Sequence record: ON528746 | Source: Shigella phage ESh36 | Direction: 5' to 3' (one strand) | Length of the DNA stretch: 64,000 nt | Shown: piece by piece, positions 1-64,000 of the stretch | How positions within the stretch are numbered: the first letter of the stretch is position 1 | Layout of the letters: each line of letters begins with the position of its first letter | The notes under the pieces: model-generated | The model's input: the letters and a program-made list of their open reading frames with translations, nothing else | Told to the model about the DNA's origin: nothing | The model's database searches: none | Made by a program: the position numbers and the translations under genes

Positions 1-1
1 G

Positions 2-388
2 AATGTCGAAGCACTTATTCCTGAAGCACAGGGTCGCTTTGACGAATTGTCTTCTGCTTTAAATAAAGACGATATAAATACAATTGTCGAGAATATGCTT
101 GATGATGAAACTGATTTAGCGATTGCATTAGCTTCTATTAATGAAGATATGCCGCTAAATGAATTCATCGTTAAACATGTTTCTGCTCGTGGTGAAATTA
201 CACGTACTAAAGACCGCAAGACGCGTGAACGTAATGCATTTCAAACCACCGGGCTGTCTAAAGCAAAACGTAGACAAATTGCTCGCAAAGCTACCAAAAC
301 GAAGATTGCCAACCCAGCAGGTCAATCTCGTGCTCAGCGTAAGCGTAAAAAAGCTCTTAAACGCCGTAAAGCATTAGGATTAAGCTAA
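2..388 (+). CDS. 68: prohead core protein gp68 (5' end outside window)
   Basis: Frame open from window edge; Lys/Arg-rich C-terminus; stop overlaps gene 21 start (TAATG); sits immediately upstream of 21-22-23 as in T4. Confidence 0.55.
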
Positions 389-1026
389 TGAATGAACCCC
401 AATTACTAATTGAAACTTGGGGTCAACCTGGCGAAATTATTGATGGTGTGCCAATGCTTGAATCTCATGATGGAAAAGACCTCGGTTTAAAACCTGGTTT
501 ATACATCGAAGGAATATTCATGCAAGCGGAAGTCGTCAATAGAAATAAACGTCTTTATCCAAAACGCATATTAGAAAAAGCGGTAAAAGACTATATCAAT
601 GAGCAAGTTTTAACTAAACAAGCTCTCGGAGAATTAAATCATCCTCCACGCGCTAATGTTGACCCGATGCAAGCCGCTATCATTATAGAAGATATGTGGT
701 GGAAAGGAAATGACGTATACGGACGAGCTCGTGTTATTGAAGGTGACCATGGTCCTGGAGATAAATTAGCAGCTAATATTCGTGCCGGATGGATTCCAGG
801 AGTTTCTTCTCGTGGATTAGGTTCATTGACTGACACAAATAAAGGTTATCGTATCGTAAACGAAGGATTCAAATTAACTGTAGGTGTTGATGCAGTATGG
901 GGTCCAAGTGCTCCAGATGCATGGGTAACTCCTAAGGAAATTACCGAATCACAGACGGCGGAAGCCGATACAAGTGCCGATGACGCCTATATGGCTCTCG
1001 CAGAGGCCATGAAAAAAGCGTTATAA
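388..1026 (+). CDS. 21: prohead core scaffold protein and protease gp21
   Basis: 212 aa, same length as T4 gp21; N-terminus [29 protein letters not shown]; conserved position. Confidence 0.9.
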   Translation: MNEPQLLIETWGQPGEIIDGVPMLESHDGKDLGLKPGLYIEGIFMQAEVVNRNKRLYPKRILEKAVKDYINEQVLTKQALGELNHPPRANVDPMQAAIIIEDMWWKGNDVYGRARVIEGDHGPGDKLAANIRAGWIPGVSSRGLGSLTDTNKGYRIVNEGFKLTVGVDAVWGPSAPDAWVTPKEITESQTAEADTSADDAYMALAEAMKKAL

Positions 1027-1029
1027 ATA
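1022..1029 (+). promoter_or_regulatory. late promoter (TATAAATA) for gene 22
   Basis: Exact TATAAATA 28 nt upstream of the gene 22 ATG. Confidence 0.7.
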
Positions 1030-1056
1030 TTATTATCTAAACAACAGGACTACAAA

Positions 1057-1866
1057 ATGCTTAAAGAACAACTGATTGCCGAAGCGCAGAAAATTGATGC
1101 TTCCGTTGCTCTTGATAGTATTTTCGAATCAGTTAATATTTCTCCGGAAGCAAAAGAAACTTTCGGCACTGTATTCGAAGCTACCGTCAAGCAGCACGCC
1201 GTTAAATTAGCTGAATCTCATATCGCTAAAATTGCTGAAAAAGCAGAAGAAGAAGTAGAAAAAAATAAAGAAGAAGCCGAAGAAAAAGCTGAGAAGAAAA
1301 TTGCTGAGCAAGCTTCTAAATTCATCGACCATCTTGCAAAAGAATGGCTCGCTGAAAATAAATTAGCAGTTGATAAAGGCATCAAAGCCGAACTGTTTGA
1401 ATCCATGCTAGGTGGATTAAAAGAGCTCTTTGTTGAACACAACGTTGTTGTTCCAGAAGAATCAGTTGATGTTGTAGCTGAAATGGAAGAAGAGCTGCAA
1501 GAACATAAAGAAGAATCAGCTCGTCTGTTCGAAGAACTCAATAAGCGTGACGCATATATCAATTATGTGCAGCGTGAAGTGGCATTGAGCGAAAGTACTA
1601 AAGATCTGACTGAGTCTCAAAAAGAAAAAGTCTCTGCTCTGGTCGAAGGTATGGATTATTCAGATGCATTCTCAAGTAAATTGAGTGCAATCGTAGAAAT
1701 GGTGAAGAAATCTAATAAAGATGAAAGCACTATTACTGAGAGTATAAATACTCCTGATACTGAAGCAGCCGGACTGAATTTCGTCACTGAAGCTGTAGAA
1801 GATAAATCTGCACCTGGTGCAGAAGATATTGTAAGTGTATATGCGAAAGTCGCATCTCGTTTCTAA
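1057..1866 (+). CDS. 22: prohead core scaffold protein gp22
   Basis: 269 aa, acidic Glu/Lys-rich coiled-coil protein; T4 gp22 length and position; TATAAATA late promoter upstream. Confidence 0.9.
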   Translation: MLKEQLIAEAQKIDASVALDSIFESVNISPEAKETFGTVFEATVKQHAVKLAESHIAKIAEKAEEEVEKNKEEAEEKAEKKIAEQASKFIDHLAKEWLAENKLAVDKGIKAELFESMLGGLKELFVEHNVVVPEESVDVVAEMEEELQEHKEESARLFEELNKRDAYINYVQREVALSESTKDLTESQKEKVSALVEGMDYSDAFSSKLSAIVEMVKKSNKDESTITESINTPDTEAAGLNFVTEAVEDKSAPGAEDIVSVYAKVASRF

Positions 1867-1884
1867 TTTTAAAGGTTAACACAA

Positions 1885-3450
1885 ATGACTATCAAAACTA
1901 AAGCTGAACTTTTGAACAAATGGAAGCCATTACTGGAAGGTGAAGGTTTACCGGAAATTGCTAATAGCAAACAAGCGATTATCGCTAAAATCTTTGAAAA
2001 CCAGGAAAAAGATTTCCAGACAGCTCCGGAATATAAAGACGAAAAAATTGCTCAGGCATTCGGTTCTTTCTTAACAGAAGCTGAAATCGGTGGTGACCAC
2101 GGTTACAATGCTACCAACATCGCTGCAGGTCAGACTTCTGGCGCAGTAACTCAGATTGGCCCAGCTGTTATGGGTATGGTACGTCGTGCTATTCCTAACC
2201 TGATTGCTTTCGATATTTGTGGTGTTCAGCCGATGAACAGCCCGACTGGCCAGGTATTCGCACTGCGCGCAGTATACGGTAAAGACCCAATCGCTGCCGG
2301 CGCTAAAGAAGCATTCCACCCAATGTATGGTCCAGATGCAATGTTCTCTGGTCAGGGTGCTGCTAAGAAATTCGCAGCTCTGGCTGCTAGCACACAAACC
2401 ACAGTAGGTGATATCTATACTCACTTCTTCCAGGACACTGGTACTGTGTATCTGCAAGCTTCTGCTCAAGTAACAATTAGTGCAAGCGCAACTGATGCAG
2501 CTAAATTAGATGCTGAAATTAAGAAACAAATGGAAGCTGGTGCACTGGTAGAAATCGCTGAAGGTATGGCTACTTCTATCGCTGAACTCCAGGAAGGTTT
2601 CAATGGTTCTACCGATAACCCATGGAATGAAATGGGCTTCCGTATCGATAAACAAGTTATCGAAGCTAAATCTCGTCAGTTGAAAGCTGCTTACTCTATC
2701 GAATTAGCACAGGATCTCCGCGCTGTTCACGGTATGGATGCTGATGCTGAACTGTCTGGCATTCTGGCTACAGAAATTATGCTGGAAATCAACCGTGAAA
2801 TTGTTGATTGGATTAACTACTCAGCTCAGGTTGGTAAATCTGGTATGACCCTGACTCCGGGTTCTAAAGCTGGTGTATTTGACTTCCAGGATCCGATTGA
2901 TATTCGTGGTGCTCGCTGGGCAGGTGAATCCTTTAAAGCTCTGTTGTTCCAGATTGACAAAGAAGCAGTTGAAATTGCTCGTCAGACTGGTCGCGGCGAA
3001 GGTAACTTCATTATCGCTTCCCGTAACGTAGTTAACGTTCTGGCTTCAGTTGATACTGGCATTTCTTATGCTGCACAGGGTCTGGCTACCGGCTTTAACA
3101 CTGATACTACCAAGTCAGTATTTGCTGGTGTTCTGGGTGGTAAATACCGTGTATATATCGACCAGTATGCTAAACAGGATTATTTCACTGTAGGTTATAA
3201 AGGTCCGAATGAAATGGATGCTGGTATTTACTACGCTCCATATGTAGCTCTGACTCCGCTGCGTGGTTCCGATCCGAAGAACTTCCAACCGGTAATGGGA
3301 TTCAAAACTCGTTACGGTATCGGTATCAACCCATTTGCAGAATCCGCTGCTCAGGCTCCGGCTTCTCGCATCCAGAGCGGTATGCCTTCTATTCTGAATA
3401 GCCTTGGTAAAAACGCTTACTTCCGCCGTGTATATGTTAAAGGTATCTAA
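1885..3450 (+). CDS. 23: major capsid protein gp23
   Basis: 521 aa; N-terminus MTIKTKAELLNKWKPLLEGEGLPEIANSKQAIIAKIFENQEKDF as in T4 gp23; strong terminator downstream. Confidence 0.95.
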   Translation: MTIKTKAELLNKWKPLLEGEGLPEIANSKQAIIAKIFENQEKDFQTAPEYKDEKIAQAFGSFLTEAEIGGDHGYNATNIAAGQTSGAVTQIGPAVMGMVRRAIPNLIAFDICGVQPMNSPTGQVFALRAVYGKDPIAAGAKEAFHPMYGPDAMFSGQGAAKKFAALAASTQTTVGDIYTHFFQDTGTVYLQASAQVTISASATDAAKLDAEIKKQMEAGALVEIAEGMATSIAELQEGFNGSTDNPWNEMGFRIDKQVIEAKSRQLKAAYSIELAQDLRAVHGMDADAELSGILATEIMLEINREIVDWINYSAQVGKSGMTLTPGSKAGVFDFQDPIDIRGARWAGESFKALLFQIDKEAVEIARQTGRGEGNFIIASRNVVNVLASVDTGISYAAQGLATGFNTDTTKSVFAGVLGGKYRVYIDQYAKQDYFTVGYKGPNEMDAGIYYAPYVALTPLRGSDPKNFQPVMGFKTRYGIGINPFAESAAQAPASRIQSGMPSILNSLGKNAYFRRVYVKGI

Positions 3451-3465
3451 TCTTTGACGATTTAA

Positions 3466-3495
3466 GGGACCTTCGGGGTCCCTTTAGTTGTTTTT
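3466..3495 (+). terminator. rho-independent terminator after gene 23
   Basis: GGGACC-TTCG-GGGTCCC hairpin followed by a T-run. Confidence 0.8.
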
Positions 3496-3499
3496 ATGG

Positions 3500-3507
3500 T
3501 ATAAATA
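3500..3507 (+). promoter_or_regulatory. late promoter (TATAAATA) for gene 24
   Basis: Exact TATAAATA 27 nt upstream of the gene 24 ATG, just after the gene 23 terminator. Confidence 0.75.
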
Positions 3508-3534
3508 AATCATATAAACCAAAAGGAAAGCGCA

Positions 3535-4818
3535 ATGGCTAAAATCAACGAACTTCTGCGCGAATCAACCACAACGAATAGCAACTCAATCGGTCGCCCA
3601 AATCTCGTTGCTTTGACTCGCGCTACCACTAAATTAATATATTCTGACATTGTAGCAACGCAAAGAACTAATCAACCTGTTGCTGCTTTTTATGGTATCA
3701 AATACCTTAACCCGGATAACGAATTTACATTTAAAACTGGTGCTACTTATGCTGGCGAAGCTGGGTATGTAGACCGAGAACAAATCACAGAATTAACAGA
3801 AGAGTCTAAATTAACTCTCAATAAAGGCGATTTATTCAAATATAATAATATCGTTTATAAAGTATTAGAAAATACACCATTTGCTGATATTGAAGAAAGT
3901 GATTTAGAATTAGCTCTTCAGATTGCAATTGTTCTTTTAAAGGTTCGTCTATTTTCTGATGCTGCAGTAACAAGCAAATTTGAAAGCTCTGATAGTGAAA
4001 TTGCGGATGCTAGATTCCAGATTAATAAATGGCAAACCGCAGTTAAATCTCGTAAACTTAAAACTGGCATTACAGTTGAATTAGCACAAGATTTAGAAGC
4101 AAATGGATTCGATGCTCCTAATTTCTTGGAAGATTTGCTTGCAACCGAAATGGCAGATGAAATCAATAAAGATATTCTGCAGTCTTTGATTACAGTGTCA
4201 AAACGCTATAAAGTTACAGGAATTACTGATACTGGATTCATTGATTTGAGTTATGCATCTGCACCTGAAGCTGGTCGTTCATTATACCGAATGGTGTGTG
4301 AAATGGTTTCACATATTCAGAAAGAATCAACTTATACAGCAACGTTCTGTGTTGCTTCAGCTCGTGCTGCTGCGATTCTTGCTGCATCAGGTTGGTTAAA
4401 ACATAAACCAGAAGATGACAAATATCTTTCACAAAATGCCTATGGGTTCTTAGCTAATGGTTTACCGCTTTATTGCGATACTAACAGCCCATTAGATTAT
4501 GTAATCGTTGGCGTAGTAGAAAATATTGGTGAAAAAGAAATTGTTGGATCAATTTTCTATGCTCCGTATACAGAAGGTCTTGACTTAGATGACCCTGAAC
4601 ATGTAGGTGCATTTAAAGTTGTAGTTGATCCAGAAAGTTTGCAGCCATCTATCGGTTTATTAGTTAGATATGCTTTATCTGCAAATCCTTACACTGTAGC
4701 AAAAGATGAAAAAGAAGCAAGAATAATTGACGGTGGAGACATGGATAAAATGGCGGGTCGTTCAGATTTGTCTGTTTTATTAGGTGTTAAGCTACCAAAA
4801 ATTATCGTTGATGAATAA
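3535..4818 (+). CDS. 24: capsid vertex protein gp24
   Basis: 427 aa, gp23 paralogue; late promoter TATAAATA at 3500-3507; follows gene 23 directly (no segD-like ORF between). Confidence 0.9.
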   Translation: MAKINELLRESTTTNSNSIGRPNLVALTRATTKLIYSDIVATQRTNQPVAAFYGIKYLNPDNEFTFKTGATYAGEAGYVDREQITELTEESKLTLNKGDLFKYNNIVYKVLENTPFADIEESDLELALQIAIVLLKVRLFSDAAVTSKFESSDSEIADARFQINKWQTAVKSRKLKTGITVELAQDLEANGFDAPNFLEDLLATEMADEINKDILQSLITVSKRYKVTGITDTGFIDLSYASAPEAGRSLYRMVCEMVSHIQKESTYTATFCVASARAAAILAASGWLKHKPEDDKYLSQNAYGFLANGLPLYCDTNSPLDYVIVGVVENIGEKEIVGSIFYAPYTEGLDLDDPEHVGAFKVVVDPESLQPSIGLLVRYALSANPYTVAKDEKEARIIDGGDMDKMAGRSDLSVLLGVKLPKIIVDE

Positions 4819-4824
4819 AACAAA

Positions 4825-4848
4825 GGGACCTTTCGGTCCCTTTTTATT
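4825..4848. terminator. bidirectional terminator between gene 24 and rnlB
   Basis: GGGACC-TTTC-GGTCCC hairpin flanked by A-run upstream and T-run downstream, between convergent genes. Confidence 0.75.
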
Positions 4849-5852
4849 TAACTTACCAATTCAATCCAAGCCGGACGAAGTACATCTTGTACCATTTTAA
4901 CTAATTCCTTCTTAATCAAAGAAGGATTATCCGCTTGAGCTAAAGTAATACCTTCACGAGAAGTTTCTTCCAAAATATCTTGAACAGTTAGTCCCATCAC
5001 CTTTCCAAAATCCTTTGGACCAATTTCGCCAATTTTAGAAATAACGTTATTTACTCGATTCAGTGTAACGTAACAAGCTAAAATTCCAACCAATTTGTTA
5101 TCAGCTTCTGACAGTTCAACTTTAGCTTTAATAGGCTTATCAGACTTTTTCTTTTCACTAAATTTAGAGTTCTTGCATTTGATGGCTACACGATTGCGAT
5201 TAGGCAGCCAAGAAGGATAACAAGGTTTCAATACATATCCTTCAGCGGTAAATACTTCGCCTTTTGCTTCGGCATTCCAAACGCATTTATTTGCATCAAC
5301 TAATCCAGCGTGGTCTACCGTAAAATTATAATCTTGGACGACGGAATCTAAATCATTTGGCAATTTAATAAGTTCTTCAAATTTACCGCGACCTAAAAGT
5401 GGAGCCATTTTAAATTTAAATGTATTGCAGAATGATTCCATCATATAATCATCGACATAAGTTACATCACCACTTTCGGTAGTAACAATAATGTCAAATA
5501 CATAAAAATCTTTATCGCCATAATCAACATTCTTCTGAATGCCAGGTCCAGCGAATTCGCCAAAAACTTGATAAGTCACAACAGCTGAAGTTTCCATAAT
5601 TTCTTGGACAGCTTTAATAGAATCTTCGTAATTCTTTAAAATAATTTCATAACCGAAGAAATCTTCAGCAGGAAGAATTGGTCCAGTACGTTTAGCGCAA
5701 GTTACTTTATCACGCTCAATAATCAATGAGAAATTTGTGCCATGAATCTTTTCACGAGCTACCCATTCGCCGCCAGTCAATCCTAAACTGTAAAGTTTTT
5801 CAATGAATTTAGAATTGTAATGATTTTCAAGACTGCTATACTTTTTAAACAT
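4848..5852 (-). CDS. rnlB: RNA ligase 2 (Rnl2)
   Basis: 334 aa; nucleotidyltransferase lysine motif EKIHGTN (KxHGxN); T4 rnlB length and position after gene 24. Confidence 0.85.
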
Positions 5853-5861
5853 AATTAATCC

Positions 5862-6140
5862 TCAAAATGTAATTTCTAACCAATCACCATCACGCTGATC
5901 ACTATTAACTTTAAAGCTGAATCCTTCTTTTCTCAGCCAATCACCAATTTCTTCAGTAATCAATTTATCGCGAGCAGTACAATAATAACTAAAATATGTT
6001 TTACCTTGTTCAGCTGCTTTATTAGCAAGTTCCGAAAAATCTTTAATAAAACACTCTAGCTTAAACTGTTTACTTTTAAGTGCTTTTTCACGTAATTGAT
6101 TAGCAAAAGATTCATTTTCATAAAAATCATACTGTTCCAT
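5862..6140 (-). CDS. hypothetical protein (T4 24.2 position)
   Basis: 92 aa ORF, codirectional, tightly packed between rnlB and hoc. Confidence 0.5.
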   Translation of the reverse strand: MEQYDFYENESFANQLREKALKSKQFKLECFIKDFSELANKAAEQGKTYFSYYCTARDKLITEEIGDWLRKEGFSFKVNSDQRDGDWLEITF

Positions 6141-6342
6141 TTTTCACCTTTTTATTAATATGTCTTTTTCTATAGACAACTTTTTCTCGAGTCTCAAATT
6201 TATTCTTAGCAGTCATAGCTCGAGCCCATAATACAGCCACTTCTTTTGCCTGTAAATTCAATTCACGAGCAATTTCAATGAATGACTTTCCAGACTCATG
6301 AAGAGTAAACACCACAACCTCAGTTCTCATAATCAATCTCAT
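6127..6342 (-). CDS. hypothetical protein (T4 24.3 position)
   Basis: 71 aa ORF overlapping the downstream ORF start, as is typical for T4 early genes. Confidence 0.45.
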   Translation of the reverse strand: MRLIMRTEVVVFTLHESGKSFIEIARELNLQAKEVAVLWARAMTAKNKFETREKVVYRKRHINKKVKNGTV

Positions 6343-6410
6343 GTTATCGAGTTGGTGCCATTATATACATCATTTTCTGAGTGTGTTTTGTGTGCTTTCA
6401 AAATGAAGAA

Positions 6411-6426
6411 AGGGGCCGAAGCCCCT
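6411..6426 (-). terminator. terminator hairpin after hoc
   Basis: AGGGGC-TTCG-GCCCCT on minus strand followed by TTTCTTCATTTT. Confidence 0.65.
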
Positions 6427-6430
6427 AAGA

Positions 6431-8137
6431 TTATGGATAGGTATAGATGATACCAGTTTCTAAAGCAGTTTTATGAATGATGTATCCATTACGCGATTCT
6501 TGGACATCAACTTCTGGATAGTCTTTCATCATCTTCTGAAGAGTGTAACGATGCAGGTAGTATTTACTATCTGGATCTTCAGTTTTCCAATCTTTACCTT
6601 CTTCAGTCATTTTTTGGATTTCATCCATAACCCACCAACCGCACCAGATATAAGCTGAAGTACGATGTGGAAGAGGATGAACATAAGGCAATTCACCTTC
6701 TGGTTCTGGAGCAACTTTATCAGTTACCTGAACTTGGCCTTCTGCTGTGATAGTTTTGCTATCATAATCAGTAGCGGTAACAGTTGCAGTAACTTCAATA
6801 GTTTGACTTCCAATAGATGATGTATCAACGGTGTATACATTAGTTGACCCTTCTACAGGAGAAGAATCTTTCTTCCATGAGTATTCGATTTGTGCTTCTT
6901 CTGGAGCATCCGTAACATTAGCCGTAAATGTAGCCGAAGCATCTTGCTGAACGTTAATAGAAGGAGGAGTCAATGTAACCTGTGGATTCATTGTTTTCTT
7001 ATTAACTGTCAATGATACTTCATTAGAAGTAACTTCCTTTTCATTGTAATTTTCTGCAGTTACTTGCGCTACACACTTAACTGTTTTAGCTCCAACTGTG
7101 GTAGGAGTATAGTTAAATGTAGTAGTAGTTTCTCCATCGACCAGAGAACCGTCAACATACCACTGATACGTAGCAGACGCTCCTGGTGGCTGTGAAGCCA
7201 AGGCAGCAGTAAATTGAACTGGGGTTCCAATTACTCCGGCAGCAGGATTAGCAGGAGTTACGGCTAACGTAGTTGTCTGTGTCTTCTTATTAACTGTTAA
7301 TGATACTTCATTAGAAGTAACTGTTTTTGCGTCATAATCTGTTGCTGTTACTTGCGCTACGCATTTAATTCTTTTTACTCCACTTGTAGTTGGAGTATAG
7401 CTAAATGTAGCAGAAGTCGCTTCACCAATTTGAGAATCATCTACATACCACTGATACGTAGCAGATGCCCCATCAGGTTGAGAAGCTAAGGCAGCAGTAA
7501 ATTCAACGGCTGTTCCAATCACTCCAGCTGGAGGACTATCAGGAGTTACTGCCAAGGTAGTCGTCTGCGTCTTTTTATTAACAGTCAGTGACACTTCATT
7601 AGAAGTAACGCTCAATGTATCGTAATCAGTCGCGGTTACTTGAGCTATACACTTGATTTTTTTAACTCCGCTTGTGGCAGGAGTGTAATTGAATGTAGCA
7701 GAAGTTGCTTCGTCTACAGGAGAACCGTCAACGTGCCATTGATACGTAGCGTTTGCACCTGATGGCTGTGAAGCTAAGGCAGCGGTAAATTCAATTGGAG
7801 TTCCAATCACTCCAGCATCAGGGCTACCAGGAGTTACAGCTAAAGTAGTTGTTTGTGTCTTATTTTGAACTGTGATAGTTGTACTAATTTCTGCTGTTTC
7901 AGGTTCAGATTCTGCAACTTGATTGGTTGCAACTACTTTAATAGTCTTTTGACCGGCAGGTCCTTTTAGTACATAACTAAAAGTTGCTGACGTTTCTTCC
8001 TGTGGAGCGTCGTCTACAGTCCAAGCATATGTAATAGGTCCATCTCCAGTTTGACCACTGGGTGTAGCAGTAAACTGCTGAGTCTGATCTATAACTCCAG
8101 TAGGTGTTTTAGGAGTTATATCAACTGTAAAAGCCAT
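6431..8137 (-). CDS. hoc: Hoc outer capsid decoration protein with expanded Ig-like domain array
   Basis: 568 aa; N-terminus MAFTVDITPKTPTGVIDQTQQFTATPSGQTG and C-terminal capsid-binding region (...PYVHPLPHRTSAYIWCGWWVMDEIQK...) match T4 Hoc; three near-identical 96-aa Ig-like repeats in the middle. Confidence 0.9.
   Translation of the reverse strand: MAFTVDITPKTPTGVIDQTQQFTATPSGQTGDGPITYAWTVDDAPQEETSATFSYVLKGPAGQKTIKVVATNQVAESEPETAEISTTITVQNKTQTTTLAVTPGSPDAGVIGTPIEFTAALASQPSGANATYQWHVDGSPVDEATSATFNYTPATSGVKKIKCIAQVTATDYDTLSVTSNEVSLTVNKKTQTTTLAVTPDSPPAGVIGTAVEFTAALASQPDGASATYQWYVDDSQIGEATSATFSYTPTTSGVKRIKCVAQVTATDYDAKTVTSNEVSLTVNKKTQTTTLAVTPANPAAGVIGTPVQFTAALASQPPGASATYQWYVDGSLVDGETTTTFNYTPTTVGAKTVKCVAQVTAENYNEKEVTSNEVSLTVNKKTMNPQVTLTPPSINVQQDASATFTANVTDAPEEAQIEYSWKKDSSPVEGSTNVYTVDTSSIGSQTIEVTATVTATDYDSKTITAEGQVQVTDKVAPEPEGELPYVHPLPHRTSAYIWCGWWVMDEIQKMTEEGKDWKTEDPDSKYYLHRYTLQKMMKDYPEVDVQESRNGYIIHKTALETGIIYTYP
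6999..7862 (-). repeat. 3 x 288 bp in-frame tandem repeat inside hoc (Ig-like domain units)
   Basis: Repeat units start near 6999, 7287 and 7575, each beginning ttattaac(t/a)g...cttcattagaagtaac; roughly 85-90% identical. Confidence 0.85.
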
Positions 8138-8146
8138 AAGTTATCC

Positions 8147-8827
8147 TTATTTTAATGTTACGAAAGAAGAATTACGTGTTTCACGAATTAGAACTGATCC
8201 GTCGCGATTAATGTAATAAATTAAGCTAAATAAAGTTTGGTGTGCAGACGCATGTTCAAAACTAGTTGGGTGAGATTTCCAATCTGGAGTTTCAGCAATC
8301 CATTGGTAAATCCACCAAGGAACAGTGCAGAATCCTGGATTTTTTCCAATCAGCTGAAGATTTGGGCTAAAGTTTTCCGGAAGAGTAAATACGGACGGCT
8401 TTTCAGATTCAATAATCTCAGCTACAGCCTGCTCGAATTTTTCTTCAACAAAAGGAGTATCTTCAATCAAAACATCGGTATTTTCAGGAATTTTATCCGT
8501 TTCTACTACTTCAATTTTAATGTCAGATTTAACCGGAGAATCAATCAGAAGTGCTGCCTCTGGATTGACTTCTTCATCGTCATATTTTAATCCGTCTGCA
8601 GCATCAGCAGCATCAATTAAGTCTTTAATAGATAACCCATCAGTCTCTGGCATAGGTTCACTAGCGAGCTTCTGGAGGGCTTCTTCAATATCATTAACGA
8701 TATTATCAAAAGATTTATTCTTTTTGACTTTTATACCAAACTGTTCAGCATATTCAGCTAATTTAGCTTTAGCTTCTTTATTATCATCAAGAGCCTTCAG
8801 CTCTGCAATATAATCTTTATCTATCAT
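8147..8827 (-). CDS. inh: acidic head protein, probable Inh (inhibitor of prohead protease)
   Basis: 226 aa acidic ORF directly downstream of hoc, matching T4 inh position; assignment is positional. Confidence 0.5.
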   Translation of the reverse strand: MIDKDYIAELKALDDNKEAKAKLAEYAEQFGIKVKKNKSFDNIVNDIEEALQKLASEPMPETDGLSIKDLIDAADAADGLKYDDEEVNPEAALLIDSPVKSDIKIEVVETDKIPENTDVLIEDTPFVEEKFEQAVAEIIESEKPSVFTLPENFSPNLQLIGKNPGFCTVPWWIYQWIAETPDWKSHPTSFEHASAHQTLFSLIYYINRDGSVLIRETRNSSFVTLK

Positions 8828-8840
8828 AATATTTCCTCAG

Positions 8841-8848
8841 TATAAATA
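8841..8848 (+). promoter_or_regulatory. late-promoter-like TATAAATA upstream of segE
   Basis: Exact TATAAATA 28 nt before the segE ATG in the inh/segE divergent region. Confidence 0.4.
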
Positions 8849-8876
8849 TAGATATATTTATTACTCGGAAAATAGT

Positions 8877-9494
8877 ATGTACCACTTTGTATATGAAACA
8901 ACAAATCTAATAAATGGTAAAAAGTATATAGGAAAGCACTCTACTGACGACCTGAATGATGGCTACCTTGGTTCCGGTAAGGCAATTCAGCAGGCTATAA
9001 AGAAATATGGTGAAAACAATTTCTCTAGAAAAATACTAAAAGAGTTTAAAACTTCCGAAGAAGCGTACATGTATGAAGAAGAAATTATAACTCCTGAACT
9101 GATAAAAAGCAAAAATTATTATAATATGAAACCTGGTGGAATTGGTGGAATTGTTATGACTACAGAGGTTATAGCAAAGATGAAAGAATCTTCCGCTAAG
9201 AGATTTGAAAACTCACCGGGCACGGTATTAGGTACAACTTGTTACACTAATGGAACTAAAAATATTTTTATTAAGCCTGGAGAACTTGTTCCAGAAGGAT
9301 TTGTAAAAGGGATGGTTCATCCTAATAGAAAGTCCAGAAAAGGATGTAAAGTCAAACCGACTACAACAGGAACTTTTTGGGTCAATAATGGCGCAATAAA
9401 TAAATTAATACAACCAGACGGTATTATTCCCGACGGATTTATTAAAGGTCGTCTCATGAAAAGAGATTCTAAAGGCAAATTTAGTAAGGCATAA
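8877..9494 (+). CDS. segE: GIY-YIG homing endonuclease, SegE-like
   Basis: 205 aa; N-terminal GIY-YIG module (HFVYETTNLINGKKYIGKH...YLGSGKAIQQAIKKYG...RKIL); C-terminal repeated NG..N.L..P.G.IP.GF.KG DNA-binding-like modules; between inh and uvsW as in T4. Confidence 0.8.
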   Translation: MYHFVYETTNLINGKKYIGKHSTDDLNDGYLGSGKAIQQAIKKYGENNFSRKILKEFKTSEEAYMYEEEIITPELIKSKNYYNMKPGGIGGIVMTTEVIAKMKESSAKRFENSPGTVLGTTCYTNGTKNIFIKPGELVPEGFVKGMVHPNRKSRKGCKVKPTTTGTFWVNNGAINKLIQPDGIIPDGFIKGRLMKRDSKGKFSKA

Positions 9495-9496
9495 TT

Positions 9497-11005
9497 ATGG
9501 ATATTAAAGTACATTTTCACGACTTCAGTCATGTACGCATCGATTGTGAAGAGAGCACGTTCCACGAATTAAGAGATTTCTTTTCGTTTGAGGCCGATGG
9601 ATATAGGTTTAATCCTCGCTTCAGATATGGCAACTGGGATGGACGAATCCGTCTTTTAGATTATAATCGCCTTCTTCCATTCGGCTTAGTTGGGCAAATT
9701 AAAAAGTTCTGTAATAACTTTGGCTATAAAGCCTGGATTGACCCGCAAATTAACGAAAAAGAAGAATTATCAAGAAAAGATTTTGATGAATGGCTTTCTA
9801 AATTAGAAATCTATTCAGGAAATAAAAGAATTGAACCACACTGGTATCAAAAAGATGCAGTGTTCGAAGGATTAGTTAATCGTCGTAGAATTCTTAATCT
9901 TCCAACATCTGCAGGTAAATCTTTAATTCAAGCTTTGCTTGCTCGATATTATTTGGAAAATTATGAAGGTAAAATTCTTATCATTGTTCCAACAACTGCT
10001 CTGACAACTCAGATGGCTGATGACTTTGTTGACTATCGTTTATTCAGTCATGCAATGATAAAGAAAATTGGCGGTGGAGCATCAAAAGATGATAAATATA
10101 AAAATGATGCACCAGTCGTTGTTGGTACATGGCAAACTGTAGTAAAACAACCAAAAGAATGGTTCTCACAGTTTGGAATGATGATGAATGATGAATGCCA
10201 TCTTGCTACAGGAAAAAGTATTTCATCTATCATATCAGGTTTAAATAACTGCATGTTTAAATTTGGTCTATCTGGTTCATTACGTGATGGCAAAGCCAAT
10301 ATCATGCAGTATGTTGGAATGTTTGGTGAAATATTTAAGCCAGTAACGACCTCTAAATTAATGGAAGATGGACAAGTAACTGAGCTAAAAATTAATAGTA
10401 TTTTTCTTCGCTATCCCGATGAGTTCACTACTAAATTAAAGGGAAAAACTTACCAAGAAGAAATAAAAATTATTACTGGGCTCAGTAAAAGAAATAAATG
10501 GATCGCTAAATTAGCTATTAAGCTTGCACAAAAAGATGAAAACGCTTTTGTCATGTTTAAACATGTGTCACATGGTAAAGCTATTTTCGATTTAATTAAA
10601 AATGAATACGATAAAGTTTATTACGTATCAGGGGAAGTTGATACCGAAACCCGCAATATAATGAAAACCTTAGCTGAAAATGGCAAAGGAATAATTATAG
10701 TAGCTAGTTATGGTGTATTTTCTACTGGTATTTCAGTTAAAAATCTGCACCACGTTGTTTTAGCACACGGTGTTAAATCAAAAATCATTGTATTACAAAC
10801 AATCGGTCGTGTATTACGTAAGCATGGTTCTAAGACAATCGCAACAGTCTGGGACCTCATAGATGACGCGGGCGTAGTTTCTAAATCAAAAACATCTTCT
10901 AAAAAATACTCGCATTTAAACTATCTTTTAAAACATGGACTTGATCGTATTCAGCGTTATGCTGATGAAAAGTTTAATTATGTGATGAAAGAGGTTAAAC
11001 TTTGA
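9497..11005 (+). CDS. uvsW: UvsW DNA/RNA helicase
   Basis: 502 aa; Walker A (LNLPTSAGKS) and DECH box (MMMNDECHLATGK); SF2 helicase; T4 UvsW length. Confidence 0.9.
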   Translation: MDIKVHFHDFSHVRIDCEESTFHELRDFFSFEADGYRFNPRFRYGNWDGRIRLLDYNRLLPFGLVGQIKKFCNNFGYKAWIDPQINEKEELSRKDFDEWLSKLEIYSGNKRIEPHWYQKDAVFEGLVNRRRILNLPTSAGKSLIQALLARYYLENYEGKILIIVPTTALTTQMADDFVDYRLFSHAMIKKIGGGASKDDKYKNDAPVVVGTWQTVVKQPKEWFSQFGMMMNDECHLATGKSISSIISGLNNCMFKFGLSGSLRDGKANIMQYVGMFGEIFKPVTTSKLMEDGQVTELKINSIFLRYPDEFTTKLKGKTYQEEIKIITGLSKRNKWIAKLAIKLAQKDENAFVMFKHVSHGKAIFDLIKNEYDKVYYVSGEVDTETRNIMKTLAENGKGIIIVASYGVFSTGISVKNLHHVVLAHGVKSKIIVLQTIGRVLRKHGSKTIATVWDLIDDAGVVSKSKTSSKKYSHLNYLLKHGLDRIQRYADEKFNYVMKEVKL

Positions 11006-11694
11006 ATTATAAATTAATATATGATAATTTAATTAATAGAGCCCAGAATCGGGCTCGCCTTAATGGATACACTGAAACGCATCATATAATTCCTAGATGT
11101 ATGGGTGGTACAAATGATAAGTGTAATTTAGTAGAACTAACGGCTGAAGAACATTTTATAGCCCATAAACTTTTAGCTAAAATTCATCCAAACCATTACG
11201 GTATAATTAAAGCCGTTATATGTATGGGAATGAACTCAAAGACTCATGAAAGACACGTTAATAAATCTTACGCATGGGAACGTCGTAAAATGGCAGAACT
11301 TCAATCCGGTGAAGGTAATCCATTTTACGGAAAACACCATACGGAAGAACATAAACAATATATGTCAAAACTCATGAAAAGTCGTCCAATTACATGGGGA
11401 AATAAAATTAGTAAAACTAAAAGAATGAACCCAACGAAATGGACCGAAGAAGCTAAAAGATTACATTCAATCAATCAATCGGGTAAAAATAACGGCATGT
11501 ATGGAAGGAAACATTCCGCTAAATCTATTCAGAAAATTAAAGATAACATGCCAGATAATTCAGGAGCTAATAACCCAGCTGCTAAACCTATAGAAGTAAA
11601 TGGTGTTAAGTATAAATGTATGAAAGACGCTTCTAAAGCTACTGGATTATCAATGTACAAACTAAGAATACTTAGAAAAACAGTTAATTTATAA
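11002..11694 (+). CDS. HNH homing endonuclease-like protein (freestanding)
   Basis: 230 codons; HNH core GYTETHHIIPRCMGGTNDKCNLVELTAEEHFIAH; NUMOD3-like repeats (NPFYGKHHTEEHK, NGMYGRKHSAKS); C-terminal HTH-like tail; no ATG at 5' end, apparent TTG start overlapping the uvsW stop (tTTGA). Confidence 0.65.
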   Translation: MNYKLIYDNLINRAQNRARLNGYTETHHIIPRCMGGTNDKCNLVELTAEEHFIAHKLLAKIHPNHYGIIKAVICMGMNSKTHERHVNKSYAWERRKMAELQSGEGNPFYGKHHTEEHKQYMSKLMKSRPITWGNKISKTKRMNPTKWTEEAKRLHSINQSGKNNGMYGRKHSAKSIQKIKDNMPDNSGANNPAAKPIEVNGVKYKCMKDASKATGLSMYKLRILRKTVNL

Positions 11695-11708
11695 GGGCTT
11701 CGGCCCTT
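11693..11708 (+). terminator. stem-loop after the HNH ORF
   Basis: AAGGGC-TTCG-GCCCTT then TT; short T-run, so may be an attenuator or stability element rather than a full terminator. Confidence 0.4.
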
Positions 11709-11719
11709 TGGAGAAAAAG

Positions 11720-11950
11720 ATGTTACTAGGATTTAAACAATTTCTTTATGAAGCTTCTATTGATGAATTTATGGGTAAAATTGCCTCTTGTCAAACATTA
11801 GAAGGTTTAGAAGAACTTGAAGCTTATTATAAGAAAAGAGTTAAAGAAACTGAATTAAAAGATACTGATGACATCTCTGTGAGAGATGCTTTGGCAGGAA
11901 AAAGAGCTGAATTAGAAGATTCAGACGATGAAGTAGAAGAAAGTTTTTAA
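11720..11950 (+). CDS. uvsW.1: hypothetical acidic protein (T4 uvsW.1 position)
   Basis: 76 aa from ATG at 11720, preceded by GGAG; the ORF track extends it to a TTG at 11708. Confidence 0.55.
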   Translation: MLLGFKQFLYEASIDEFMGKIASCQTLEGLEELEAYYKKRVKETELKDTDDISVRDALAGKRAELEDSDDEVEESF

Positions 11951-12005
11951 ATTAAAAAAGGCCCAACCAAAAAGGAAGGGCCAAAACTATAGACTAAAGG
12001 TCACA

Positions 12006-12173
12006 CTATAGCAAAAGTTGTGTTTCATTTAATTGTTCTTCCGAACTTTCTGAAACTGGTAGTTCTTTAATGTAATTATAACAAGGCCCAGGATGTACAG
12101 GACCTTTGTCTGTTTCAACAACCAATGCAGAATCGATTGGAGTTTTACAGACAACGCAAATCTTATCTGACAT
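12006..12173 (-). CDS. small Cys-containing protein (T4 uvsY.-2 position)
   Basis: 55-codon ORF MSDKICVVCKTPIDS...GPCYNY, below the 60-aa cutoff of the supplied track; ATG overlaps nothing; codirectional with uvsY. Confidence 0.45.
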   Translation of the reverse strand: MSDKICVVCKTPIDSALVVETDKGPVHPGPCYNYIKELPVSESSEEQLNETQLLL

Positions 12174-12201
12174 GATTGTCTCCTCTAAATTATATATCTA
12201 T

Positions 12202-12426
12202 TTATATAACTCTCATATGCATATCAATGCCCATATCTTTGGAATAAAAATATTCATCAAGATATCCGGCAAATTTTCCTTTAATATAAAGTACATCTTC
12301 ACCGCATGGGTGGTCGGCCAGGATACGAATATCCTGACGCTTGAGATTATACTTTTTCATTAAGAATTGAATTTCCGTTTCAAATTCTTCTTCATAATTA
12401 AAAGCATCATCAATGCTATATCTCAT
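12202..12426 (-). CDS. hypothetical protein (T4 uvsY.-1 position)
   Basis: 74 aa ORF immediately downstream of uvsY with start/stop overlap. Confidence 0.55.
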   Translation of the reverse strand: MRYSIDDAFNYEEEFETEIQFLMKKYNLKRQDIRILADHPCGEDVLYIKGKFAGYLDEYFYSKDMGIDMHMRVI

Positions 12427-12839
12427 TATTTTCCAGCCTCAAATGCTCGCATGTCTTGAATATGCTTAATAGCAAATCCTCGTGATTTGATAGCATCAAG
12501 AGCTCCGCTACAGAAATCTAATAAAATTCCCCAATATTGTAATGAAGTATCAACCTTTAAAACATCCTTATCAGCTGATAGAACTGTCTTCATTTCTGAT
12601 TTCTCGTAACGATCCATACTAAATTCATCACCATCTCCTCGTCCCGAGTAGTAGTCTAATCTAGCTTTAAGAGCAACTTTTTTCTGTGCATCAATTCTAA
12701 GCATTTCCTTTTTAATACTTGAATGCTTATTAAGCCATTTACTATATAACATCACATTATTAGCTGCTTCATACTGTAATTTAGTCGAATCTATAAACAC
12801 ATCTTTCTTCAATTCTTCTTGAAGATCTTCTAATTTCAT
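12426..12839 (-). CDS. uvsY: UvsY recombination mediator
   Basis: 137 aa; MKLEDLQEELKKDVFIDSTKLQYEAANNVMLYSKWLNKH... matches T4 UvsY; MotA-box middle promoter upstream. Confidence 0.9.
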   Translation of the reverse strand: MKLEDLQEELKKDVFIDSTKLQYEAANNVMLYSKWLNKHSSIKKEMLRIDAQKKVALKARLDYYSGRGDGDEFSMDRYEKSEMKTVLSADKDVLKVDTSLQYWGILLDFCSGALDAIKSRGFAIKHIQDMRAFEAGK

Positions 12840-12879
12840 ATTGTTCTCTATTCAATTGTTATTGGATGGACTTAGATTC

Positions 12880-12907
12880 ATTATACCACGTTTTAACGTG
12901 AAGCATT
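12880..12907 (-). promoter_or_regulatory. MotA-dependent middle promoter for uvsY
   Basis: Minus strand reads AATGCTTCA (MotA box) then 13 nt then TATAAT, upstream of the uvsY ATG. Confidence 0.6.
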
Positions 12908-13304
12908 ATACCCTATTACTCGAAGCCAGTTGCAGTTTCATCTGCTCAATATCATCAGGGTTATCGATGACCGAAAAGCGTATTTCTACTATTAGAGTAT
13001 AATCATCATAAACTGGTATTACATTAACTGCTAATTTATCAATACGTGGCTCGTAGTTTCTTACTGCGCTTTCAATGTTACGCTCAACAGTATCAGCAGT
13101 AAGAGGAGTCATATTCTCAAAAAGCTGATCAGATAAATCGCATCCAAATTCTGGGTCAAATGGCCTTGACCCTTTCCTGGTTGTAATAATTCCTAAAAGG
13201 CTATTTTTAATTGACCTTAATCCAAGAGATCTTGAAACATCTTTGTCCCAATCCATTTTCATTTCTGGGTCAATGTCAGAATAAAGCTTATTAATATTTG
13301 CCAT
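12906..13304 (-). CDS. 25: baseplate wedge protein gp25
   Basis: 132 aa; T4 gp25 length and position. Confidence 0.9.
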   Translation of the reverse strand: MANINKLYSDIDPEMKMDWDKDVSRSLGLRSIKNSLLGIITTRKGSRPFDPEFGCDLSDQLFENMTPLTADTVERNIESAVRNYEPRIDKLAVNVIPVYDDYTLIVEIRFSVIDNPDDIEQMKLQLASSNRV

Positions 13305-13930
13305 TACAATAGCTCAAAGAATTCTTTGAGTCCTCTTATTACATGAGCGTGAGTTTTTCCACACTCTGGACACTTAATTGGAACAGCCAAATAAACAGTA
13401 GGCTTTAAAAGCATATCTTTTATAGCTACAATATCTGACTCTGTGATGATAGAATATAAATCTTCCAGTTCTTTTTCATTTAAGTCTTCAACTGGAATGC
13501 TTTCACCGTTAGCATGAATCGTTTCTATACATGATACTATCATGTGGGCTATATTTTTATCATCAAAAATTTTAGGGTAATGGAACTTAATTTTAATGCC
13601 ACCCAGTGTATACCAGAGGTCTTCTGGTGCATCTATTTGTGTATGTAATAGATTTATATGGGTTGGTATTTCAGTTTCACAGGTGCACTTCCAGGAGTTT
13701 TCATGATTAACTTCTCCAAGAGAATGCGCCCATAAATGAATCAGCAGTAGTTCTGATTCTTGGCGGTTTAAATCTTTTGCATTTGTGCAGTCTTTAATTA
13801 GCTTTTTAACGATCTCTTCTACTGAACCGTTCTTTTTAGCAGTAATAAGCTCTAGATATTCTTTAAGAGTAAATGCGCGACAGTTGATTATTTTAGAACC
13901 AACTCTCACATCAAATTTGTATTCATACAT
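13304..13930 (-). CDS. 26: baseplate hub protein gp26
   Basis: 208 aa; T4 gp26 length and position; late promoter on minus strand at 13952-13959. Confidence 0.85.
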
Positions 13931-13951
13931 ATTTAGCTCCTTTATTTATCA

Positions 13952-13963
13952 TATTTATAAATA
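13952..13963. promoter_or_regulatory. overlapping divergent late promoters for genes 26 and 51
   Basis: Palindromic TATTTATAAATA gives TATAAATA on both strands between divergent late genes. Confidence 0.65.
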
Positions 13964-13980
13964 GAATAAAAGGAGCATCT

Positions 13981-14730
13981 ATGGCAAACATTATTCGTTG
14001 TAAATTACCAGATGGTGTTCATCGTTTTAAACCATTTACGGTAGAAGATTATCGAGATTTTTTGTTAGTTCGAAACGATATAGAACATCGGTCACCACAA
14101 GAACAAAAAGAAATAATTGCTGATTTAATTGCTGATTATTTTGGAGACTATCCGAAGACTTGGCAACCATTTATATTTTTACAGGTATTTGTAGGGTCAA
14201 TAGGCAAAACTAAAGTACCGGTCACATTTGTATGCCCAAAATGTAAAAAAGAAAAGACAGTTCCATTTGAAATATATCAAAAAGAATTAAAGGAACCTAT
14301 TTTTGACGTAGCTAATGTTAGAATTAAATTAAATTTTCCTTCTGAGTTTTATGAAAATAAAGCAAAGATGATTACTGAAAATATTCATTCTGTTCAAGTA
14401 GATGAAATATGGTATGATTGGAAGGAAATTAGTGAATCAAGTCAAATAGAACTTGTTGACGCCATTGAGATAGAAACATTAGAAAAAATTCTCGATGCAA
14501 TGAATCCTATTAATTTAACACTGCATATGTCGTGTTGTAATAAGTATGTAAAAAAATACACTGATATAGTAGATGTGTTTAAGCTATTAGTTAACCCAGA
14601 TGAAATATTTACTTTTTATCAAATTAATCACACACTTGTAAAAAGTAATTATAGCTTAAATTCAATAATGAAAATGATTCCTGCTGAGCGCGGATTCGTA
14701 TTAAAACTGATTGAGAAGGATAAACAATAA
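13981..14730 (+). CDS. 51: baseplate hub assembly catalyst gp51
   Basis: 249 aa; divergent from gene 26 as in T4; TATAAATA at 13956-13963. Confidence 0.85.
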
Positions 14731-15905
14731 TGAGTATGTTGCAACGCCCCGGATATCCAAATCTCAGCGTTAAATTATTTGAGAGTTATGACGCTTGGAG
14801 TAATAATAGATTTGTTGAATTAGCTGCTACTATTACCACATTAACTATGCGGGATTCTCTTTATGGTCGAAATGAAGGAATGCTACAGTTTTATGATTCT
14901 AAAAATATCCATACAAAAATGGATGGAAATGAAATAATTCAGATTTCTGTAGCTAACGCAAACGATATTAATAATGTTAAAACACGAATTTATGGATGTA
15001 AGCATTTTTCTGTATCTGTAGATTCAAAGGGCGATAACATCATTGCTATTGAATTGGGAACTATTCATTCCATAGAAAATCTTAAATTTGGCAGACCGTT
15101 TTTCTCTGATGTAGGTGAATCTATAAAGGAAATGCTTGGCGTCATTTACCAGGATCGCACATTATTAACTCCAGCAATAAATGCTATAAATGCTTATGTT
15201 CCTGATATTCCATGGACTAGCACATTTGAAAACTATTTGTCATATGTCAGAGAAGTTGCTCTAGCTGTAGGAAGTGACAAATTTGTATTTGTATGGCAAG
15301 ACATCATGGGAGTTAACATGATGGACTATGATATGATGATAAATCAAGAACCATATCCAATGATTGTCGGTGAGCCATCTTTAATAGGTCAATTCATCCA
15401 AGAATTAAAATATCCATTAGCATATGATTTCGTTTGGTTGACTAAATCGAATCCTCACAAACGTGACCCAATGAAAAATGCTACTATCTATGCTCATTCA
15501 TTTTTAGATTCTTCATTGCCAATGATTACTACAGGAAAGGGCGAAAACTCTATTGTAGTGTCAAGGTCAGGTGCTTATTCTGAAATGACTTATAGGAATG
15601 GCTATGAAGAAGCTATTCGTCTTCAAACTATGGCGCAATATGACGGCTATGCTAAATGTTCTACTGTCGGTAATTTTAACTTGACTCCTGGCGTTAAAAT
15701 TATTTTTAATGATAGTAAAAACCAATTTAAAACAGAATTTTACGTTGATGAAGTTATCCATGAATTATCCAATAATAATTCAGTAACTCATCTATATATG
15801 TTCACTAATGCAACGAAACTGGAAACAATAGACCCAGTTAAGGTTAAAAATGAATTTAAATCTGATACTACCACTGAAGAAAGTAGTTCTTCCAATAAGC
15901 AATAA
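14730..15905 (+). CDS. 27: baseplate hub protein gp27
   Basis: 391 aa; T4 gp27 length and gene order. Confidence 0.9.
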
Positions 15906-16383
15906 AGAAGTTTCTATTCCTAAAATGGGTCTTAAACATTATAACATTTTAAAAGATGTTAAAGGTCCTGATGAAAATTTAAAACTTCTTATTGATTCTA
16001 TTTGTCCGAATTTATCACCAGCAGAAGTTGATTTCGTTTCCATTCATTTATTGGAATTTAATGGAAAGATTAAATCCCGTAAAGAAATAGATGGTTATAC
16101 TTATGACATTAATGATGTTTATGTGTGCCAAAGATTAGAATTTCAATACCAAGGAAATACATTTTATTTTAGACCTCCTGGAAAATTTGAGCAATTTTTG
16201 ACAGTAAGCGATATGTTATCTAAATGCTTGCTTAAGGTCAATGATGAAGTTAAAGAAATTAATTTTCTTGAGATGCCAGCATTTGTATTAAAATGGGCAA
16301 ATGATATTTCTACAACTTTAGCAATTCCTGGCCCTAATGGTCCAATAACTGGAATTGGCAATATTATTGGATTATTTGAATGA
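15850..16383 (+). CDS. 28: baseplate hub distal subunit gp28
   Basis: 177 aa; overlaps the 3' end of gene 27; T4 gp28 length. Confidence 0.8.
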
Positions 16384-18152
16384 AAAAGCCACAAGAAATG
16401 CAAACGATGCGTAGAAAAGTTATTTCAGATAATAAACCAGTTCAGGAAGCGGCTAAATCCGCTTCTAATACTTTATCTGGACTTAACGATATATCTACGA
16501 AATTGGATGATGCTCAAGCTGCTTCAGAATTAATTGCTCAAACTGTCGAAGAAAAATCGAATGAAATAATTGGAGCAATTGACAATGTAGAAAGCGCAGT
16601 GAGTGATACTACTGCTGGTTCTGAGTTAATTGCTGAAACTGTTGAAATTGGCAATAATATTAATAAAGAAATCGGCGAATCGCTCGGGAGCAAATTAGAT
16701 AAATTAACAAGTTTACTAGAGCAAAAAATTCAGACAGCTGGAATTCAACAGACTGGAACTAGTTTAGCCACGGTTGAAAGCGCTATTCCTGTTAAAGTTG
16801 TTGAGGACGATACAGCTGAATCTGTGGGTCCTTTATTACCGGCTCCTGAAGCAGTTAATAATGATCCTGATGCTGATTTTTTCCCTACCCCTCAGCCAGT
16901 TGAACCCAAACAAGAATCGCCAGAAGAAAAACAGAAAAAAGAAGCATTTAATTTAAAATTATCTCAAGCTTTAGATAAATTAACAAAGACTGTTGATTTT
17001 GGATTTAAAAAATCCATTTCAATTACTGATAAAATATCAAGTATGCTATTTAAGTATACTGTCAGTGCTGCTATTGAAGCTGCTAAAATGGTTGCATTAA
17101 TAATGGCTGTTGTTATTGGAATAGACCTACTGATGGTTCATTTTAAATATTGGTCAGATAAATTTTCAAAAGCCTGGGATTTGTTTAGCACTGATTTTAA
17201 AACTTTTTCAAGCGAAACCGGAACTTGGGGTCCTTTATTACAGAGCATCTTTGAATCTATTGATGAAATTAAAAAGTTCTGGGAAGCTGGAGACTGGGGT
17301 GGATTGACAGTAGCTATTGTGGAAGGACTTGGAAGTGTTCTTTATAATTTAGGAGAACTTATTCAACTTGGAATGGCTAAATTATCAGCAGCAATTCTTC
17401 GAGTTATTCCTGGTATGAAGGATACCGCTGATGAAGTAGAAGGAAGAGCATTAGAAAATTTCCAAAATTCTACTGGAGCATCTCTCAATAAAGAAGACCA
17501 AGAAAAAGTAGCAAATTATCAAGATAAACGAATGAATGACGATCTTGGTCCAATAGCAAAAGGATTAGATAAAATTGCTAATTGGAAAACCCGTGCATCT
17601 AACTGGATTCGTGGTGTTGATAATAAAGAAGCATTGACAACCGATGAAGAACGCGCAGCAGAAGAAGAAAAATTAAAGCAACTTTCACCAGAAGAAAGAA
17701 AAAACGCTTTAATGAAGGCTAATGAAGCTCGTGCTGCGATGATTCGTTTTGAAAAATATGCCGATTCAGCTGATATGAGTAAAGACTCAACAGTTAAATC
17801 AATTGAAGCCGCTCATGAAGACCTTAAAAAACGGATGAATGACCCGGATTTAAATAATTCACCGGCAGTTAAAAAAGAACTTGCTGCTAGATTTTCTAAA
17901 ATTGATGCTACTTATCAAGAGCTTAAGAAAAATCAACCTGAGGCCAAACCTGAAACTTCTGCTAAATCGCCAGAAGCAAAACAAGTCCAGGTAATAGAAA
18001 AGAACAAAGCGCAACAAGCTCCTGTTCAACAAGCATCTCCTTCAATCAATAATACTAATAATGTTATTAAGAAAAATACTGTCGTTCATAATATGACACC
18101 TGTTACGAGTACAACTGCTCCTGGTGTATTTGGCGCGACTGGAGTTAATTAA
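16380..18152 (+). CDS. 29: baseplate hub / tail length determinator gp29
   Basis: 590 aa; extended helical, Ala/Glu/Lys-rich; T4 gp29 length and position. Confidence 0.9.
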   Translation: MKKPQEMQTMRRKVISDNKPVQEAAKSASNTLSGLNDISTKLDDAQAASELIAQTVEEKSNEIIGAIDNVESAVSDTTAGSELIAETVEIGNNINKEIGESLGSKLDKLTSLLEQKIQTAGIQQTGTSLATVESAIPVKVVEDDTAESVGPLLPAPEAVNNDPDADFFPTPQPVEPKQESPEEKQKKEAFNLKLSQALDKLTKTVDFGFKKSISITDKISSMLFKYTVSAAIEAAKMVALIMAVVIGIDLLMVHFKYWSDKFSKAWDLFSTDFKTFSSETGTWGPLLQSIFESIDEIKKFWEAGDWGGLTVAIVEGLGSVLYNLGELIQLGMAKLSAAILRVIPGMKDTADEVEGRALENFQNSTGASLNKEDQEKVANYQDKRMNDDLGPIAKGLDKIANWKTRASNWIRGVDNKEALTTDEERAAEEEKLKQLSPEERKNALMKANEARAAMIRFEKYADSADMSKDSTVKSIEAAHEDLKKRMNDPDLNNSPAVKKELAARFSKIDATYQELKKNQPEAKPETSAKSPEAKQVQVIEKNKAQQAPVQQASPSINNTNNVIKKNTVVHNMTPVTSTTAPGVFGATGVN

Positions 18153-18160
18153 GGAATAAT

Positions 18161-19264
18161 ATGGCAATTGTTAAAGAAATAACTGCTGATTTAATTAAAA
18201 AGTCTGGCGAGACAATTTCAGCTGGACAGAGTACTAAATCAGAAGTAGGAACTAAAACATACACAGCCCAGTTTCCAACTGGGCGTGCTAGTGGTAATGA
18301 CACTACAGGGGACTTCCAGGTAACAGATCTATATAAGAATGGATTATTATTTACTGCATACAATATGTCATCTAGGGATTCTGGAAGTCTCAGATCGATG
18401 AGATCTAACTACTCTTCTTCATCTTCGAGTATTTTACGTACAGCCAGAAACACTATTAGTAGTACAGTATCAAAACTATCAAATGGATTAATATCAAATA
18501 ATAATAATAATAATTCAGGAACAATAAGTAAAGCTCCTATCGCAAATATTCTTTTACCGAGATCTAAATCCGATGTTGACACATCATCACATAGATTTAA
18601 TGATGTTCAAGAAAGCCTTATTAGTAGAGGCGGAGGTACTGCTACTGGTGTGCTAAGTAATATTGCTTCAACCGCAGTATTTGGGGCACTGGAAAGTATA
18701 ACACAAGGTATAATGGCTGATAATAATGAACAGATTTATACGACAGCCAGAAGTATGTATGGTGGTGCTGAAAATAGAACTAAAGTGTTTACATGGGATT
18801 TGACTCCACGTTCAACAGAAGATTTAATGGCTATTATTAATATCTATCAATATTTTAACTATTTTTCTTATGGTGAAACGGGTAAATCTCAATATGCTGC
18901 TGAAATAAAAGGATATCTAGATGAGTGGTATCGCTCTACTTTTATTGAGCCATTAACTCCAGAAGATGCAGTTAAAAATAAGACGTTATTTGAGAAAATG
19001 ACATCGAGTTTAACTAACGTTCTTGTAGTTTCAAACCCGACAATTTGGATGGTGAAAAACTTTGGCGCAACATCTAAGTTTGATGGAAAAACGGAAATAT
19101 TTGGTCCATGCCAAATACAGAGCATTAGATTTGATAAAACACCTAATGGTAACTTTAACGGATTAGCTATTGCTCCAAACCTCCCTAGTACATTTACTCT
19201 CGAGATTACTATGAGAGAGATTATCACGTTAAACCGTGCTTCTTTATATGCGGGGACTTTTTAA
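18161..19264 (+). CDS. 48: baseplate tail-tube junction protein gp48
   Basis: 367 aa; position after gene 29. Confidence 0.85.
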   Translation: MAIVKEITADLIKKSGETISAGQSTKSEVGTKTYTAQFPTGRASGNDTTGDFQVTDLYKNGLLFTAYNMSSRDSGSLRSMRSNYSSSSSSILRTARNTISSTVSKLSNGLISNNNNNNSGTISKAPIANILLPRSKSDVDTSSHRFNDVQESLISRGGGTATGVLSNIASTAVFGALESITQGIMADNNEQIYTTARSMYGGAENRTKVFTWDLTPRSTEDLMAIINIYQYFNYFSYGETGKSQYAAEIKGYLDEWYRSTFIEPLTPEDAVKNKTLFEKMTSSLTNVLVVSNPTIWMVKNFGATSKFDGKTEIFGPCQIQSIRFDKTPNGNFNGLAIAPNLPSTFTLEITMREIITLNRASLYAGTF

Positions 19265-20229
19265 TGTATTCTTTAGAGGAATTTAATAATCAAGCAATAA
19301 ACGCAGATTTCCAACGTAATAATATGTTTAGCTGCGTTTTTGCAACAACTCCATCAACTAAAAGCTCTTCGTTGATAAGTTCAATTAGCAACTTTTCTTA
19401 TAATAACTTGGGCCTAAATTCAAATTGGTTAGGATTAACTCAAGGTGATATTAATCAGGGAATTACCACGCTAATTACAGCTGGCACACAAAAACTGATA
19501 AGAAAATCAGGGGTTAGTAAATATCTTATTGGTGCAATGAGTCAACGCACAGTTCAAAGTTTATTAGGTTCATTTACAGTTGGTACATATTTAATTGACT
19601 TCTTTAACATGGCATATAACTCATCTGGATTGATGATATATTCTGTAAAAATGCCAGAGAATAGATTATCCTATGAAACTGACTGGAACTATAACTCTCC
19701 TAATATTCGTATAACTGGGAGAGAATTAGACCCTTTGGTTATTTCATTTAGAATGGATTCAGAAGCTTGTAACTATCGTGCAATGCAAGACTGGGTTAAC
19801 GCTGTTCAAGACCCAGTAACTGGACTGCGTGCTTTGCCACAAGATGTCGAGGCAGATATTCAGGTTAATCTTCATGCTCGTAATGGATTACCTCATACTG
19901 CGGTGATGTTCACCGGATGCATTCCAGTGTCAGTGAGCGCTCCTGAGTTATCATATGATGGAGATAACCAAATAACTACATTTGATGTTACTTTTGCGTA
20001 TAGAGTGATGCAGGCTGGAGCAGTTGATAGGCAAGCTGCGCTTGAATGGCTTGAATCTGCTGCCATAAACGGTATTCAAAGCGTTCTCGGAAATAGTGGA
20101 GGTGTTACTGGACTATCTAATTCGCTTTCACGACTCAGTAGATTAGGTGGAACTGCAGGAAGCATTTCAAACATTAATACTATGACAGGAATTGTCAATT
20201 CGCAAAGTAAAATATTAGGAGCAATATAA
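19264..20229 (+). CDS. 54: baseplate tail-tube initiator gp54
   Basis: 321 aa; position after gene 48; terminator hairpin follows. Confidence 0.85.
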   Translation: MYSLEEFNNQAINADFQRNNMFSCVFATTPSTKSSSLISSISNFSYNNLGLNSNWLGLTQGDINQGITTLITAGTQKLIRKSGVSKYLIGAMSQRTVQSLLGSFTVGTYLIDFFNMAYNSSGLMIYSVKMPENRLSYETDWNYNSPNIRITGRELDPLVISFRMDSEACNYRAMQDWVNAVQDPVTGLRALPQDVEADIQVNLHARNGLPHTAVMFTGCIPVSVSAPELSYDGDNQITTFDVTFAYRVMQAGAVDRQAALEWLESAAINGIQSVLGNSGGVTGLSNSLSRLSRLGGTAGSISNINTMTGIVNSQSKILGAI

Positions 20230-20233
20230 CAAT

Positions 20234-20262
20234 GGGGACCTTTCGGTCCCCATATTTTTATT
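20234..20262 (+). terminator. terminator after gene 54
   Basis: GGGGACC-TTTC-GGTCCCC hairpin then ATATTTTTATTT, between convergent genes. Confidence 0.75.
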
Positions 20263-20548
20263 TACGGAATGAAATAAAAGCAGCAACTGAAGCAACTAAA
20301 CTGTCTTCAATATAAACTTCAATTTTTACCGGAGCTTCTGACTCAAATTTACCTGTTACTACACCCTGAAAAATACTTTCAGTCTGTTCTGGCTTTGAAA
20401 AATTTTCAGAAGGAAAAATTCCAAACTTTTTATCTGTTCCGAAAATTTTGATAAATTCATCATAAACTGCTTCATTAAAAGCATTATCAGCAGGAATAAC
20501 GCCTTCAACTACAAGTTCTTGACCTAAAAAGCGTAAAGAAGATTTCAT
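20258..20548 (-). CDS. hypothetical protein (T4 alt.-3 position)
   Basis: 96 aa ORF with its own early promoter upstream (GTTTAC-N18-TATAGT). Confidence 0.5.
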   Translation of the reverse strand: MKSSLRFLGQELVVEGVIPADNAFNEAVYDEFIKIFGTDKKFGIFPSENFSKPEQTESIFQGVVTGKFESEAPVKIEVYIEDSLVASVAAFISFRK

Positions 20549-20579
20549 TTTGTGTTCCTCATGTTATGTCAGTAAGACT

Positions 20580-20609
20580 ACTATAACACAACACGAGGGA
20601 CTTGTAAAC
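20580..20609 (-). promoter_or_regulatory. early promoter upstream of the alt.-3-position ORF
   Basis: Minus strand GTTTAC-N18-TATAGT, then conserved leader CTTACTGACATAACATGAGG before the ATG. Confidence 0.6.
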
Positions 20610-20784
20610 TACATTTTGAACTTTTTAGTACGCGTAATAGGCATGCGTCGATTTTATACTGTTTCATTGTTTGAAGAGCAGTATCAAAAACAGCATTAAT
20701 GACACCAATTGGATTTCCACTCAAGTTTTTAAGCTTAACTAATGATAGTTTCTCATTAACACCTATCATTACGATATGCATCAT
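20581..20784 (-). CDS. Alt N-terminal paralogue fragment (T4 alt.-2 position)
   Basis: 67 aa ORF MMHIVMIGVNEKLSLVKLKNLSGNPIGVINAVFDTALQTMKQYKIDACLLRVLKS aligns with Alt residues ~62-128 (MMHIVPFTLTAKGSIAKLKGLGPSPINYINSVFTVAMQTMRQYKIDACMLRILKS). Confidence 0.5.
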   Translation of the reverse strand: MMHIVMIGVNEKLSLVKLKNLSGNPIGVINAVFDTALQTMKQYKIDACLLRVLKSSKCSLQVPRVVL

Positions 20785-20969
20785 TTTATCGCCTGGTTTA
20801 ACGTTTTATTTGTATCACCGCCAGAGGTGTATGTACAAAATCTAAATCCAGGAAGCACGCTTTCTTCGCCGGCTTGAATAGCAAAAATTTGAGGTATTTT
20901 ATGCTTAGGATTTAAGTTAATAACCGGCGCCGAAGCGCCGTCAAATAATTATGTAATAAGTTCCATGAT
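20785..20969 (-). pseudogene. decayed duplicate of the alt 5' end (T4 alt.-1 position)
   Basis: DNA closely parallels alt codons 1-60 but reads MELIT-TAA-LFDGASAPVINLNPKHKIPQIFAIQAGEESVLPGFRFCTYTSGGDTN; in-frame stop at codon 6 and a frameshift before alt.-2. Confidence 0.55.
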
Positions 20970-23021
20970 TTATCCTTGAACGAACTTGTAAGGCATGTTT
21001 GCAATATCTATGCAAGACGCAATAATTCCAAGAGATGATTCTACTTTCTGTTTAACATTTGATGAAACAAATGATGCAAAGTCAACTCTGTCTTCTATAT
21101 CACCTGTCATTGTAACCAATTCACCAGTTTCCATTAAATGGTCTCCGTCATAGATTACCGATTCGGTGAGTTCTTCTGTGGTCATAACTTCAGCTTGAAT
21201 AAGCTTGTTGTTAGTTCTAACTGTTCCATCGTTGTAAGATGCATCGGTTATTTTATTAACTTTGACCATTAATCCACGTGGCAAAATGACTTCCATTTCA
21301 TTTGAAGGCGCTAAACTTCCACCGGGTAAAACAACATTAACCTTATCAGCCCCAGTAATAACCCATCCAATTCCAACTAAATTATCGCTAGAATTTACTA
21401 GTCCTTCATCAGTTTTATCAATAGAAACACTTAGACGCTTTTCGTCTGGTAAAACACCCACAGATGAATCAGTCATCCAAGTACCAAAAATATTTGGATA
21501 TAATGATGTTGACACAAAGTTTCTAAAATAAAAAACTCGATTTTTTACCATTGCTTCGTATATTGAAGGTAACATTCGTTGTGAACGATACAAAGTAATA
21601 CCTTTTGGTAATCGTTCACCATTTTTAAAGGCTGAATCTAAATTATCAATGGCTTGTTCTATTTCAGGTGCTGTTAAAATACTTGTACGCTCATCTGGAT
21701 TATATAATCCCAAAAGAGCATTATTTATGTCTACATATCCTGAACCTACGTATTCACGAATTCCGCGTTTTTGTGCTGGTGTGTATTTAGATGAATCTTT
21801 ATTTTCGACTATAGGATGTAATGACCATCCAGCGGTAAGAGCATATCCACGTAATTCTCTTCGAATAATCTTTGTTTTTATTGCATTCCAAGAATTTTGT
21901 ACTAACTCATTTGCAGCATCTTGGTTTAAATGCGAATGTCTGTTAATATTTCTTTCAAACCAAGCACCTTTATATTTTTCTAAAGTATCATCGACGATAG
22001 AAGCAATAGTTTCTAAAGTTTTTATTGAAGTAATAGATTCTTTTCGTAATTTTTCTAAAGCTTTATTTTTTATTTCTGCATTAATAATGGATTCTTTATC
22101 TTCAGGAATTATAGAAGCTTCTCTGAATGCCATCCCAGCTGTAACACTGCTAAGAGCATTCTCTAGTGCAAATCCTGAAGTAGAAATTACCGTTAATTCA
22201 TTAGAATCAGAAATTAAAGGAGCGTCCGCTGGTTTATTTAATTCTGCCGCTGAAGCCTCAAATTTTTGAAACATCGGTGTTTCAAATCTAGAAGATTCCA
22301 ACGACTGACTTTGTGCAATTGCTCTACGGGAAATTTTAACTTTAACGATTACGGCTTGATCAGAACGTTTATCATTTTCTTGTGCAATAGATGCTGCAAT
22401 TGCCTCATTTTTAGTTACTTGGGCTCCAGTATCTTTATTGATATAAACATCACCGACCTTCGATTCAACTTTAGTAAAGAGCTCAGTACTAATTTCAGGA
22501 ACTCCTGGAATGTCTTCTAATGATACATTTTTGCGATGTATAAGAATATATGCATACTTTTTATCGTAATCCCAGAGTTCCTTAAGAAGGACGTATCTGC
22601 CACCTGAACGACTACGGATAAGTCTATCAGCAATAACTTGAATTTGTCGAGCTTGGCCAGCAGTTTTAGACTTAAGAATACGAAGCATACAAGCATCAAT
22701 TTTATACTGACGCATCGTTTGCATTGCAACAGTAAAAACCGAATTGATATAATTAATTGGGCTTGGACCAAGACCTTTTAATTTAGCAATTGAACCTTTA
22801 GCAGTTAATGTAAAAGGAACAATATGCATCATTTTATCGCCCATCTTTAAATCACGATTAGTATCACCTCCAGATGTATAAGTACATAAACGAAAGCCTG
22901 GTTGTTCAATTGCGTCATCAACATGAACTGAAAAAATTTGCGGTATTTTCTTCTTTGGATTTAAGTTTGTAATCGGAAGAGTAGTATCTTCGTCAAATAA
23001 TTCTGTAATGAGTTCCATCAT
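20970..23021 (-). CDS. alt: Alt ADP-ribosyltransferase (virion-packaged)
   Basis: 683 aa; T4 Alt length and position before gene 30; late promoter TATAAATA on minus strand at 23042-23049. Confidence 0.9.
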   Translation of the reverse strand: MMELITELFDEDTTLPITNLNPKKKIPQIFSVHVDDAIEQPGFRLCTYTSGGDTNRDLKMGDKMMHIVPFTLTAKGSIAKLKGLGPSPINYINSVFTVAMQTMRQYKIDACMLRILKSKTAGQARQIQVIADRLIRSRSGGRYVLLKELWDYDKKYAYILIHRKNVSLEDIPGVPEISTELFTKVESKVGDVYINKDTGAQVTKNEAIAASIAQENDKRSDQAVIVKVKISRRAIAQSQSLESSRFETPMFQKFEASAAELNKPADAPLISDSNELTVISTSGFALENALSSVTAGMAFREASIIPEDKESIINAEIKNKALEKLRKESITSIKTLETIASIVDDTLEKYKGAWFERNINRHSHLNQDAANELVQNSWNAIKTKIIRRELRGYALTAGWSLHPIVENKDSSKYTPAQKRGIREYVGSGYVDINNALLGLYNPDERTSILTAPEIEQAIDNLDSAFKNGERLPKGITLYRSQRMLPSIYEAMVKNRVFYFRNFVSTSLYPNIFGTWMTDSSVGVLPDEKRLSVSIDKTDEGLVNSSDNLVGIGWVITGADKVNVVLPGGSLAPSNEMEVILPRGLMVKVNKITDASYNDGTVRTNNKLIQAEVMTTEELTESVIYDGDHLMETGELVTMTGDIEDRVDFASFVSSNVKQKVESSLGIIASCIDIANMPYKFVQG

Positions 23022-23041
23022 ATCCTCTCTAGTGTTTATTC

Positions 23042-23049
23042 TATTTATA
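23042..23049 (-). promoter_or_regulatory. late promoter (TATAAATA) for alt
   Basis: TATAAATA on minus strand about 20 nt upstream of the alt ATG; Alt is a virion-packaged late protein. Confidence 0.6.
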
Positions 23050-23054
23050 AAATT

Positions 23055-23072
23055 AAAGGCCCGAAGGCCTTT
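23055..23072 (-). terminator. stem-loop between the alt.1-position ORF and alt
   Basis: AAAGGCC-TTCG-GGCCTTT hairpin on minus strand followed by AATTTTAT. Confidence 0.5.
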
Positions 23073-23259
23073 AATAATCTATTGGTAAGAGAGTACGATA
23101 TATTTCAAACTTTGGACCTTTTTCATAGGCATCAAATGTTTCTGTGAATTTATTATAAGCATACGCATCTATAAATTCAATCATAATTTGTGATACAGAA
23201 GTAGAAACATCTCCACCTTCTTTTTGAGCCACGACAATTGTTTCTAAGTAAGCTTTCAT
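23071..23259 (-). CDS. hypothetical protein (T4 alt.1 position)
   Basis: 62 aa ORF between ligase and alt; start overlaps ligase stop. Confidence 0.45.
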   Translation of the reverse strand: MKAYLETIVVAQKEGGDVSTSVSQIMIEFIDAYAYNKFTETFDAYEKGPKFEIYRTLLPIDY

Positions 23260-24719
23260 AGACCAGTTACCTCATGAAAATCACCAAATACATCCTCAAA
23301 TGTATTAGCTTTAGTTTTATCTTCACGTAAACGAATCGCAATCGGAAGAAATAATTTAACGTAATCAGTGCGGCCGTCAGATTTTAACCAACCGTTGCAT
23401 TCGCACTCTAGAATTTTTCCAATATAATAATTTTGGTTTTCCATAATGCGAGTACGGTCAAGTTCATGTGATTTTACACCGGCTTTATCTTTTAAGCCTG
23501 AACCAGCATTTACCTTAATTTTTCCACACTCTGACTCAAGAATAAATCCACCCGCTTTAGTAGGGTCTTTACGGTGAGGATAAATTCCTACAATTTTTAA
23601 ATCAACATCAATTACTTCTTTAAATTTATAAAGATTTTTTGAACGAGCATTTTCCCATAATCCATCGATATTTTTGAGAATAATACCTTCAAGACCTTGG
23701 TCAATATACTTTTTATAAATTACCTTAGCTTCATCTAGGTTATTTACTACCTGGTTTTCAATTAAAATTACTTTATCATAGCCTGATGTCATTTGTTCTA
23801 GTTTAGAAAAACGTACATCATATTTCAAACGAAATGCAGGAAGACCGTATATTTCTACCAATGGAACATAATCCCAGACCTGAAACTTCATGCATTGAGC
23901 TTCTTTTTCAGAAATGGTTCCCTTTAAAGATTTATTAGCGATTCCATTAGAAGTAGTACGTGATTCAGCTACTTCGGCGAATTCTTTGGCTTTACTAATT
24001 TCAGGATAAGCATCAAAAAGAAAATCTAGGCCTTCTGGCTCCTTTTTAACTTGCTCATGGTATACCAATTCGCCATCAATTAACACGCCTTCTGGATGAA
24101 TCTGGCGGGCTTCAGCGGTCATTTTGATTAATTCTTCCTTAAGAAGATCTAATCCTAGATATTCATTACCGGCTCGTGATAAAAGACGAACATCATCTAA
24201 TTCATCACCTCTGACTTCAGCAAAGCACCGAGCTCCATCAGCTTTTAATTGGGCAAAGGCTGGAAATTTGATATTCTTATTAATGCCTTTTTCATCATAA
24301 GAACTTGCCAGCATTTGAGGTTGTTCAGGAATTAAACCTGGCCAAACTTTGTTTGCAATAGATACTGAAGCACCGCATTCAAGGTCTCGCATCATCACCC
24401 GACGCAAAACTTCAACATCATCTTTTTTACCGTCAGCAATATATCCAGTTAATTCCTCAATTGCCGCATTTCCAGTCAATTTCCGAGTAGCTAATGTGAA
24501 TTCAATGAAGTCAAGCATATCGGTAATAGTCAGCATTCCAAAACTCTGGGTAGCAATACCAGGCTTAGGCCATTTCTTGATATAATACTGTAACCCACGA
24601 GAATAAGTCAGACGATATACTCGTTTAAGCAATTCATTATCTTTATTCTTTTCAAGAATTGCTTGCTTCTGCTTAGTTGATCCAATAGATGCTATTTCAT
24701 TCAGAATTTTAAGAATCAT
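23256..24719 (-). CDS. 30: ATP-dependent DNA ligase gp30
   Basis: 487 aa; N-terminus MILKILNEIASIGSTKQKQAILEKNKDNELLKRVY as in T4 DNA ligase; adenylation lysine motif region present. Confidence 0.95.
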   Translation of the reverse strand: MILKILNEIASIGSTKQKQAILEKNKDNELLKRVYRLTYSRGLQYYIKKWPKPGIATQSFGMLTITDMLDFIEFTLATRKLTGNAAIEELTGYIADGKKDDVEVLRRVMMRDLECGASVSIANKVWPGLIPEQPQMLASSYDEKGINKNIKFPAFAQLKADGARCFAEVRGDELDDVRLLSRAGNEYLGLDLLKEELIKMTAEARQIHPEGVLIDGELVYHEQVKKEPEGLDFLFDAYPEISKAKEFAEVAESRTTSNGIANKSLKGTISEKEAQCMKFQVWDYVPLVEIYGLPAFRLKYDVRFSKLEQMTSGYDKVILIENQVVNNLDEAKVIYKKYIDQGLEGIILKNIDGLWENARSKNLYKFKEVIDVDLKIVGIYPHRKDPTKAGGFILESECGKIKVNAGSGLKDKAGVKSHELDRTRIMENQNYYIGKILECECNGWLKSDGRTDYVKLFLPIAIRLREDKTKANTFEDVFGDFHEVTGL

Positions 24720-24985
24720 TGTTCATCCTTCAGAGTTTGATTTACAGCTCTATTATAAATCAATTCATCATTAAGCTCAGTTAAAGACCTATGATATGTA
24801 GTTCTAACTTTATTTCCTTGCATCCAGTGCTTGATATAAATGAAACCTTGCTCGACACATTTTTTAAAAATTCGTTCGTCTTTTTGAGCTCGGAATTCTG
24901 GATTGCATCTAAAAAATTGATTTACGTGACCGTAATCACGTGTAGTATTACCTTCATTTTCATAAATAGTGTGAACAACAAACAT
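24716..24985 (-). CDS. hypothetical protein (30.x cluster, 1st ORF)
   Basis: 89 aa; overlapping start/stop with neighbours. Confidence 0.5.
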   Translation of the reverse strand: MFVVHTIYENEGNTTRDYGHVNQFFRCNPEFRAQKDERIFKKCVEQGFIYIKHWMQGNKVRTTYHRSLTELNDELIYNRAVNQTLKDEQ

Positions 24986-25824
24986 TAGAATGCTCCTTGG
25001 AAAATATTATCACCACAAGTAGGTCTATTATACAAATACTCTATACCGCCGGGTTTAATATAGTTCCATGTCTGAAACGGATGTGTCTGATATGGATGAT
25101 ATAGATGATTATAAGGATTAAATCCAGGAGTTCTCCAGGTAGTGTTCCAACGAAAAGAATCGTTTTTAATCATCTTTTCAATTACATCTTTTATAGCTTT
25201 TTCACTATCAAAACTTTCTTTATTTTCCTTCGATGGAAAAAGCTTATTCTCTACATCGTTCCATGTATAAACTCGCTGAGCAGTTTTTGGAATACTGTCA
25301 CGTTCCCCTCGAGCCATCCAATAAACAGGAACACTTAATATTTCACTCGCGTGATCGCAGTGGTGAGCGAGATCGTCAATATAACAAATTACGTTATATT
25401 TCTCTTTTGCCTTTTTGAACAACTCTTCTTTTGAGGAATCATGACCACACATCAATACTTCCGAGAAAGCACCAGGAAAAAGAGCATTCAAATTAAATTG
25501 ACGATTCAACAGAGCGTCAATAGAATCACCCAGCGCTGTAACAGCTACAAAATTATAATCTTCTTTTAATTTGTTAATTACACACAGAGCATCTTTATAT
25601 GGAGACAAGTAACGAATAAAATCTGAACGATTGTATTTTTCAATTAACTTGACACCAAGTTCTTCATCACAATTAAAAAGTTTACCAGGAGAAATAAATT
25701 TTTCATCTTGGATCATTTTTAAAATATGTTCCAACGGAAGATTATATTTCTGAGCAAAATAAGGAAGGCCTGATTGCCAGCTTAAACACACTCCATCAAT
25801 ATCAGTTAAAATAGTAGGCTTCAT
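24985..25824 (-). CDS. HAD-like hydrolase-family protein (30.x cluster, 2nd ORF)
   Basis: 279 aa; N-terminal ILTDIDGV motif typical of HAD phosphatases/nucleotidases. Confidence 0.55.
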   Translation of the reverse strand: MKPTILTDIDGVCLSWQSGLPYFAQKYNLPLEHILKMIQDEKFISPGKLFNCDEELGVKLIEKYNRSDFIRYLSPYKDALCVINKLKEDYNFVAVTALGDSIDALLNRQFNLNALFPGAFSEVLMCGHDSSKEELFKKAKEKYNVICYIDDLAHHCDHASEILSVPVYWMARGERDSIPKTAQRVYTWNDVENKLFPSKENKESFDSEKAIKDVIEKMIKNDSFRWNTTWRTPGFNPYNHLYHPYQTHPFQTWNYIKPGGIEYLYNRPTCGDNIFQGAF

Positions 25825-26285
25825 AGAGAGTCTCTTAATAGGTTTAACACATCAATAAATTCAGCTTCGGTTAGTATTGTATCATCTTTTGTTAGACCAC
25901 TAGCCATGCTGTGCTTCAAAACTTTTCCTTTCGAGGCTTGTAATGCATCACGAAAGCCCTTGTTTTGGATCGCTGCTTCAAAATATGCATTTGTGTATAA
26001 TTCTTTCCACGCCGGGGAGTATCTTGAAAATGGAACTCCAAGCCAGAAGAGGGTCCCACGGTCCTGAGCTCTAGCATAAGACCTTCCAGCTTGTTGAGCG
26101 GCAAGCCCGGATAACCCAAATATACGACGTTGTTGTTCAACGTTTTTCACCTTGCATCCTTGGAGGAATCCTTCAAGACCTCCAAATTGAATACCATCCA
26201 TAACGAAAGGCCATTGGGCGAAATTACTTAATGCGCATGATGGCCATCTAAAATTGCTTCTAATCTCTAACTCAGACATTTTCAA
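25821..26285 (-). CDS. NADAR (YbiA-like) domain protein (30.x cluster, 3rd ORF)
   Basis: 154 aa; LSNFAQWPFVMDGIQFGGLEGFLQGCK closely parallels the E. coli YbiA signature FSNFAAWPIKVDGKTWPTSEHYFQAQK. Confidence 0.7.
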   Translation of the reverse strand: MKMSELEIRSNFRWPSCALSNFAQWPFVMDGIQFGGLEGFLQGCKVKNVEQQRRIFGLSGLAAQQAGRSYARAQDRGTLFWLGVPFSRYSPAWKELYTNAYFEAAIQNKGFRDALQASKGKVLKHSMASGLTKDDTILTEAEFIDVLNLLRDSL

Positions 26286-26478
26286 TACTTATAATTTCAA
26301 CATCAGCCCAATGACCATAGCAAGGAAGACGAAATTCAACTGGCCAGTTAGGGTCCTTTTCTAATATAATAGACTGAACTTGTGGCTCTTCATATTCATC
26401 GGTATACGGACCTTTATACGTTACTTTATATGTGACCTTAATGTACTGAATTCCAAAAATCTTATTAATTATATTCAT
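26272..26478 (-). CDS. hypothetical protein (30.x cluster, 4th ORF)
   Basis: 68 aa ORF, codirectional, overlapping junctions. Confidence 0.4.
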   Translation of the reverse strand: MNIINKIFGIQYIKVTYKVTYKGPYTDEYEEPQVQSIILEKDPNWPVEFRLPCYGHWADVEIISIENV

Positions 26479-26672
26479 ACTAATTCCTTTAATCCGTAAA
26501 TAGGAGATAATTCATCGCCCATACGAAGGTCTTCATTTCCATCTACCCAAGAAACAATATAAGCCTCTTTTATTTGAACACCACTCCATTTAAATGGAGG
26601 TAAAACCTTAGAAATTAATCCAGGTATACCAACTCCCTTTAATTCAACAGTTTGACCTAAAAAGAATTTCAT
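26475..26672 (-). CDS. hypothetical protein (30.x cluster, 5th ORF)
   Basis: 65 aa ORF. Confidence 0.4.
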   Translation of the reverse strand: MKFFLGQTVELKGVGIPGLISKVLPPFKWSGVQIKEAYIVSWVDGNEDLRMGDELSPIYGLKELV

Positions 26673-26959
26673 TAGAACCTCATCTGAAAACCATGCGATT
26701 TAACATTACCTCCGCCAATATCAGAAATATTAATTTCACGCGCAATTGAAGGGTCAATGTCAATTTCACGATTGAGTTTAGCGATAGCTAAAGTATCGCG
26801 CCCATTTACTGTACGGAACTCTAAAGGACAGACTGCATTAACGTAGTTTTTAATCGATTCACTGGTAGGTTGCAAATGAGCAGGAAGGTCTTTAGGCGCC
26901 TTAGAGAAAACCACTTCACAGAAATTTTTACGGGTATCAAAATAAGTAGTCATAAACAT
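26672..26959 (-). CDS. hypothetical protein (30.x cluster, 6th ORF)
   Basis: 95 aa ORF; GAGG 8 nt upstream of ATG. Confidence 0.5.
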   Translation of the reverse strand: MFMTTYFDTRKNFCEVVFSKAPKDLPAHLQPTSESIKNYVNAVCPLEFRTVNGRDTLAIAKLNREIDIDPSIAREINISDIGGGNVKSHGFQMRF

Positions 26960-26975
26960 AGTATTTTCCTCAGTA

Positions 26976-26991
26976 AGGGGCCGAAGCCCCT
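26976..26991 (-). terminator. GC stem-loop between the 7th and 6th 30.x ORFs
   Basis: GGGGC-TTCG-GCCCC tetraloop hairpin; no T-run on the minus strand, so function uncertain. Confidence 0.35.
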
Positions 26992-27000
26992 CATTTTATT

Positions 27001-27366
27001 TTAAATATCAAATTCGTTAAGAACTACATCAAAGATTGCTTCAAGATGCTCAGGTTTAGCTCTGTTACTCAAAATATGACGAATCCAAGTTTTAACCAGA
27101 AGCTTACGATTAACGCCATTCCAGCAAGGATGAGTCCCTAAATCGCGTTGACGAAAATCATCATCCAAAGCGATTTTGAAGTTGGAACCTTCCATTGTGA
27201 TTGAAACTGTGATGCCATTTTCAAATCGCATATAAACGTAGTTAGGAGTCATATACTGTTCAATTTCGCATACTGATCCGTTTTGATGTTTCCAAAGGCA
27301 AATAGTATCAATAGAACCTGCAATACCATTAGAAACATATTTACGTTCAAAGTTGATGTAGTTCAT
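27001..27366 (-). CDS. hypothetical protein (30.x cluster, 7th ORF)
   Basis: 121 aa ORF. Confidence 0.5.
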   Translation of the reverse strand: MNYINFERKYVSNGIAGSIDTICLWKHQNGSVCEIEQYMTPNYVYMRFENGITVSITMEGSNFKIALDDDFRQRDLGTHPCWNGVNRKLLVKTWIRHILSNRAKPEHLEAIFDVVLNEFDI

Positions 27367-27434
27367 TTTTATTCTCCGAGATGTTTAATTGCGGTACAGG
27401 TATATAATATCATATCCTGTACCAAAGTAAACAA

Positions 27435-27767
27435 TTATTTTACTACTTTCCAGTGCTGCATGTCAAGTTTACCAACTTTTTTCATCTTCTCAATTAAGCG
27501 TTCGGCGCGTTGGCGAGCTGTAACATAATACCATTCACCCAATTCATTTTGTTCAATTTTTCCAACGATTACTGTGTTCAATTCATAAATCCAACCAGTA
27601 AAGAAATTATGAACTTGAATTGTAAAGGTGAAATCTGTTCCCATACCTTCTGTTGTTTCTACTTCAATAATATCACCTTCAACTGCCATTAAGAACCACA
27701 TAGTTTCATCATATTTACCGTTGAAGCATTTAGTTTTAACTGCAGCGTTCAGATTAATCGTTTTCAT
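27435..27767 (-). CDS. hypothetical protein (30.x cluster, 8th ORF)
   Basis: 110 aa ORF preceded by terminator plus early promoter module. Confidence 0.5.
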   Translation of the reverse strand: MKTINLNAAVKTKCFNGKYDETMWFLMAVEGDIIEVETTEGMGTDFTFTIQVHNFFTGWIYELNTVIVGKIEQNELGEWYYVTARQRAERLIEKMKKVGKLDMQHWKVVK

Positions 27768-27794
27768 TTTATTCTCCTTTGTTTGTGTAAGATA

Positions 27795-27824
27795 ATACTA
27801 TCACAAAGGAACCATGCTGTAAAC
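27795..27824 (-). promoter_or_regulatory. early promoter upstream of the 8th 30.x ORF
   Basis: Minus strand GTTTAC-N18-TAGTAT immediately after a terminator hairpin. Confidence 0.55.
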
Positions 27825-27844
27825 AACTTTGTGCAATCTTTGGA

Positions 27845-27872
27845 AAATAAAAAAGGACTCCCGAAGGAGTCC
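27845..27872 (-). terminator. rho-independent terminator after the 9th 30.x ORF
   Basis: GGACTCC-TTCG-GGAGTCC on minus strand followed by TTTTTTATTTT. Confidence 0.75.
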
Positions 27873-27877
27873 TCAAC

Positions 27878-28054
27878 TTATGCTTTCTGCTTACCAAAAC
27901 GAGAAGCATCATCTCGAAGAACCGCACGTGCTCGGCGCATGATCTTCTCAACAGTTTGATTGATACGAGAGTTCGACCCACGCTTGTAGCCAGCGCGTTT
28001 AGAATCACCAACTTTCTTTTCAACTGCTTTCTTTGCTTTAGCTTGTTTTGCCAT
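27878..28054 (-). CDS. small basic protein (30.x cluster, 9th ORF)
   Basis: 58 aa from ATG at 28054 (MAKQAKAKKAVEKK...); the track extends it to 72 aa; terminator hairpin directly downstream. Confidence 0.45.
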   Translation of the reverse strand: MAKQAKAKKAVEKKVGDSKRAGYKRGSNSRINQTVEKIMRRARAVLRDDASRFGKQKA

Positions 28055-28450
28055 TATAAATTCTCTTTTAAATGAAAATGCAGGACTTATTGGCATTGCC
28101 TGCGCAAGCCCTCAAGGGGAACATAGGTTTTGAATATTTACCGACAGGATAACCATAAACCCGTCAACATACCTTATAGCTCTTATCTGTTGCACACCGT
28201 TAGCTTAAAGGTTCCGGGTTCGATTTCTCGAGGATAAGATATATACTGATGGATATATAGGCCTTGAGGCGTACTCCCGATTGGCCATCACCTCGGGGTA
28301 GCATGCACTTGCCGCTATAAGAATAACATTCAAGAGGTACACCGTAAAACTGCCGGGGTCTTAAAACTATAATGATTCGCAAATCATTAATCAGACAGTT
28401 CGACGGCTCCTCGATTTTAGCTCACACTAAGGCAGTGAATCTCCAATAAA

Positions 28451-28699
28451 TTACTTCAGTGTTACCACAAAGTGACGAACTGCTTTTCGTGCAGCAGAAG
28501 CCAGAGGCTTAGCATATTTAAGTTCATCTTTTTCCTGAAGCTCAGCGGCTAATGCAGTTTGAGCAGGATTCAGATGTTTGAAATAACGCAGGATTTCAAG
28601 AGCTTCGGCTTCAACATCAATAGATGCGCCATAGTTTTCGTGACCATTATTCCATGCGTTTCGTTGCAGTTCAAGAGCGTGTTGTAATTGTTTAATCAT
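28451..28699 (-). CDS. rIII: rIII lysis-inhibition accessory protein
   Basis: 82 aa; MIKQLQHALELQRNAWNNGHENYGASIDVEAEALEILRYFKHLNPAQTALAAELQEKDELKYAK; T4 rIII length and position. Confidence 0.85.
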   Translation of the reverse strand: MIKQLQHALELQRNAWNNGHENYGASIDVEAEALEILRYFKHLNPAQTALAAELQEKDELKYAKPLASAARKAVRHFVVTLK

Positions 28700-28846
28700 T
28701 TAAAAATTCTCGTTAGAGATTAAAACTCGGTAGTCACGTTCTTCTGAATTTCATCTTCTTTCGACAGATCTCTCAGTTGTAGACTACCACGTAGAATTGT
28801 TCGGTTAACTTATTATTCCGACACCCAATTCATATTATTATTTATA

Positions 28847-29182
28847 TCACTTATAAAGACACGGAATAGCTTTATAGTGACAGGTAACGAATTTTTGTTT
28901 AATTTCTTTTGGCTGCTTAAGTCCCAAGGCTACAAAAGGATGCGGAACGTTTCGAATTTGACCAACTGGAAGAGAAGTCAAATCACCAACTTCACAGAAA
29001 CCTTCAGGAACATCAGGACCAACAGAGTGAACTACACACAGTTCAGGAACTTCACCTTGAACACGTTTACCGATAATAAGTCCTGATTCTGTAACTTCTT
29101 CATCACCGGCTTGTGCAGGTTCAGAAACTAAAATAACATACTCACCGACAGCACGAATTGGTAGCTGTTGTACTTCAGACAT
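28847..29182 (-). CDS. 31: co-chaperonin gp31 (GroES analogue)
   Basis: 111 aa from the second Met; [62 protein letters not shown]. Confidence 0.9.
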
Positions 29183-29238
29183 CATTTTTCCTTTTTGTTA
29201 ACAGATGAATTAATAATAACAAATAATTCTTAAAGCAT

Positions 29239-29547
29239 TTATTTACCAATAAATTGAAGCAAATGCTCAGCTTTCATACCATTAACGGAAATCAATTTGT
29301 CAATAGAAAAACCTCGCCACACGCCAAGCTCAACATCAAATACTGGAATCATATCAGTAGATTCTTTCCGAGCAGATTCAGTCAATTTACCAGTTTGCAT
29401 GGTTGGCATAAAGTCCGCATCACGAGTGCCTTTCATAGTACGAATAGTACCATCAGACTTTTCAAAAACTACGTTTGAAACCCCCATGGACAATTTAGTT
29501 TTCAAAATTTCACGAATTGCTATTTTTTGTTCAGTCGTCAGTTTCAT
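29239..29547 (-). CDS. hypothetical protein (T4 31.1 position)
   Basis: 102 aa ORF. Confidence 0.5.
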   Translation of the reverse strand: MKLTTEQKIAIREILKTKLSMGVSNVVFEKSDGTIRTMKGTRDADFMPTMQTGKLTESARKESTDMIPVFDVELGVWRGFSIDKLISVNGMKAEHLLQFIGK

Positions 29548-29784
29548 TTATTTACCTATCACAGTTTTAATATGAGTTGTTCCACGTTCTTTAAGTGTGG
29601 AAAGCAGTTTTTGGCATTTTTCTAAATCAGATTTCCAACTATATGGATTATCAATACAAACCCAGTTTGACTTATAATACTGTTTCCATTTAGAGAAAAA
29701 ATATTTCTTATACTCTACAGCAAATGAAATGTTCTCATTAGAATAAGAACTAATTGCTGTGAGTTGTACCAAACGAAATTTCAT
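29548..29784 (-). CDS. hypothetical protein (T4 31.2 position)
   Basis: 78 aa ORF. Confidence 0.5.
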   Translation of the reverse strand: MKFRLVQLTAISSYSNENISFAVEYKKYFFSKWKQYYKSNWVCIDNPYSWKSDLEKCQKLLSTLKERGTTHIKTVIGK

Positions 29785-30365
29785 TATTCACCGCAGAATT
29801 CGTTGATATTTTCCCAGTTTAACTTATTCAAGTTTTTCTTAGGAACATTAAACACTTCAATACCTGCATTTCGCAGAATATCATCCCAGCCAGGTTTATT
29901 TTTATCGTATGTTTCGCAATAAACCAGCTTTTTAATACCAGATTGAGCTATCGCTTTTGCACAATCTGGGCAAGGAGAAAGTGTTACATACATAGTAGCA
30001 CCTTCAATTGAAGAACCGTTTCGTGCAGCAAACAAAATCGCATTTAGTTCAGCATGAATTTCATTTTTAGACGACCATTCAGAGTGAGCGCTGCGGTGTT
30101 CTTTCGCCAAAACAAAACGATCAGTTGAACCAAATGATACACATTCGGGCTTATGACCTTGAATGATAGTATGTTTAGGCTTATTCAGCAACCAACCTTG
30201 CTCAGCAGCATAATCGCAGCAATTCACACCACCTGCCGGAGAACCATTATATCCGGTAGAAATAATACGTCCATTCTTTTCAATTACTGCTCCTACCTTC
30301 CAGGAGCAACATTTTGATTCTTGTGATACTAAATATGCAATTTGAAGTACTGTACTCGCTTTCAT
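29784..30365 (-). CDS. cd: dCMP deaminase
   Basis: 193 aa; zinc-binding deaminase motifs HAELNAI and PCPDCAKAI. Confidence 0.9.
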   Translation of the reverse strand: MKASTVLQIAYLVSQESKCCSWKVGAVIEKNGRIISTGYNGSPAGGVNCCDYAAEQGWLLNKPKHTIIQGHKPECVSFGSTDRFVLAKEHRSAHSEWSSKNEIHAELNAILFAARNGSSIEGATMYVTLSPCPDCAKAIAQSGIKKLVYCETYDKNKPGWDDILRNAGIEVFNVPKKNLNKLNWENINEFCGE

Positions 30366-30700
30366 TTCATAATCACCAGATAAGCAGATTTAGCAGTTTC
30401 AACACGATAAATTTCGTGACGAAGTTTAGTTATACTTTTAATAACAGAACTAATTATATTCTGCCCATCTTTAAAGCGGTTTTTCTTATCAATAAAAATT
30501 GCGCCAACCATCTTTTTGTGAAGCTCAACTGGGTACTTCGTCACAATAATAGCATCATACACAGAAGGATGAATACTATTCACTAGAGTGTCATTCATTA
30601 AAGTTATTCTAATGAACTGTGCTGTTTCAGAGTCAAGCGCTCTATGATCGCCAGTATCATTTTCAAGACAATTATCAATTATATCAGTTAAATTCATCAT
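30362..30700 (-). CDS. hypothetical protein (cd.x cluster, 1st)
   Basis: 112 aa ORF. Confidence 0.5.
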   Translation of the reverse strand: MMNLTDIIDNCLENDTGDHRALDSETAQFIRITLMNDTLVNSIHPSVYDAIIVTKYPVELHKKMVGAIFIDKKNRFKDGQNIISSVIKSITKLRHEIYRVETAKSAYLVIMK

Positions 30701-30933
30701 AGTACGCCATACACCCTTTGTGCTTCAACTAATCCATCAAAATCCAATTTGAGATGTGTTATTTGGTCACCATCACCTGGATTCACAATTACTAATACTG
30801 AACGAGGAGTTTCGGTAATAACACGAACCGATGTTTCTGGAAATCGTTCAGAAACCTTATTTACCAATTCCTGAGCAAATAGTTTAACTTTTTCTTGGAA
30901 TTCTTTAACAGTAATTGGTTTTTCACTTAGCAT
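30697..30933 (-). CDS. hypothetical protein (cd.x cluster, 2nd)
   Basis: 78 aa ORF. Confidence 0.5.
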   Translation of the reverse strand: MLSEKPITVKEFQEKVKLFAQELVNKVSERFPETSVRVITETPRSVLVIVNPGDGDQITHLKLDFDGLVEAQRVYGVL

Positions 30934-30995
30934 TTTGTTTTCCTCATTTGTTTTGGTAGAGCTATAATATCACAACTCTACCATAAAGTAAACCA

Positions 30996-31277
30996 TTAAA
31001 TTGCTTTGAATTCTGATGTCTGTGATTCAAAGCGAATATCGCCTTTGATGACTAGCTCAGCATCAAGACCAAATACGACAATGATATGCGCGGAACCCGG
31101 ATACAGCGTAATTGCAATAGAATCCACCTGGTCTGGAAGCAAAGTGTTCAATACATGAGTCACTTGAGCATGAATTCGAAGCTCGGCTGCGTTATCAAGC
31201 TTTTCAAACATATTATTAGCGATAATTTGACTAAACACTACTTCTACGATTTTAGAATAAGTCGGAAACATATTCAC
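30996..31277 (-). CDS. hypothetical protein (cd.x cluster, 3rd)
   Basis: 93 aa ORF. Confidence 0.5.
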   Translation of the reverse strand: MNMFPTYSKIVEVVFSQIIANNMFEKLDNAAELRIHAQVTHVLNTLLPDQVDSIAITLYPGSAHIIVVFGLDAELVIKGDIRFESQTSEFKAI

Positions 31278-31466
31278 CCCACATAATTTTCTTCAAGCCA
31301 ATTAATAACATCCAACGCATTATCAAAAGTTGAACCATCTACTATGTCTTCTGTTTCATAATCAAGAATATCTAAGTCTATTCTTCCATCAACAATAGGC
31401 CATAAACAAAATAGATATTTCTTTTCTTTTTCAATTTTATCGCAAAGTTGATAAATCTTTTCTATG

Positions 31467-31474
<8 letters not shown>
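31274..31474 (-). CDS. hypothetical protein (cd.x cluster, 4th)
   Basis: 66 aa ORF. Confidence 0.45.
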
Positions 31475-32889
<1,415 letters not shown>

Positions 32890-32892
32890 TTA

Positions 32893-33123
32893 TTATTTCT
32901 CAACCAATGATTGAATATAATCATGCAGGTCTTTAGATGCTTTACCCCACTTATTTTGGTATTCATTTTTAAGATTAGCACGAGATTGAGCTAATAAAAC
33001 ATCATTAGTTGGAGGTAAAGATTCTAACCGCTGAATCTGGCGTCCGTAAATCATTGCAGCCATCTCGGATTCATAAATCAATCCTTTGAGATGTTCAAAT
33101 TGATGCCATGAAATCATTTGCAT
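32893..33123 (-). CDS. hypothetical protein
   Basis: 76 aa ORF overlapping the o-spanin ORF by 10 nt. Confidence 0.4.
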   Translation of the reverse strand: MQMISWHQFEHLKGLIYESEMAAMIYGRQIQRLESLPPTNDVLLAQSRANLKNEYQNKWGKASKDLHDYIQSLVEK

Positions 33124-33413
33124 TTATCCTCTTTTAACTCTTGGCGATAATAACATATCATAGTTTTCTGATCATGTACATATCGTTTTACATCATTAAG
33201 CCAAATACGAAATTCCTGAGAATCTTCAAATGGCATACCGACCCAAGCTTTACCATCAATAACTTTAACTTGCCAGGATAGTTTAGCTTCATCATATGAC
33301 TTTATTTGTACTGGCCAATTAGGATGAACTGTTTCTTTCTTTACTTCTAGAGGCTTTGTCGAACAACCAACTAGAAGACCAATAGATAATATTACTGCTG
33401 ATAGTCTAATCAT
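33114..33413 (-). CDS. pseT.2: o-spanin (outer-membrane lipoprotein)
   Basis: 99 aa; signal peptide with lipobox MIRLSAVILSIGLLVGC; adjacent to i-spanin-like ORF. Confidence 0.65.
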   Translation of the reverse strand: MIRLSAVILSIGLLVGCSTKPLEVKKETVHPNWPVQIKSYDEAKLSWQVKVIDGKAWVGMPFEDSQEFRIWLNDVKRYVHDQKTMICYYRQELKEDKCK

Positions 33414-33763
33414 TTAGAAAGGTCCTGGATGTCTTCTGCGAACTTGTTGAAGGAGTTGTTGATTTGTTTTTCAACCAATCCTGGCTTATGAGCCACCACA
33501 TCCGCCTTCTTTGCATCTTTGCGCAGTTTTTCATTTTCACGCTCAATAGCAGCAATTGCCTCACGATTTTTATTATTCATCGCATCAATATAATTATACT
33601 GAATTCGCAAATTATTTAATGCTAAAGCGTTTTCATTGGCCGTTTTTGTAATTTCTACAACAGACGTTTCTAATCTTTCAATTTTATTTTTTAAAATTAA
33701 AGAAGTTCCGCCTAATGCAATTACAATTAATAGCAAACCTGCTGTCGTATTACTTAATTGCAT
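33410..33763 (-). CDS. pseT.3: i-spanin (inner-membrane spanin subunit)
   Basis: 117 aa; N-terminal TM helix (AGLLLIVIALGGTSLIL) then coiled-coil-like region. Confidence 0.65.
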   Translation of the reverse strand: MQLSNTTAGLLLIVIALGGTSLILKNKIERLETSVVEITKTANENALALNNLRIQYNYIDAMNNKNREAIAAIERENEKLRKDAKKADVVAHKPGLVEKQINNSFNKFAEDIQDLSK

Positions 33764-34260
33764 AAAGTTTTAATAACCTCTATAATATCGTCTTGAGAAA
33801 GACCGTTAATTAAAATATGATGTTCAGCAGGAGATTTAGAAATTTTAAAGCATGCCTCAACATCTTCTGCCATATCCGATGCGCTACGATTTGGATTACT
33901 AATTCCAAGACGATGTTTTCCCGTCAAAGGATTAACGATGATATAGCATTTACAGTTGTTAATATGAACATTAGGTTGAGTCTGATTAATGAACACATCA
34001 CAATCATATTTCGCAAGCTGATTTTCTAAAAATACTTTCATCTCCTCAACTGCATCAGGAAGCATATCACGGGCTTGCTCAAGACGACGATTTCGATATT
34101 CTTTAATAGTCGTTTTCCGCTTAACTTGCTTAGCTAAATCTTTCTTAAGATCGGTGATATATCCAACTCGACGATTTCCTTTAAATACAGAAATCCCATC
34201 TGTAGTATCACCGTATGCTTCAACGACCATCTCAGTAGTAATAAGCTGCAAATCCATCAT
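33754..34260 (-). CDS. alc: Alc, inhibitor of host transcription
   Basis: 168 aa from ATGATG at 34260, preceded by GAGGGG; T4 Alc length and position; early promoter at 34290-34319. Confidence 0.75.
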   Translation of the reverse strand: MMDLQLITTEMVVEAYGDTTDGISVFKGNRRVGYITDLKKDLAKQVKRKTTIKEYRNRRLEQARDMLPDAVEEMKVFLENQLAKYDCDVFINQTQPNVHINNCKCYIIVNPLTGKHRLGISNPNRSASDMAEDVEACFKISKSPAEHHILINGLSQDDIIEVIKTLCN

Positions 34261-34289
34261 AAAGCCCCTCATGTTATGTCAGTAAGATT

Positions 34290-34319
34290 ATTATAACACA
34301 GCATAAGGGACTTGTAAAC
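34290..34319 (-). promoter_or_regulatory. early promoter for alc
   Basis: Minus strand GTTTAC-N18-TATAAT with the same conserved leader as the promoter at 20580-20609. Confidence 0.6.
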
Positions 34320-34322
34320 AGC

Positions 34323-35910
<1,588 letters not shown>

Positions 35911-35940
35911 AATAAAATGGGCCTTGCGGCCCACTCCTTA
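35911..35940 (-). promoter_or_regulatory. hairpin-split ribosome-binding site of denA (and possible nrdB terminator)
   Basis: mRNA reads UAAGGAG-UGGGCC-GCAA-GGCCCA-UUUUAUU-AUG; the Shine-Dalgarno is 23 nt from the AUG in linear sequence but about 7 nt if the GNRA-tetraloop hairpin forms. Confidence 0.5.
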
Positions 35941-36440
35941 AAAGTATTTTTTAAAACTCATCATAACTTTATCATCAACATCATTATCAATCTGTGCAAC
36001 AAGGTAAGATGACAATTCTACTTCTTGTGGCGCAGATTGAACATTATCAGAATTAAGGTATTCACGAATCCAAGGATATGGATGTTTAACCGGAGCATCG
36101 GTAATTGGGCATGGAAGACCACACTGTTTCATACGAGATACAGTTAAGTAATCAATAAAGCTCCACATGCTATTTGTATTTAATCCAGGAACATCACCAT
36201 CTTTAAATAAATGAACTGCCCAGTCTTTTTCTTGACGGTTAACTTCCATGAAAATATCAACTGCTTCTTGTTCACACTCTTGGGCGATTTTAACCCATTC
36301 ATCACCATCAGTGCCAAGTTGAAGTTGACGAATAATATATTGGGTGCCTTTAAGGTGAAGCTGCTCATCACGTGCAATGAACTTCATAATCTTGGCATTA
36401 CCTTCCATGATTTCCATGTTCTTATGGAAGTTAAAGGTAC
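35938..36440 (-). CDS. nrdB: ribonucleotide reductase small subunit NrdB, exon 2
   Basis: Continues NrdB after the exon 1 stop; ...TFNFHKNMEIMEGNAKIMKFIARDEQLHL... matches E. coli NrdB FAFAERELMEGNAKII; 3' splice site placed by homology and is approximate. Confidence 0.8.
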
Positions 36441-37027
36441 CGTTATGTTCGATTGAGCTCGCTAATTCTCAACCCGTTCTCTTATGAACTGCTACATATT
36501 ACTATGCAGACCAGACTATATCACAATCCCAGAGGGATTCTCCCCATTTCGAGTCGCTTGACCCTACGTCCGAAGACTAGTCGTTGAACCTTGCTTTGCA
36601 ATTGTCGCCGTGCCATCGTTTATATGTTGATGGTGATAAATCTTTCTTATCACAATATGGACAATTCAATTGAATTCTATTTGGATTTAATTTACATCTG
36701 TCATTATGTTTTAGATAAAATCCAGGACCTTTACCAATGTGACCGCAGAAATCACATGTGATTTCTTTTTGTGCAGTCTTAACCATTTCTAATGTTTTTG
36801 CTGATGTCTTTTCTTATGGTCTTCCATCAGAATCTTTAGGTATAGGTCCGTTAGCATCTATCCAAATTTTTCTATAGTTCAATTGTGCATCCTCTTAAAA
36901 GTATAATCATATTTATGTTATACTAATTAAAGGTGCAAGCAAAACCTTGGCTGCTAGTTTTCCTATAAAGGACTTTCCAGCAATTAAAGGAGTTTTCGAT
37001 AAACGTTACCGTTTAAAGGCGCATTTT
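36441..37027 (-). mobile_element. group I intron interrupting nrdB (approx. 587 nt)
   Basis: NrdB frame stops (TAA) straight after ...FYVSFA and resumes about 590 nt downstream; proposed 5' exon ends in U and intron ends in G, as group I rules require; contains a decayed HNH endonuclease ORF. Confidence 0.7.
36577..36882 (-). pseudogene. I-TevIII: decayed intron-encoded HNH homing endonuclease (I-TevIII-like)
   Basis: Reads (L/M)NYRKIWIDANGPIPKDSDGRP-TAA-EKTSAKTLEMVKTAQKEITCDFCGH...CPYCDKKD...; HNH-type N-terminus then in-frame stop, HNH catalytic core missing, zinc-finger-like tail retained. Confidence 0.6.
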
Positions 37028-37703
37028 ACGCAAAAGATACATAAAAACGAATAGCTTCTAAGGCATTAATAACGTGCAAACAGAGGTAAAGAGATTTCAT
37101 TAGCTCACGCTTCCAATATGTCTCATGCTCAATAGCATCTTCAATAACGTCTTCGTCTGCATTAATTTCTTTTTGGTATTCGATATCAGCTTTAGCGTTT
37201 TCCCAATAACGAGTTTTAATCAGAACATCATCATAATAGCGACCGATAGATTCAGCACGTTTCATGATAGCTTCATCTAATACAATCTCATCAAATACCT
37301 TTGACGGATCAGTATAAAGATTTCGCATGATATGAGTATATGAACGACTGTGAATAGTTTCACTAAAAGTCCATGTAGCAACCCATGTATCAAGACTTGG
37401 GTCTGAAAGCAATGGCATAAGTACAGCAGACGGCGCACGACCTTGAATACTATCAAGTAATGATTGATACTTCAGATTATTAGTAAAAATATTTTGTTGA
37501 TACTGAGGAAGCTTATTAAATTGAGTAGCATCCATCATCAAGTTTACTTCTTCAGGACGCCAGAAAAACGAGAGCTGACGTTCAATAAGTTCTTCAAATA
37601 CCCTATGTCGTTGAATATCATAACGCGCAATTCCAAGACCAGACCCAAAAAACATGGGTTCTGTTAAAACATCAACCTGTTTAGTATTAAAAACTGTACT
37701 CAT
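37028..37703 (-). CDS. nrdB: ribonucleotide reductase small subunit NrdB, exon 1
   Basis: 225 codons ending ...LHVINALEAIRFYVSFA; ferritin-like di-iron protein. Confidence 0.85.
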
Positions 37704-39337
37704 TATTTTGTCCTGTAAACTAAATTTCCACAGTCCCAGATTCTTCTAAGACCATTTGCATAACAATTTTCTACTTCAGTTATTGTATCATCATAATTTT
37801 TAAGCTTGTTTTTAAGCTTATGTTTCATATAGCTTGAGCGGTGAAATACCTCTCCTTTATCGACATACCAATAACATGGCTCAGAGATATGACTAAATTC
37901 CATGACAGAGTCATAAACATTTGATAATGTACTGCACCATCTTCGATTGCCATAAGATAGACAATTAATTCCTTTTAATAATTTTGAGGCTCCTCCTACA
38001 ACACAAACCCCCAATTTTGAACACATCCTTAAAAGTTCATCACCTGTGCTATATCTAGATTTACCGATAGAAATAATTTGAACTAACTCATTATTGTAAT
38101 AAAGTCCTTTATACGTATGAGCTCCCGAGCAAAATCCTTGAAGATGATTCTTATTAATAAATTCTTTTGCCTCATCCTTATTAACAAAACGCGCTTTGCA
38201 TTTTCGGGCTGGTATTCTTTCTGATAATCCTAATTTATGCTTTATAATGGATTTCCAGATCTCTCTTTTTGTATCATCAATCCATTCATTTTCGAAGATG
38301 TGAAGTAATTGAATTCCTTGTGCTTCACACATCTCTGTCTTCATCAAATGATAAGTTTCTTTAATTTTATCTGTTTCCTTTGACCCGCTAGAATGCCAAT
38401 AAATTCCATCATATTCTATAGCCATTTTTTTCTCAGGAATGTAAATATCTAATTCATACGGAGGAATAATTTTTCTAGTTTCTACGCAATCAAATCCTAG
38501 ATCTAAAATGAATTGCTCTATAGAACTTTGAGTATAATGAACGTCAATTAGTCCTTTGGATGAAAGAGCTCTATAAGCCGTCATCCGAGAACAATTTGCT
38601 AATTGTTGTAGTTCTTCTATAGAAATTTTGTAATTGATTTTATCTAGTATATCATGATTAATATGACCGTTATTTTTAATAGATTTTCCTATAGATGAAT
38701 ATAACGATGCCTTATATTCTTCAGTCCAATTTAATTTAGTCTTCTTAGATTTTTCGCGAGATTTTTTAGAATGCAGAATATCAACTGATTTACCGTTTTC
38801 TATAACTTTTCTCGCTTCTTTCACACTTTCTAATTGTGAATTATGCGTTACCCCATATCGTTCAATTAAAGTTTTTCTATTTTTATTTCTTGAAATTTTT
38901 TGATGAGTTGTTCCATATTTTTCTAAAGAATTTTTGTGTTGAAGTTCAGACAAATATTTTTTATATTTTTCTTTTCCGCCAAAATTTGTATCACGGCTTT
39001 GAATTCTCTTATCCGCGAAAAATATCCCTGAGCAGGATTTACTACATGTTGCTGGAAATACACGTTTCTTTGCTGTTTTCAGAGAAATGAAATTTCCACA
39101 AACTGCACATTTTAGATCGTTAATGTCAATGCCTTCCATAATTTGGAACACATTGAGCTTAAAATCTATTCCATCAGTTAGAAGAGCTTTATCTTCTTCT
39201 GTTAGTCTAGATTTAAGTTTTTCTTCTCCAAATGGAAGAAACTTTCCGTTTTTGTATATATTATCAAACATAGCGTTATTCTTAGTTAACCACATCCTTG
39301 TGGTAATTATATCATAATTTACAGGATGAACAATCAT
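37703..39337 (-). CDS. modular putative homing endonuclease with Vsr/DUF559-like nuclease motif (mobE position)
   Basis: 544 codons; Cys cluster CAVCGN...CSKSCSG; NUMOD3-like repeats; HTH-like segment; AIEYDGIYWHS...ETDKIK...GIQLLHIFENEW resembling Vsr-like PD-(D/E)xK domains; ATG lies 26 nt inside nrdA 3' end; true start uncertain. Confidence 0.5.
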   Translation of the reverse strand: MIVHPVNYDIITTRMWLTKNNAMFDNIYKNGKFLPFGEEKLKSRLTEEDKALLTDGIDFKLNVFQIMEGIDINDLKCAVCGNFISLKTAKKRVFPATCSKSCSGIFFADKRIQSRDTNFGGKEKYKKYLSELQHKNSLEKYGTTHQKISRNKNRKTLIERYGVTHNSQLESVKEARKVIENGKSVDILHSKKSREKSKKTKLNWTEEYKASLYSSIGKSIKNNGHINHDILDKINYKISIEELQQLANCSRMTAYRALSSKGLIDVHYTQSSIEQFILDLGFDCVETRKIIPPYELDIYIPEKKMAIEYDGIYWHSSGSKETDKIKETYHLMKTEMCEAQGIQLLHIFENEWIDDTKREIWKSIIKHKLGLSERIPARKCKARFVNKDEAKEFINKNHLQGFCSGAHTYKGLYYNNELVQIISIGKSRYSTGDELLRMCSKLGVCVVGGASKLLKGINCLSYGNRRWCSTLSNVYDSVMEFSHISEPCYWYVDKGEVFHRSSYMKHKLKNKLKNYDDTITEVENCYANGLRRIWDCGNLVYRTK

Positions 39338-41576
39338 CTGCTTTAGGAGTTTCTATTTCGTAATCATCAGTACCAGAACCATCGCGGGTATTATGATAAT
39401 AGAAATTTTTAATGCCATAATACCATCCGTATAGCATATCATCAATCATTATTGACATTGGAACCTTTCCTTTTGGAAAAATCTGCGGGTCATAATATGT
39501 ATTCGCTGAAGCTGATTGACATACCCATTTCAGCATAATAGCTACCTGCGTAAGATAAGGTTTATTACCTTTCTTAGCTAATTTCCATGTATAATCATAT
39601 AGGTCTATGTTATGTTCAATATTGGGCACGACTTGATTAAAGGAACCCTCTTTTGATTCTTTAACAGAGACTGGTCCACGTGGAGGCTCGATACCGTTTG
39701 TACTGTTAGAAACTTGGGAAGATGACTCACATGGCATAAGTGCTGATAATGTGCTATTACGGATGCCAAAGAGCTTAAGGTCTTCCCGCAGCGACGACCA
39801 GTCACAAACGTATTTTGGAGCTGCGATTTGGTCAATCTTTTTATTGTACCAGTCGATAGGTAATTCGCCTCGAGACCAACGAGTGTCTGAATAATATTCG
39901 CAAGGTCCTTTTTCTTTGGCGAGCTTAATGGATGCTTTAATGAGTCCATACTGTAATCTCTCAAATAGTTCATGTGTTAAATCGTTAGCATCTTCATAAG
40001 AAGCAAAGTTACTTGCCAGCCAAGCTGCATAGTTGGTAACACCTACGCCAAGATTTCGACGCTTTTTAGCTTTTTCTGCTTCAGGAACCGGATATCCTTG
40101 GTAATCCAAAAGATTATCAAGAGCACGAACTTGAACTTCTGCCAATTCATTAATTTTATCTTGGTCTTGCCAGTCAAAATTATCTAGTACGAATGCAGAG
40201 AGAGTACACAATCCAATTTCAGCATCAGGACTATTCACATCATTTGTTGGAATAGCAATTTCACAGCACAAGTTACTCTGACGAATAGGTGCCTTTTCAC
40301 GAATAAACGGAGTATAGTTATTCGTATTATCAATGAACTGTACATAAATCCTTGCTGTTCCTGAACGTTCAGTCATGAGCAATTCAAACAGTTCACGGGC
40401 TTTAATACGCTTTTTACGAATATTAGGGTCTTTTTCTGCTGCTTCGTATAATTCACGGAAACGGTCTTGGTCTTTAAAATAAGAATAATAAAGTTCGCCA
40501 CCCATTTCATGCGGACTGAACAAAGTAATGTAATCATTCTTTCCGAATCGTTCCATCATTAGGTCATTCAGTTGAACGCCATAATCCATATGACGGATAC
40601 GGTTTTCTTCTACGCCTTTGTTATTTTTCAAAACGAGAAGATTTTCAACTTCCAAATGCCAAATAGGATAATAAGCAGTAGCAGCGCCGCCACGAATTCC
40701 ACCCTGTGAGCATGATTTAACAGCAGTCTGAAAATGTTTCCAAAAAGGAATAACACCAGTATGGCGTACTTCACCCATGCCAATCTTAGAACCTTCGGCA
40801 CGAATCATACCAACGTTAATACCAATTCCAGCGCGTTTAGAGATATATTCAACAATCGAAGCGGAAGCCTTATTGATAGACTTCAATGAATCTCCTGCCT
40901 CAATAACAACACATGAACTAAACTGTCGAGTCGGAGTACGGCAACCAGCCATAATAGGAGTTGGCAATGAAATCTGTCGAGTAGATACTGCTTCATAAAA
41001 ACGAATAACATGTTTTAATCTATCAACAGGTTCATCTTGATGCAATGCCATTCCAATAGTCATAAATGCAAACTGTGGAGTTTCATAAATTTGACCAGTG
41101 GTTTTATCTTTAACTAAATATTTTTCTTTTAATTGCATCGCCCCGGAATAAGTAAATTCCATATCCCGTTCGTGCTTAATTTTTGATTCTAAAAATGTAA
41201 TTTCTTCTGCTGAATATTTTGACAATAATTCAGGGTCATATTTACCTGCATTTACACAATAAGAAATATGGTCAATAAATGAACGTGGTTCATATTGCCC
41301 GTAAACATGCTTACGAAGAGCGAACATTAAACAACGTGCAGCTACATATTGATAATCAGGCTCTTCAACCGAAATAGAATTCGCAGCAGCCTTAATTACA
41401 ATGGTTTGAATGTCATCAGTTGTCATTCCATCACGGAGATATGATTTAATATTTTCATATAATTCATAAGGATCTACAGATGTTCCTTCAGCTGCCCAAG
41501 ATAAAACTTTAATAATTTTTTGCGGGTCAAAGCTCTGAGAAACACCACTACTTTTGATAACATTAATTAATTGCAT
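39312..41576 (-). CDS. nrdA: ribonucleotide reductase large subunit NrdA
   Basis: 754 aa; N-terminal ATP-cone ([31 protein letters not shown]); T4 NrdA length. Confidence 0.95.
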   Translation of the reverse strand: MQLINVIKSSGVSQSFDPQKIIKVLSWAAEGTSVDPYELYENIKSYLRDGMTTDDIQTIVIKAAANSISVEEPDYQYVAARCLMFALRKHVYGQYEPRSFIDHISYCVNAGKYDPELLSKYSAEEITFLESKIKHERDMEFTYSGAMQLKEKYLVKDKTTGQIYETPQFAFMTIGMALHQDEPVDRLKHVIRFYEAVSTRQISLPTPIMAGCRTPTRQFSSCVVIEAGDSLKSINKASASIVEYISKRAGIGINVGMIRAEGSKIGMGEVRHTGVIPFWKHFQTAVKSCSQGGIRGGAATAYYPIWHLEVENLLVLKNNKGVEENRIRHMDYGVQLNDLMMERFGKNDYITLFSPHEMGGELYYSYFKDQDRFRELYEAAEKDPNIRKKRIKARELFELLMTERSGTARIYVQFIDNTNNYTPFIREKAPIRQSNLCCEIAIPTNDVNSPDAEIGLCTLSAFVLDNFDWQDQDKINELAEVQVRALDNLLDYQGYPVPEAEKAKKRRNLGVGVTNYAAWLASNFASYEDANDLTHELFERLQYGLIKASIKLAKEKGPCEYYSDTRWSRGELPIDWYNKKIDQIAAPKYVCDWSSLREDLKLFGIRNSTLSALMPCESSSQVSNSTNGIEPPRGPVSVKESKEGSFNQVVPNIEHNIDLYDYTWKLAKKGNKPYLTQVAIMLKWVCQSASANTYYDPQIFPKGKVPMSIMIDDMLYGWYYGIKNFYYHNTRDGSGTDDYEIETPKADDCSSCKL

Positions 41577-41893
41577 AAGTCCTCAACTTGAAAATCGTCT
41601 TTAAACAACCGGTTAACTATATGAGCTATTATATCACCATGACACGGCTTCGGTTTACATGTGCATCCTAGCCTCATTCCACGTAAAGGCTCTAAATGTG
41701 CTTTAGTTATTTCTCCGGATTTAATTCGACGTATAAAATCTTTTTTGAATAATTCAATGGCAGCCTCCCGGCTGCCAGCATCTTTACCGACGTAATTTCC
41801 CCAAAATGTACCACGGTGAATATTAACATCAAAGTCGGATTTATATTTATTCACTACCTGACATAGACGGCCCGCGCGGTGATAATTCGTCAT
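41567..41893 (-). CDS. hypothetical protein (T4 nrdA.1 position)
   Basis: 108 aa ORF; contains [11 protein letters not shown] motif. Confidence 0.5.
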
Positions 41894-42122
41894 ATTGTTT
41901 TTCCGTTAAAACAGTAATATCATAATAACAATCAGAAGAAGTTTTAACTGTAGAAATTTTATTATCAAAATACTCACGAGTCATTTTATGAGTATAATAT
42001 TTTTTGCCATAAATGATAATAGGCTGATTTGGTCCTGGAACTTCTAACTCGCTTGGATTAGGAAGTGTAAAAAGAACGACACCAGAAGTATCTTTAAATC
42101 GTAAAATCATATATCCTCGCAA
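41847..42122 (-). CDS. hypothetical protein (T4 nrdA.2 position)
   Basis: 91 aa ORF. Confidence 0.45.
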
Positions 42123-42133
42123 TTAAATTAAAA

Positions 42134-42994
42134 TTATACCGCCATCTTTCCTTTAATTGGCGGGTGAGATACATAGTTGTTAAGAACAAAATCTTTAGGC
42201 CTAAGTTTAAGAACATATTTTAATTGTTCTTTAGTAGAAAGATATCGGAATTTATAAGGTAGACCGCCTATTACCAGCTCACAAAGCTCTTTAGGTTCAC
42301 GCCTCAAAATTTCTTTACATTGTTCTACATGATTCATATAGATATGAGTATTACCGCCAGAAAATATCAAATCTCCCGGAATAAGATTACACATCTTAGC
42401 TACAATATGAACTAACGTAGCATATGATGCAATATTAAATGGAAGACCGAGGAAAACATCTACCGAACGTTGATACCACTGCAAATCCAAATAGCCATTA
42501 CGCACATTAAACTGATAGAACATATGACAAGGCGGTAATGCCATATATTTAAGTTCAGCTGGATTCCATGCTGAAACAATTTGACGCCTATCATTTGGCA
42601 ATTTTTTAATACGATCAACAACTTCTATAATTTGGTCTACACCGCCAAAATCGCGCCATTGTTTTCCATAAATTGGACCAAGTTCACCGCTATGGTATCC
42701 TAAATCTTTTGCTTGATTTTCGTAATTTTCATCCCAGACTGTTTTGCCTTGAATTAATGAATCATGTTGAATTAATCGCAAATCATTGACATTTGTACTT
42801 CCCGATAAAAACCATATTAGCTCAGCAATGCAAGCTTTCCAGGCGAGCTTCTTAGTTGTTACGGCAGGAAAACCTTTAGTTAAATCCCAGCGTAATTTAG
42901 TACCGAACAAAGCAATTGTTCCTGTGCCTGTTCGGTCATCGGTTTCATAGCCATTTTCAAAAATGTCTTTAATTAAATCCTGGTATTGTTTCAT
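42134..42994 (-). CDS. td: thymidylate synthase (uninterrupted, intron-less)
   Basis: 286 aa continuous ORF with thymidylate synthase motifs (PPCH...QWYQRSVD); no intron. Confidence 0.95.
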   Translation of the reverse strand: MKQYQDLIKDIFENGYETDDRTGTGTIALFGTKLRWDLTKGFPAVTTKKLAWKACIAELIWFLSGSTNVNDLRLIQHDSLIQGKTVWDENYENQAKDLGYHSGELGPIYGKQWRDFGGVDQIIEVVDRIKKLPNDRRQIVSAWNPAELKYMALPPCHMFYQFNVRNGYLDLQWYQRSVDVFLGLPFNIASYATLVHIVAKMCNLIPGDLIFSGGNTHIYMNHVEQCKEILRREPKELCELVIGGLPYKFRYLSTKEQLKYVLKLRPKDFVLNNYVSHPPIKGKMAV

Positions 42995-43038
42995 TTAGTA
43001 CCTTATATAAATTATAATACATTTTATGAAGCTAATAA

Positions 43039-44238
<1,200 letters not shown>

Positions 44239-44248
44239 ATTATTTTCC

Positions 44249-44491
44249 TTAAACAGACTTTTTCACAATTTTCCAATCAACTTTAAACTGTTCAACATCA
44301 GAATGGTAAATCCAGAATCCTGCGCTTTCTCCATCCTCATAAAGAGGGCATCCATCACATTCATCTTCCCATCCCATATCACGCAAAAGACGTTCAGCTT
44401 TTTCAACAAGTTCAGAATTTTTACCGATGATATTAAAATACCATTTACCTCTAACTTCTGAATCTTTAATACTCTGGCGTTGTAATCTCAT
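44249..44491 (-). CDS. hypothetical protein (frd.x cluster)
   Basis: 80 aa ORF. Confidence 0.45.
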   Translation of the reverse strand: MRLQRQSIKDSEVRGKWYFNIIGKNSELVEKAERLLRDMGWEDECDGCPLYEDGESAGFWIYHSDVEQFKVDWKIVKKSV

Positions 44492-44546
44492 TTTATTCTC
44501 CTTAGTTGATAGGGTAATAGTATCACACTACTACCCTACCTGTAAA

Positions 44547-44912
44547 CTACTTTTTGAAAGTTTTTCGCAAAAGTTCAATGATTTCGTCTACATTGTTTTC
44601 GTCAACAATGCAATGAATTTTTGTTACACCAGAAACCTTGTCTTTGACTTCATCTTCTTCAGAAGTCGGTTCTTTATATTCACGGAAACAATGAAATTCA
44701 TCTTCGCAAACGTTAAAGTAAAAATGCTTTCCATTTGCGCATTCAATGTGTTTTATTACTCTAAATCCATCGGCAAAGAAAGCTTCTTTAACTTCAAACC
44801 ATCCGCCATTTTCTTGAATAATTTTAACTATTGATGAATTAGAACGTGGGCGATAACTAATAAATGTATCAATAAGTCTTGGAACAAGCTCATACTTTTT
44901 GCCAATATACAT
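44547..44912 (-). CDS. hypothetical protein (frd.x cluster)
   Basis: 121 aa ORF. Confidence 0.5.
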   Translation of the reverse strand: MYIGKKYELVPRLIDTFISYRPRSNSSIVKIIQENGGWFEVKEAFFADGFRVIKHIECANGKHFYFNVCEDEFHCFREYKEPTSEEDEVKDKVSGVTKIHCIVDENNVDEIIELLRKTFKK

Positions 44913-44956
44913 TACGGTTTCCTCATTTTGATAGGGGCTTTATAGCCCCTTGATAA

Positions 44957-45205
44957 TTATTGTTCAATCAGTCCCATGTAAAATTCTGCATCTTCAGAAT
45001 CCATACCATCACAATATTCATTAGCCATAAAGCGAGTGAGGTCTTCAAGAGGACCTTCAATAACGATTTGAATACTCCAAAACTTAGAATCTTGTACGCT
45101 TGTGATACTAAGTTCAGGATAACGATTACGAATAATTTCTTCAATATATTCAAAATCAACGATGTCAATATCAACTTTAGCCATATTATTTTCCTCTTTA
45201 ATCAT
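44957..45205 (-). CDS. hypothetical acidic protein
   Basis: 82 aa ORF directly downstream of a terminator plus early promoter module. Confidence 0.5.
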
Positions 45206-45227
45206 CAGCAGTATTGCCGATAGTTGT

Positions 45228-45257
45228 ATAATACCACAGTTCTTATAGTATGTAAAC
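45228..45257 (-). promoter_or_regulatory. early promoter downstream of the gene 32 terminator
   Basis: Minus strand GTTTAC-N18-TATTAT with A/T-rich upstream element AAAAATTTTTCACAAAACG. Confidence 0.6.
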
Positions 45258-45274
45258 CGTTTTGTGAAAAATTT

Positions 45275-45306
45275 TTGAAATAAAAAAGGGGACCTCTAGG
45301 GTCCCC
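45275..45306 (-). terminator. rho-independent terminator after gene 32
   Basis: GGGGACC-CTAGA-GGTCCCC on minus strand followed by TTTTTTATTTC. Confidence 0.75.
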
Positions 45307-45328
45307 AATTAATTAGTAATATAATCTA

Positions 45329-46237
45329 TTAAAGGTCATTCAAAAGGTCATCCAGGTCCGTGTCATCAGCACTAGATGAACTGCCAGAGCTTGAGCTCAT
45401 AAAATCATCTTCAGTTTTTGTATTAAAGTCATCAACATTGAATGCATCCAAATCATCAGCAACTTTATCAGCTTTCTTAGCGGCAGTCGCTGCGGCACCA
45501 CCCATAGCAGCAGTTCCCATAACTTGACTGAACTTAGTGCTCAGTTCTTCAAACGATTTGAATTTATCTTTAGAAGTCATTTCAGAAAGGTCAACCATTT
45601 GTTCAAACAGTTCTTTCTGGAAAGATTCATCATCAATATTTGGAATCGCAGATTGATTCAGGAATTTAGATTCGTCGTAGTTACTAAAACCAGAAACTTG
45701 TTTAACTTTCAGTACAAAGTTAGCACCTTCCCACGGACAAGTTACATCAACCGGAGTTTCACCCATTTCAACATCAACTGCAATCATTGCATTGATTTTA
45801 TCCCAGATTTTCTTACCGAAGCGGTATTTAAATACTTTACCTTCATTTTCTGGAGCAGCTGGGTCTTTTACTACAAGAATGTTAGCCCAGTAAGAAGTTT
45901 TACGTTTAACAAGACCGTATTCTTTATTGTCAGTATTGTACAAATCATTTTTACTGATGTACTGACATACTGGACAAGAATCGTAATCACCGTGGGTAGA
46001 TGAACAGTTTTCAATATACCATTTACCATTTTTCTTGAAACCGTGATTTACAAGAATTGCGAATGGTGCTTGTTCATCATTTTTAGACGGAAGAAAACGA
46101 ATTACTGCTTGACCGTTACCCGCATTGTCGAGTTTCAGTTTCCACTCGCCTTTATCTTCAGAAGAAAAACCACCTTTATTTCCAGCCAGTTTAGCCATTT
46201 GTGCAGCGAGTTCAGCAGTAGATTTACGTTTAAACAT
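45329..46237 (-). CDS. 32: single-stranded DNA-binding protein gp32
   Basis: 302 aa; [17 protein letters not shown]...; acidic Ser/Asp-rich C-terminal tail; upstream pseudoknot operator. Confidence 0.95.
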
Positions 46238-46303
46238 TTTTATTTCCTTTTTAATTTAATTAACAGTTGGTGCTATGACGATGTATGACCTCATAGCTGG
46301 TCA
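46238..46303 (-). promoter_or_regulatory. gene 32 translational operator (pseudoknot plus A/U-rich leader)
   Basis: mRNA reads TGACC-A-GCTATGA-GGTCA-TACATCG-TCATAGC (interleaved stems of an H-type pseudoknot) followed by an unstructured A/T-rich stretch up to the ATG. Confidence 0.7.
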
Positions 46304-46320
46304 GTGAGATAATTATAATT

Positions 46321-46328
46321 TATTTATA
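46321..46328 (-). promoter_or_regulatory. late-promoter-like TATAAATA upstream of gene 32
   Basis: TATAAATA on minus strand about 85 nt upstream of the gene 32 ATG. Confidence 0.4.
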
Positions 46329-46336
46329 ATAAGCAA

Positions 46337-46990
46337 TTAATACTTACAAGATTTCACAGTTTCAATAAAAACTTTTTTAGCTTCCTGTGAATCAATATTT
46401 AAAATTTTTCTATAAGCCTTTAATTTTATAGAATAATTATTCCAGACTAAATTATCAGTCTGTTCATCATGTTTATCGATTATATTTAAAAACGAATCAA
46501 GCAAGATAAACGTCTCAAACGAAATTATATTCGATTGAAGTAGTTTAAAAATATAACTTGATTGGACTTTTGGATTATATTCAAAGATTTCTTTAAAAGC
46601 AGAAACTTCAACTTTTTTACTAAAATAATAAATGTTGCGAATATCTTCTTCAAACTTAAATTTAATTTGCTTTAAGCGTCCGATATATTCACGATAAAAC
46701 ACAAGTGCATCAGCGTCAGAGATGTCACCAATCCAAGCATCCTGGTTAGCAACCAGATTGCTTATAAAGATTAAAGCAAGTTCCTTTAATTTATATTTTT
46801 CTGATAACTTCTGGAAAAAATACTTATCCCTTCGCTTTTGATAAGCGGCATCAGACACCCGCATGCACCAATTATACTTAATTACATCATACTTTCCATT
46901 CATATGTTGTTTTATCATTAAGTATAATTTATAAACTGATTTACCATCAATGTATCTTTCACCACCAGCAGGCATGCGGAGTTTAATCAT
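46337..46990 (-). CDS. 59: helicase loader gp59
   Basis: 217 aa; T4 gp59 length; directly follows gene 33 and precedes 32, with no segG-like ORF between 32 and 59. Confidence 0.85.
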   Translation of the reverse strand: MIKLRMPAGGERYIDGKSVYKLYLMIKQHMNGKYDVIKYNWCMRVSDAAYQKRRDKYFFQKLSEKYKLKELALIFISNLVANQDAWIGDISDADALVFYREYIGRLKQIKFKFEEDIRNIYYFSKKVEVSAFKEIFEYNPKVQSSYIFKLLQSNIISFETFILLDSFLNIIDKHDEQTDNLVWNNYSIKLKAYRKILNIDSQEAKKVFIETVKSCKY

Positions 46991-47325
46991 AGTAGAAAAT
47001 CTAATGTATTAGTTTTTTCACAACGAACAACAGAAGGACGTAAAAGATTTTCGTCAATAGCTTCTGACTGAATTTTTTCAATTATACCCGAAGGAATAAA
47101 TTTAGCAAATTGAGTTTCAGGAATAGAGTTTTCTTCCAAAAATGCTGTTGTAGCTTCAAGATAACTCATTCCAAACTCTTCTACCATTTTTTCAATAATA
47201 AATCCGTTTTCTTGACGATCAAGAAGCTTTGCAATTTCATCCTTTTCTTTCTTAATTGAAAGTTCTTTTTCTGAAAGACCGGTCTCATCGACCGGACGAA
47301 TATCATTTAGAGAAAACTGTGTCAT
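46987..47325 (-). CDS. 33: late transcription co-activator gp33
   Basis: 112 aa from MTQFSLNDIRPVDETGLSEKELSIKKEKDE... Confidence 0.85.
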   Translation of the reverse strand: MTQFSLNDIRPVDETGLSEKELSIKKEKDEIAKLLDRQENGFIIEKMVEEFGMSYLEATTAFLEENSIPETQFAKFIPSGIIEKIQSEAIDENLLRPSVVRCEKTNTLDFLL

Positions 47326-47572
47326 AAAGTTCAACTACCTCTTCAGTTTCAGCTTCAAACACATCACGATTATCTTTATGATACAAAGCTAATAGACGAT
47401 TAAACATCTTACCATCAACGCCAAGTTCATCTTTGGCACGAATTCGAATATCTTTAATCAGTTCATTATAACCGGAAATTTTCAGTTTATGATCAGATGC
47501 TTCTTTAATAAATTTAGCCAAGTCTTCGCCGTGGATAGCTTCATCAAATTCAACCATTTCTTTTTTAGCCAT
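47303..47572 (-). CDS. dsbA: double-stranded DNA-binding protein DsbA
   Basis: 89 aa; position between rnh and 33. Confidence 0.75.
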   Translation of the reverse strand: MAKKEMVEFDEAIHGEDLAKFIKEASDHKLKISGYNELIKDIRIRAKDELGVDGKMFNRLLALYHKDNRDVFEAETEEVVELYDTVFSK

Positions 47573-47580
47573 TATTCACC

Positions 47581-48498
47581 TCAAAATTCATTAATGCTAT
47601 TAGTTAATTTAGAAAGACCCGCTTTTACAAAATATGAATAAATTTTGCCACGCGGTGGTAATTTATATGAATTATAGTAATTCACAATGTTTGAAGCAAT
47701 ATTATCAGGAATATAATCAAAATCAATTAGAACTAAATTTTCTTTATAACGATTATATTCAGATTCTGTGAGAAGCACCTTAGCTTGCTCACGGTCATTA
47801 GCAATAGCTTCGACAATAGAGGTTTTCATTGAAGGAGTTCGTTCACCTTCAACTCTCGTAAACCAAAAGTCAGATCGTACTTTAACTGAAGCAACGTTAT
47901 CCTTTTTGTCGCCTTTAAGGATTTTAGTCATACAGTCAATTTCAGCTGAACCGCTTTTAATTTTAACCCATTTCTTGTGCATCGGTGACCATTGCTTAAC
48001 ATTTGGGTATTTGTGAAGTTGAGTAAAGTCACCATCCGACGAAATGATTAAAATCTTATGTCCTTCTAAAGAGAACTTTTTAACAAGAACAGCAATGTGG
48101 TCATCTGCTTCATACTTATCAATATCCATAACAATGTATGGCATATAAGCTTTCAATTCATCTATAACTTTATGACTGGATTCAAAATAACCTTCCCAGT
48201 CCCAAGTAGATTCTTCTCGTGCTTTTCCACGGTTTTTCTTATAATAATAAGCGAAATCACGACGCCAGTATCCAGATTTCGCGTTATCAATACACAGTAC
48301 AATTTTAGTGTATCCAAGCGTTTTTGCTTTTTTGACATTAAACTTAATTGAGTTCAATATCAAATGACGAACCATTGATAAATTAATTTTTTCTTTATCT
48401 GGGAAGTTTACTAAAGCAGTTGAAAGAGCAATTTGACTAAAGTCAATAAAGCAAATTCCTTCTTTGTAATCTTCATCCAGCATCATTTCTAAATCCAT
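47581..48498 (-). CDS. rnh: RNase H (5'-3' exonuclease / flap endonuclease)
   Basis: 305 aa from MDLEMMLDEDYKEGICFIDFSQIALSTALVNF...; GAGG upstream of ATG; early promoter GTTTAC-N18-TATAAT upstream. Confidence 0.9.
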   Translation of the reverse strand: MDLEMMLDEDYKEGICFIDFSQIALSTALVNFPDKEKINLSMVRHLILNSIKFNVKKAKTLGYTKIVLCIDNAKSGYWRRDFAYYYKKNRGKAREESTWDWEGYFESSHKVIDELKAYMPYIVMDIDKYEADDHIAVLVKKFSLEGHKILIISSDGDFTQLHKYPNVKQWSPMHKKWVKIKSGSAEIDCMTKILKGDKKDNVASVKVRSDFWFTRVEGERTPSMKTSIVEAIANDREQAKVLLTESEYNRYKENLVLIDFDYIPDNIASNIVNYYNSYKLPPRGKIYSYFVKAGLSKLTNSINEF

Positions 48499-48527
48499 AT
48501 GAACCTCGTTCAATTAGTGAGATTTCT

Positions 48528-48557
48528 ATTATATACTATCTAAATCTTAAAGTAAAC
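48528..48557 (-). promoter_or_regulatory. early promoter for rnh
   Basis: Minus strand GTTTAC-N18-TATAAT about 30 nt upstream of the rnh ATG. Confidence 0.6.
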
Positions 48558-48560
48558 AGG

Positions 48561-48568
48561 TATAAATA
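48561..48568 (+). promoter_or_regulatory. late promoter (TATAAATA) for gene 34
   Basis: Exact TATAAATA 35 nt upstream of the gene 34 ATG. Confidence 0.7.
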
Positions 48569-48602
48569 CTTATTATTGAAAACACAATAGGAGCCCGGGA
48601 GA

Positions 48603-51600
48603 ATGGCCGAGATTAAAAGAAAGTTCAGAGCAGAAGATGGTCTGGACGCAGGTGGCGATAAAATAATCAACGTAGCTTTAGCTGATCGTACCGTAGGAAC
48701 TGACGGTGTTAACGTTGATTACTTAATTCAAGAAAACACAGTTCAACAATATGATCCAACTCGTGGATATTTAAAAGATTTTGTAATCATTTATAATAAT
48801 CGTTTTTGGGCAGCAACGGATGATATTCCAAAACCTGCTGGAAATTTTAATAGAATTCGTTGGAAAGCATTACGTACTGATGCTGTATATACAACCGTAT
48901 CATCTGGACCATATCAATTAAAATCCGGAGAAGCAATTTCAGTAGATACATCAGTTGGCAATGACATTGAGTTTACTTTACCACCTTCTCCGCTTGATGG
49001 AGAAACCGTAATAATTCAAGATATCGGTGGAAAACCTGGCATAAATCAGGTTAAAATAAATTCTTCAAATCAGAGTATTGTCAATTTTAGAGGTGAACAG
49101 GTACGTTCAGTTTTAATGACTCATCCAAAGTCACAGATGGTATTCATTTTTAATAATCGTTTGTGGCAAATGTATATTGCTGATTATAGCAGAGAAGCTG
49201 CGATTGTTACTCCATCGACTGCGTATCAAGCACAATCTAATGATTTTATCGTACGTAGATTTACTTCTGCTGCACCAATTAATGTTAAACTTCCGAGATT
49301 TGCTAATCATGGCGATATTATTAATTTCGTTGATTTAGATAAACTGAATCCACTTTATCATACAATTGTTACAACATATGATGAAACCACTTCAGTACAA
49401 GAAGTTGGAACTCATTCCATTGAAGGCCGTACAACGATTGACGGTTTCTTGATGTTTGATGATAATGAGAAATTGTGGAGATTGTTTGACGGGGATAGTA
49501 AAGCGCGTTTACGCATTATAACGACTAATTCTAATATTCGTCCAAATGAAGAAGTTATGGTATTTGGTGCGAATAACGGAACAACTCAGACAATTGAACT
49601 TCAGCTTCCGACTGATATTTCTGTTGGTGATACTGTTAAAATTTCCATGAATTACATGAGAAAAGGACAAACAGTTAAAATCAAAGCTGCCGGTGAAGAT
49701 AAAATTGCTTCTTCAGTTCAATTGCTGCAATTCCCAAAACGTTCAGAATATCCGCCTGAAACTAAATGGGTAACTGTTCAAGAATTAGTTTTTAATGGCG
49801 AAACTAATTATGTTCCAGTTTTACAGCTTGCTTATATAGAAGATTCTGATGGAAAATACTGGGTTGTACAACAAAACGTTCCAACCGTAGAAAGAGTTGA
49901 TTCTTTAAATGATTCTACTAGAGCAAGATTAGGCGTAATTGCTTTAGCTACACAGGCTCAAGCTAACGTCGATTTAGAAAATTCTCCACAAAAAGAATTA
50001 GCAATTACTCCAGAAACATTAGCTAACCGTACTGCTACAGAAACTCGTAGAGGTATCGCAAGAATAGCAACTACTGCTCAAGTGAATCAGAACACCACAT
50101 TCTCTTTTGCTGATGATATTATCATCACTCCTAAAAAGCTGAATGAAAGAACTGCTACAGAAACTCGCAGAGGTGTTGCAGAAATTGCTACTCAGCAAGA
50201 AACAAACGCAGGAACAGATGATACAACCATCATTACTCCTAAAAAGCTTCAAGCTCGTCAAGGTTCTGAATCATTATCTGGTATTGTAACTTTTGTATCT
50301 ACTGCAGGTGCTACTCCAGCTTCTAGCCGTGAATTAAATGGTACGAATGTTTATAATAAAAACACTAATAATTTAGTTGTTTCGCCAAAAGCTTTGGATC
50401 AATATAAAGCTACTCCAACGCAACAAGGCGCAGTAATTTTAGCAGTTGAAAGTGAAGTAATTGCTGGACAAAGCCAAGAAGGATGGGCAAATGCGGTTGT
50501 AACGCCAGAAACGTTACATAAAAAGACATCAACTGATGCAAGAATTGGTTTAATTGAAATTGCTACACAAAGTGAAGTTAATACAGGAACTGATTATACT
50601 CGTGCAGTCACTCCTAAAACTTTAAATGACCGTAGAGCAACTGAAAGTTTAAGTGGTATAGCTGAAATTGCTACGCAAGTTGAATTCGACGCAGGCGTCG
50701 ACGATACTCGTATCTCTACACCATTAAAAATTAAAACCAGATTTAATAGTACTGATCGTACTTCTGTTGTTGCTCTATCTGGATTAGTTGAATCAGGAAC
50801 TCTCTGGGACCATTATACCCTTAATATTCTTGAAGCAAATGAGACACAGCGTGGTACACTTCGTGTGGCTACACAAGTTGAAGCTGCTGCAGGAACATTA
50901 GATAATGTTCTAATAACTCCTAAAAAGCTTTTAGGTACTAAATCTACTGAAGCGCAAGAAGGCGTTATTAAAGTTGCAACTCAATCTGAAACTGTAGCTG
51001 GTACATCATCTAATACTGCTGTATCTCCAAAGAATTTAAAATGGATCGTGCAGAGTGAACCTACTTGGGCAGCTACTACTACAGTAAGAGGCTTTGTTAA
51101 AACTTCATCTGGTTCAATTACATTCGTTGGTAATGATACAGCTGGTTCTACGCAGGACTTAGAGCTATATGAGAAAAATAGCTATGCAGTATCACCATAT
51201 GAATTAAACCGTGTATTAGCAAATTATTTGCCGTTAAAAGCAAAAGCCGTAGATAGTAATTTACTGGATGGTCTAGATTCATCTCAGTTCATTCGTAGGG
51301 ATATTGCGCAGACAGTTAATGGTTCACTAACCTTAACCCAACAAACGAATCTGAGTGCCCCTCTTGTATCATCTAGTACTGCTACGTTCGGTGGATCAGT
51401 TTCAGCAAATAGTACATTAACTATTTCTAATACTGGAACGGCAACTCGTCTGATTTTTGAGAAAGGACCTCAAACTGGAACAAACCCAGCTCAAACGATG
51501 ACAGTCAGAGTGTGGGGAAATCAATTTAGTGGGGAATCAGACACAACACGTTCTACCGTATTTGAAGTTAGTGATGAAACGTCTAGTCATTTTTATTCTC

Positions 51601-52472
51601 AGCGTAATAAAGCTGGAAATATAACATTTAATATCAACGGTACAGTAACACCGATAAATGTTAATGCTTCAGGAACATTGAATGCAAATGGCGTTGCAAC
51701 ATTCGGTAGTTCAGTTACTGCTAATGGCGAATTTATCAGTAAATCATCGAATGCTTTTAGAGCAATAAACGGTGATTATGGATTCTTTATTCGTAATGAT
51801 GGTGCTAACACCTATTTTATGCTTACTGCATCTGGCGATCAGACCGGTGGATTTAATGGATTACGTCCTTTAACTATTAATAATGCATCTGGTCAAGTAA
51901 CGATTGGTGAAAGCTTAATCATTGCCAAAGGTGCTACTATAAGTTCAGGTGGTTTAACTGTTAACTCGAGAATTCGTTCTCAGGGTACTAAAACAGCTGA
52001 TTTATATACCCGTGCGCCAACATCTGATACTGTAGGATTCTGGTCAATCGATATTAACGATTCAGCCACTTATAACCAGTTCCCGGGTTATTTTAAGATG
52101 GTTGAAAAAACTAATGAAGTGACTGGGCTTCCATACTTAGAACGTGGCGAAGAAGTTAAATCTCCTGGTACATTGACTCAGTTTGGTAACACGCTTGATT
52201 CACTTTACCAAGATTGGATTACTTATCCAACGACTCCAGAAGCACGTACCACTCGCTGGACACGTACATGGCAGAAAACCAAAAACTCTTGGTCAAGTTT
52301 TGTTCAGGTATTTGACGGAGGTAACCCTCCTCAACCTTCAGATATAGGAGCGATCCCATCTGATAATGGAATAATAGGTAATCTTACTATTCGCGATTTC
52401 TTGCGAATTGGTAATGTTCGCATTATTCCTGACCCAGTGAATAAAACGGTTAAATTTGAATGGGTTGAATAA
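48603..52472 (+). CDS. 34: long tail fibre proximal subunit gp34
   Basis: 1289 aa; late promoter TATAAATA at 48561-48568; T4 gp34 length. Confidence 0.9.
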   Translation: MAEIKRKFRAEDGLDAGGDKIINVALADRTVGTDGVNVDYLIQENTVQQYDPTRGYLKDFVIIYNNRFWAATDDIPKPAGNFNRIRWKALRTDAVYTTVSSGPYQLKSGEAISVDTSVGNDIEFTLPPSPLDGETVIIQDIGGKPGINQVKINSSNQSIVNFRGEQVRSVLMTHPKSQMVFIFNNRLWQMYIADYSREAAIVTPSTAYQAQSNDFIVRRFTSAAPINVKLPRFANHGDIINFVDLDKLNPLYHTIVTTYDETTSVQEVGTHSIEGRTTIDGFLMFDDNEKLWRLFDGDSKARLRIITTNSNIRPNEEVMVFGANNGTTQTIELQLPTDISVGDTVKISMNYMRKGQTVKIKAAGEDKIASSVQLLQFPKRSEYPPETKWVTVQELVFNGETNYVPVLQLAYIEDSDGKYWVVQQNVPTVERVDSLNDSTRARLGVIALATQAQANVDLENSPQKELAITPETLANRTATETRRGIARIATTAQVNQNTTFSFADDIIITPKKLNERTATETRRGVAEIATQQETNAGTDDTTIITPKKLQARQGSESLSGIVTFVSTAGATPASSRELNGTNVYNKNTNNLVVSPKALDQYKATPTQQGAVILAVESEVIAGQSQEGWANAVVTPETLHKKTSTDARIGLIEIATQSEVNTGTDYTRAVTPKTLNDRRATESLSGIAEIATQVEFDAGVDDTRISTPLKIKTRFNSTDRTSVVALSGLVESGTLWDHYTLNILEANETQRGTLRVATQVEAAAGTLDNVLITPKKLLGTKSTEAQEGVIKVATQSETVAGTSSNTAVSPKNLKWIVQSEPTWAATTTVRGFVKTSSGSITFVGNDTAGSTQDLELYEKNSYAVSPYELNRVLANYLPLKAKAVDSNLLDGLDSSQFIRRDIAQTVNGSLTLTQQTNLSAPLVSSSTATFGGSVSANSTLTISNTGTATRLIFEKGPQTGTNPAQTMTVRVWGNQFSGESDTTRSTVFEVSDETSSHFYSQRNKAGNITFNINGTVTPINVNASGTLNANGVATFGSSVTANGEFISKSSNAFRAINGDYGFFIRNDGANTYFMLTASGDQTGGFNGLRPLTINNASGQVTIGESLIIAKGATISSGGLTVNSRIRSQGTKTADLYTRAPTSDTVGFWSIDINDSATYNQFPGYFKMVEKTNEVTGLPYLERGEEVKSPGTLTQFGNTLDSLYQDWITYPTTPEARTTRWTRTWQKTKNSWSSFVQVFDGGNPPQPSDIGAIPSDNGIIGNLTIRDFLRIGNVRIIPDPVNKTVKFEWVE

Positions 52473-52480
52473 GAGGTATT

Positions 52481-53596
52481 ATGGAAAAATTTATGGCAGA
52501 GTTTGGACAAGGATATGTCCAAACGCCATTTTTATCGGAAAGCAATTCAGTAAGATATAAAATAAGCATAGCGGGTTCTTGCCCGCTTTCTACTGCGGGG
52601 CCATATGTTAAATTTCAGGATAGTCCCGTTGGAAATCAAACATTTAGTGCAGGTCTTCATTTAAGAGTTTTTGACCCTTCCACCGGAGCATTAGTTGATA
52701 GTAAGTCATATGCTTTTTCGACTTCAAATGATACAACATCTGCTGCTTTTGTTAGTTTCATGAATTCTTTGTCAAACAATAGACTTGTTGCTATATTAAC
52801 TAGCGGAAAGGTTAATTTTCCTCCTGAAGTGGTATCTTGGTTAAGGGGAGCAGGAACTTCAGTTTTTCCATCAGATTCAGTATTGTCAAGATTTGACGTA
52901 TCATATGCTGCTTTTTATACTTCTTCTAAAAGAGCTATTGCATTAGAGCATGTTAAACTAAGTAATAGAAAAAGCACAGATGATTATCAAACTATTTTAG
53001 ATGTTGTATTTGATAGTTTAGAAGACGTCGGAGCTACAGGATTTCCTAAAAGAACATACGAAAGCGTTGAGCAATTTATGTCTGTGGTTGGTGGAACTAA
53101 TAACGAAATTGCGCGATTGCCAACTTCAGCTGCTATAAGTAAACTTTCTGACTACAATTTAATTCCTGGTGATGTTCTTTATCTTAAAGCACAACTATAT
53201 GCTGATGCTGATTTACTTGATCTTGGAACTACAAACATATCCATTCGTTTTTATGATGCATCAAATGGATATATTTCCTCTACCCAAGCTGAGTTTACTG
53301 GGCAAGCTGGGTCTTGGGAATTAAAAGAAGATTATGTAGTTGTTCCTGAAAATGCAGTAGGATTTACGATATATGCACAAAGAACTGCTCAAGCAGGTCA
53401 AGGCGGCATGAGAAATTTAAGCTTTTCTGAAGTATCAAGAAATGGCGGCATTTCAAAACCTGCCGAATTTGGCGTCAACGGTATTCGCGTTAATTATGTC
53501 TGTGAATCGGCTTCACCTCCAGATATAATGGTACTTCCTACACAAGCCTCTTCTAAAACTGGCAAAGTGTTTGGGCAAGAATTTAGAGAAGTTTAA
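52481..53596 (+). CDS. 35: long tail fibre hinge protein gp35
   Basis: 371 aa; position after 34. Confidence 0.85.
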   Translation: MEKFMAEFGQGYVQTPFLSESNSVRYKISIAGSCPLSTAGPYVKFQDSPVGNQTFSAGLHLRVFDPSTGALVDSKSYAFSTSNDTTSAAFVSFMNSLSNNRLVAILTSGKVNFPPEVVSWLRGAGTSVFPSDSVLSRFDVSYAAFYTSSKRAIALEHVKLSNRKSTDDYQTILDVVFDSLEDVGATGFPKRTYESVEQFMSVVGGTNNEIARLPTSAAISKLSDYNLIPGDVLYLKAQLYADADLLDLGTTNISIRFYDASNGYISSTQAEFTGQAGSWELKEDYVVVPENAVGFTIYAQRTAQAGQGGMRNLSFSEVSRNGGISKPAEFGVNGIRVNYVCESASPPDIMVLPTQASSKTGKVFGQEFREV

Positions 53597-53600
53597 ACTG

Positions 53601-53627
53601 AGGGAGCCTTCGGGTTCCCTTTTTCTT
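53601..53627 (+). terminator. terminator after gene 35
   Basis: AGGGAGCC-TTCG-GGTTCCCT hairpin (one G-U pair) followed by TTTTTCTTT. Confidence 0.7.
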
Positions 53628-53635
53628 TATAAATA
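53628..53635 (+). promoter_or_regulatory. late promoter (TATAAATA) for gene 36
   Basis: Exact TATAAATA 24 nt upstream of the gene 36 ATG, immediately after the gene 35 terminator. Confidence 0.7.
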
Positions 53636-53658
53636 ATATTAAAATAAAGGGGCATATA

Positions 53659-54321
53659 ATGGCTGATTTAAAAGTAGGTTCAACTGTAGGTGGATCTGTC
53701 ATTTGGCATCAAGGAAATTTTCCATTGAATTCAGCCGGTGACGATGTACTCTACAAATCATTTAAAATATATTCAGAATATAATAAACCGCAGGCAGCTG
53801 ATAACGATTTCGTTTCTAAAGCTAATGGTGGTACTTACGCCGCGACTGTTCGATTTAATGGAGGAGTACATGTTCCTACTATAGGTAGTAGTCAACAGTG
53901 CGGTGTTTATCCAGGTAACGGTGATGCAGCTACCTTTGCTATGGCAAATATTGACATCGTTTCGTGGAATGGTATTGGTTTTAAATCATCACAAGGTTCA
54001 GCAGACCGAACTGTTGTAATTAACGCTCGTACCGGTGATATCAGCACTAAGGGCGGTTTTTATGCAACTGGTCCTGTCCGTTCTAACGCTACTGCTCCTA
54101 TAGCAGCGAATGACCTTACTAGAAAGGACTATGTTGATGGAGCAATAAATACTGTTACAGCAAATGCGAACTCTAGAGTGTTGCGTTCTGGTGACACTAT
54201 GACAGGTAATTTAACAGCGCCAAACTTTTTCTCACAGAATCCTGCATCTCAACCTTCACACGTTCCACGATTTGACCAAATCGTAATTAAGGATTCTGTT
54301 CAAGATTTCGGCTATTATTAA
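53659..54321 (+). CDS. 36: long tail fibre distal connector gp36
   Basis: 220 aa; late promoter at 53628-53635. Confidence 0.85.
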
Positions 54322-54329
54322 GAGGACTT

Positions 54330-57314
54330 ATGGCTACTTTAAAACAAATACAATTTAAAAGAAGCAAAACTGCAGGTCAACTTCCTGCTGCTTCAGTATT
54401 AGCCGAAGGTGAATTGGCTATTAATTTAAAAGATAAAACAATTTTCACAAAAGATGACTCAGGTAGTGTTATAGAATTAGGTTTAAAATATGGAGGAACT
54501 ATAAATGGGTCTTTAGAGGTTACAGAAAATATAACTGGAGCTTTAATTGGAAATTCTAGCACAGCTACTAAATTGCAAACACCTAGGAAAATTAATGGTA
54601 TATCTTTTGATGGGTCAAAGGACATTACCCTAACTCCATCTGACATAAATGTCAATAGCACAACATTTATAAAAAATAATGGTGAATTACCTACTGATGC
54701 TAATTTAGATACGTATGGGCCCATTGAAGAATATCTTGGTGTTTGGTCGAAATCTACTTCAACAAATGCGCAACCAGCAAATAAATTCCCAGAAGAAAAT
54801 GCCGTAGGTGTACTAGAAGTATTTGTGGCCGGCCAATTTGCTGGCACTCAGCGTTATACTGTAAGATCTGGTAACGTCTATATTCGTTCCTTATCTGCTA
54901 AATGGAATGGCGTCGATGGTCCATGGGGTGTGTGGCGTAATGTTCAAGCGTCAACTCGTCCACTTTCACAAACGATTGACCTTGATAGCTTGGGAGAATT
55001 AGAACATTGTGGCTTATGGCGAAACAGTTCAAGCGCAATCGCATCATTTGATCGCCATTATCCAGAAGAAGGATCAGCCGCACAAGGATTTTTAGAAATA
55101 TTTGAAGGTGGTTTATACACAAGAACGCAGCGTTATACTACCCGCATGGGTATGGTTTATACTCGTTGTCTCGCTGCTGCATGGGATGCTAGTGCACCTA
55201 AGTGGGAGGAATGGAAGCAGGTTGGTCATGGCACACCAGCGACTTTCTATGATGGAGATCTGAATGATTTTAAAACTCCTGGGTTATATAACATTTTAGG
55301 CACTGATGCCGTTATTAACTGTCCTACTGGTGAAGGTTTACCAGCCGTTATTGTTGGTTTGCTGGAAGTTAAACAGCGTGCTTCTGGCGGTGCTATTTTC
55401 CAAAAATTTACTACTGCCGGAACGGGTGAAACTACGCGATCTCGCGTGTTTGAACGTGCGATGACAAATAACATCTGGGGAAATTGGTACGAAGTATATA
55501 CGTCCTATTCTATGCCGATCACTCTGGGTATGGGTGGTATTAAAACTCAATTAGCGGAGCTAGATTGGCAAACATTTGATTTTGTTCCTGGTAGTATGTT
55601 TAGCGTTCCTTTGAACAAAATAAAGAACATGCCAGCAAATATGGATTGGGGGACGATTGACGGAAACCTGGTTATGTTTTCCGTTGGTCCTAGCGAACAC
55701 ACTAGCACAGGGCGTACTGTTCAGGTTTGGCGCGGTACTGTATCCCAGACAAACTACCGTTATTTTGTCGTTCGTGTGTTCGGTAATTCTGGAAATAGAA
55801 CTTGCACAGTCCGCCGTGTTGTTCTTGAAGATGGTCGCCACACATGGACAGCTCAACAAGATTTTAATGGTGCTGTTAACTTCGGTGCTCCTACCAATTT
55901 TAACTCTACTGTTAACCTTAATAACACTACCACATTTAAAACAGAAGTTAAATTCCGCTCATTGAATGCATTCCGTATGTATGGCGGAAAATTTGGTACA
56001 ATTTTCCGTAATGATGGAGAGAGTCTTTATATTCTTTCCACCGACGAAAATGATCAAGATGGAAACTTTAATACAAATAGACCTTTCCGTTATGAATTAA
56101 GAACTGGTGATGTTACTTTGGGTGGTACTAGTGGTGCTAACGTTTTAAAATTAAAACGCGATTCTCTCACCGCATTTTTTGGTGGTGATATTAATATAAA
56201 AGGCTTGATGACTTTTGATGCCGGACGTTTAGGATCACGAGATTATTTTAAATTTAACCATTGGGGTGATAGTAATAATGCGCGCGATAACATTATTCAG
56301 TTAGAAGACAGCAAAGGCGTTCATTTTTCCACTGAACGTACTTTAGCGACTGGTGCAATTAAAACTAAATTCTTTGGTGAAGTTGAATCCGAAGGTAGAT
56401 TGATTATTAAACGTCCGGGTGATTCTATTGTATTATCAACAACTGCTGGTAATGCTTTGCATATTCGCGGTGACATAGACGGGACTGGTAACTGGTATAT
56501 TGGCAAGGGTGGTGCTGATAATTCGCTAGCATTTTATAGCTATGCTACTCAGGCGGCAGTACATATCACAAACAATGGTGAGATTTCGCTAAATCCACAA
56601 AATATCGCAATGGTTAACGTTAACCGCGATCGTGTACACATTAACGGTTCTGGATGGATTGCTAGACAACCGGGTGATTGGGGCAACCAATGGCGAGTAG
56701 AAGCTCCATTATTCGTCGATCATGGTTATGTTTCACAGGATTGTTATTATCCAATTATTAAAGGAAAAAGTGTAATCACCAATCAAGGGTTTATAACTGC
56801 CGTCGATCTTGGTATTCGTCGTGTCCCTAACAATTGGGGGCAAGCAATTATTCGTGTTGGATCTGCAGAGGCATCGCCAGCGGCTGGACACCCTAACGCG
56901 GTATTTGAATTTCATTACGACGGTACTTTCTATTCTCCTGGTAATGGTAACTTTAACGATGTGTATATTCGTTCCGATGGTCGTCTTAAGATTAATAAAA
57001 AAGAGCTAGAAAACGGAGCACTTGAAAAAGTATGCCGACTGAAAGTTTATATTTACGATAAGGTTAAGTCTATTAAAGACCGTAGTGTTATTAAACGCGA
57101 AGTTGGTATTATTGCTCAGGACCTTGAAAAGGAATTACCGGAAGCTGTGTCTAAAGTTGAAGTTGATGGTTCTGATGTTCTGACAATTTCTAACTCCGCT
57201 GTGAATGCTCTTTTAATTAAGGCTATCCAAGAAATGAGCGAAGAAATTAAAGAATTAAAAACGCCTTTCTTCACTAAAATTGCTCGCAAAATTAGTAATT
57301 ATTTTAAATTCTAA
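54330..57314 (+). CDS. 37: long tail fibre distal subunit gp37 with C-terminal intramolecular chaperone domain
   Basis: 994 aa; N-terminus [33 protein letters not shown]; C-terminal ~110 aa ([18 protein letters not shown]...[19 protein letters not shown]) resembles self-cleaving chaperone domains of tailspike/endosialidase proteins. Confidence 0.9.
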
Positions 57315-57320
57315 CAACAA

Positions 57321-57337
57321 GGGGCTTTGCCCCCTTT
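57321..57337 (+). terminator. weak stem-loop between genes 37 and 38
   Basis: GGGGC-TTTG-CCCC then TTT, immediately before the gene 38 GGAG ribosome-binding site. Confidence 0.4.
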
Positions 57338-57347
57338 GGAGATAATT

Positions 57348-58148
57348 ATGGCAGTAGTTGGTGTTCCCGGTTGGATTGGAAGTTCATCCGTAAATGAAAC
57401 GGGTCAGCGCTGGATGAGTCAAGCGGCTGGTCAATTAAGATTGGGTGTTCCTTGCTGGATGAGTCAATTTGCAGGTCGCTCACGAGAAATTATTCATACC
57501 GTAACAGCAAACCATAACTTTAATGGTCAATGGTTCCGCGACCGTTGCTTTGAAGCTGGCGGTGCACCCATTGTATTCAATATTGTTGGTGATATCGTTT
57601 CTTATTCTAAAGATGTGCCACTTTTCTTTATGTATGGGGATACGCCTAATGAATATGTTGTTCTTAATATTCATGGTGGTGTTCATATGTGGGGTCGTGG
57701 TGGTAATGGTGGATACACTCACTCAGGAGGCGACGGTAACGGTACACAAGGCGGTCATGTTATTCAAAATGATATCGGTGGACGGCTTCGTATTTGGAAC
57801 TACGGTGTTATAGCTGCTGGCGGTGGCGGTGGCGGTGGTATTGCATATCGTCCACACTCAGGGGCAAACTGGCAAGATATCGGCGGCGGCGGCGGTCGAC
57901 CTTTCGGTGGTGCTGGCGGCGGCCGTTATTCCGGTGGTGCTGCTTCGTATGAAGGTCCGGGTGGTGGTTATGACTATGGTAACGCACACTCCGGCGCAGG
58001 TGGTAATGCTGGTGCTGCTGGTCAGAATGCATGGTCTGACGGCGGTAAAGTTCTTAAAGTTGGTGTTGGTGGTGCGTCTGGTCATGCAGTGTTTGGATCT
58101 TCTCCAACTTGGGGTGCTGTTGGAACAATTTACGGACCAAGAGTATAA
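57348..58148 (+). CDS. 38: gp38 receptor-recognising adhesin (T2 type, glycine-rich motifs)
   Basis: 266 aa from ATG at 57348 ([50 protein letters not shown]); poly-Gly motifs (GGGGGGG, GGGGG) separating variable segments; unlike the T4 gp38 chaperone. Confidence 0.85.
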
Positions 58149-58178
58149 TTTGAATAAATATCCTTAAAAGGAGGGTCT

Positions 58179-58835
58179 ATGGCAGCACCTAGAATATCAT
58201 TTTCGCCCTCTGATATTCTGTTGGGTGTTCTAGATCGCTTGTTCAAAGATAACGCTACCGGGAAGGTTCTTGCTTCCCGGGTAGCTGTCGTAATTCTTTT
58301 GTTTATAATGGCGATTGTTTGGTATAGGGGAGATAGTTTCTTTGAGTACTATAAGCAATCAAAGTATGAAACATACAGTGAAATTATTGAAAAGGAAAGA
58401 AATGCACGCTTTGAATCTGTCGCCCTGGAACAACTCCAGATAGTTCATATATCATCTGAGGCAGACTTTAGTGCGGTGTATTCTTTCCGCCCTAAAAACT
58501 TAAACTATTTTGTTGATATTATAGCATATGAAGGAAAATTACCTTCAACAATAAGTGAAAAATCGCTTGGAGGATATCCTGTTGATAAAACTATGGATGA
58601 ATATGCAGTTCATTTAAATGGACGTCATTATTATTCCAACTCAAAATTTGCTTTTTTACCGACTAAAAAGCCTACTCCCGAAATAAATTACATGTACAGT
58701 TGTCCATATTTCAATTTGGATAATATCTATGCTGGAACAATAACCATGTACTGGTATAGAAATGATCATATAAGTAATGACCGCCTTGAATCAATATGTG
58801 CTCAGGCGGCCAGAATATTAGGAAGGGCTAAATAA
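58179..58835 (+). CDS. t: holin T
   Basis: 218 aa; single N-terminal TM (VAVVILLFIMAIVWY) and large periplasmic domain; T4 t length and position after 38. Confidence 0.9.
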   Translation: MAAPRISFSPSDILLGVLDRLFKDNATGKVLASRVAVVILLFIMAIVWYRGDSFFEYYKQSKYETYSEIIEKERNARFESVALEQLQIVHISSEADFSAVYSFRPKNLNYFVDIIAYEGKLPSTISEKSLGGYPVDKTMDEYAVHLNGRHYYSNSKFAFLPTKKPTPEINYMYSCPYFNLDNIYAGTITMYWYRNDHISNDRLESICAQAARILGRAK

Positions 58836-59108
58836 TTATTTGTTCGTATACATCTCTAGATATCGATATACACCCTCAAAACCCTCGTTGAATTCGTCGA
58901 TGAGGGTTTTCTTATCTTCTTGAGTTAATTCAGAAACAATTTTACGGAATGAATTCTGATTTAACTTTCTACCTTCATGCGTTACTCCAATCTCAGTCAG
59001 AAATGCAATAAAATTAGCACGATTCTCAACAATATCTTCTCGGGAAAATTTAATCAAAATAGACGCAACAGTAATAATTTCACGAACTGTATCAATATTT
59101 TTATTCAT
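58836..59108 (-). CDS. asiA: AsiA anti-sigma70 factor
   Basis: 90 aa; MNKNIDTVREIITVASILIKFSREDIVENRANFIAFLTEIGVTHEGRKLNQNSFRKIV. Confidence 0.9.
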   Translation of the reverse strand: MNKNIDTVREIITVASILIKFSREDIVENRANFIAFLTEIGVTHEGRKLNQNSFRKIVSELTQEDKKTLIDEFNEGFEGVYRYLEMYTNK

Positions 59109-59114
59109 TAACTA

Positions 59115-59273
59115 TACCACTCAATTAGTTGACTTTACTATAATATCATCAGACGCTTGATTTGTAAACTGGTCTGTGGTATTTTCTTCAAAAATTTTTT
59201 CTACGAATTCCTTGAACGACTTACGTTCCTGAGCTGCATTATGCTCGATTACCTTTTCAAGATTATGACTCAT
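59115..59273 (-). CDS. small protein (asiA.1 position)
   Basis: 52-codon ORF MSHNLEKVIEHNAAQERKSFKEFVEKIFEEN...; ATG overlaps the upstream stop (ATGA); below track cutoff. Confidence 0.4.
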
Positions 59274-59548
59274 TCGAAATAATCTTCAATTTCATAATCA
59301 TGGACATAAATCATTATAGTTTTTAATACATCATCAATACTTTTTCCTGGAGCTGGAATTACGTAAAAATATCCCGCCTTTGAATTATCTTTATAAGTTC
59401 CAACCAAGAAATCATTATTCTCGAGATGTAGTTCTTCAACTAATTCATTAACAATTGAGTGGTATAAATTTGGTAGTAACTTGTATAGCTTTTCTAGAAT
59501 ATCAATTTTGATTGTGTATTGAACCACAGACTGAGAATCAATAATCAT
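59270..59548 (-). CDS. arn: probable Arn (anti-restriction nuclease, McrBC inhibitor)
   Basis: 92 aa acidic ORF between asiA and motA; length and position match T4 arn; assignment is positional. Confidence 0.6.
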   Translation of the reverse strand: MIIDSQSVVQYTIKIDILEKLYKLLPNLYHSIVNELVEELHLENNDFLVGTYKDNSKAGYFYVIPAPGKSIDDVLKTIMIYVHDYEIEDYFE

Positions 59549-59631
59549 AGACCTTCCCCTTATGTTTCTGTTTGCGATTAGATTCTTTAAACGCTTTCTT
59601 CTTATCCTTATGGACAGAAGCTTTATTAAAA

Positions 59632-59850
59632 TTATGTTTTGCGACTAAATTGTTCATAGTGCTGAATTACCTCTCTTAAACATTTGCATGTGAATGAAAA
59701 CTTTTTAGCTACACCACATTCAAATATATGTTCTCTTAAATCGCGTGTGTCAGTATATCCCATCTCAACGATAAAATGTCTTATTAAATTTTTATCTTTA
59801 TCATTGAGAGAATTAAAATAATCGGATTTTGAATTAATTTCCCTGGCCAA
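59632..59850 (-). CDS. hypothetical protein
   Basis: 72 aa ORF. Confidence 0.45.
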   Translation of the reverse strand: MAREINSKSDYFNSLNDKDKNLIRHFIVEMGYTDTRDLREHIFECGVAKKFSFTCKCLREVIQHYEQFSRKT

Positions 59851-60130
59851 ATTGAATAACCTTTAGTTGACGTTTTAGTTCTTTTATCATTTCTTCGTTC
59901 ATCGCAATATAAAGATCGCGTAAAGCAGGTTTTAGCATTCCATTTACTGGAGAACTAAATGGGCACACATAATCTTTTCCTACGAGCTTTTTAGTTAATT
60001 CCATGTCACAGAACTGAAATGCCGGTTCATTGGCATAAATTCCCCAATTAGTTGACATCATTTTATTGGCATATTCTAGTGCCTGGATTTGATTCTTAAT
60101 TCCATCAATTTGAAACTTTTTAATATTCAT
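59834..60130 (-). CDS. hypothetical protein
   Basis: 98 aa ORF. Confidence 0.45.
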   Translation of the reverse strand: MNIKKFQIDGIKNQIQALEYANKMMSTNWGIYANEPAFQFCDMELTKKLVGKDYVCPFSSPVNGMLKPALRDLYIAMNEEMIKELKRQLKVIQFGQGN

Positions 60131-60591
60131 TAGTAAAGGTCCTCAGAGTAAAGTTCTTTTTCACTACCACCGCGTTCAATACGTACTTGTCCGGCGTAAG
60201 TTGCAATAATCATTGCTTCTTCACGTGTCCAATAATTACTATATTGGTCAATAAACCCTTGGTCATCATCACAAACTTGTTGAGTAACTAATTGAGGTTT
60301 AACTACATCTAAAACTTCTGCCATATCTTTAGAATAATGACGAGCACCCGGAATAACAAGAGTTCGTCCATCTTTTAATTTAAAACGGTTGGCTGCGCAA
60401 ACAATTCGTCGTTGATATTTTTGGTTTTCGTCCCAATACGCAGTCTGCCAACAGATTTCAGGAACTTCTGTAAGAATATCTTCTTCTGTGCATTTATAAC
60501 CATGCGCTTTAAATTTTTCAACAAGACTTTCTGGAGTTTCACGAGATAAAGGCACATTCAGCATTTTTAAACGATTAATAAATGGGTTCAT
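60130..60591 (-). CDS. hypothetical protein
   Basis: 153 aa ORF. Confidence 0.5.
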
Positions 60592-60917
60592 TTAAACCAT
60601 CCTTTAATACGCTGCCACAAATTTTTCTGTTGAGCTTTATTAACACCAATTGAGCGAATAACTGGTTGAGATTCCTGGAATTCTTTATAATCAGCAAGGT
60701 AAATTTCGTAAGCTGCATCCGTAAATGAACTTATCGCCGCCATAAAATTATTGCGAATACCTACTGGAGCATCTTTACTTTCACGAATAATCATGTATTT
60801 ACCAGTCTTAATCTTTACGATAGTTCCAAGATAAGCTCCATGGTACCAGATGTCCCACCCCTCTTGAGTGGGTTCTGCACAACGACGAAGTTCATTAACA
60901 ATTTCTAACTTGTTCAT
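60588..60917 (-). CDS. hypothetical protein (motA.1 position)
   Basis: 109 aa ORF immediately downstream of motA. Confidence 0.5.
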
Positions 60918-60927
60918 TATTTATTCC

Positions 60928-61563
60928 TCACAGTTCAGATGCTACGGTGATTACTGCTTCAATGTTTTCTGCCGAGCGTTTAATGTCAAGATACACATTA
61001 CCGTTTTTAGCGATTTTACATGACATTCCGATATCAGTAAATTTCTGAATATGGTGTTCCATCATTTTGTATCCAAAAATTCGCATATTTCCATTGTTGT
61101 TAATTTCAAAATTGCGAATTCCGTGAGTGCGTTTTTCTAAAATAGCAAGATAATTACTGCGGTAAGTTTCAACCTTTTTAAGAATAAATCCATTTTCATC
61201 TAAAAGTTTTAACATGAAGTCTTTATCTTCTTCCATATCGGAAGTAATCTCACGAGCTTTACGAGTTGCTCGTTTTTTCAGCAGTTCAGGAGCATTTTCC
61301 TGTGCATATAAAGTTGCCGCATTTGAAATAATATCCTGAGCTTCACCAGTAATGATTAATCCATCACCAGATTTCTCTACCAGGCCTTTTTTAATCAATA
61401 CCCCAATATTACTATTAACTACTGCATTACCTAAATCTGGATGCACCTCACGAACTTCTGCAGCTGTAATGAAATCTTTCTTAGCAATGGTAATTAAAAT
61501 CGCAGCAGTTTTTTCATTCAGAACATCGTTAGAAGCTTTGATGATGTAAGTTACTTTAGACAT
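60928..61563 (-). CDS. motA: MotA middle-transcription activator
   Basis: 211 aa; MSKVTYIIKASNDVLNEKTAAILITIAKKDFITAAEVREVHPDLG...; early promoter upstream. Confidence 0.9.
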   Translation of the reverse strand: MSKVTYIIKASNDVLNEKTAAILITIAKKDFITAAEVREVHPDLGNAVVNSNIGVLIKKGLVEKSGDGLIITGEAQDIISNAATLYAQENAPELLKKRATRKAREITSDMEEDKDFMLKLLDENGFILKKVETYRSNYLAILEKRTHGIRNFEINNNGNMRIFGYKMMEHHIQKFTDIGMSCKIAKNGNVYLDIKRSAENIEAVITVASEL

Positions 61564-61604
61564 TTTCTAATCTCCGTAATTCTGTATCAGTAGTTGATAG
61601 TTGT

Positions 61605-61634
61605 ATAGTACCACAGTATGCTTTGGTTGTAAAC
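61605..61634 (-). promoter_or_regulatory. early promoter for motA
   Basis: Minus strand GTTTAC-N18-TACTAT with the same A/T-rich upstream element as the promoter at 45228-45257. Confidence 0.6.
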
Positions 61635-61649
61635 CGTTTTGTGAAAAAT

Positions 61650-61683
61650 TTTTGAAATAAAAAGGGAGAGCCTCGGCTCTCCC
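61650..61683 (-). terminator. rho-independent terminator after gene 52 and the small membrane ORF
   Basis: GGGAGAGC-CGAG-GCTCTCCC on minus strand followed by TTTTTATTTC. Confidence 0.75.
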
Positions 61684-61688
61684 TAAAA

Positions 61689-61838
61689 TTACTGCATGAC
61701 TGTGATAACTGTCATGATAACGCGTTGAATTCCGAACGCAAGAAGACCTCCTGCTACGGCTGGAACAACACCTAAACCCGCCAGTAAAATGCCACCAGAT
61801 ACTAATGCAGCGCTTGTAATACCAATGAATGGACTCAT
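61689..61838 (-). CDS. small hydrophobic membrane peptide
   Basis: 49-codon ORF MSPFIGITSAALVSGGILLAGLGVVPAVAGGLLAFGIQRVIMTVITVMQ; ATG overlaps gene 52 stop (ATGA); terminator follows; below track cutoff. Confidence 0.4.
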   Translation of the reverse strand: MSPFIGITSAALVSGGILLAGLGVVPAVAGGLLAFGIQRVIMTVITVMQ

Positions 61839-63163
61839 TTGATTTCCTCTAAATCTTTAGTATATTCGGTAACTACATCAGTAGTTTTCCAATATTCGTT
61901 TTCTTCTTTTTTAGCTTTAGCTTCTTCAGCAAGTTTCTTTGCTTCGTCGGAAGTCATATGAAAAATGTTCATTCCAACTAGTTTATCAACATAAGAAGAA
62001 TACATATCAATTTTAGAAAGTTCTTCGGTCAGTTCTTTACGAGTTTTACCTTGAACAACAATTTCACCTGAAATTACTTTCTTAATGAAATGTGCCTTGG
62101 CAAAAGCTAAACGAAAAGCTGACTCGGTTTCTTTAATTTTATTATCAATTCGTTTTTGGACATAAGTTTTACGAACTTCAACAAAGTCTTTGATTAAATC
62201 AACTACGTTATCGTAAACTTGTAGCTTTCCTTTCTCATTAATAACCGTAATATTCTGAGAACGACGCTCAATCAACCCGAAGTCTTTCATAATTTTTGCA
62301 TGGCGTTCTTCTTCATTATCGCTCAAAGAATATTCTTTACGGAATTTAACTTTAAAGCCAAAACCATGCTCACCACAAGCATCATCCCATGTAATGAAGC
62401 CTTTATCTTCAAGCGGGTCTAAGATTTTACTCACATAAGTTTCACGATCATACTTATACGGAATCTCAGTGATGTGCATTTGAGTTCGTGAAGTAAACTT
62501 ATATGTTCCACGAATTTCATATTGCCCATCAATTTCAACGACTTCACCACGAAATTCTGGGAATTCTACCTTCGGTTTAGTTACTTTCTTTCCTTGAAGA
62601 GCTTGTAGTACAGCTTTCTTGACAGAAGAAACACTATGAGGAAGAATGTAAGTTGCATAACCAGTTGCAATACCGGAAACGCCATTAAGAAGAACAGTAG
62701 GAATAACAGGCAAATAGAAAGCAGGCGGAATGTGTTCTTTATCTTGATGTACCGGAGCATATTCAGTATCTTTATATACGTTATAGAAATTTTTACTTAC
62801 ACGAGCAAAAATATAACGACTTGCCGCTGCTTTTTGAACGGTACGAGAACCAAAGTTTCCTTGACCATCTAACAAAGGAAAGTTATTATTCCAAGTATTA
62901 GCCATCAAAGCCCCAGCATCTTGTGCAGAGTTTTCACCATGATGATATCCAAGGTCTGCTACACCGCCTGCGATAGAAGCGAGTTTGTGAAACTTATCTT
63001 TATTTCCTCGTGCCAAATCAAGAGCTCGAGCAATAACAAATCGTTGAACTGGCTTAAATCCATCAATCATATTTGGAATGGCACGATTTTCAACCGTGTA
63101 CATAGCATAAGCCAGTGCTTCATTATCAATGATACTTTTTAAATCGCGATTATTCAGTTGCAT
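61835..63163 (-). CDS. 52: DNA topoisomerase II medium subunit gp52
   Basis: 442 aa; GyrA/ParC-like N-terminus (AIPNMIDGFKPVQRFV). Confidence 0.9.
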   Translation of the reverse strand: MQLNNRDLKSIIDNEALAYAMYTVENRAIPNMIDGFKPVQRFVIARALDLARGNKDKFHKLASIAGGVADLGYHHGENSAQDAGALMANTWNNNFPLLDGQGNFGSRTVQKAAASRYIFARVSKNFYNVYKDTEYAPVHQDKEHIPPAFYLPVIPTVLLNGVSGIATGYATYILPHSVSSVKKAVLQALQGKKVTKPKVEFPEFRGEVVEIDGQYEIRGTYKFTSRTQMHITEIPYKYDRETYVSKILDPLEDKGFITWDDACGEHGFGFKVKFRKEYSLSDNEEERHAKIMKDFGLIERRSQNITVINEKGKLQVYDNVVDLIKDFVEVRKTYVQKRIDNKIKETESAFRLAFAKAHFIKKVISGEIVVQGKTRKELTEELSKIDMYSSYVDKLVGMNIFHMTSDEAKKLAEEAKAKKEENEYWKTTDVVTEYTKDLEEIK

Positions 63164-63167
63164 AAAT

Positions 63168-63308
63168 TTACCATACTAGTGAATGTAGTGCCATAATAAC
63201 ATCAGAAATGAAAAGCACGACTTGAATTAATCCGAACATTACGCCATAATATAGTGCTACTAATAAAGTAGCAAGGGCTAATGAATAGCCCAAGATTTTC
63301 TTAATCAT
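63168..63308 (-). CDS. small hydrophobic membrane peptide (52.1 position)
   Basis: 46-codon ORF MIKKILGYSLALATLLVALYYGVMFGLIQVVLFISDVIMALHSLVW; below track cutoff. Confidence 0.4.
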   Translation of the reverse strand: MIKKILGYSLALATLLVALYYGVMFGLIQVVLFISDVIMALHSLVW

Positions 63309-63459
63309 TAGTAGATAACAACACAAATGTTAAATATGCACACATACCCTGGGCTAAAGCTTGTGAAAACACACTGCTAGCATCGATACAGATAGTTAAA
63401 ACACATGCTACTATCCAACAAATAAATGAAATAACTCCTAATAATTTTGCGATATTCAT
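63301..63459 (-). CDS. ac: Ac (acridine sensitivity) small membrane protein
   Basis: 52-codon hydrophobic ORF MNIAKLLGVISFICWIVACVLTICIDASSVFSQALAQGMCAYLTFVLLSTND between stp and 52. Confidence 0.55.
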   Translation of the reverse strand: MNIAKLLGVISFICWIVACVLTICIDASSVFSQALAQGMCAYLTFVLLSTND

Positions 63460-63466
63460 ATTTTCC

Positions 63467-63547
63467 TCACTGGCGTCCGAAGACGCCTTTGGTTTTAAGA
63501 TTGTTACGATAGAACTGCATCACATGTTCGTTGTGGAAATTACTCAT
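63467..63547 (-). CDS. stp: Stp peptide (modulator of host restriction / anticodon nuclease)
   Basis: 26-codon [29 protein letters not shown]; ATG overlaps upstream stop (TAATG). Confidence 0.7.
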
Positions 63548-64000
63548 TAATATGCCTGCAAAACAAATTTAAAGTTATCAGCTAACATACGGTTCATTTC
63601 TTCAAGTGTTTGATACTCAGAATGATGATTACGAGTAAACGCCAAAGCTAACTGACCTTTTCCAAATCCTGTCGTCAAAGGTTTCATCTTAGAAGCAGGA
63701 AGATAAAATACTGTGTATGGAACATTGTTATTTGCAATAGTACGCGCAAGCTGAGACCGACGCTGACGAATATGACTTAGAACTGCACTGAACCCTTGCT
63801 TAGAACGCTGATTACCTACATAAAATCGTGCAGATACGCATGGACTACTAAATGGACCACCAAATTTGCTCACTAAAAAGTAAAATCCAGGGTTAGACAA
63901 AATGTCTTTATGCGGAGTTCCAAAAACCCATTCACCGCCCTTGATTGTACCAATAACAGTAGCACCTGCATTATTCAGATCAGTAACAGTCATGTATTTC
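63547..64000 (-). CDS. ndd: probable Ndd nucleoid-disruption protein (5' end may lie outside window)
   Basis: 148+ aa ORF upstream of stp, matching T4 ndd position and approximate size; assignment is positional. Confidence 0.45.

Follow-up and report, generated by a model that had tools for sequence, protein, structure and literature searches.

Hoc is a head decoration protein present in one copy per gp23* hexamer (155 copies per capsid) and is dispensable for capsid assembly. It is attached through its C-terminal domain to the centre of the gp23* hexamer, while the string of Ig-like domains preceding this domain forms a linear fibre of about 180 Å (PMC10385173). Homologues with one to 10 Ig-like domains have been described (PMC10385173), with the Hoc of Serratia phage Muldoon containing up to 10 such domains and that of phage PNJ-9 lacking domain 3 (PMC10385173, PMC11853027). 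In the PNJ-9 protein, residues S183, L184, and T185 of domain 2 are required for binding of MUC2 (fucose) (PMC11853027).

In this work we analyzed the hoc gene of Shigella phage ESh36 in a stretch of 64,000 nucleotides from its sequence record [ON528746], hereafter called the window. The closest described system is Hoc of T4 (376 aa; PDB 5VF3, 8T1X; Fokine et al., 2023, PMC10385173). It represents the same gene at the same locus with the same linear Ig-string design, and its domain 1 (D1), domain 3 (D3), and capsid-binding C-terminal domain are collinear with those of the window protein and nearly identical to them. The main difference is that domain 2 (D2) is present once in T4 Hoc and three times in the window Hoc, which is 192 aa longer. 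The six-Ig Hoc proteins of phages FJ1, slur03, slur08, slur14, and Sfk20, known from their GenBank annotations alone, contain the same D2 cassettes in the same order, and the window units are orthologues of their units 1, 3, and 4; one cassette of these proteins (B) is absent from the window Hoc, which thus has one domain fewer.

The Muldoon and PNJ-9 proteins resemble the window Hoc in that a conserved capsid-binding C-terminus is preceded by Ig-like domains whose number varies, and a part in MUC2 binding has been ascribed to domain 2. However, they are cross-genus or single cases, whereas the window allele belongs to a series that differs by one-domain steps within one genus. A more remote parallel is provided by crAss-like phages, for which one report (PMC6949934) describes BACON domain repeats in a surface protein. 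The copy number of a carbohydrate-binding or Ig-like domain reportedly varies there too through whole-domain duplication and recombination, but the fold family, the protein, and the phage group are different, so that this is an analogy and not membership in the same system.

It should be noted that the variable number of Ig-like domains in Hoc homologues has already been published, and that the exact window protein is present in GenBank. At the same time, we found in the literature searched no description of D2 copy-number or ordered-cassette polymorphism in Tequatrovirus, just the general statement about one to 10 Ig-like domains.

Identification of hoc and Its Domain Organization

The gene is a single open reading frame of 568 codons plus a stop codon on the minus strand (positions 6431–8137). 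In a phmmer search the protein matched T4 Hoc (PDB 5vf3_Z, 8t1x) at E = 9.4e-249; the match consists of two collinear stretches, residues 1–190 with T4 residues 1–190 and residues 285–568 with T4 residues 93–376. It follows from this alignment that the 192 added residues are two further copies of T4 domain 2. The second stretch is nearly identical to T4 and includes the C-terminal non-Ig capsid-binding domain (T4 residues ~281–376), and a linear string of Ig-like domains was revealed in the N-terminal part by Pfam, AlphaFold2, and Foldseek. The gene is located between inh (8147–8827) on one side and 24.3 (6127–6342), 24.2 (5862–6140), and rnlB (4848–5852) on the other, and the order rnlB-24.2-24.3-hoc-inh is that of the T4 annotation. 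All features of Hoc that could be tested were thus found, and by sequence the open reading frame is identified as hoc, encoding the highly immunogenic outer capsid (head decoration) protein.

A Shine-Dalgarno-like AAGGA (8144–8148, minus strand), recognized by reading the sequence, lies 6 nt 5' of the hoc ATG and overlaps the stop codon of inh. No late-promoter TATAAATA was found between inh and hoc when the minus strand upstream of hoc was searched. The gene is probably co-transcribed with inh.

Domain 1 (aa 1–93; 7859–8137, minus strand, as all parts of the gene given below) was aligned with T4 Hoc residues 1–93 and is predicted to form a beta-sandwich with pLDDT of about 85–93. It is followed by the three D2 units, namely unit 1 (aa 94–189; 7571–7858), unit 2 (aa 190–285; 7283–7570), and unit 3 (aa 286–381; 6995–7282). 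The next domain, D3 (aa 382–475; 6713–6994), corresponds to T4 Hoc residues ~190–283; it contains Pfam Ig_3 and I-set matches at residues 385–469 and is confidently modelled as a beta-sandwich. The capsid-binding C-terminal domain (aa 476–568; 6431–6712, including the stop codon) is nearly identical to T4 Hoc residues 284–376.

Structure prediction agreed with this scheme. In the AlphaFold2 model, built from 70 homologues (mean pLDDT 82), residues 1–475 formed five beta-sandwich domains with pLDDT of about 85–94, and the secondary-structure strings of the three D2 units were nearly identical. Only the C-terminal domain was poorly predicted, but its low pLDDT in isolation is uninformative either way. 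Pfam matches in the protein included PKD, Ig_2, Ig_3, and I-set. Foldseek hits were strings of Ig-like domains (complement C3, DSCAM, CEA, ICAM-1). With the whole model, the search against PDB yielded nothing more specific than generic multi-Ig strings, and at low TM-scores, owing to the flexible, rod-like shape of the model; these hits confirm the fold class and not Hoc membership, which was settled by the phmmer search. Thus, the window Hoc contains five Ig-like (PKD-like) domains against three in T4, with domain 2 in triplicate.

The Array of Domain-2 Units

Tandem Repeats Finder detected one array in the gene, at 6992–7873, with a period of 288, 3.1 copies, 77% matches, 0% indels, and a score of 1016. 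A gap-free repeat search gave three copies spaced by exactly 288 and 288 nt. The repeats keep the reading frame, contain no indels, are far above chance expectation, and are flanked by D1 on one side and by the distinct D3 and the C-terminal domain on the other. Identity levels among the three units were 76, 78, and 79% for DNA and 81, 74, and 75% for protein. The units are strongly conserved at their VTSNEVSLTVNKK ends. Two units shared at most 24 nt as an exact run, and identity stayed at or below 88% in all sub-segments of the unit pairs. The motif NEVSLT was invariant and present in all three units (aa 180–185, including S183-L184-T185, 7583–7600; aa 276–281, 7295–7312; aa 372–377, 7007–7024).

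The first-pass annotation of this DNA, made from the sequence alone, had described the gene as hoc with five Ig-like domains instead of three, and both statements are borne out, the former by the phmmer match and gene order and the latter by the T4 alignment and the five predicted beta-sandwiches. Its three tandem in-frame units of 288 bp were recovered too, the starts it gave (6999, 7287, and 7575) being the measured boundaries shifted by 4 nt; the unit motifs that it quoted occur in the protein, and its placement of the units between an N-terminal domain and a distinct Ig-like domain plus C-terminus agrees with the domain alignment. By contrast, its figure of 85–90% identity between the units was too high, the measured values being 74–81% for protein and 76–79% for DNA. 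It also gave no strand for the gene, which is on the minus strand.

Differences between the units were observed at all codon positions and mostly at the third, which is the pattern expected of ordinary divergence; a diversity-generating retroelement or programmed hypervariation was considered and set aside. Positions variable between the units were not significantly enriched in loops (18 of 45 loop positions against 12 of 51 strand positions, p = 0.12). Thus, CDR-like diversification or distinct ligand specificities among the cassettes receive no support from this comparison.

Ordered Cassettes in Tequatrovirus

The 664-aa six-Ig proteins of FJ1, slur03 (as well as slur08 and slur14), and Sfk20 contain four ordered types of D2 units, which we labelled A, B, C, and D. 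In the DNA identity matrix, orthologous units shared 86–100% identity and paralogous units 74–85%, and this allowed us to assign each window unit to one type. Unit 1 belongs to type A: its orthologues are the first units of FJ1, slur03, Sfk20, ESh33, and YUEEL01 (86–96% identity, and 100% to ESh16), compared with 74–80% for paralogues and 76–78% for the other units of the window. Unit 2 is of type C (87–100% for orthologues and 76–84% for paralogues); it is 87–97% identical to the third unit of four-unit phages and 100% identical to unit 2 of ESh33 and YUEEL01. Unit 3 is of type D, with 96–100% identity to orthologues (96–99% in the comparison with unit 4 of FJ1, slur03, and Sfk20) and 75–84% to paralogues. 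By this typing the window array reads as A-C-D, i.e., the A-B-C-D set without B.

Other combinations of the same cassettes were revealed in related phages. Two-unit arrays were represented by A-C (ESh33 and phiD1), A-D (P0014), and A-B (P0017, and also FriedrichMiescher, typed by eye), and three-unit alleles by A-B-C, A-B-D, and A-C-D. Some units were hybrid: the array of P0018 was typed as (A/B)-(C/D), that of teqskov as A-(B/C), with the B/C hybrid seen at the DNA level, and the single unit of vB_Eco_Geo as an A/D hybrid. In unit B of FJ1 the final 70 nt are 94–96% identical to unit D. The single unit of fPS-65 (P0120) is of pure type D, and that of T4 is nearest to type C with a tail resembling type A. 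Besides, six two-unit clusters were typed "C-B," their first unit being an A/C mosaic, and the second unit of P0042 (472 aa) was just 54–60% identical to types A–D. In Salmonella phage Jbel, a 286-aa Hoc lacks D1 through deletion.

It should be mentioned that single-unit (376-aa) forms were typed from thirds of the protein, the first of which contains too few diagnostic sites. For this reason the "A/B/C" mosaic typing of these forms was set aside as evidence on the direction of change, and we used the clear hybrid and single-unit cases (fPS-65 as pure D, Geo as A/D, and teqskov as B/C at the DNA level).

Copy-Number States and Their Frequency

The comparison of Hoc length among related phages, proposed in the first-pass annotation, revealed forms of 286 (Jbel), 376 (T4), 472, 568, and 664 aa in Tequatrovirus. 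The 472-aa form was found in ESh33, phiD1, and teqskov; in the last two hoc is annotated as 1419 nt, which upholds the four-Ig assignment. Lengths among the top 120 clusters of the protein database were 376, 472, and 568 aa, with single clusters at 439, 468, and 570 aa. Among the matches listed in the tblastn ranking, at least 14 records encoded Hoc of 568 aa (570 aa in one of them) and at least seven Hoc of 664 aa.

Shigella phages ESh16 and ESh34 possess a protein identical to that of the window, which has generic names in GenBank. At least 11 further proteins of the same or nearly the same length, 88.7–98.1% identical in tblastn, were found in phages YUEEL01, TOPO13, ECML-123-2, OMNI12, ESh26, T4_ev151, EC101, KMB26, UGKSEcP1, UGKSEcP2 (570 aa), and A6-6. 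Additional 568-aa clusters were detected in independent metagenome assemblies.

To estimate frequencies we used the top-ranked list of the 682 matching records and an evenly spaced sample of the ranking, in which about 470 records match the hoc locus at genus-level similarity. The 41 informative rows of the sample, classed according to how long the matched span was, comprised 17 three-Ig, 22 four-Ig, and two five-Ig alleles. Rough shares among Tequatrovirus records, estimated by such sampling of a redundant and biased database, were ~40% for three-Ig, ~50% for four-Ig, ~3% for five-Ig, and ~1% for six-Ig forms. Five domains are therefore a minority state and not, as the first-pass annotation had allowed for, the common one; yet the three-domain form of T4 is not the norm either, the four-Ig form being, roughly, at least as common.

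These records bear also on the correctness of the assembly. Assembly errors are well known to arise at tandem repeats, and the nearest GenBank records, ESh16 and ESh34, are flagged as UNVERIFIED, so one could suppose that the copy number was inflated in a mis-assembled repetitive tract, a concern raised in the first-pass annotation as well. However, the units differ at ~22% of positions and share exact runs of no more than 24 nt, and ordinary reads would consequently place each of them unambiguously. Moreover, at least 14 records from independent laboratories and countries (e.g., YUEEL01, Korea), as well as separate metagenome assemblies, share the 568-aa architecture; the frame is uninterrupted, and purifying selection acts on the units. 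The divergence of the units and the independent records together rule out an artefact for practical purposes.

Age of the Units and Origin of the Array

Synonymous divergence (dS) between the window units was 0.61–1.41, with dN/dS of 0.09–0.27; hence all three are held by purifying selection. The dS values between the window and T4 hoc were 0.32 for D1, 0.36 for D3, and 0.16 for the C-terminal domain, with dN of the latter being 0.009. The single domain 2 of T4 is closest to window unit 2 (90% DNA identity, dS 0.25). Since dS between the units exceeds that between the window and T4 in the flanking domains, the units predate the divergence of these phages at hoc.

These values do not fit the view, expressed in the first-pass annotation, that the array arose by recent tandem duplication. 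A recent in situ triplication of domain 2 in this lineage, leaving a young and highly recombinogenic array, would be in agreement with the exact 288-nt period in frame and without indels and with the strong conservation of the VTSNEVSLTVNKK ends. Of the two marks of a young repeat considered here, whole-unit copy-number steps among close relatives were indeed observed (376, 472, 568, and 664 aa, together with hybrid units), but near-identical units with long exact shared stretches were not, the DNA identity being just 76–79%, the shared runs 24 nt or shorter, and no sub-segment being above 88%. In addition, dS between the units (0.6–1.4) is greater than between the window and T4 in the flanking regions of hoc (0.16–0.36), and other phages contain, for each unit, an orthologue (86–100% identity) far closer to it than the remaining units of its own gene. 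We consider a recent triplication highly improbable.

The suggestion that the repeats form a recombination-prone tract received partial support. At the population level it is supported by the 288-nt steps in length and by hybrid units, but within this genome the potential is weak, with the longest exact run of 24 nt. As such runs are a poor substrate inside one genome, exchange with the orthologous units of other phages is the likelier route.

Comparison of the hoc region with its surroundings is consistent with such exchange. Among the matches listed, the best one for the hoc region was ESh16 (99.5%), and for the adjacent 25 kb the top matches were ACG-C40, ESh30, and PYPS2T (96–97%), with phages encoding three- and four-Ig Hoc among the matches. 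Judging from these alignments, the architecture of hoc does not follow the genome backbone, and the gene acts as an independent mosaic module.

These data establish how the domains are arranged, the orthology of the units by position, their age, the purifying selection acting on them, and the copy-number polymorphism. We are highly confident that the window contains a functional hoc allele encoding a five-Ig rod with a conserved C-terminal domain, whose D2 units are old A, C, and D cassettes segregating in Tequatrovirus. These units are paralogous and belong to the ordered A-B-C-D set, of which different Tequatrovirus phages carry one to four cassettes or their in-register hybrids. The copy number has presumably changed through unequal and homologous recombination, both between units and between co-infecting phages.

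How the ordered set itself was formed can be considered in two ways. According to the first, for which we see some but not the greater probability, the array was built up by unequal recombination of co-infecting phages that carried diverged single-unit alleles, rather than by ancient in situ duplication with subsequent losses. Such a build-up is suggested by single-unit alleles of clearly distinct types (C-like in T4 and pure D in fPS-65), by the divergent second unit of P0042, which may have been imported from a more distant phage, and by the different nearest relatives of the hoc allele and of the genome backbone. On the other hand, the order A<B<C<D is kept in nearly all typed multi-unit alleles, the six "C-B" clusters being the exceptions, and in many hybrids the 5' part is of the upstream type and the 3' part of the downstream one, as expected from deletion of units in a pre-existing array; furthermore, fusion of the end of one D2 unit with the D1/D2 boundary in a different allele would have to rely on microhomology alone. 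Thus, the conserved order and the polarity of hybrids would point to collapse of a longer array, while the distinct single-unit alleles and the fifth type in P0042 would point to build-up.

Implications for the Capsid Fibre

From its homology to the T4 protein, the C-terminal domain would be expected to attach a single molecule of Hoc to the middle of every hexamer of the major capsid protein, one-per-hexamer binding being deduced here from the conservation of this domain only. The fibre would then be two domains longer than that of T4 (~18 nm), with an expected gain of ~8–9 nm and a total length of ~26–27 nm. It would also expose the domain-2 surface three times, each time with the NEVSLT motif implicated in mucin binding, a role that for the window Hoc is transferred from PNJ-9. 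Greater reach and glycan avidity are a plausible, and the most likely, functional outcome of this longer and more multivalent fibre. One may further speculate, though we regard it as rather unlikely, that cassettes A–D constitute a population-level modular system in which in-register recombination tunes fibre length and glycan valency, the types are kept for their ligand preference, and the cassette content adapts a phage in this way to its mucosal or environmental niche.

In itself, the window hoc is an ordinary allele of a gene that is well known and non-essential, representing one state of a polymorphism widespread among the close relatives of T4. It nevertheless corrects a common assumption, as the three-Ig Hoc of T4 is not the norm of the genus in sequence databases. 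Hoc serves as a model for phage adherence to mucus and as a display scaffold in T4 vaccine and nanoparticle platforms. The natural alleles with two, three, four, five, and six Ig-like domains on an otherwise nearly identical protein form a ready-made series, which could be used to probe how the length and valency of the fibre relate to mucin adherence, aggregation, immunogenicity, and display capacity.

Length variation and possible breakage of Hoc in related phages

Hoc proteins of 664 aa are encoded by the Tequatrovirus phages FJ1, slur03 and Sfk20 (hoc loci L001, L002 and L003, respectively) and contain six Ig-like domains, compared with five in the protein from the window. The final 70 nt of the domain-2 unit of type B in FJ1 share 94–96% identity with unit D, and this points to local conversion between the two paralogues. 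The 472-aa protein P0042 from a Logan assembly carries a second domain-2 unit that is only 54–60% identical to types A–D. It represents a fifth type of unit, divergent from the others, which may have been acquired from a more distantly related phage.

A Hoc of just 286 aa was revealed in Salmonella phage vB_SenS_Jbel (L011, 433–1293). It lacks domain 1, and at the junction (MTFTVDITP|NSPSAGVIG) the first strand of domain 1 is fused to the first strand of domain 2. The deletion that removed domain 1 falls between strands that are homologous but belong to two separate Ig domains.

The hoc gene of Escherichia phage FriedrichMiescher (L008, 633–2052; 1420 nt) contains a frameshift inside the second unit and is annotated in two pieces, "Hoc part 1" and "Hoc part 2". 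Among the matches listed, two Hoc CDSs per record were also found in vB_Eco_EL, NHEP10, ECML-134, G29, YwIITB1 and vb_GEC_SH_GT. Such split CDSs could reflect either sequencing errors or recurrent pseudogenisation of a non-essential gene.

Genes adjacent to hoc and mosaic structure of the phage

Downstream of hoc lies a small orf, the homologue of gene 24.3 (6127–6342, minus strand). It is length-polymorphic between phages: the window encodes a product of 71 aa, as compared with 56 aa for T4 (orf of 171 nt), and the orf comprises 204 nt in FJ1 and phiD1. On the other side, an orf for a GIY-YIG-type homing endonuclease (8877–9494, plus strand), annotated in relatives as segE or "homing endonuclease", is located between inh and uvsW. 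ESh16, FJ1 and FriedrichMiescher also carry this orf, and YUEEL01 and ESh33 lack it, with inh followed directly by the helicase gene. The mosaic hoc module is adjoined by a presence/absence polymorphism of a homing endonuclease.

It should be mentioned that a 32-kb GenBank record named "Staphylococcus phage SAJK-IND" [MG010123.1] matched the T4-like hoc/inh region with 93.5% identity over the whole 2.9-kb query; this record is probably mislabelled or contaminated.

Among the matches listed, the nearest relative in the hoc region (6000–8900) was ESh16 (99.5%), and the closest phages in the neighboring 25 kb (11001–36000) were ACG-C40, ESh30 and PYPS2T, at only 96–97%. Since, in the comparison of these two regions, no record of the phage collection among the matches listed corresponds to the window along its whole length, the sequences argue that the source phage is a mosaic without a counterpart in this collection.

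Follow-up and report, generated by a model that had tools for sequence, protein, structure and literature searches.

A probable Mob-type homing endonuclease gene inserted in the 3' end of uvsW in Shigella phage ESh36 and opening at a TTG that overlaps the uvsW stop codon

The open reading frame (ORF) that follows uvsW in Shigella phage ESh36 is best explained, and quite probably, as a Mob-type free-standing homing endonuclease gene that was inserted at the uvsW/uvsW.1 junction as a promoter-less cassette. As read from the sequence, this cassette provides uvsW with a recoded tail containing a GAGG Shine-Dalgarno motif and a UUG start codon and uses the displaced uvsW tail as its own end; it would be co-transcribed late with its neighbours, be translated at a low level by coupling to uvsW, and home in mixed infections. 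The features of the locus are as follows, with positions given in the window, that is, the whole 64,000-nucleotide stretch of DNA that was analysed (record ON528746).

8841-8848, plus strand: T4 late-promoter consensus, TATAAATA
8877-9494, plus strand: segE, a GIY-YIG homing endonuclease gene, product 99% identical to T4 SegE
9497-11005, plus strand: uvsW, 502 codons, its stop overlapping the endonuclease start
10876-10984, plus strand: insert-linked tract at the uvsW 3' end, from the alignment of 8 carriers with 8 non-carriers
10969-11003, plus strand: predicted 11-bp RNA hairpin (10969-10979 paired with 10993-11003; -8.7 kcal/mol, 55-nt fragment)
10991-11679, plus strand: insert of 686-689 bp that empty-site phages lack, from BLAST of the flanks against T4 and from junction alignments
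10991-11005, plus strand: recoded replacement uvsW tail, GAG GTT AAA CTT TGA (EVKL and stop), read from the sequence
11002-11005, plus strand: TTGA overlap of the endonuclease TTG (11002-11004) with the uvsW TGA stop (11003-11005), read from the sequence (cTTTGA)
11002-11694, plus strand: putative HNH (Mob-like) free-standing homing endonuclease, an ORF of 230 codons running from TTG to a TAA stop
11068-11166, plus strand: HNH catalytic core, residues 23-55, from alignment and predicted structure
11281-11556, plus strand: two NUMOD3 repeats (Pfam PF07460), GEGNPFYGKHHTEEHK at about residues 94-122 and GKNNGMYGRKHSAKS at about residues 157-185
11578-11682, plus strand: C-terminal strand-strand-helix-helix module, residues ~193-227, resembling the DNA-binding helix-turn-helix (HTH) of I-TevI
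11680-11694, plus strand: displaced original uvsW tail, ACA GTT AAT TTA TAA (TVNL and stop), now the last four endonuclease codons and stop
11720-11950, plus strand: uvsW.1, 76 codons, described in PMC1524935

In the encoded protein, an N-terminal HNH core is followed by two NUMOD3 repeats and then by a C-terminal DNA-binding tail like that of I-TevI. The ORF contains the HNH string GYTETHHIIPRCMGGTNDKCNLVELTAEEHFIAH, and His28, Asn42, His51 and His55 of the core are invariant in an alignment of 60 sequences. The structural model of the core predicts strands at residues 25-28 and 43-46 and a helix at residues 48-61, giving the strand-strand-helix metal finger of the HNH (His-Me finger) superfamily, with the catalytic histidine at the end of the first strand, the asparagine, and the metal-ligand histidine on the helix. 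The Pfam HNH profile scores 16.3 bits, below its cutoff of 21.4, and NUMOD3 is matched strongly in two stretches (51.8 bits; cutoff 20.4). The second of these repeats, whose coordinates were set by the sequence motif, aligns with I-TevI (PDB 1i3j), and the matches to the I-TevI DNA-binding domain are weak (Pfam, E 0.029; 1i3j, E 0.006 over residues 157-216). A modular DNA-binding region, comprising both NUMOD3 repeats and the I-TevI domain match, thus lies 3' of the nuclease, as is typical of Mob-type enzymes. Furthermore, the product matches PHROG 655, "homing endonuclease", with an E-value of 3e-60, and T4 MobE with 41% identity over 181 residues (E 2e-33). An HNH homing-endonuclease-like ORF of 230 codons, with NUMOD3-like repeats, a C-terminal HTH-like tail and possible Mob-family similarity, had been proposed in an earlier note on this DNA, and each part of that description is upheld. 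By its domains and matches, the product is an uncharacterised HNH, Mob-like homing endonuclease of a known kind, for which DNA cleavage is predicted.

Comparison of the uvsW region with nine empty-site Tequatrovirus genomes (T4, T2, RB3, OES_C-1 and five more) reveals a clean insert, which does not simply lie between uvsW and uvsW.1 but begins inside uvsW, five codons before the ancestral stop. In place of the recoded tail, the empty-site genomes carry ACA GTT AAT TTA TAA, and the C-terminus of UvsW, originally KTVNL, reads KEVKL in the presence of the insert. The tail brought by the insert contains both the Shine-Dalgarno motif and the TTG of the endonuclease gene. At the right junction, where three nucleotides (AAA, 11677-11679) are ambiguous, the insert abuts the displaced original tail, which is contiguous with ...ATGAAA in all empty-site genomes examined. 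The insert therefore re-supplies the tail of the gene that it enters and uses the displaced tail as its own end, a detail that is new to this analysis. The hairpin upstream of uvsW.1 (GGGCTTCGGCCC, 11695-11706) and its GGAG Shine-Dalgarno motif are unchanged by the insertion.

The same gene is present in 48 of approximately 499 Tequatrovirus records (about 10%), always at this site, and the site is empty in the other ~450 or so, which include T4, T2 and RB3. These counts were made on the GenBank phage collection, as IMG/VR contained just two T-even contigs with the gene and few uvsW.1 loci. The carriers, among them T6, PST, ACG-C40 and HY03, are 96.1-99.3% identical in nucleotide sequence and have the same TTG and junctions, and the window copy differs from the other Tequatrovirus copies by few, mostly synonymous, substitutions. 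In Gaprivervirus (TH40, DK-13) and Jiaodavirus (Metamorpho, Roth17), the uvsW/uvsW.1 junction harbours orthologues with 57% and 69% protein identity, respectively, over the full length; in both, the start overlaps the stop of uvsW, and the 3' end of the gene contains a duplicate of the uvsW tail. The duplication is a perfect 19-nt direct repeat flanking the TH40 gene, about 9 nt in Jiaodavirus, and a decayed 21 nt in Tequatrovirus, where 14 of 21 positions still agree and the left copy has been recoded with the GAGG motif. Matching empty sites exist in Gaprivervirus and in Jiaodavirus, for which JD18 served as the reference (the partial genome GF, with an aberrant uvsW end that is probably a sequence error, was set aside). 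The same presence/absence polymorphism is thus found in each genus, and such patchy presence at one conserved site among close relatives is characteristic of homing genes. The suggestion that the ORF is a lineage-specific insertion holds in that T4, T2 and RB3 all lack it at uvsW/uvsW.1, but the gene is neither private nor novel, being present in 48 Tequatrovirus records and two further genera. It is also already annotated at this position in T6 (AP018814, 110699-111391), PST and dozens more, although literature searches found no paper characterising it.

The annotations themselves are inconsistent. Most carrier records describe a "homing endonuclease" from the TTG equivalent to 11002, and other records use mobD or MobE, group I intron endonuclease (G28 and G8), GIY-YIG endonuclease, NUMOD3 motif protein or hypothetical protein; the "mobD" label given to this CDS in PST does not denote orthology with T4 mobD. 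The value of the present analysis is chiefly for annotation, in that it offers one consistent description of the gene. The "A" and "B" halves of uvsW that appear in some records are accordingly uvsW and uvsW.1 parted by a selfish element, rather than a split helicase.

The flanking sequence provides a further indication of how the gene may have spread. When 8 carriers were aligned with 8 non-carriers, both of them small samples, all 28 carrier-diagnostic columns fell within 115 nt 5' of the insert, as a recoded patch at 10876-10912 followed by eight single-base changes at third codon positions between 10918 and 10984; the other ~2,090 aligned nucleotides of the 2.2-kb flank contained no diagnostic column. 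The 10876-10912 patch also occurs in the empty-site phage OES_C-1, which is therefore mosaic. Judging by bands of identity among the Tequatrovirus records, mosaic or resistant empty alleles are estimated to number about five. This asymmetric tract and the mosaic phage are compatible with super-Mendelian inheritance and co-conversion, and the 28 linked substitutions can be read as an indirect hint that the allele without the gene is cleaved. The tract at 10876-10984 is thus a candidate for containing the target of the endonuclease and for conferring self-immunity, although it could instead reflect the history of a single recombination event.

Selection on the gene bears on whether it still homes. 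Its dN/dS ranges from 0.03 to 0.24, and that of codons 2-32 from 0.11 to 0.20 between genera; over the same codons, the window and ZN18 differ by 21 synonymous and 4 non-synonymous changes. The ORF, codons 2-32 included, is under strong purifying selection. This constraint, together with the 96-99% identity across carriers, would also fit a role that benefits the host phage, raising the possibility of a resident or domesticated relic, a gene which is translated and conserved but no longer homes, and which may bind or nick DNA site-specifically to exclude competitors or to promote recombination near uvsW. The confinement of the family to one junction in three genera points the same way, as does the large number of mob genes without demonstrated activity (T4 review, Table 1). 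However, presence and absence at an otherwise identical site in three genera, with linked polymorphisms in the flank, is the pattern of active or recent homing, and the catalytic residues are invariant. A relic is therefore considered unlikely, and a gene that homes, or did so recently, remains the preferred reading.

The endonuclease frame opens solely at the TTG at 11002, and its first in-frame ATG is codon 33 (11098), within the HNH core; the earlier note had correctly observed that the TTG overlaps the uvsW TGA and that no in-frame ATG lies near the 5' end. The GAGG Shine-Dalgarno motif (10991-10994) is located 7 nt 5' of the TTG. This start was read directly in the window copy, in seven other carriers and in TH40, and a 75-nt junction query spanning the TTGA overlap was identical in 32 of the 48 records and 97-99% identical in the remaining 16. 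Homologues that begin with ATG can be aligned with the N-terminus codon by codon, and in the Jiaodavirus orthologue an ATG occupies exactly the codon position of the TTG. Comparison thus gives good support to the TTG as the most probable start, for which the predicted N-terminal peptide is (M)NYKLIYDNLINR.

Initiation at codon 33 would instead yield a product without the first catalytic histidines and make the TTG irrelevant. This is how the PHANOTATE-based ESh30 record has it, with a CDS that begins 99 nt 3' of the TTG, and TTG is indeed a weak initiator in a window that offers no earlier in-frame ATG. Yet codons 2-32, which contain the invariant Tyr3, Tyr23 and His28 and the first HNH strand, encode a protein sequence that is conserved in three genera and in homologues beginning with ATG; this conservation, the position of the GAGG motif and the Jiaodavirus ATG all argue against the internal start, which is regarded as very improbable.

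The overlap of the TTG with the uvsW stop, seen as TTGA here and in TH40 and as ATGA in Jiaodavirus, is the arrangement expected of translationally coupled genes, and fits such coupling in this case. For mobE/nrdA, among other homing endonuclease genes of T4, overlapping start and stop codons with translational coupling had been proposed earlier (PMC2988022). In addition, the AU-rich hairpin predicted at 10969-11003 would pair the GG of the Shine-Dalgarno motif and the initial UU of the start codon. As this stem lies in the uvsW frame, it is suggestive of a dependence on uvsW translation. The empty-site allele lacks it, no comparable stem being formed by the T4 sequence, and neither the Gaprivervirus nor the Jiaodavirus orthologue shares it; being present in the Tequatrovirus carrier allele alone, it was dropped as a conserved feature and is treated as a minor point.

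With regard to transcription, TATAAATA is the probable start of a late segE-uvsW-HNH-uvsW.1 transcript, because it is the only plus-strand copy of the late consensus between 8800 and 12200. Within or just before the endonuclease ORF, sigma-70-like promoter matches were below the expectation from shuffled sequence. The octamer TATAAATT (11008-11015) differs from the late consensus by a single base; it lies downstream of the start, and no claim is made for it as an endonuclease promoter.

Taken together, the preferred reading of a mobile Mob-type cassette would proceed as follows. The endonuclease gene would be transcribed within the late segE-uvsW-uvsW.1 message and its low-level translation would come from ribosomes that terminate on uvsW and reinitiate at the UUG overlapping the stop, with the weak hairpin over the Shine-Dalgarno motif and start codon possibly tying its translation to that of uvsW. 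In a mixed infection, the enzyme would then nick or cut the uvsW 3' end, or the junction, of phages without the gene, and repair would copy the gene and up to 115 nt of upstream uvsW sequence into the recipient.

More tentatively, the cassette may form a "coupling-junction" module that is complete in itself and always carries a copy of the last uvsW codons. The upstream copy would complete UvsW and double as the ribosome-binding site and UUG or AUG start, and the original, downstream copy would close the endonuclease ORF and preserve the native context for uvsW.1 initiation. If the tail duplication is adaptive rather than a scar, it would represent a defined way to insert into coding sequence at no cost to the neighbouring genes, and the long-retained UUG, common to lineages only 57% identical, would be a selected throttle on a toxic nuclease.

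The nearest T4 paralogue is MobE, and the N-terminal 60 residues of the two proteins are ~75% identical. Both have an HNH domain followed by NUMOD3-type repeats, and in each case the gene is a cassette lacking its own promoter, with a start codon that overlaps the stop of an upstream gene in an essential pathway; in mobE the overlap is UAAUGA, which was taken to indicate translational coupling (PMC2988022). The loci and start codons differ, however, with mobE using AUG at nrdA/nrdB and the present gene UUG at uvsW/uvsW.1. MobE ends in a Cys-rich module rather than an I-TevI-like HTH, and the insert described here, unlike mobE, is situated within the upstream gene, whose last codons it provides anew. 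Moreover, MobE activity has been shown experimentally (T4 review, Table 1), whereas that of the uvsW-junction protein is predicted. Over 62 nt of the HNH core, the gene is also 92% identical to T4 mobB. Similarities to I-TevI (PDB 1i3j and 1t2t) and I-HmuI (PDB 1u3e) are at the level of domains and statistically weak for the whole chain, and I-TevI carries a GIY-YIG nuclease in place of HNH.

I-TevIII, the enzyme of the nrdB intron that is active in RB3, is likewise an HNH enzyme, but its similarity to the uvsW-junction protein is confined to an 18-residue HNH motif (E 0.083, non-significant), and it differs in being intron-encoded, in having its own late promoter and in its DNA-binding modules. 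The RB3 record places its start at TTG-AAC-TAT, 8 nt 3' of an AAGAGG Shine-Dalgarno motif; literature searches found no paper discussing a UUG start for I-TevIII. The decayed copy in the window opens in the same way (36882-36874, minus strand), as had been remarked from the sequence at the outset. The accompanying idea that TTG-AAY-TAT is a family trait did not survive, as ATG starts are found in 11 of the 13 distant homologues with an aligned N-terminus, in T4 MobE and in the Jiaodavirus orthologue. A TTG trait held in common with I-TevIII was rejected, relatedness being undetectable beyond the HNH motif and the homologues mostly starting with ATG.

That the gene is an intron-encoded endonuclease interrupting a single uvsW gene, as the joined helicase CDS of the Metamorpho record, the "group I intron endonuclease" of G28 and G8 and a sub-threshold TIGR01453 match would have it, is extremely improbable, since the 693-nt ORF fills the 686-689 nt insert and leaves no room for an intron core, no Intron_gpI signal is found at 10700-11950, and empty-site phages have uvsW and uvsW.1 as two distinct ORFs. 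Rfam gathering thresholds were uninformative, missing even the known nrdB intron, so E-value thresholds were used; with these, the nrdB control was positive (E 8e-7), and the group I intron was rejected for the uvsW region. The single 587-codon uvsW once described for T4 was a sequencing error (PMC1524935). Nor is the gene in frame as an intein, as it has its own start and stop. The insert amounts essentially to the ORF itself, and the gene is free-standing.

As a free-standing homing gene that appears to have entered coding sequence while repairing the end of its host gene, the uvsW-junction cassette lends itself to the study of such insertion, and also of how a UUG overlapping a stop codon may limit nuclease expression. 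With T6 as a classical laboratory phage and T2 and T4 as natural recipients, the system is clean and testable; the predicted target region in T2 and T4 is the last ~115 bp of uvsW.

Finally, uvsW is, as initially noted, flanked by two unrelated homing endonuclease genes, the GIY-YIG gene segE and the HNH gene, and is itself listed as the target gene of SegE (T4 review). The two are distributed independently: T4 has segE only, BYEP01 the HNH gene only and T2 neither, and both are present in T6 and in the window.

The HNH open reading frame (ORF) at the uvsW/uvsW.1 junction spans 230 codons. Before codon 33, its sole possible start in the window sequence is the TTG at 11002 (11002-11004), which overlaps the TGA stop of uvsW (11003-11005) and is preceded at a distance of 7 nt by a GAGG Shine-Dalgarno sequence at 10991-10994 (aaaGAGGttaaacTTTGA). 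The locus is arranged as follows:

8877-9494: segE, product 99% identical to T4 SegE
9497-11005: uvsW, neighbour of the HNH ORF
11002-11694 (+): HNH homing-endonuclease ORF
11720-11950: uvsW.1, neighbour of the HNH ORF

In Pfam, the ORF product contains two NUMOD3 motifs (51.8 bits), a sub-threshold HNH domain (16.3 bits versus a cutoff of 21.4) and a weak match to the I-TevI DNA-binding domain. It matches PHROG 655 'homing endonuclease' at 3e-60, and residues 157-216 align with PDB 1i3j, the I-TevI DNA-binding domain (E 0.006). The AlphaFold model (60 sequences in the input alignment, mean pLDDT 89.1) places a strand-strand-helix unit around H28, N42 and H51, followed by helical NUMOD3 units and a C-terminal strand-strand-helix-helix module. 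Whole-chain Foldseek matches were weak, the top one being the I-TevI DNA-binding domain (probability 0.99, E 0.25) and the next HNH domains. The earlier note thus described the ORF correctly in its length, TTG, stop overlap, HNH-type domains and neighbours. A Mob-like HNH homing endonuclease gene is present and intact in the window and is almost certainly expressed. A GC-rich hairpin (GAGCCCAGAATCGGGCTC, 11039-11056 (+)) within codons 13-19 is atypical for the AT-rich endonuclease gene; the scan rated its minus strand as terminator-like.

The gene had been proposed to be an insertion particular to this lineage, but many genome records already annotate it. Megablast recovered it in full from 48 Tequatrovirus records (96.1-99.3% identity), including T6, Yersinia phage PST, ACG-C40, HY03 and UFV-AREG1, and uvsW adjoins it in all 48. 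A 75-nt query running from the end of uvsW into the start of the endonuclease gene matched 32 records perfectly and the remaining 16 at 97-99% identity. When the two flanks were joined as a presence/absence query, 499 records matched: approximately 53 at 95-99% identity, comprising the carriers of the gene and a few others, and the other 446 at 90-95%, with an uninterrupted junction and T4, T2 and RB3 among them. The gene and segE assort independently, since T4 has segE only, BYEP01 the HNH gene only, T2 neither, and the window and T6 both. PST labels the gene 'mobD' with the note 'MobE'; elsewhere it is recorded as a hypothetical protein, a NUMOD3 protein or a group I intron endonuclease. In the UFV-AREG1 genome paper the two 'UvsW' coding sequences flanking it are listed without comment, and our literature search found no paper characterizing it. 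The gene is therefore known from annotation, yet uncharacterized.

A group I intron at uvsW was rejected, as the ORF fills the insert; Rfam found none at 10700-11950 by E-value thresholds, while the nrdB intron control was found (E 8e-7). The 'joined' uvsW of some records goes back to the former T4 uvsW of 587 codons, which was due to a sequencing error, was put right once uvsW.1 had been recognized (PMC1524935) and is still shown in NC_000866.

Three comparative observations identify the TTG as, very probably, the initiation codon. Endonuclease residues 2-32, which hold the first strand of the HNH fold as well as Y3, Y23 and H28, all three invariant, are conserved between genera. Furthermore, an ATG occupies exactly the position of this TTG in T4 MobE (the free-standing HNH endonuclease between nrdA and nrdB), in the Jiaodavirus orthologue and in 11 of the 13 distant homologues whose N-terminus aligns. 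Finally, dN/dS is low, at 0.03-0.24 in Tequatrovirus and 0.11-0.20 between genera. The sequences of the window, seven other carriers and Escherichia phage TH40 all show the TTG on direct reading, and T6 (AP018814) and PST annotate the coding sequence from exactly this codon; the ESh30 record places the start at an internal ATG. The TTG is retained in two lineages only 57% identical. Given the ATG starts of those homologues, the suggested TTG-AAY-TAT is not a family trait; a TTG start is confined to the gene as found in Tequatrovirus and Gaprivervirus. The decayed nrdB-intron endonuclease I-TevIII of the window does begin TTG-AAC-TAT, as had been noted, and so does I-TevIII in the RB3 record (KM606994, 11234-12043 (-)), with AAGAGG as Shine-Dalgarno sequence 8 nt upstream. 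However, I-TevIII has no significant similarity to the HNH gene product past the HNH motif, and its TTG is apparently independent. A T4 review regards the RB3 copy as functional and, unlike the RB3 record, gives AUG for all three intron endonucleases (PMC2988022); our search found no paper discussing the UUG of I-TevIII.

Comparison of the junctions defines the insertion. Empty-site relatives (resequenced T4, T2, RB3, OES_C-1, EC128, UFV10, Sfk20, KNP1 and VIPECOOM01) all read ...AAT TAC GTA ATG AAA ACA GTT AAT TTA TAA GGGCTTCGGCCC..., with UvsW ending KTVNL*. Carriers read ...AAT TAT GTG ATG AAA | GAG GTT AAA CTT TGA ATT ATA... on the left and ...CTT AGA AAA | ACA GTT AAT TTA TAA GGGCTTCGGCCC... 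on the right. The insert therefore extends over 10991-11676/11679 (686-689 nt, owing to an AAA ambiguity) and lies inside uvsW, five codons ahead of its former stop. With the insert comes a replacement uvsW tail, EVKL*, whose DNA holds the endonuclease Shine-Dalgarno sequence and start; the displaced tail, TVNL*, now closes the endonuclease ORF as its final four codons and stop. Identical at 14 of 21 positions, the two tails form a direct repeat that has decayed. Ahead of uvsW.1, the native hairpin and Shine-Dalgarno sequence are unchanged by the insert.

In an alignment of 1,100 nt on each side from eight carriers and eight non-carriers, 28 columns were diagnostic, with no base in common between the groups. 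All fall in the 115 nt immediately preceding the insert (10876-10984), with none elsewhere in the left flank or anywhere in the right. They form two clusters:

10876-10912: recoded patch, UvsW VVSKSKTSSKKYS in carriers versus VKPKSANTKKKYV
10918-10984: eight single-base changes, all at third codon positions

Such a pattern would be expected if empty-site phages had the recognition or cleavage site of the enzyme in the 3' end of uvsW, and if carriers were protected by these substitutions together with the disrupted junction. Alternatively, the linked tract could simply mirror the descent of a single introgressed segment. Empty-site OES_C-1 (PQ553088, 2001-2722) has the equivalent of the patch and lacks the eight changes, the HNH gene and segE; the last 75 nt of its uvsW are T4-type. 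Its allele is either a mosaic, from a recombinant that lost the gene, or possibly a resistant empty allele, and the identity bands point to approximately five records of this type. Both the uvsW-internal insertion, with its recoded replacement tail bearing the Shine-Dalgarno sequence and UUG start, and the tight upstream tract go beyond existing records and are testable in T6 x T2/T4 crosses.

Given that the late-promoter motif TATAAATA has its only plus-strand copy in 8800-12200 upstream of segE (8841-8848), and that sigma-70-like matches showed no enrichment, the gene looks like a promoter-less cassette on a late segE-uvsW-uvsW.1 message. The T4 review interprets start/stop overlaps such as the nrdA/mobE UAAUGA as translational coupling, by which the endonuclease is kept at low levels (PMC2988022). 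A predicted AU-rich stem of 11 bp (10969-10979 with 10993-11003) occurs in the Tequatrovirus carrier allele and is absent from the T4 allele; the fold of a 55-nt fragment has -8.7 kcal/mol. The stem pairs the Shine-Dalgarno GG and the UU of UUG, and in it C11000 of the insert is paired with G10972, a silent change specific to carriers. As the stem lies within the reading frame of uvsW, it would be opened by ribosomes translating that gene. Since it is weak and not conserved in the Gaprivervirus or Jiaodavirus orthologues, this role is only a suggestion.

By tblastn, full-length orthologues lie next to uvsW in Klebsiella phage Metamorpho (Jiaodavirus, 69%) and TH40 (Gaprivervirus, 57%). Like the window gene, the TH40 orthologue has a TTG start overlapping the uvsW TGA, and it is flanked on both sides by a perfect 19-nt direct repeat, TAATTAAACAGGTGGAAAT; empty-site EAWsc9 (Gaprivervirus) has one copy followed by ATAATG, the uvsW.1 start. 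The Jiaodavirus orthologue instead starts with ATG in an ATGA overlap, rebuilt at both ends: Roth17 and Metamorpho read ...AAT TTA TGA ATT AC on the left and ...AAC CTA TGA TTA AA on the right, versus ...AAT CTA TGA TTA AA in empty JD18. Shared occupancy of this junction marks the element, on these alignments, as an old occupant, always with a duplicated uvsW tail and a start overlapping the uvsW stop. The Metamorpho record (MT701588, 1002-3423) joins uvsW and uvsW.1 as one 'helicase' across the endonuclease gene, which it labels 'GIY-YIG homing endonuclease'; these look like annotation errors inherited from the 587-codon T4 uvsW. In Klebsiella phage vB_KpnM_GF (MK421971, partial genome, ~380-440), uvsW ends ...GATGAATAA TTTAATACGTAATGAG..., early relative to JD18, probably through sequencing errors in the record.

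Elsewhere in the window, the nrdB intron (36418-37025 (-)) holds the decayed I-TevIII frame, TTG-AAC-TAT...LNYRKIWIDANGPIPKDSDGRP*, followed by a separate ATG ORF (36577-36786). It scores 34 bits against Rfam Intron_gpI, below the gathering score of 50, and a default whole-window scan therefore misses it. The nrdA-nrdB gap, occupied in T4 and RB3 by mobE (232-243 codons), is filled by a 544-codon ORF (37703-39337 (-)) with the motif 'IEYDGIYWHS'; mobE seems to have been replaced there by another, larger gene of the mobile-endonuclease type. Immediately after nrdB exon 2, at the place of denA in T4 and RB3, a 144-codon ORF with a GTG start and a GIY-YIG-like motif (35500-35934 (-)) may be another seg-type homing endonuclease gene. 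The Hoc ORF (6431-8137 (-)) has 568 codons versus 376 in T4 (1,131-nt coding sequence), and its several near-identical repeats of ~95 residues suggest an expanded array of Ig-like domains.

Follow-up and report, generated by a model that had tools for sequence, protein, structure and literature searches.

Gene 30.3 and its surroundings

The window, i.e., the whole stretch of 64,000 nucleotides of Shigella phage ESh36 that we analysed (record ON528746), encodes on its minus strand the series alt, alt.1, ligase gene 30, 30.1, 30.2, 30.3, 30.4, 30.5, and 30.6 onwards. This order is identical, gene for gene, to that of the annotated T4 genome, and the DNA at positions 24700-26500 is 98-99% identical to that of many Tequatrovirus genomes. 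According to the list of open reading frames (ORFs), DNA ligase gene 30 lies at 23256-24719 and 30.1 at 24716-24985, both on the minus strand. The ORF list and the T4 annotation also place alt, the gene of the Alt ADP-ribosyltransferase, downstream on the same strand (20970-23021). It is about 3 kb from 30.3, as a preliminary description of the region, made from the sequence alone, had indicated when it mentioned such a gene nearby.

The ORF list contains a minus-strand frame of 154 aa at 25821-26285, with a TTG start at 26285, and we read the peptide LSNFAQWPFVMDGIQFGGLEGFLQGCK in the minus-strand ORF that ends at 25821. The most likely start codon is the ATG at 26279; it gives a gene at 25821-26279 and a product of 152 aa, whereas a start at the TTG at 26285 would add two codons. 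We prefer the ATG because the T4 annotation (459 nt, 152 aa) and the published numbering of the catalytic residues of T4 AdfN, E36 and K43 (PMC11825919), both agree with it. Hence, the ORF and the peptide singled out in the preliminary description are real, but the start given there is probably two codons too early. The ATG overlaps the stop codon of the upstream gene 30.4 (ATGTCTGA, 26272-26279). At the other end, the sequence and the ORF coordinates place the stop codon of 30.3 and the start codon of 30.2 in one ATGA overlap (25821-25824, minus strand), a signature of translational coupling.

The protein of the window matched the Pfam profile PF08010 (Phage_30_3, "Bacteriophage protein GP30.3") with E=2.3e-70 (the cutoff is 36 bits), and also PHROG 652, whereas NCBIfam and PADLOC searches with gp30.3 gave no match. 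It is as long as gp30.3 of T4 and identical to it at 151 of 152 positions (99.3%), the sole difference being I125M. Phages teqskov and PaulHMueller encode the protein of the window without any difference (100% identity), and a search of a phage database found homologues in 1,510 phage records. The ORF is gene 30.3 (adfN) of a T4-like phage (Tequatrovirus), with a phage-type NADAR DNA ADP-ribosylglycohydrolase as its predicted product. The function of adfN is already known from T4, and its occurrence in the window adds no new knowledge of it.

Early expression of 30.3 is plausible given a literature statement, by Iyer et al., on the early expression of T4-like NADARs alongside ADP-ribosyltransferases (ARTs), and given one good consensus match. 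The latter is the best sigma-70-like match between 23 and 29 kb (TTGACA-18-TAAAAT, 11/12; 27437-27466, minus strand). It lies upstream of 30.7, and it is only suggestive of a site from which 30.3, 30.2 and the ligase gene might be transcribed early. Promoter-like sites were not enriched relative to shuffled controls (22 seen, 20.3 expected). A strong terminator-like hairpin follows 30.9 at 27853-27874 on the minus strand, with a 9-bp stem (GAGGACTCC..GGAGTCCTT) and then a T run, and the sigma-70 match in front of 30.7 lies about 400 nt downstream of it. Together they suggest a putative boundary of a transcription unit upstream of the 30.7-30.3-30.2-ligase block. The main text of a time-resolved omics paper on T4 mentions neither 30.2 nor 30.3.

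A phage-type NADAR protein with conserved catalytic residues

Searched alone, gp30.3 of the window had no match to the Pfam NADAR profile and retrieved no NADAR chain from the PDB, only an ATP pyrophosphatase at chance level (E=0.6). We collected 104 homologues and aligned 60 full-length ones. The profile of these 60 sequences had a single match in the PDB, E. coli YbiA (2b3w, E=0.005). The alignment covers the motif quoted in the preliminary description, pairing Glu with Glu and Lys with Lys, and a position-by-position count gave 11 identities to YbiA over the 27 positions of the motif. The YbiA signature given there is found verbatim in the alignment to 2b3w (FSNFAAWPIKVDGKTWPTSEHYFQAQKF). 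The Pfam NADAR profile (PF08719) was matched by 24 of the 60 relatives taken singly (best E=1.5e-7), i.e., gp30.3 of the window is related to this profile through its relatives and the family profile. The AlphaFold2 model of gp30.3, computed on the alignment (pLDDT 93.6, pTM 0.89), has the YbiA-type alpha+beta fold of the NADAR superfamily, a helical core flanked by small beta-hairpins. The resemblance to YbiA is beyond chance, but only at the level of profile or structure.

Among the 60 aligned relatives 20 positions are invariant, including P13, A16-F20, F25, E36-F38, Q40, H123, T134 and L136-T137, and K43 is conserved in at least 90% of the sequences. The catalytic Glu and Lys lie in the N-terminal SNF...E..FQ..K motif: the invariant Glu36 (GAA, 26172-26174, minus strand) aligns with the Glu of SEHYF in YbiA, and Lys43 (AAG, 26151-26153, minus strand) with the Lys of its AQK. 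The substitutions E36A and K43A impair T4 AdfN (PMC11825919). His123 (CAC, 25911-25913, minus strand) is the final residue of the last beta-strand, which spans residues 120-123 in the model. This position is occupied by Glu in YbiA-type, Asp in DarG1-type and His in phage NADARs, of which the His is a hallmark (PMC11543638, PMC11125620).

We class gp30.3 of the window in the NADAR superfamily and, by its PF08010 match and its last-strand His, in the phage gp30.3 subfamily. Its fold is YbiA-like, but it lies outside the YbiA subfamily, which has Glu in the last beta-strand where gp30.3 has an invariant His. The label NADAR/YbiA-like of the preliminary description is therefore right for NADAR, by profile, relatives and fold, and wrong if taken to mean YbiA proper. 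E. coli YbiA (2b3w) and the NADAR of Phytophthora nicotianae (PDB 8bau), both with the last-strand Glu rather than His, are about 20% identical to gp30.3. YbiA has a role as N-glycosidase of riboflavin intermediates and does not protect cells against DarT1 (PMC11125620). In a published phylogeny, the phage (gp30.3) NADARs lie closer to the DarG1 type than to YbiA itself. Yet gp30.3 is not a DarG1 antitoxin. The DarG1 NADARs of Geobacter/Trichlorobacter lovleyi (PDB 8bat) and E. coli C7 are encoded next to DarT1 and have an N-terminal extension and a third catalytic Asp, whereas the protein of the window is a bare 152-aa core with His123, flanked by 30.4 and 30.2 and with no adjacent toxin. Moreover, the T4 protein was published as unable to replace DarG1 in uninfected cells.

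The more distant homologues of gp30.3 (37-45% identity) come mostly from large uncultivated phage contigs of IMG/VR, of 100-424 kb (L017-L081). These loci showed neither a T4-like neighbourhood nor a recurrent neighbour, and would fit the repeated, stand-alone acquisition of "orphan" NADARs.

The allele of the window resembles that of T4 in its locus (30.4-30.3-30.2-30.1-ligase-alt), in E36, K43 and H123, in length and in the C-terminal helix. It differs from it by the conservative change I125M and by the loss of the ATG of the internal frame 30.3'. Residue 125 is two residues after H123, and Met is common there in the family ("HSMG" or "HSIG"); judging from the family sequences, the I125M allele should behave like T4 AdfN, with no effect expected. 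The C-terminal helix (residues 138-151 of the model; 25827-25868, minus strand) is intact, and the protein has the full 152 aa. The naturally inactive allele of RB69 is orthologous and has the same synteny as the window, but it carries an extra T at nt 411 (ACTAACTTGAAG) that leads to a TGA stop and to a protein of 137 aa without the last helix. The extra T is absent from both the window and T4 in the DNA alignment. RB69 is sensitive to DarTG1 through this extra T and the resulting truncated protein, and C-terminal truncation lowers the activity of AdfN (PMC11825919).

Two further observations concern this gene. In RB69 (L082, 8226-8267 and 8268-8681), the frameshift leaves a 42-nt untranslated remnant of the former 30.3 frame in front of the start of an intact 30.2. 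The out-of-frame ORF 30.3', annotated in T4 inside 30.3, corresponds to 25916-26143 of the window (minus strand). Its ATG is ACG in the window, a synonymous change (AAT to AAC) in the frame of 30.3, and a TTG remains one codon later. Of 15 relatives, 13 keep the frame of 30.3' uninterrupted over 75 codons, even at 86% identity; it is broken in RB69 and in one other locus (L012).

The HAD protein gp30.2 and its linkage to DNA ligase

Gene 30.2 (24985-25824, minus strand) encodes a HAD-superfamily phosphatase-like protein of 279 aa, 97% identical to gp30.2 of T4. It has a C1 cap, and its C-terminal tail is disordered and variable. The HAD motif DxDGV reported for this ORF in the preliminary description is present as DIDGV, and the other HAD motifs and the fold agree with it. 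Across 55 homologues D8, D10, K132, D150 and D151 are invariant and T96 nearly so, which corresponds to HAD motifs I (DxD), II (S/T), III (K) and IV (DD). The AlphaFold model shows the Rossmannoid core of the HAD superfamily with high confidence. A helical cap follows motif I as an insertion, and confidence is low in the tail, from about residue 200 onwards. In the searches, gp30.2 matched no Pfam or NCBIfam model at threshold (NCBIfam gave only a sub-threshold match to thiamine diphosphokinase), had no match in PADLOC, and matched a mouse deoxyribonucleotidase weakly (E=0.45). The name "gp30.2" was not found in a literature search.

A helical C1 cap is typical of small-molecule phosphatases among HAD enzymes, and the structural neighbours of gp30.2 are small-molecule HADs. 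These two features make it less likely that gp30.2 removes 3'-phosphates from DNA ends, as the HAD domain of T4 PNK does, an idea that stems from a weak PHROG match (E=0.004). Compared with C1-cap HAD phosphatases, including the 5'(3')-deoxyribonucleotidase family (3bwv, 6g2n, 2jao), gp30.2 has its C-terminal tail, of about 85 aa, as an extra element. In the window this tail covers residues ~196-279 (24985-25240, minus strand), is predicted to be disordered (pLDDT <60) and contains many W, Y, P and N residues. It varies greatly in length and is absent from many homologues. Near the C-terminus of many long forms we found the pattern G-(T)-G-I-E-Y-L-x-x-Q-P-T, which reads IEYLYNRPT in the window and looks like a short linear interaction motif.

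To place gp30.2 relative to its two neighbours, we used 80 viral-contig loci seeded on gp30.3 and 78 viral loci seeded on gp30.2 (L083-L160). In the first sample, gp30.2 was encoded within 10 kb in only 19 of the 80 loci, which were close T4 relatives or ligase-linked loci. Clustering of the neighbours within 3 kb of gp30.3 revealed no family common beyond close T4 relatives, and in Klebsiella phage Roth68 the homologues of 30.2 and 30.3 are 58 kb apart. We therefore rejected gp30.2 as a conserved partner of gp30.3. In the second sample, a T4-type ligase was found within 10 kb in 74 of the 78 loci, and within 600 nt downstream in 67. The corresponding counts for gp30.3 were 35 (within 10 kb) and 27 (within 600 nt). 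By these counts, gp30.2 is syntenic with the ligase, far more consistently than with gp30.3: it travels with the ligase gene, and its adjacency to adfN is lineage-specific synteny. A common role of gp30.2 and the ligase in transactions of DNA or nucleotides may underlie the linkage, or no more than the conserved synteny of T4-like phages.

The product of NADAR hydrolysis is ADP-ribose, which contains a pyrophosphate diester and lacks a phosphomonoester. A HAD phosphatase would therefore act on it only after cleavage by another enzyme. The suggestion of the preliminary description that gp30.2 acts on the product released by its neighbour is not supported, given this chemistry, the activity of AdfN alone in vitro and in trans, and the synteny of gp30.2 with the ligase.

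Function of AdfN and its significance

Most of what can be said on the function of the protein comes from experiments on T4. Schuller et al. (2023) reported that NADARs reverse the ADP-ribosylation of guanine by DarT1, and described the histidine variant in phage NADARs (PMC11543638). Purified gp30.3 of T4 hydrolyses guanosine-ADPr, not thymidine-ADPr, and does not rescue uninfected E. coli from DarT1 toxicity (Toxins 2024, PMC11125620). According to a 2026 study, the T4 enzyme takes off G-ADPr and leaves C-ADPr in place (PMC12945103). Johannesman et al. [quoted passage not shown] In their work the resistance of these phages to DarTG1 required AdfN, and AdfN sufficed for it: T4 and T2 lacking adfN formed no plaques on DarTG1 hosts, and adfN in trans rescued RB69. 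Purified AdfN stripped ADP-ribose from DarT1-modified DNA and did not bind DarT1, and rescue was only partially lost in the mutants E36A and K43A (PMC11825919). The assays that the preliminary description had proposed, i.e., ADPr-DNA hydrolysis in vitro and plaquing of a knockout on DarTG1 hosts, have thus essentially been published for T4, with positive results (PMC11825919).

The ORF of the window is very probably an allele of adfN, a stand-alone ("orphan antitoxin") NADAR glycohydrolase that counters DarTG1. Its identity, fold, conserved catalytic residues and intact C-terminal helix were established here. We infer the enzymatic activity and the anti-DarTG1 phenotype from the T4 protein, which is 99.3% identical. 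Nothing in the sequence contradicts the anti-DarT1 reading. The expectation that the gene reverses the ADP-ribosylation of DNA and counters DarTG systems is thus upheld by the tests of homology and fold, together with the published work on T4. Under this model, when a cell carrying DarTG1 is infected, DarT1 would ADP-ribosylate guanine N2 in the phage DNA and block its replication. AdfN would then cut the N-glycosidic bond between guanine and ADP-ribose with Glu36, Lys43 and the phage-type His123. Free ADP-ribose would be released, the DNA would again be unmodified, and replication could proceed.

The statement that the enzyme alone suffices is incomplete in vivo, since it gives no rescue in uninfected cells and little help to non-T-even phages. 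T4 AdfN barely helps the latter and has its full effect only in T-even infection, and its authors suspect an additional T-even phage factor (PMC11825919). Could gp30.2 be this helper, perhaps by bringing AdfN into DNA transactions in which the ligase takes part? The ATGA overlap, the adjacency in 27 of the 78 loci and the intact 30.2 of RB69, a phage rescued by AdfN in trans, speak for it; the rarity of gp30.2 near most gp30.3 homologues and its association with the ligase speak against it. We regard such a role as improbable, and the synteny data do not single out gp30.2 among many possible candidates.

Could the phage NADAR mainly degrade soluble molecules derived from ADP-ribose, such as immune signals or by-products of RNA repair, instead of DNA adducts? 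Iyer et al. proposed this on contextual grounds, before the biochemistry was available. The genomic context is compatible with it: gp30.2 is not encoded within 10 kb in 61 of the 80 homologue loci, and only among close T4 relatives does any other family of neighbours recur. It is nevertheless very unlikely, because direct assays showed hydrolysis of G-ADPr on DNA (PMC11125620, PMC11825919) and because the phage phenotype is specific to DarTG1 and needs the catalytic residues (PMC11825919). A second, soluble substrate besides DNA is conceivable. With no recurrent neighbour outside T4 relatives, the context itself leaves the substrate unfixed.

Alt and Mod modify arginine in proteins. This weighs heavily against the idea that gp30.3 reverses or edits ADP-ribosylation by transferases of the phage itself (Alt encoded nearby, ModA and ModB elsewhere), because the linkages cleaved by the tested NADARs are N-glycosidic bonds of ADPr to bases: G-ADPr for all, C for some but not for the T4 enzyme, and T for none. 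The position of alt, which shares the strand of 30.3 and lies some 3 kb downstream of it, and the early co-expression of T4-like NADARs with ARTs (Iyer et al.) would agree with such editing, but most divergent homologue loci lie away from the T4 alt-ligase block, and we give it hardly any credence. Finally, an auxiliary metabolic role as a YbiA-type housekeeping N-glycosidase acting on intermediates of the riboflavin pathway can practically be dismissed, since the subfamily-defining last-strand Glu is replaced by an invariant His, the published phylogeny puts phage NADARs nearest the DarG1-type, and the demonstrated phenotype is anti-DarTG1.

The anti-DarTG1 reading of adfN would make ESh36 an example of a lytic phage with an orphan antitoxin-like enzyme, by which ADP-ribosylated DNA is repaired and a toxin-antitoxin defence defeated, as published in 2023-2025 for the gene of T4. 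Annotation is behind the functional papers of 2024-2025: among the matches listed from the 1,510 phage records, most still label 30.3 a "hypothetical protein". Odd labels also occur, e.g., "DprA-like DNA recombination-mediator protein" in one record and "homing endonuclease" in another. Records of 30.3 can now be named adfN, or NADAR DNA ADP-ribosylglycohydrolase. The distinction between intact alleles and truncated ones like that of RB69 could then serve as a predictor of DarTG1 sensitivity in therapeutic T4-like phages.

Follow-up and report, generated by a model that had tools for sequence, protein, structure and literature searches.

The closest described systems are the PeSL cassettes, which in the T4/PST group of phages are defined as a stem-loop located just upstream of an AT-rich region, followed by TTTACW-N17-TAYWAT, an SD sequence and the ATG, and whose crossovers map between the -10 box and the SD/ATG (PMC2839356; PMC4122927). 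The early promoters of T4 are composed of UP, -35, TGn and -10 elements together with additional consensus regions; in T4-type phages, these promoters carry GTTTAC at -36 to -31, an A-rich stretch at -40 to -44 and a GT-rich stretch before -12, and a terminator after gene 32 is a conserved feature of T4-like phages (PMC2988021; PMC1524935).

The window analyzed here, the whole stretch of 64,000 nucleotides from Shigella phage ESh36 (sequence record ON528746), is Tequatrovirus DNA. Its minus strand carries three cassettes consisting of a terminator and an early promoter, located between 30.9 and 30.8 (site 1, 27795-27873), between gene 32 and frd.3 (site 2, 45228-45306), and between motA.1 and motA (site 3, 61605-61684). 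At all three sites a stable GC-rich hairpin and its T-run precede GTTTAC-N18-(TGn)TAnTAT by 28-30 nt, which confirmed the common minus-strand architecture described in the earlier note. The features of the three loci, all on the minus strand, were as follows.

27854-27873, minus strand: terminator hairpin of site 1, AGGACTCC / loop TTCG / GGAGTCCT, 8-bp stem
27844-27853, minus strand: T-run of site 1, in the after-hairpin sequence TTTTTATTTT
27795-27853, minus strand: promoter P(30.8) of site 1, with T-run and A/T-rich upstream region, GTTTAC at 27824-27819, TGa at 27803-27801 and TAGTAT at 27800-27795
27767-27777, minus strand: RBS/start repeat GGAGAATAAAA(TG) of 30.8, with further copies at 27367-27377 (30.7) and 44491-44501 (frd.1)
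27435-27767, minus strand: gene 30.8, 110 aa, Pfam Phage_30_8, predicted to be driven by site 1
27404-27432, minus strand: P(30.7), the next early promoter, without hairpin, GTTTAC at 27432-27427, N17, TATTAT at 27409-27404
45288-45306, minus strand: terminator hairpin of site 2, after gene 32, GGGGACC / loop CTAGA / GGTCCCC, 7-bp stem
45278-45287, minus strand: T-run of site 2, in the after-hairpin sequence TTTTTTATTT
45257-45252 and 45233-45228, minus strand: promoter boxes of site 2, GTTTAC and TATTAT, separated by N18
45251-45286, minus strand: shared block A at site 2, with T-run, UP-like A/T tracts, CACAAAACG and GTTTACA
45234-45251, minus strand: spacer of site 2, atactataagaactgtgg, hypervariable among orthologues
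45219-45240, minus strand: shared block B at site 2, with ACTGTGG (TGn), the -10 box TATTAT at 45233-45228 and the start region ACAACTATC
44957-45184, minus strand: gene frd.3, 75 aa, Pfam Phage_FRD3, predicted to be driven by site 2
61663-61684, minus strand: terminator hairpin of site 3, after motA.1, AGGGAGAGC / loop CGAG / GCTCTCCCT, 9-bp stem, followed by the T-run sequence TTTTATTT
61596-61663, minus strand: promoter P(motA) of site 3, GTTTAC at 61634-61629, N18, TACTAT at 61610-61605, with the spacer aaccaaagcatactgtgg, invariant in all genomes examined at the motA locus (about 11 sequences)
60928-61563, minus strand: gene motA, 211 aa, Pfam MotA_activ and MotCF, predicted to be driven by site 3

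Each of the three sites has the elements of an intrinsic (Rho-independent) terminator, i.e., a GC-rich stem-loop with a T-run directly behind it, both on the coding strand and past a stop codon. The hairpins start 4-22 nt after the stop codon (4 nt past that of 30.9 at site 1), and their T-runs consist of 5-6 T followed by A and TTT. Calculated folding energies were -16.4, -14.3, and -18.9 kcal/mol for sites 1, 2, and 3, respectively, with z-scores against shuffled sequences of -4.1, -2.6, and -4.5. The tetraloop previously ascribed to every site is present at all except site 2, whose loop has 5 nt (CTAGA). The terminator of gene 32 is annotated in both fPS-65 and GiZh, and those of sites 1 and 3 in fPS-65.

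The early-promoter elements are exact at the three sites, comprising the -35 GTTTAC(A), a spacing of 17 bp from TTTACA to the -10 box, TGn and TAnnnT; the N18 after GTTTAC equals the canonical 17-bp spacing once TTTACA is taken as the -35 hexamer. The motif GTTTAC-N15-TGn-TAnnnT has seven matches in the window, all on the minus strand, compared to 0.06 expected. The 25 nt upstream of -35 have an A+T content of 72-80%, which makes them UP-like in composition, at an approximate register against the E. coli UP consensus, and A- and T-tracts precede the -35 box at sites 2 and 3. The three promoters are oriented toward the early-strand genes 30.8, frd.3, and motA. The claim that a small ORF of unknown function follows each cassette is wrong for site 3, which precedes motA (211 aa).

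Promoters occupy the same three positions in T4, T2 and four further genomes, and the public record of fPS-65 has a terminator and an early promoter annotated at all three orthologous places, P(30.8) being listed there as a "predicted early promoter". The resemblance to the T4 early promoters and terminators (Hinton, 2010; Nolan et al., 2006) extends to GTTTAC at -36 to -31, TGn, TAnnnT, the A/T-rich UP region and the start-site consensus, as well as to orthologous positions and the conserved terminator after gene 32; nothing essential differs, and site 2 of the window stands out by its rare spacer and its TATTAT -10 box. Judging by annotation and by what is known of T4, both the terminators and the promoters would be active in ESh36. 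The three sites are ordinary, previously annotated signals by which a T4-like phage stops and then restarts transcription, a textbook form of T4 gene organization for which no new annotation category is needed. Each site combines a stem-loop and an early promoter within one intergenic region, and the order of stop codon, stem-loop, AT-rich region, early promoter, SD, and ATG is that of the PeSL cassettes (Arbiol et al., 2010; Comeau et al., 2014). Judged from their sequences, they are orthologues of T4 cassettes of the class that is called PeSL in the terminology of the Krisch laboratory, and their earlier assignment to it agrees with the published T4/PST-group description. Unlike the published PeSL, sites 2 and 3 lie next to core genes (32 and motA) and not ORFan clusters.

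The near-identical core which had been noticed in the copies at gene 32 and motA was resolved into two blocks, and the likeness of these two sites is not confined to the -35 and -10 boxes of the generic promoter consensus. Block A, TTTTTATTTCAAAAATTTTTCACAAAACGGTTTACA, is identical at 36 of 36 nt (45286-45251 compared to 61663-61628), while block B, ACTGTGGTA(T/C)TATACAACTATC, has one mismatch in 22 nt (45240-45219 compared to 61617-61596); overall, 74 nt align without gaps at 85% identity. Each 20-nt core occurs in the window only at sites 2 and 3, with up to three mismatches allowed, compared to 0.01 occurrences expected. Among the 45 in-register pairs formed by the window's 10 early-type promoters, the site 2/3 pair was the top outlier upstream of -35, with 29 of 30 positions identical against a mean of 12.1 (sd 4.4). 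The spacers of the two sites are unrelated in the window (3/11). Site 1 shares 20-21 of 30 upstream positions with sites 2 and 3, slightly above the generic level, and its spacer and downstream region are at background; by this comparison it is a generic relative only and not a close copy. Sites 2 and 3 form a paralogous sub-family with a copy downstream of denB, just outside the window. Within the shared blocks, GTTTAC, TGTG, and CTATCAAC belong to the family-wide consensus kept by selection.

Comparison among orthologues, drawing on 15 genomes at site 2 and about 11 sequences at site 3, revealed at least four unrelated spacer classes between the conserved blocks of the frd.3 promoter. The mean spacer difference at this promoter was 6.4 of 13 positions, compared to 0-1.7 at eight other promoter loci, and each of the five closest spacer matches across loci within this set has the frd.3 promoter as a partner. 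In RB14, EH2, and IsaacDaniel, the frd.3 spacer is identical to the motA spacer (18/18), the motA and frd.3 cassettes of RB14 itself having an exact run of 59 nt in common, while the frd.3 spacer of HY01 matches that of the post-denB promoter at 17 of 18 positions. The frd.3 locus thus carries motA or post-denB spacers in chimeric promoters of the kind by which PeSL recombination is recognized. At a threshold of 95% identity over the 96-nt cassette, site 1 was found in 490 of 675 phage records, whereas the database contained site 3 in 275 records and site 2 in only 1. The window's site 2 spacer is a diverged post-denB-type haplotype common only to phage ECp13; no exact donor was found for it, the match to the post-denB type being 10 of 13. 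Alignment with ESh34, a 99%-identical relative, showed no differences over 1.5 kb and then nine within 51 bp, in the promoter core.

Because frd.3 spacers match those of motA and the post-denB promoter, the repeated replacement of the spacer at this promoter indicates short-patch ectopic gene conversion. The view of the cassettes as recombination substrates is borne out in this form, with spacers copied to the frd.3 promoter from promoters elsewhere. We consider it highly probable that the three sites are T-even punctuation units and that the sub-family of sites 2, 3 and post-denB has been homogenized by gene conversion. In each unit, the hairpin and U-run would end transcripts coming from 30.9, gene 32 or 52-motA.1, and the T-run would lead directly into the UP-like, A/T-rich part of a strong early promoter of the sigma-70 type (UP/TTTACA/TGn/TAnTAT), from which 30.8, frd.3 or motA would be transcribed anew as soon as infection begins. 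The conserved blocks, 36 nt through -35 and about 22 nt around the -10 box and start, may offer enough homology for the T4 recombination machinery, so that non-crossover conversion would copy the stretch between them from locus to locus, the frd.3 promoter being a frequent recipient. More tentatively, the early-promoter cassettes of T-even phages may constitute a concerted family in which conversion across distances of 16-20 kb has repeatedly rewritten the frd.3 promoter, with motA and post-denB as two donor loci at least; the frd.3 promoter may be a hotspot because the homing endonuclease SegG makes double-strand breaks in the adjacent gene 32 during mixed infections. If so, the neutral frd.3 spacer would report naturally on ectopic repair in T4.

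An unlikely alternative is that the diversity of site 2 results only from ordinary homologous recombination between alleles, such as co-conversion after SegG cleavage, with no copying between loci. It agrees with the location of segG between 59 and 32 and its targeting of gene 32, with the window's haplotype being common to ECp13 and not to the 99%-identical ESh34, and with the independent assortment of hairpin-loop orientation and spacer class at site 2. The spacer of the window could indeed have come by allelic recombination from an ECp13-like phage instead of an ectopic event in this lineage. However, allelic exchange leaves the origin of the alleles unexplained, two of the spacer classes are identical or nearly identical to spacers of other loci, and a match of 18/18 is beyond the reach of mutation alone.

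Even less probable is the earlier note's proposal that the three direct repeats serve one another as sites of deletion or module exchange, to which the formation of mini-circles may be added. All six comparator genomes keep a colinear order between the sites, small local indels aside, and no 16-18 kb deletion between copies was found in them. The intervals contain essential T4 genes (31; or 32, 33, 34-38), and crossovers between copies 16-18 kb apart are not seen because they would delete or duplicate essential DNA; site 1, moreover, has only generic similarity to the other two. The 36- and 22-nt blocks are usable homology, and PeSL-PeSL deletions and mini-circles were demonstrated in RB49 and phi1, but the published events involve neighboring cassettes at about 0.4-1.5 kb (PMC2839356; PMC4122927). 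Convergence of sites 2 and 3 on an optimal T4 early promoter, with neither shared descent nor exchange, is hardly credible: the T4 consensus extends beyond -35 and -10, motifs such as CTATCAAC recur after the -10 box of other promoters and the window's two spacers are unrelated, yet the pair stands 3.9 sd above the other 44 pairs under the same selection, and convergence is contradicted by the exact sharing of weakly constrained spacers between loci.

As to the gene content at the flanks, a question raised by the earlier note, small-ORF indels were found at cassette edges. In T2, 30.8 is absent owing to a 385-bp deletion whose junction is formed by the RBS/ATG repeat copies of 30.8 and 30.7, P(30.7) being lost along with it. 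In the metagenomic phage L008, a 75-aa ORF and a second promoter are inserted behind the motA cassette, site 3 flanks being constant in the complete genomes examined. At site 2 the immediate flanks are constant and the frd.2/frd.1 neighborhood is variable. The indel junctions lie within shared RBS or leader repeats, which resembles the PeSL crossovers between -10 and SD/ATG, and exchanges between neighboring units at cassette edges would add or remove single small ORFs. As in the lambdoid "morons", in which an ORF lies between a promoter and a terminator of its own, small accessory ORFs travel with their own transcription signals, as in L008, but here the units are T4-like in composition and are inserted through homology at shared regulatory cassettes instead of illegitimate recombination.

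Non-crossover conversion of promoter spacers between copies differs from the ORF shuffling of PeSL, and conversion, motA, frd and gene 32 all go unmentioned in the texts of the two PeSL papers (PMC2839356; PMC4122927). The published idea would thereby be extended from ORF shuffling to promoter homogenization. The process resembles interlocus gene conversion and concerted evolution, as in bacterial rRNA operons, in the non-reciprocal copying between dispersed paralogues bounded by conserved homology blocks, and differs in its tiny tracts (up to about 75 bp), in affecting regulatory cassettes instead of genes and in its one preferred recipient. As a by-product, the comparison provides evidence of sequence exchange between cassettes at distant loci without genome rearrangement. 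The frd.3 promoter spacer may serve as a simple, sequence-readable assay for ectopic recombination in T-even phages, and caution is suggested for phylogenies and typing schemes built on intergenic regions. Several further early promoters without hairpins occur in the window, and another two promoters (20557-20609 and 34267-34319) form a second pair of near-identical sequence; all of these had escaped earlier notice.

The DNA under study is a segment of a Tequatrovirus (T4/T2-like) genome; a 3-kb probe matched about 500 such phages at 95-99% identity, the closest being Shigella phages ESh16 and ESh34 (99.2%). The three terminator-plus-early-promoter sites described in the earlier note were confirmed, and their placement was determined from ORF calls combined with the T2/T4 annotations, with the downstream genes assigned by Pfam:

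27795-27873, minus ('early') strand: site 1, between 30.9 and 30.8; downstream gene Phage_30_8
45228-45306, minus ('early') strand: site 2, between gene 32 and frd.3; downstream gene Phage_FRD3
61605-61684, minus ('early') strand: site 3, between motA.1 and motA; downstream gene MotA

The same note had each cassette preceding a small ORF of unknown function, which does not hold, since site 3 drives motA. At each site a perfect GC-rich stem of 7-9 bp (loops TTCG, CTAGA and CGAG at sites 1, 2 and 3, respectively) is directly followed by TTTTT(T)ATTT, an A/T-rich stretch of 28-30 nt, GTTTAC, a spacer of 18 nt with TGn at its end, a -10 box (TAGTAT, TATTAT and TACTAT, respectively) and, closing the cassette, a leader of 27-43 nt with SD and ATG. 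Stable folds were obtained for the hairpins: -16.4 kcal/mol (z-score -4.1) at site 1, -14.3 kcal/mol (z-score -2.6) at site 2 and -18.9 kcal/mol (z-score -4.5) at site 3. The motif GTTTAC-N15-TGn-TAnnnT occurred seven times in the window, on the minus strand only (0.06 expected), and allowing a spacing of 17-19 nt gave nine early-promoter motif sites, also on the minus strand, thus indicating that the architecture is a family signal and not special to the three sites. Among the early-promoter sites of the window, only sites 1-3 have a perfect hairpin and T-run immediately upstream.

An Rfam scan of the whole window revealed no family reaching the gathering score, and therefore neither the cassettes nor a 153-bp indel between rIII and 30.9 are known RNAs. 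The latter is an unusually GC-rich insertion (window ~28171-28325), which the window has in common with ESh34 and fPS-65 and which T2, T4, BCH953P4 and NIC06P2 lack, and in which no ORF, Rfam match or tRNA was detected and whose fold was no better than that of shuffles (z of about -0.9).

Early promoters of T4 are composed of UP, -35, TGn and -10 elements with additional consensus regions (Hinton 2010, PMC2988021), and the published consensus has GTTTAC at -36 to -31, an A-rich region at -40 to -44 and a GT-rich stretch before -12; a conserved terminator follows gene 32 in five of six T4-like genomes (Nolan 2006, PMC1524935). The composite of stem-loop terminator and early promoter was named PeSL (promoter-early stem-loop) in RB49/phi1 (Arbiol 2010, PMC2839356) and was extended to the T4/PST pair, where the stem-loop immediately precedes a promoter of the consensus TTTACW-N17-TAYWAT (Comeau 2014, PMC4122927). 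In Yersinia phage fPS-65, all three orthologous positions are publicly annotated as 'terminator' plus 'predicted early promoter', and the GiZh record annotates the gene 32 terminator. Both the kind of element and these loci were therefore already known.

Comparison of 10 in-register promoters (the nine motif sites plus one without TGn) revealed sites 2 and 3 as the top outlier, with 29 of the 30 nt upstream of the -35 identical, against a mean of 12.1 (sd 4.4) over all 45 promoter pairs. The two sites have in common one block of 36 nt that is exact and another of 22 nt with a single mismatch, and both cores were confined to these two places of the window even at 3 mismatches; sites 2 and 3 have different hairpin stems and unrelated spacers (3/11). 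Site 1, which shares 20-21 of 30 upstream positions with the other two and has background similarity elsewhere, is a generic relative only. Because the motA and frd.3 promoters are so alike, automatic locus clustering lumped them, and orthology was assigned manually. A MITE-like mobile element was dropped on sequence inspection, given that the copies resemble each other in neither hairpin nor flank and that no terminal repeats or target duplications were seen.

A third member of the sub-family formed by the site 2 and site 3 promoters lies downstream of denB, just past the high end of the window, and was located in related-phage sequences (L-numbers; L015 is BCH953P4) as follows:

Post-denB promoter: L001, 42294; L003, 43087; L014, 1327; L015, 39915; L016, 39400; L017, 39258

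Its spacer is conserved and the ORF behind it varies by genome (68-aa, 87-aa or ndd.6-type), in the region where Fig. 6A of Comeau 2014 (PMC4122927) shows the ndd.4/.5 exchange.

The comparison of the window covered T2, T4, ESh34, BCH953P4, NIC06P2 and fPS-65 (~41-45 kb each), with eight more phages at site 2 and RB14 at site 3. Site 3 was colinear within 1.5 kb on each side in all six comparators, and its spacer, aaccaaagcatactgtgg, was the same in every genome examined. Site 2 combines conserved flanking blocks with spacers of at least four unrelated classes:

motA-type, aaccaaagcatactgtgg: RB14, EH2 and IsaacDaniel; 18/18 against the motA promoter spacer
Post-denB-type, ataccacaaggactatgg in HY01: 17/18 against the promoter downstream of denB; diverged forms in sb3, in ESh34, and in the window and ECp13
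Third class, atccttgtccttccatgg and variants: T2, BCH953P4, NIC06P2, teqhal, fPS-65 and GiZh
Fourth class, aagcataaagctttatgg: T4

The site 2 promoters with a motA-type or post-denB-type spacer are chimeric. The fPS-65 variant is identical to the ndd.5 promoter spacer at 10 of 13 positions. Over the first 13 spacer positions the mean pairwise difference was 6.4 at site 2 versus 0-1.7 at eight other promoter loci, and the five best cross-locus spacer matches in a seven-genome comparison all involve the site 2 locus. RB14 has a 59-nt exact run common to its own motA and frd.3 cassettes. Over 1.5 kb the window and ESh34 do not differ at all; nine differences then fall within 51 bp (45216-45266) in the promoter core, about 17 times the local background. 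Database records with at least 95% identity over the 96-nt cassette numbered 490 out of 675 for site 1, 275 out of 545 for site 3 and only one out of 529 for site 2.

In relatives, both loop orientations were found at two of the hairpins, with orthologues in L001, L014, L017, L021, L022 and L026:

45288-45306, minus strand: gene 32 hairpin; loop CTAGA or TCTAG
61663-61684, minus strand: motA.1 hairpin; loop CGAG or CTCG

The loop variants are exact reverse complements on the same stems, which suggests hairpin-templated inversion, and loop orientation assorts independently of spacer class.

Read most simply, these sequences reflect short-patch copying without crossover that has occurred repeatedly between paralogous cassettes (ectopic gene conversion), in which the tract would be limited by the conserved blocks to at most ~75 bp and variants would then spread via allelic recombination. 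The hairpin and U-run would end upstream transcripts, and the adjoining promoter, with an UP-like region starting in the terminator T-run, would restart immediate-early transcription. The conserved blocks may serve as homology arms for T4 recombination-dependent replication and repair; between distant copies only non-crossover products would survive, since any crossover there would cause a deletion or duplication of 16-17 kb. According to established T4 genetics, both intervals between the sites hold essential genes, namely gene 31 in the one and genes 32, 33 and 34-38 in the other. T4 carries segG between 59 and 32, and the window genome is segG-less; SegG targets gene 32, and one may speculate that site 2 is a preferred recipient through SegG breaks made beside it in segG-less genomes. 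The conversion pattern, a modest new detail, was not found in Arbiol 2010 (PMC2839356) or Comeau 2014 (PMC4122927), and searches of the searchable library returned nothing relevant on gene conversion among T4 early promoters and no genome-wide T4 TSS or Term-seq data.

The earlier proposal that the cassettes are recombination substrates stands in part: they are PeSL-type and do recombine, through single-ORF indels and, on the simplest reading, promoter gene conversion. The proposed deletions between copies 16-18 kb apart are not supported: in the genomes compared, none of sites 1-3 was found joined to another by a rearrangement. A 385-bp stretch holding gene 30.8 and the promoter after it, P(30.7), is missing from T2, and the junction lies in the repeat GGAGAATAAAA(A)TGAA, the RBS/start of both 30.8 and 30.7. 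This agrees with the crossover zone of PeSL mini-circles, from the -10 to the SD/ATG (Arbiol 2010, PMC2839356). The RBS motif GGAGAATAAAA(TG) is located at:

27767-27777, minus strand: 30.8
27367-27377, minus strand: 30.7
44491-44501, minus strand: frd.1; a 72-bp indel of T4 and fPS-65 falls here

An exact-pattern scan of IMG/VR gave only 10 loci, too few for a population survey, among them a metagenomic contig (3300045988_128797, L008) in which the motA.1 hairpin and a motA-type promoter are separated from motA by an insertion (1287-1700) of a 75-aa ORF (phrog_10955, a function-unknown family) and, after it, a second early promoter; a 23-nt direct repeat common to both leaders flanks the insertion. 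In BCH953P4 (L015 18376-18632; ~44550 in the window), an extra 84-aa ORF (phrog_4423) lies between frd.2 and the frd.1 promoter, P(frd.1), its end falling precisely at the -35 of that promoter; the window has this -35 overlapped by the TAG that stops frd.2 (taGTTTAC).

Another two early promoters of the window are nearly identical to each other (91% over 53 nt):

20557-20609, minus strand: precedes a 96-aa ORF (20258-20548)
34267-34319, minus strand: precedes alc

The likeness spans the -35 through the 5'UTR to the SD, and the upstream regions are unrelated. The copy at 20609 and the alc promoter of T4 have identical spacers and -10 boxes, whereas divergence is seen in the alc promoter of the window itself. 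The two copies may form a further pair prone to conversion. The largest repeat family of the window, at 6993-7868 on the plus strand, comprises three tandem copies of ~288-300 nt with 78-79% identity, presumably coding repeats in a structural gene.

Follow-up and report, generated by a model that had tools for sequence, protein, structure and literature searches.

What occupies the 354 nt that separate rIII from 30.9 in Shigella phage ESh36 (positions 28097–28450)? We addressed this question in a 64,000-nt segment of this T4-type (Tequatrovirus) genome, hereafter the window, in which the spacer is the longest stretch lacking an ATG-initiated open reading frame (ORF) of at least 45 amino acids on either strand (the next-longest ORF-free stretches measure 285 and 239 nt). 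Within it lie a 60-amino acid frame with a TTG start and a 45-amino acid frame with a GVG start. A sequence-only reading had described the spacer as a GC-richer tract with no plausible ORF and proposed that it held a structured small RNA, a tRNA gene remnant or a horizontally acquired regulatory element. The underlying observation is confirmed: the strings quoted at the time are found in place (GGTTCCGGGTTCGATTTCTCG at 28210, the AT palindrome at 28238, the GC-rich quote at 28260, tcttatct at 28181 and aggataag at 28231), as is a hairpin directly after the rIII stop codon. The genes and signals of the locus are as follows.

29784–30365, minus strand: cd
28847–29185, minus strand: gene 31
28451–28699, minus strand: rIII
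28370–28389, minus strand: AU-rich hairpin UAAUGAUU-UGCG-AAUCAUUA followed by UAGUUUU, read from the sequence, conserved in T4 and outside the RNA described below
28097–28169, minus strand: 5′ leader of 30.9 with the hairpins GACGGG...CCUGUC and CCCCUUGAGGG, aligned with T4 and outside the RNA described below
27878–28054, minus strand: 30.9
27853–27874, minus strand: intrinsic terminator after 30.9, a 9-bp stem followed by a U run

Past 30.9, the minus strand continues with 30.8, 30.7 and further genes. The GC content of the spacer (0.441 versus a window mean of 0.361, standard deviation 0.041) is raised, as had been noted, but it is not unique because it falls within the top 4.2% of the 354-nt stretches in the window, among which the maximum (0.576) lies near 57.7 kb. 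A core of 143 nt reaches 0.476. Single-sequence folding energies are unremarkable on both strands (z scores of −0.76 and −0.60), and the case for a structured element therefore stands on comparative evidence rather than on thermodynamics. The hairpin after the rIII stop (TAATGATT-CGCA-AATCATTA in plus-strand letters) was not called by a terminator scan because it has too few G-C pairs. Two weak, sub-threshold Rfam matches (Atu_C8 and Phe_leader, at 27839–27922) correspond to the 30.9 terminator.

The comparison with T4 separates the spacer into conserved flanks and an insert. When searched with BLAST, the spacer matched 996 phage records but was fully covered in only 179 of them; in T4, the flanks alone match, in two pieces. 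Alignment of the window to T4 places about 155 extra nt, missing from T4, at about 28170–28325. The core of this insert is 95% identical by local BLAST (92% globally) in T4-like phages of Klebsiella and about 85% identical in Serratia phages, where it occupies the same position between rIII and 30.9 within a spacer that is otherwise unalignable. A search with the core only retrieved 406 phage records, in 395 of which it is nearly complete, from phages of Klebsiella (161), Escherichia (130), Enterobacter (27), Shigella (26), Yersinia (18) and other hosts. The carriers are thus T4-like phages of the Enterobacterales, about 400 in number. In most comparisons the core is better conserved than the flanking genes, although not in that with EcS1. 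For example, the window and Klebsiella phage Roth21 share 91.6% identity across the core and 74.8% across rIII DNA.

We gathered copies of the core from GenBank phages, IMG/VR contigs and metagenomes to examine its conservation at the level of base pairing. RNAalifold predicted 39 pairs from 25 distinct copies, with compensatory changes at 24. The small hairpin GGCA/UGCU in this prediction was replaced, as covariation backs a longer helix (P2) in which the G of the invariant GCAUG takes part; the curated structure, with the longer P2 and an added helix (Px), served to build a covariance model (R1). In an alignment of 28 distinct copies that was fitted to a covariance model, and hence favors the structure, 99.4% of the paired cells are canonical and 31 of the 39 pairs show double changes, a count that none of 500 shuffles reached; the same substitutions are present in the MAFFT-based RNAalifold result and in the raw alignments. 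Sliding the curated structure by 1–3 columns left 27–43% of the cells paired. Model R1 recovered all copies (104–172 bits) and found one divergent copy (L082, 103.6 bits), which adds one further covariation in P6. The parts of the structure are listed below; index 1 of the RNA is position 28318 and index 143 is position 28176 (coordinate = 28319 − index).

28176–28318, minus strand: whole structured RNA element, 143 nt (170 bits with model R1; absent from T4)
28314–28318, minus strand: 5′ strand of P1, AUAGC, pairing with GCUAU at 28176–28180 (5 of 5 pairs compensatory: AU, UA, GC, CG)
28311–28313, minus strand: 5′ strand of Px, GGC, pairing with GCC at 28260–28262 (invariant except in L082)
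28303–28310, minus strand: J1/2, AAGUGCAU, a nearly invariant internal-loop strand (invariant columns in the alignments)
28269–28302, minus strand: P2, a 10-bp helix with apical loop L2 (9 of 10 pairs compensatory; 99.3% of cells paired)
28285–28290, minus strand: kissing-loop strand UGAUGG in L2, pairing with CCAUCA in L3 at 28247–28252 (covariation)
28240–28259, minus strand: P3 hairpin, UAUAUA, loop UCCAUCAG, UAUAUA (4 of 6 pairs compensatory; 100% of cells paired)
28234–28239, minus strand: 5′ strand of P4, UCUUAU, pairing with AUAAGA at 28181–28186 (5 of 6 pairs compensatory; 100% of cells paired)
28220–28231, minus strand: P5 hairpin, UCGA, loop GAAA, UCGA (4 of 4 pairs covary)
28194–28219, minus strand: P6, ACCCG pairing with CGG(U)GU around a 15-nt loop, GAACCUUUAAGCUAA (3 of 5 pairs compensatory)
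28187–28193, minus strand: J6/4, GCAACAG, the nearly invariant strand of the P4/P5/P6 three-way junction (invariant columns)

P1 closes the 143-nt element. Together with Px-P2, P3 and P4, it forms a four-way junction without linker bases, and P4 opens in turn to a three-way junction with P5 and P6. The strands of P2 are GCUACCCCGA (28293–28302) and UCGGGAGUACGC (28269–28280), with bulges at A44 and C48, and its apical loop L2 is GGUGAUGGCCAA (28281–28292). J1/2, which has the family consensus GG[C/U]AAGNGCAU, faces the J2/3 strand CUCAAG (28263–28268). Px is the weakest helix, its sole covariation being the change from C-G to U-A in L082. The loop of P5 reads GAAA or GUAA in most copies at the rIII locus (class A) and UAAA or UAAU in some, and it is U-rich in copies at a second locus (class B, described below). 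The loop of P6 carries the invariant blocks GGAMCC and GCUAA. About 45 unpaired bases are invariant across genera, and they are located in the junctions, in the loop of P6 and in the internal loop that separates Px from P2. The inverted repeat, AT palindrome and GC-rich string of the sequence-only reading are P4, P3 and P2, respectively, all of which covary across phage genera. The proposal of a structured small RNA is strongly supported.

A tertiary contact links the second and third arms. Six Watson-Crick pairs between L2 and L3 are kept in all 12 distinct loop combinations, through five sequences of the duplex (CGAUGG/CCAUCG, UGAUGG/CCAUCA, CUAUGG/CCAUAG, CAAUGA/UCAUUG and UGCAUU/AAUGCA). 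Loops combined across lineages form on average 3.6 bp and shuffled loops 3.1 bp. Five of the six kissing pairs show double changes, even with five misregistered rows in that alignment. With the kissing loop included, 36 of 45 pairs are compensatory among the 28 distinct copies and 98% of the cells are canonical (29–40% in slid controls). Beyond the kissing loop, a search for additional tertiary pairs by column statistics returned none that was convincing; a change from G73-C87 to A-U in class B marks a possible extra pair.

The alignments also identify the strand that carries the structure. The pairing cells include 23 G-U combinations, at 11 different pairs, and no A-C combination, so the structure is kept on the minus strand, from which the flanking genes are also read. 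Furthermore, in each of the 28 distinct copies stop codons interrupt every one of the six frames of the core, and the insertions and deletions are not multiples of three. The non-ATG frames of the spacer are closed in the homologues, although several GenBank records annotate a 'hypothetical protein' at the element. The G-U/A-C asymmetry and the closed frames exclude a DNA cruciform and a small protein, respectively. We consider it near certain that the minus strand of 28176–28318 encodes a 143-nt RNA with this fold.

The RNA is carried by phages only. BLAST searches of 5,426 E. coli genomes gave no match, plasmids gave no copy (two short, sub-threshold matches are due to chance) and two pattern scans, which covered one genome for each of 185,579 species of bacteria and archaea, returned none and then four chance matches, none of which was confirmed by the covariance model. 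All of the metagenome matches are on T4-sized contigs. In a wider viral search, a pattern for the 5′ half of the RNA retrieved 83 stretches; among the 61 loci that were new, the model gave a score to only two T4-like contigs. The RNA follows rIII in about half of the 47 IMG/VR loci encoding an rIII relative, and the loci without it include T4-like, RB69-like and Aeromonas-type large phages. Each genome that we examined as a carrier has one copy. T4, RB69 and many Tequatroviruses lack the RNA, and in one Klebsiella phage record it is disrupted by an inversion with an endpoint in P4. The RNA is consequently dispensable, at least in the laboratory.

The RNA also has a second genomic location. Class A copies are always between rIII and 30.9, on the same strand as these genes. 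By contrast, in class B (GAP161, Olmo, K41P2 and related contigs, annotated as Pseudotevenvirus or Slopekvirus) the RNA lies in a convergent spacer after the uvsY.-2 operon, facing uvsW.1, with no conserved ORF downstream. Class B copies keep the fold and all of the invariant blocks, and their helices covary internally (e.g., U-A to C-G in P2). The presence of the RNA at another locus without a downstream gene indicates that it works independently of its neighbors. The arrangement of the class A spacer varies as well. Blocks related to the 28097–28169 leader are on the opposite side of the RNA in other genera. A block of spacer hairpins is downstream of the RNA in Erwinia phage IT22 and upstream in Klebsiella phages. 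In Merlin and IT22 types, P1 starts about 10 nt past the rIII stop codon. These patterns show that the RNA is a phage-only, self-contained movable cassette. The proposal of a horizontally acquired regulatory element is borne out in its first half, by the indel of about 155 nt relative to T4 and the mobility of the cassette, but not in its second, since the RNA is tied to no one regulated gene.

How the RNA is transcribed can be read in part from the signals around it. A sigma-70 scan found no promoter just upstream. The early consensus TTTACW-N17-TAYWAT, taken from the T4-type early promoter (PMC4122927), matches at 28320–28348 on the minus strand with two mismatches, a frequency expected by chance (130 observed versus 115 expected). 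Visual inspection shows −10-like hexamers directly next to P1 in several lineages, but the start that they would imply falls inside the RNA. No intrinsic terminator was found within about 300 nt downstream of the RNA; the first canonical one is that after 30.9 (27853–27874), which is followed by a one-mismatch early promoter for 30.8. Because the RNA starts about 10 nt past the rIII stop in some genera, has no promoter of its own above chance and meets its first terminator after 30.9, the simplest reading is that it is co-transcribed with rIII or, in class B, with uvsY.-2. A spacer composed merely of the rIII terminator and a promoter, as the sequence-only reading had allowed, does not account for a seven-helix fold and pseudoknot with covariation, and the promoter matches are at chance level.

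What might such an RNA do? Our best guess, which we rank first but advance tentatively, is that it binds a host or phage factor in trans. The RNA would act autonomously rather than through its neighboring genes. The invariant bases of its junctions and loops, positioned by the kissing loop, would form a specific binding pocket for a protein or small molecule of the host or the phage, and this binding could serve an accessory role in host takeover or counter-defense. Cassettes in the hyperplastic regions of T4-type genomes typically encode accessory functions (PMC2839356; PMC4122927). The closed multi-junction fold, the tertiary lock, the approximately 45 invariant bases and the independence from neighbors all point to an RNA that may work alone via a specific pocket. 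Against this reading, no partner has emerged, and the proteins encoded by 30.9, 30.8 and the ORF upstream of class B gave no informative family. The Px helix depends on a single covarying sequence, and T4, RB69 and many Tequatroviruses manage without the RNA. Furthermore, an architecture closed by P1, with invariant junctions and a kissing loop, would suit a ribozyme or a riboswitch aptamer just as well.

In a possible, if less probable, reading, the RNA represents an unrecognized catalytic or ligand-sensing class of T-even-type phages, such as a new self-cleaving ribozyme or a free-standing aptamer. In its ligand-sensing form, the aptamer would capture a host metabolite or an immune signaling nucleotide. 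In either form, the phages would shuffle an RNA-only accessory or counter-defense gene between the cassettes of their hyperplastic regions.

Next in rank to the trans-acting binder is a new self-cleaving or otherwise catalytic ribozyme that would process the polycistronic rIII-30.9 transcript or the 3′ end of the uvsY.-2 transcript, a reading that we regard as unlikely. Its active site would comprise the invariant bases of the internal loop, junctions and P6 loop, with the kissing loop locking the fold. Such a role is consistent with a length of 143 nt, with conserved bases in junctions and loops next to stems that vary and covary, and with a location that, irrespective of the neighbors, either separates co-directional genes or closes a transcription unit. 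Self-cleaving ribozymes such as hammerhead, twister, twister-sister, pistol and hatchet are common in phage DNA, and several of these classes rely on contacts between loops and on multi-way junctions. However, no known family matches the RNA even at E ≤ 10, no cleavage site can be inferred, and closure of both ends by P1 is commoner among aptamers and stable RNAs.

It is also improbable, in our estimate, that the RNA acts in cis as a riboswitch-like sensor, an antitermination RNA similar to HK022 put or Bacillus EAR, or a 3′-end stabilizer. In this role it would govern how much transcription proceeds into 30.9 and the 30.x genes, or how long the upstream mRNA persists. Class A copies are suitably placed, between rIII and 30.9 and upstream of hairpins and of the only canonical terminator, and in Merlin and IT22 types the proximity to the rIII stop makes the RNA part of the 3′ UTR. 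P1, which is short, AU-rich and covarying, resembles a switching helix. The class B copies weaken this reading, as they keep the invariant bases and the covariation with a different upstream gene and no conserved downstream gene. So does the permutation of modules in the spacer: the RNA moves relative to the hairpins between genera, leaving no apparent fixed expression platform. The hairpins after the RNA also lack U tracts, and a simple stabilizer would need no set of some 45 invariant bases.

A DNA-level element (a cruciform, a recombination or replication signal or a protein-binding site) could be envisaged from the several inverted repeats, from the cassette boundaries in a hyperplastic region and from the inversion endpoint in P4. 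This reading is essentially excluded: the G-U cells and the lack of A-C cells show that the pairs are kept on one strand only, and neither a covarying loop-loop pseudoknot nor bulged helices and long invariant single-stranded blocks are expected in a cruciform.

The weakest reading, a decayed tRNA gene or a tRNA-like structure, is refuted for homology and essentially excluded. It arose from a T-arm-like motif on the plus strand, which reads GGTTCGATT, and it can draw on the cloverleaf-like four-arm junction with a loop-loop contact and a 3′ strand that is continuous through P4 and P1. The motif is, in fact, the antisense of P5 and of the 5′ strand of P6; it is on the wrong strand and is not conserved. 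In homologues its TTCGA becomes TCCGA, TCTGA or TCAGA (UCGG, UCAG and UCUG on the RNA strand) with compensating partners, changes that reveal a covarying 4-bp stem with a 4-nt loop instead of a 5-bp stem with a 7-nt T-loop. ARAGORN found no tRNA or tmRNA gene in the 64-kb window, and the tRNA, tmRNA and tRNA-like models of Rfam gave no match. The arm lengths and the sub-junction at P4 differ from those of tRNA, the kissing arms are the second and third rather than the second and fourth, and the RNA has no CCA. Furthermore, the T4 RNAs rnaC and rnaD, one of which has a true T-arm, are unrelated to it.

Three other candidates were considered and rejected. A group I or other mobile intron is incompatible with a T4 insertion point that is non-coding, with the lack of a match to Intron_gpI and with a length of 143 nt, which is too small. 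The resemblance to RNase P RNA amounts to one shared 10-mer, GUGCAACAGA (P of about 0.025 by shuffling), which we judged to be due to chance, and several shared 7–8-mers in covarying or variable parts, with no complementarity between the two RNAs. The words CUUAUC...ACCCGG.AACC...GGUG...AGAUAAG resemble words of the SAM-I riboswitch; the pairing defined by covariation differs from it, and the Rfam SAM model gave no match.

The element represents a real, strongly supported and apparently undescribed family of structured RNAs in T4-type phages. Rfam 15 (4,227 models, including riboswitches, ribozymes, group I introns, 6S, tmRNA, Y RNA, put and EAR) contains no match to either strand of the class A element at E ≤ 10; for class B, the only match is nos_TCE, which scores 15 bits where gathering requires 60, and no match in the whole window reaches gathering level. 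A keyword search of the published literature found no description of the RNA. It may be among the 10,006 unnamed candidates of a large automated viral screen (PMC10690425). What is new is the family, for which we found no matching Rfam 15 model, no bacterial homologue and no description in the literature searched; structured phage RNAs are familiar as a kind.

T4-type phages are among the best-studied genetic systems, and yet the RNA appears to have been overlooked in hundreds of sequenced relatives, probably because T4 lacks it. Its architecture (seven covarying helices, a covarying kissing loop and approximately 45 invariant bases) is of riboswitch or ribozyme grade. The existence of natural carriers (JS98 and the Jiaodavirus phages) and non-carriers (T4 and RB69), all of them laboratory phages, makes its role directly testable, and the fold predicts exact compensatory mutants. 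Any of the outcomes under consideration, be it a role as decoy or sponge, as a new ribozyme or as a new cis-regulator, would be of interest to RNA and phage biology.

The aptamers of purine and lysine riboswitches, in which a covarying P1 closes a junction with invariant bases and loops L2 and L3 kiss, offer, together with multi-junction ribozymes, the closest structural terms of comparison, taken here at the level of textbook architecture. Like them, the RNA has a short covarying P1, a loop-loop duplex of about 6 bp and near-invariant junction and internal-loop bases; unlike them, it combines a four-way with a three-way junction and has neither a consistent downstream gene nor an apparent fixed expression platform. 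The compensatory pairs and invariant columns described above are those of a putative aptamer fold, but the RNA is not confined to the 5′ UTR of functionally related genes, as class A precedes 30.9 and class B faces uvsW.1. With the four-way-junction ribozymes (twister-sister and hairpin) and with hatchet and pistol, it shares a similar size, conserved loop and junction bases and tertiary loop contacts and, with the ribozymes of phage DNA, an intergenic position in the orientation of the flanking genes. It differs from the known ribozymes in having no covariance-model match and no recognizable cleavage-site motif.

The HK022 putL and putR and the EAR RNAs are likewise structured and act inside the transcript upstream of terminators. 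The put RNAs are two simple stem-loops. EAR is represented in Rfam and gave no match, and class B faces a convergent gene, an arrangement that makes no obvious sense for read-through. The tRNA cloverleaf is similar to the RNA in its four-arm junction and loop-loop tertiary contact. In both molecules the 3′ strand passes without a break through two helices, the T and acceptor stems in tRNA and P4 and P1 in the RNA, and we infer from this continuity that P4 stacks coaxially on P1. The T4 rnaC and rnaD genes (species 1 and 2 RNAs, 119–139 nt) are, like the RNA, small and T-even encoded, and they are annotated as stable RNAs. Unlike the RNA, they are located in the tRNA cluster, and rnaC has a genuine T-arm (GGGUUCGAAUCCCGG); model R1, run with filters off over the T4 region of the tRNA, rnaC and rnaD genes, scored at best 8.8 bits, away from the RNA genes.

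The genomic behavior of the RNA has its counterpart in the hyperplastic regions of T4-type phages, which contain short terminator-plus-promoter motifs known as PeSLs (Arbiol et al., 2010, PMC2839356; Comeau et al., 2014, PMC4122927). As with PeSL cassettes, the RNA resides in a hyperplastic region and is bounded by stem-loops and promoter-like fragments. It differs from PeSLs in being a 143-nt multi-junction structure whose upstream early-promoter match is at chance level only. Like the small-ORF cassettes of these regions (PMC2839356; PMC4122927), it is present, absent or relocated as a unit.

The new RNA, the 143-nt structured element of the rIII/30.9 spacer, also occurs as a second, divergent class (class B). 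These copies lie in a convergent spacer located 3' of uvsY.-2 and a 45-aa ORF (phrog_12503), with uvsW.1 opposing. Their carriers are Pseudotevenvirus/Slopekvirus-type phages, whose contigs are absent from the set of rIII loci. We also identified a rearranged copy in a Klebsiella phage (coordinates of L-numbered loci are locus-internal):

L038:1500-1650; L039:1500-1647; L007:1399-1545; L024:9225-9373: class B copies, 118-124 bits
L173:667-895 (MW239157.1 35666-35894): rearranged copy, Klebsiella phage vB_KpnM_17-11

In vB_KpnM_17-11, the 5' half of the RNA (helices P1 to P3) is intact and a segment of ~145 nt comprising the 3' half (P4 to P6) and the downstream spacer is inverted, with one endpoint inside P4. 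The inversion may have arisen naturally and disrupted the RNA, or it may be an artefact of assembly.

The invariant sequence GUGCAACAGA (window 28187-28196, minus strand) is also a 10-mer of the E. coli RNase P RNA (rnpB), a match with a probability of about 0.025 by shuffling. The further 7-8-mers common to both RNAs fall in variable parts, and no complementarity was found between the new RNA and E. coli rnpB. We judged this resemblance to be coincidental.

On the 3' side of the spacer, the 30.9 frame (window 27878-28096, minus strand) spans 72 open codons when read from an upstream ATG (28096). The left boundary of the ORF-free tract in the sequence-only reading (28097) holds only for this longer version. 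We favour the 58-codon version with a predicted start at 28054, based on the T4 annotation and a good ribosome-binding site. Rfam matches to Atu_C8 (31 bits, E 4e-4, below the gathering score of 50) and Phe_leader at window 27839-27922 (minus strand) give no indication of a small RNA; their sole source is the strong intrinsic terminator that follows 30.9.

Elsewhere in the window, the highest GC content is at about 57690-58050, with 0.576 across 354 nt and 0.65 across the 143 nt at 57819, much higher than in the rIII/30.9 spacer stretch; this region returned no tRNA or Rfam family calls. Only two other stretches (36787-37025 and 59549-59833) exceed 200 nt without containing, on one strand or the other, an ORF of 45 aa or more that begins with ATG; neither matched the covariance model of the new RNA.

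Two hairpins neighbour the RNA:

window 28130-28165 (minus strand); L002:1640-1750 (minus strand); L040:1650-1720: second conserved spacer hairpin
window 28102-28122 (minus strand); also 3' of the RNA in L002, L003, L006, L007 and L038: recurrent hairpin GU(A/U)CCC-loop-GGGGCUUG

The second spacer hairpin is common to T4 and reads GACGGG-UUUAUGGUUAU-CCUGUC in the window and GUGG...GGUUAUC-CCAC in Klebsiella phages, base changes that look compensatory by eye. In Klebsiella and Serratia phages the block carrying this hairpin precedes the RNA, but in the window and Erwinia phage IT22 the block lies downstream. The recurrent hairpin follows the RNA by 5-75 nt in both classes. Furthermore, in Aeromonas phage PS49 a hairpin of this type lies directly upstream and terminates in a perfect TTGACA. 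The recurrent hairpin resembles the boundary of a PeSL, the promoter/stem-loop cassette of T4-type hyperplastic regions, with its stem-loop and -35 box.
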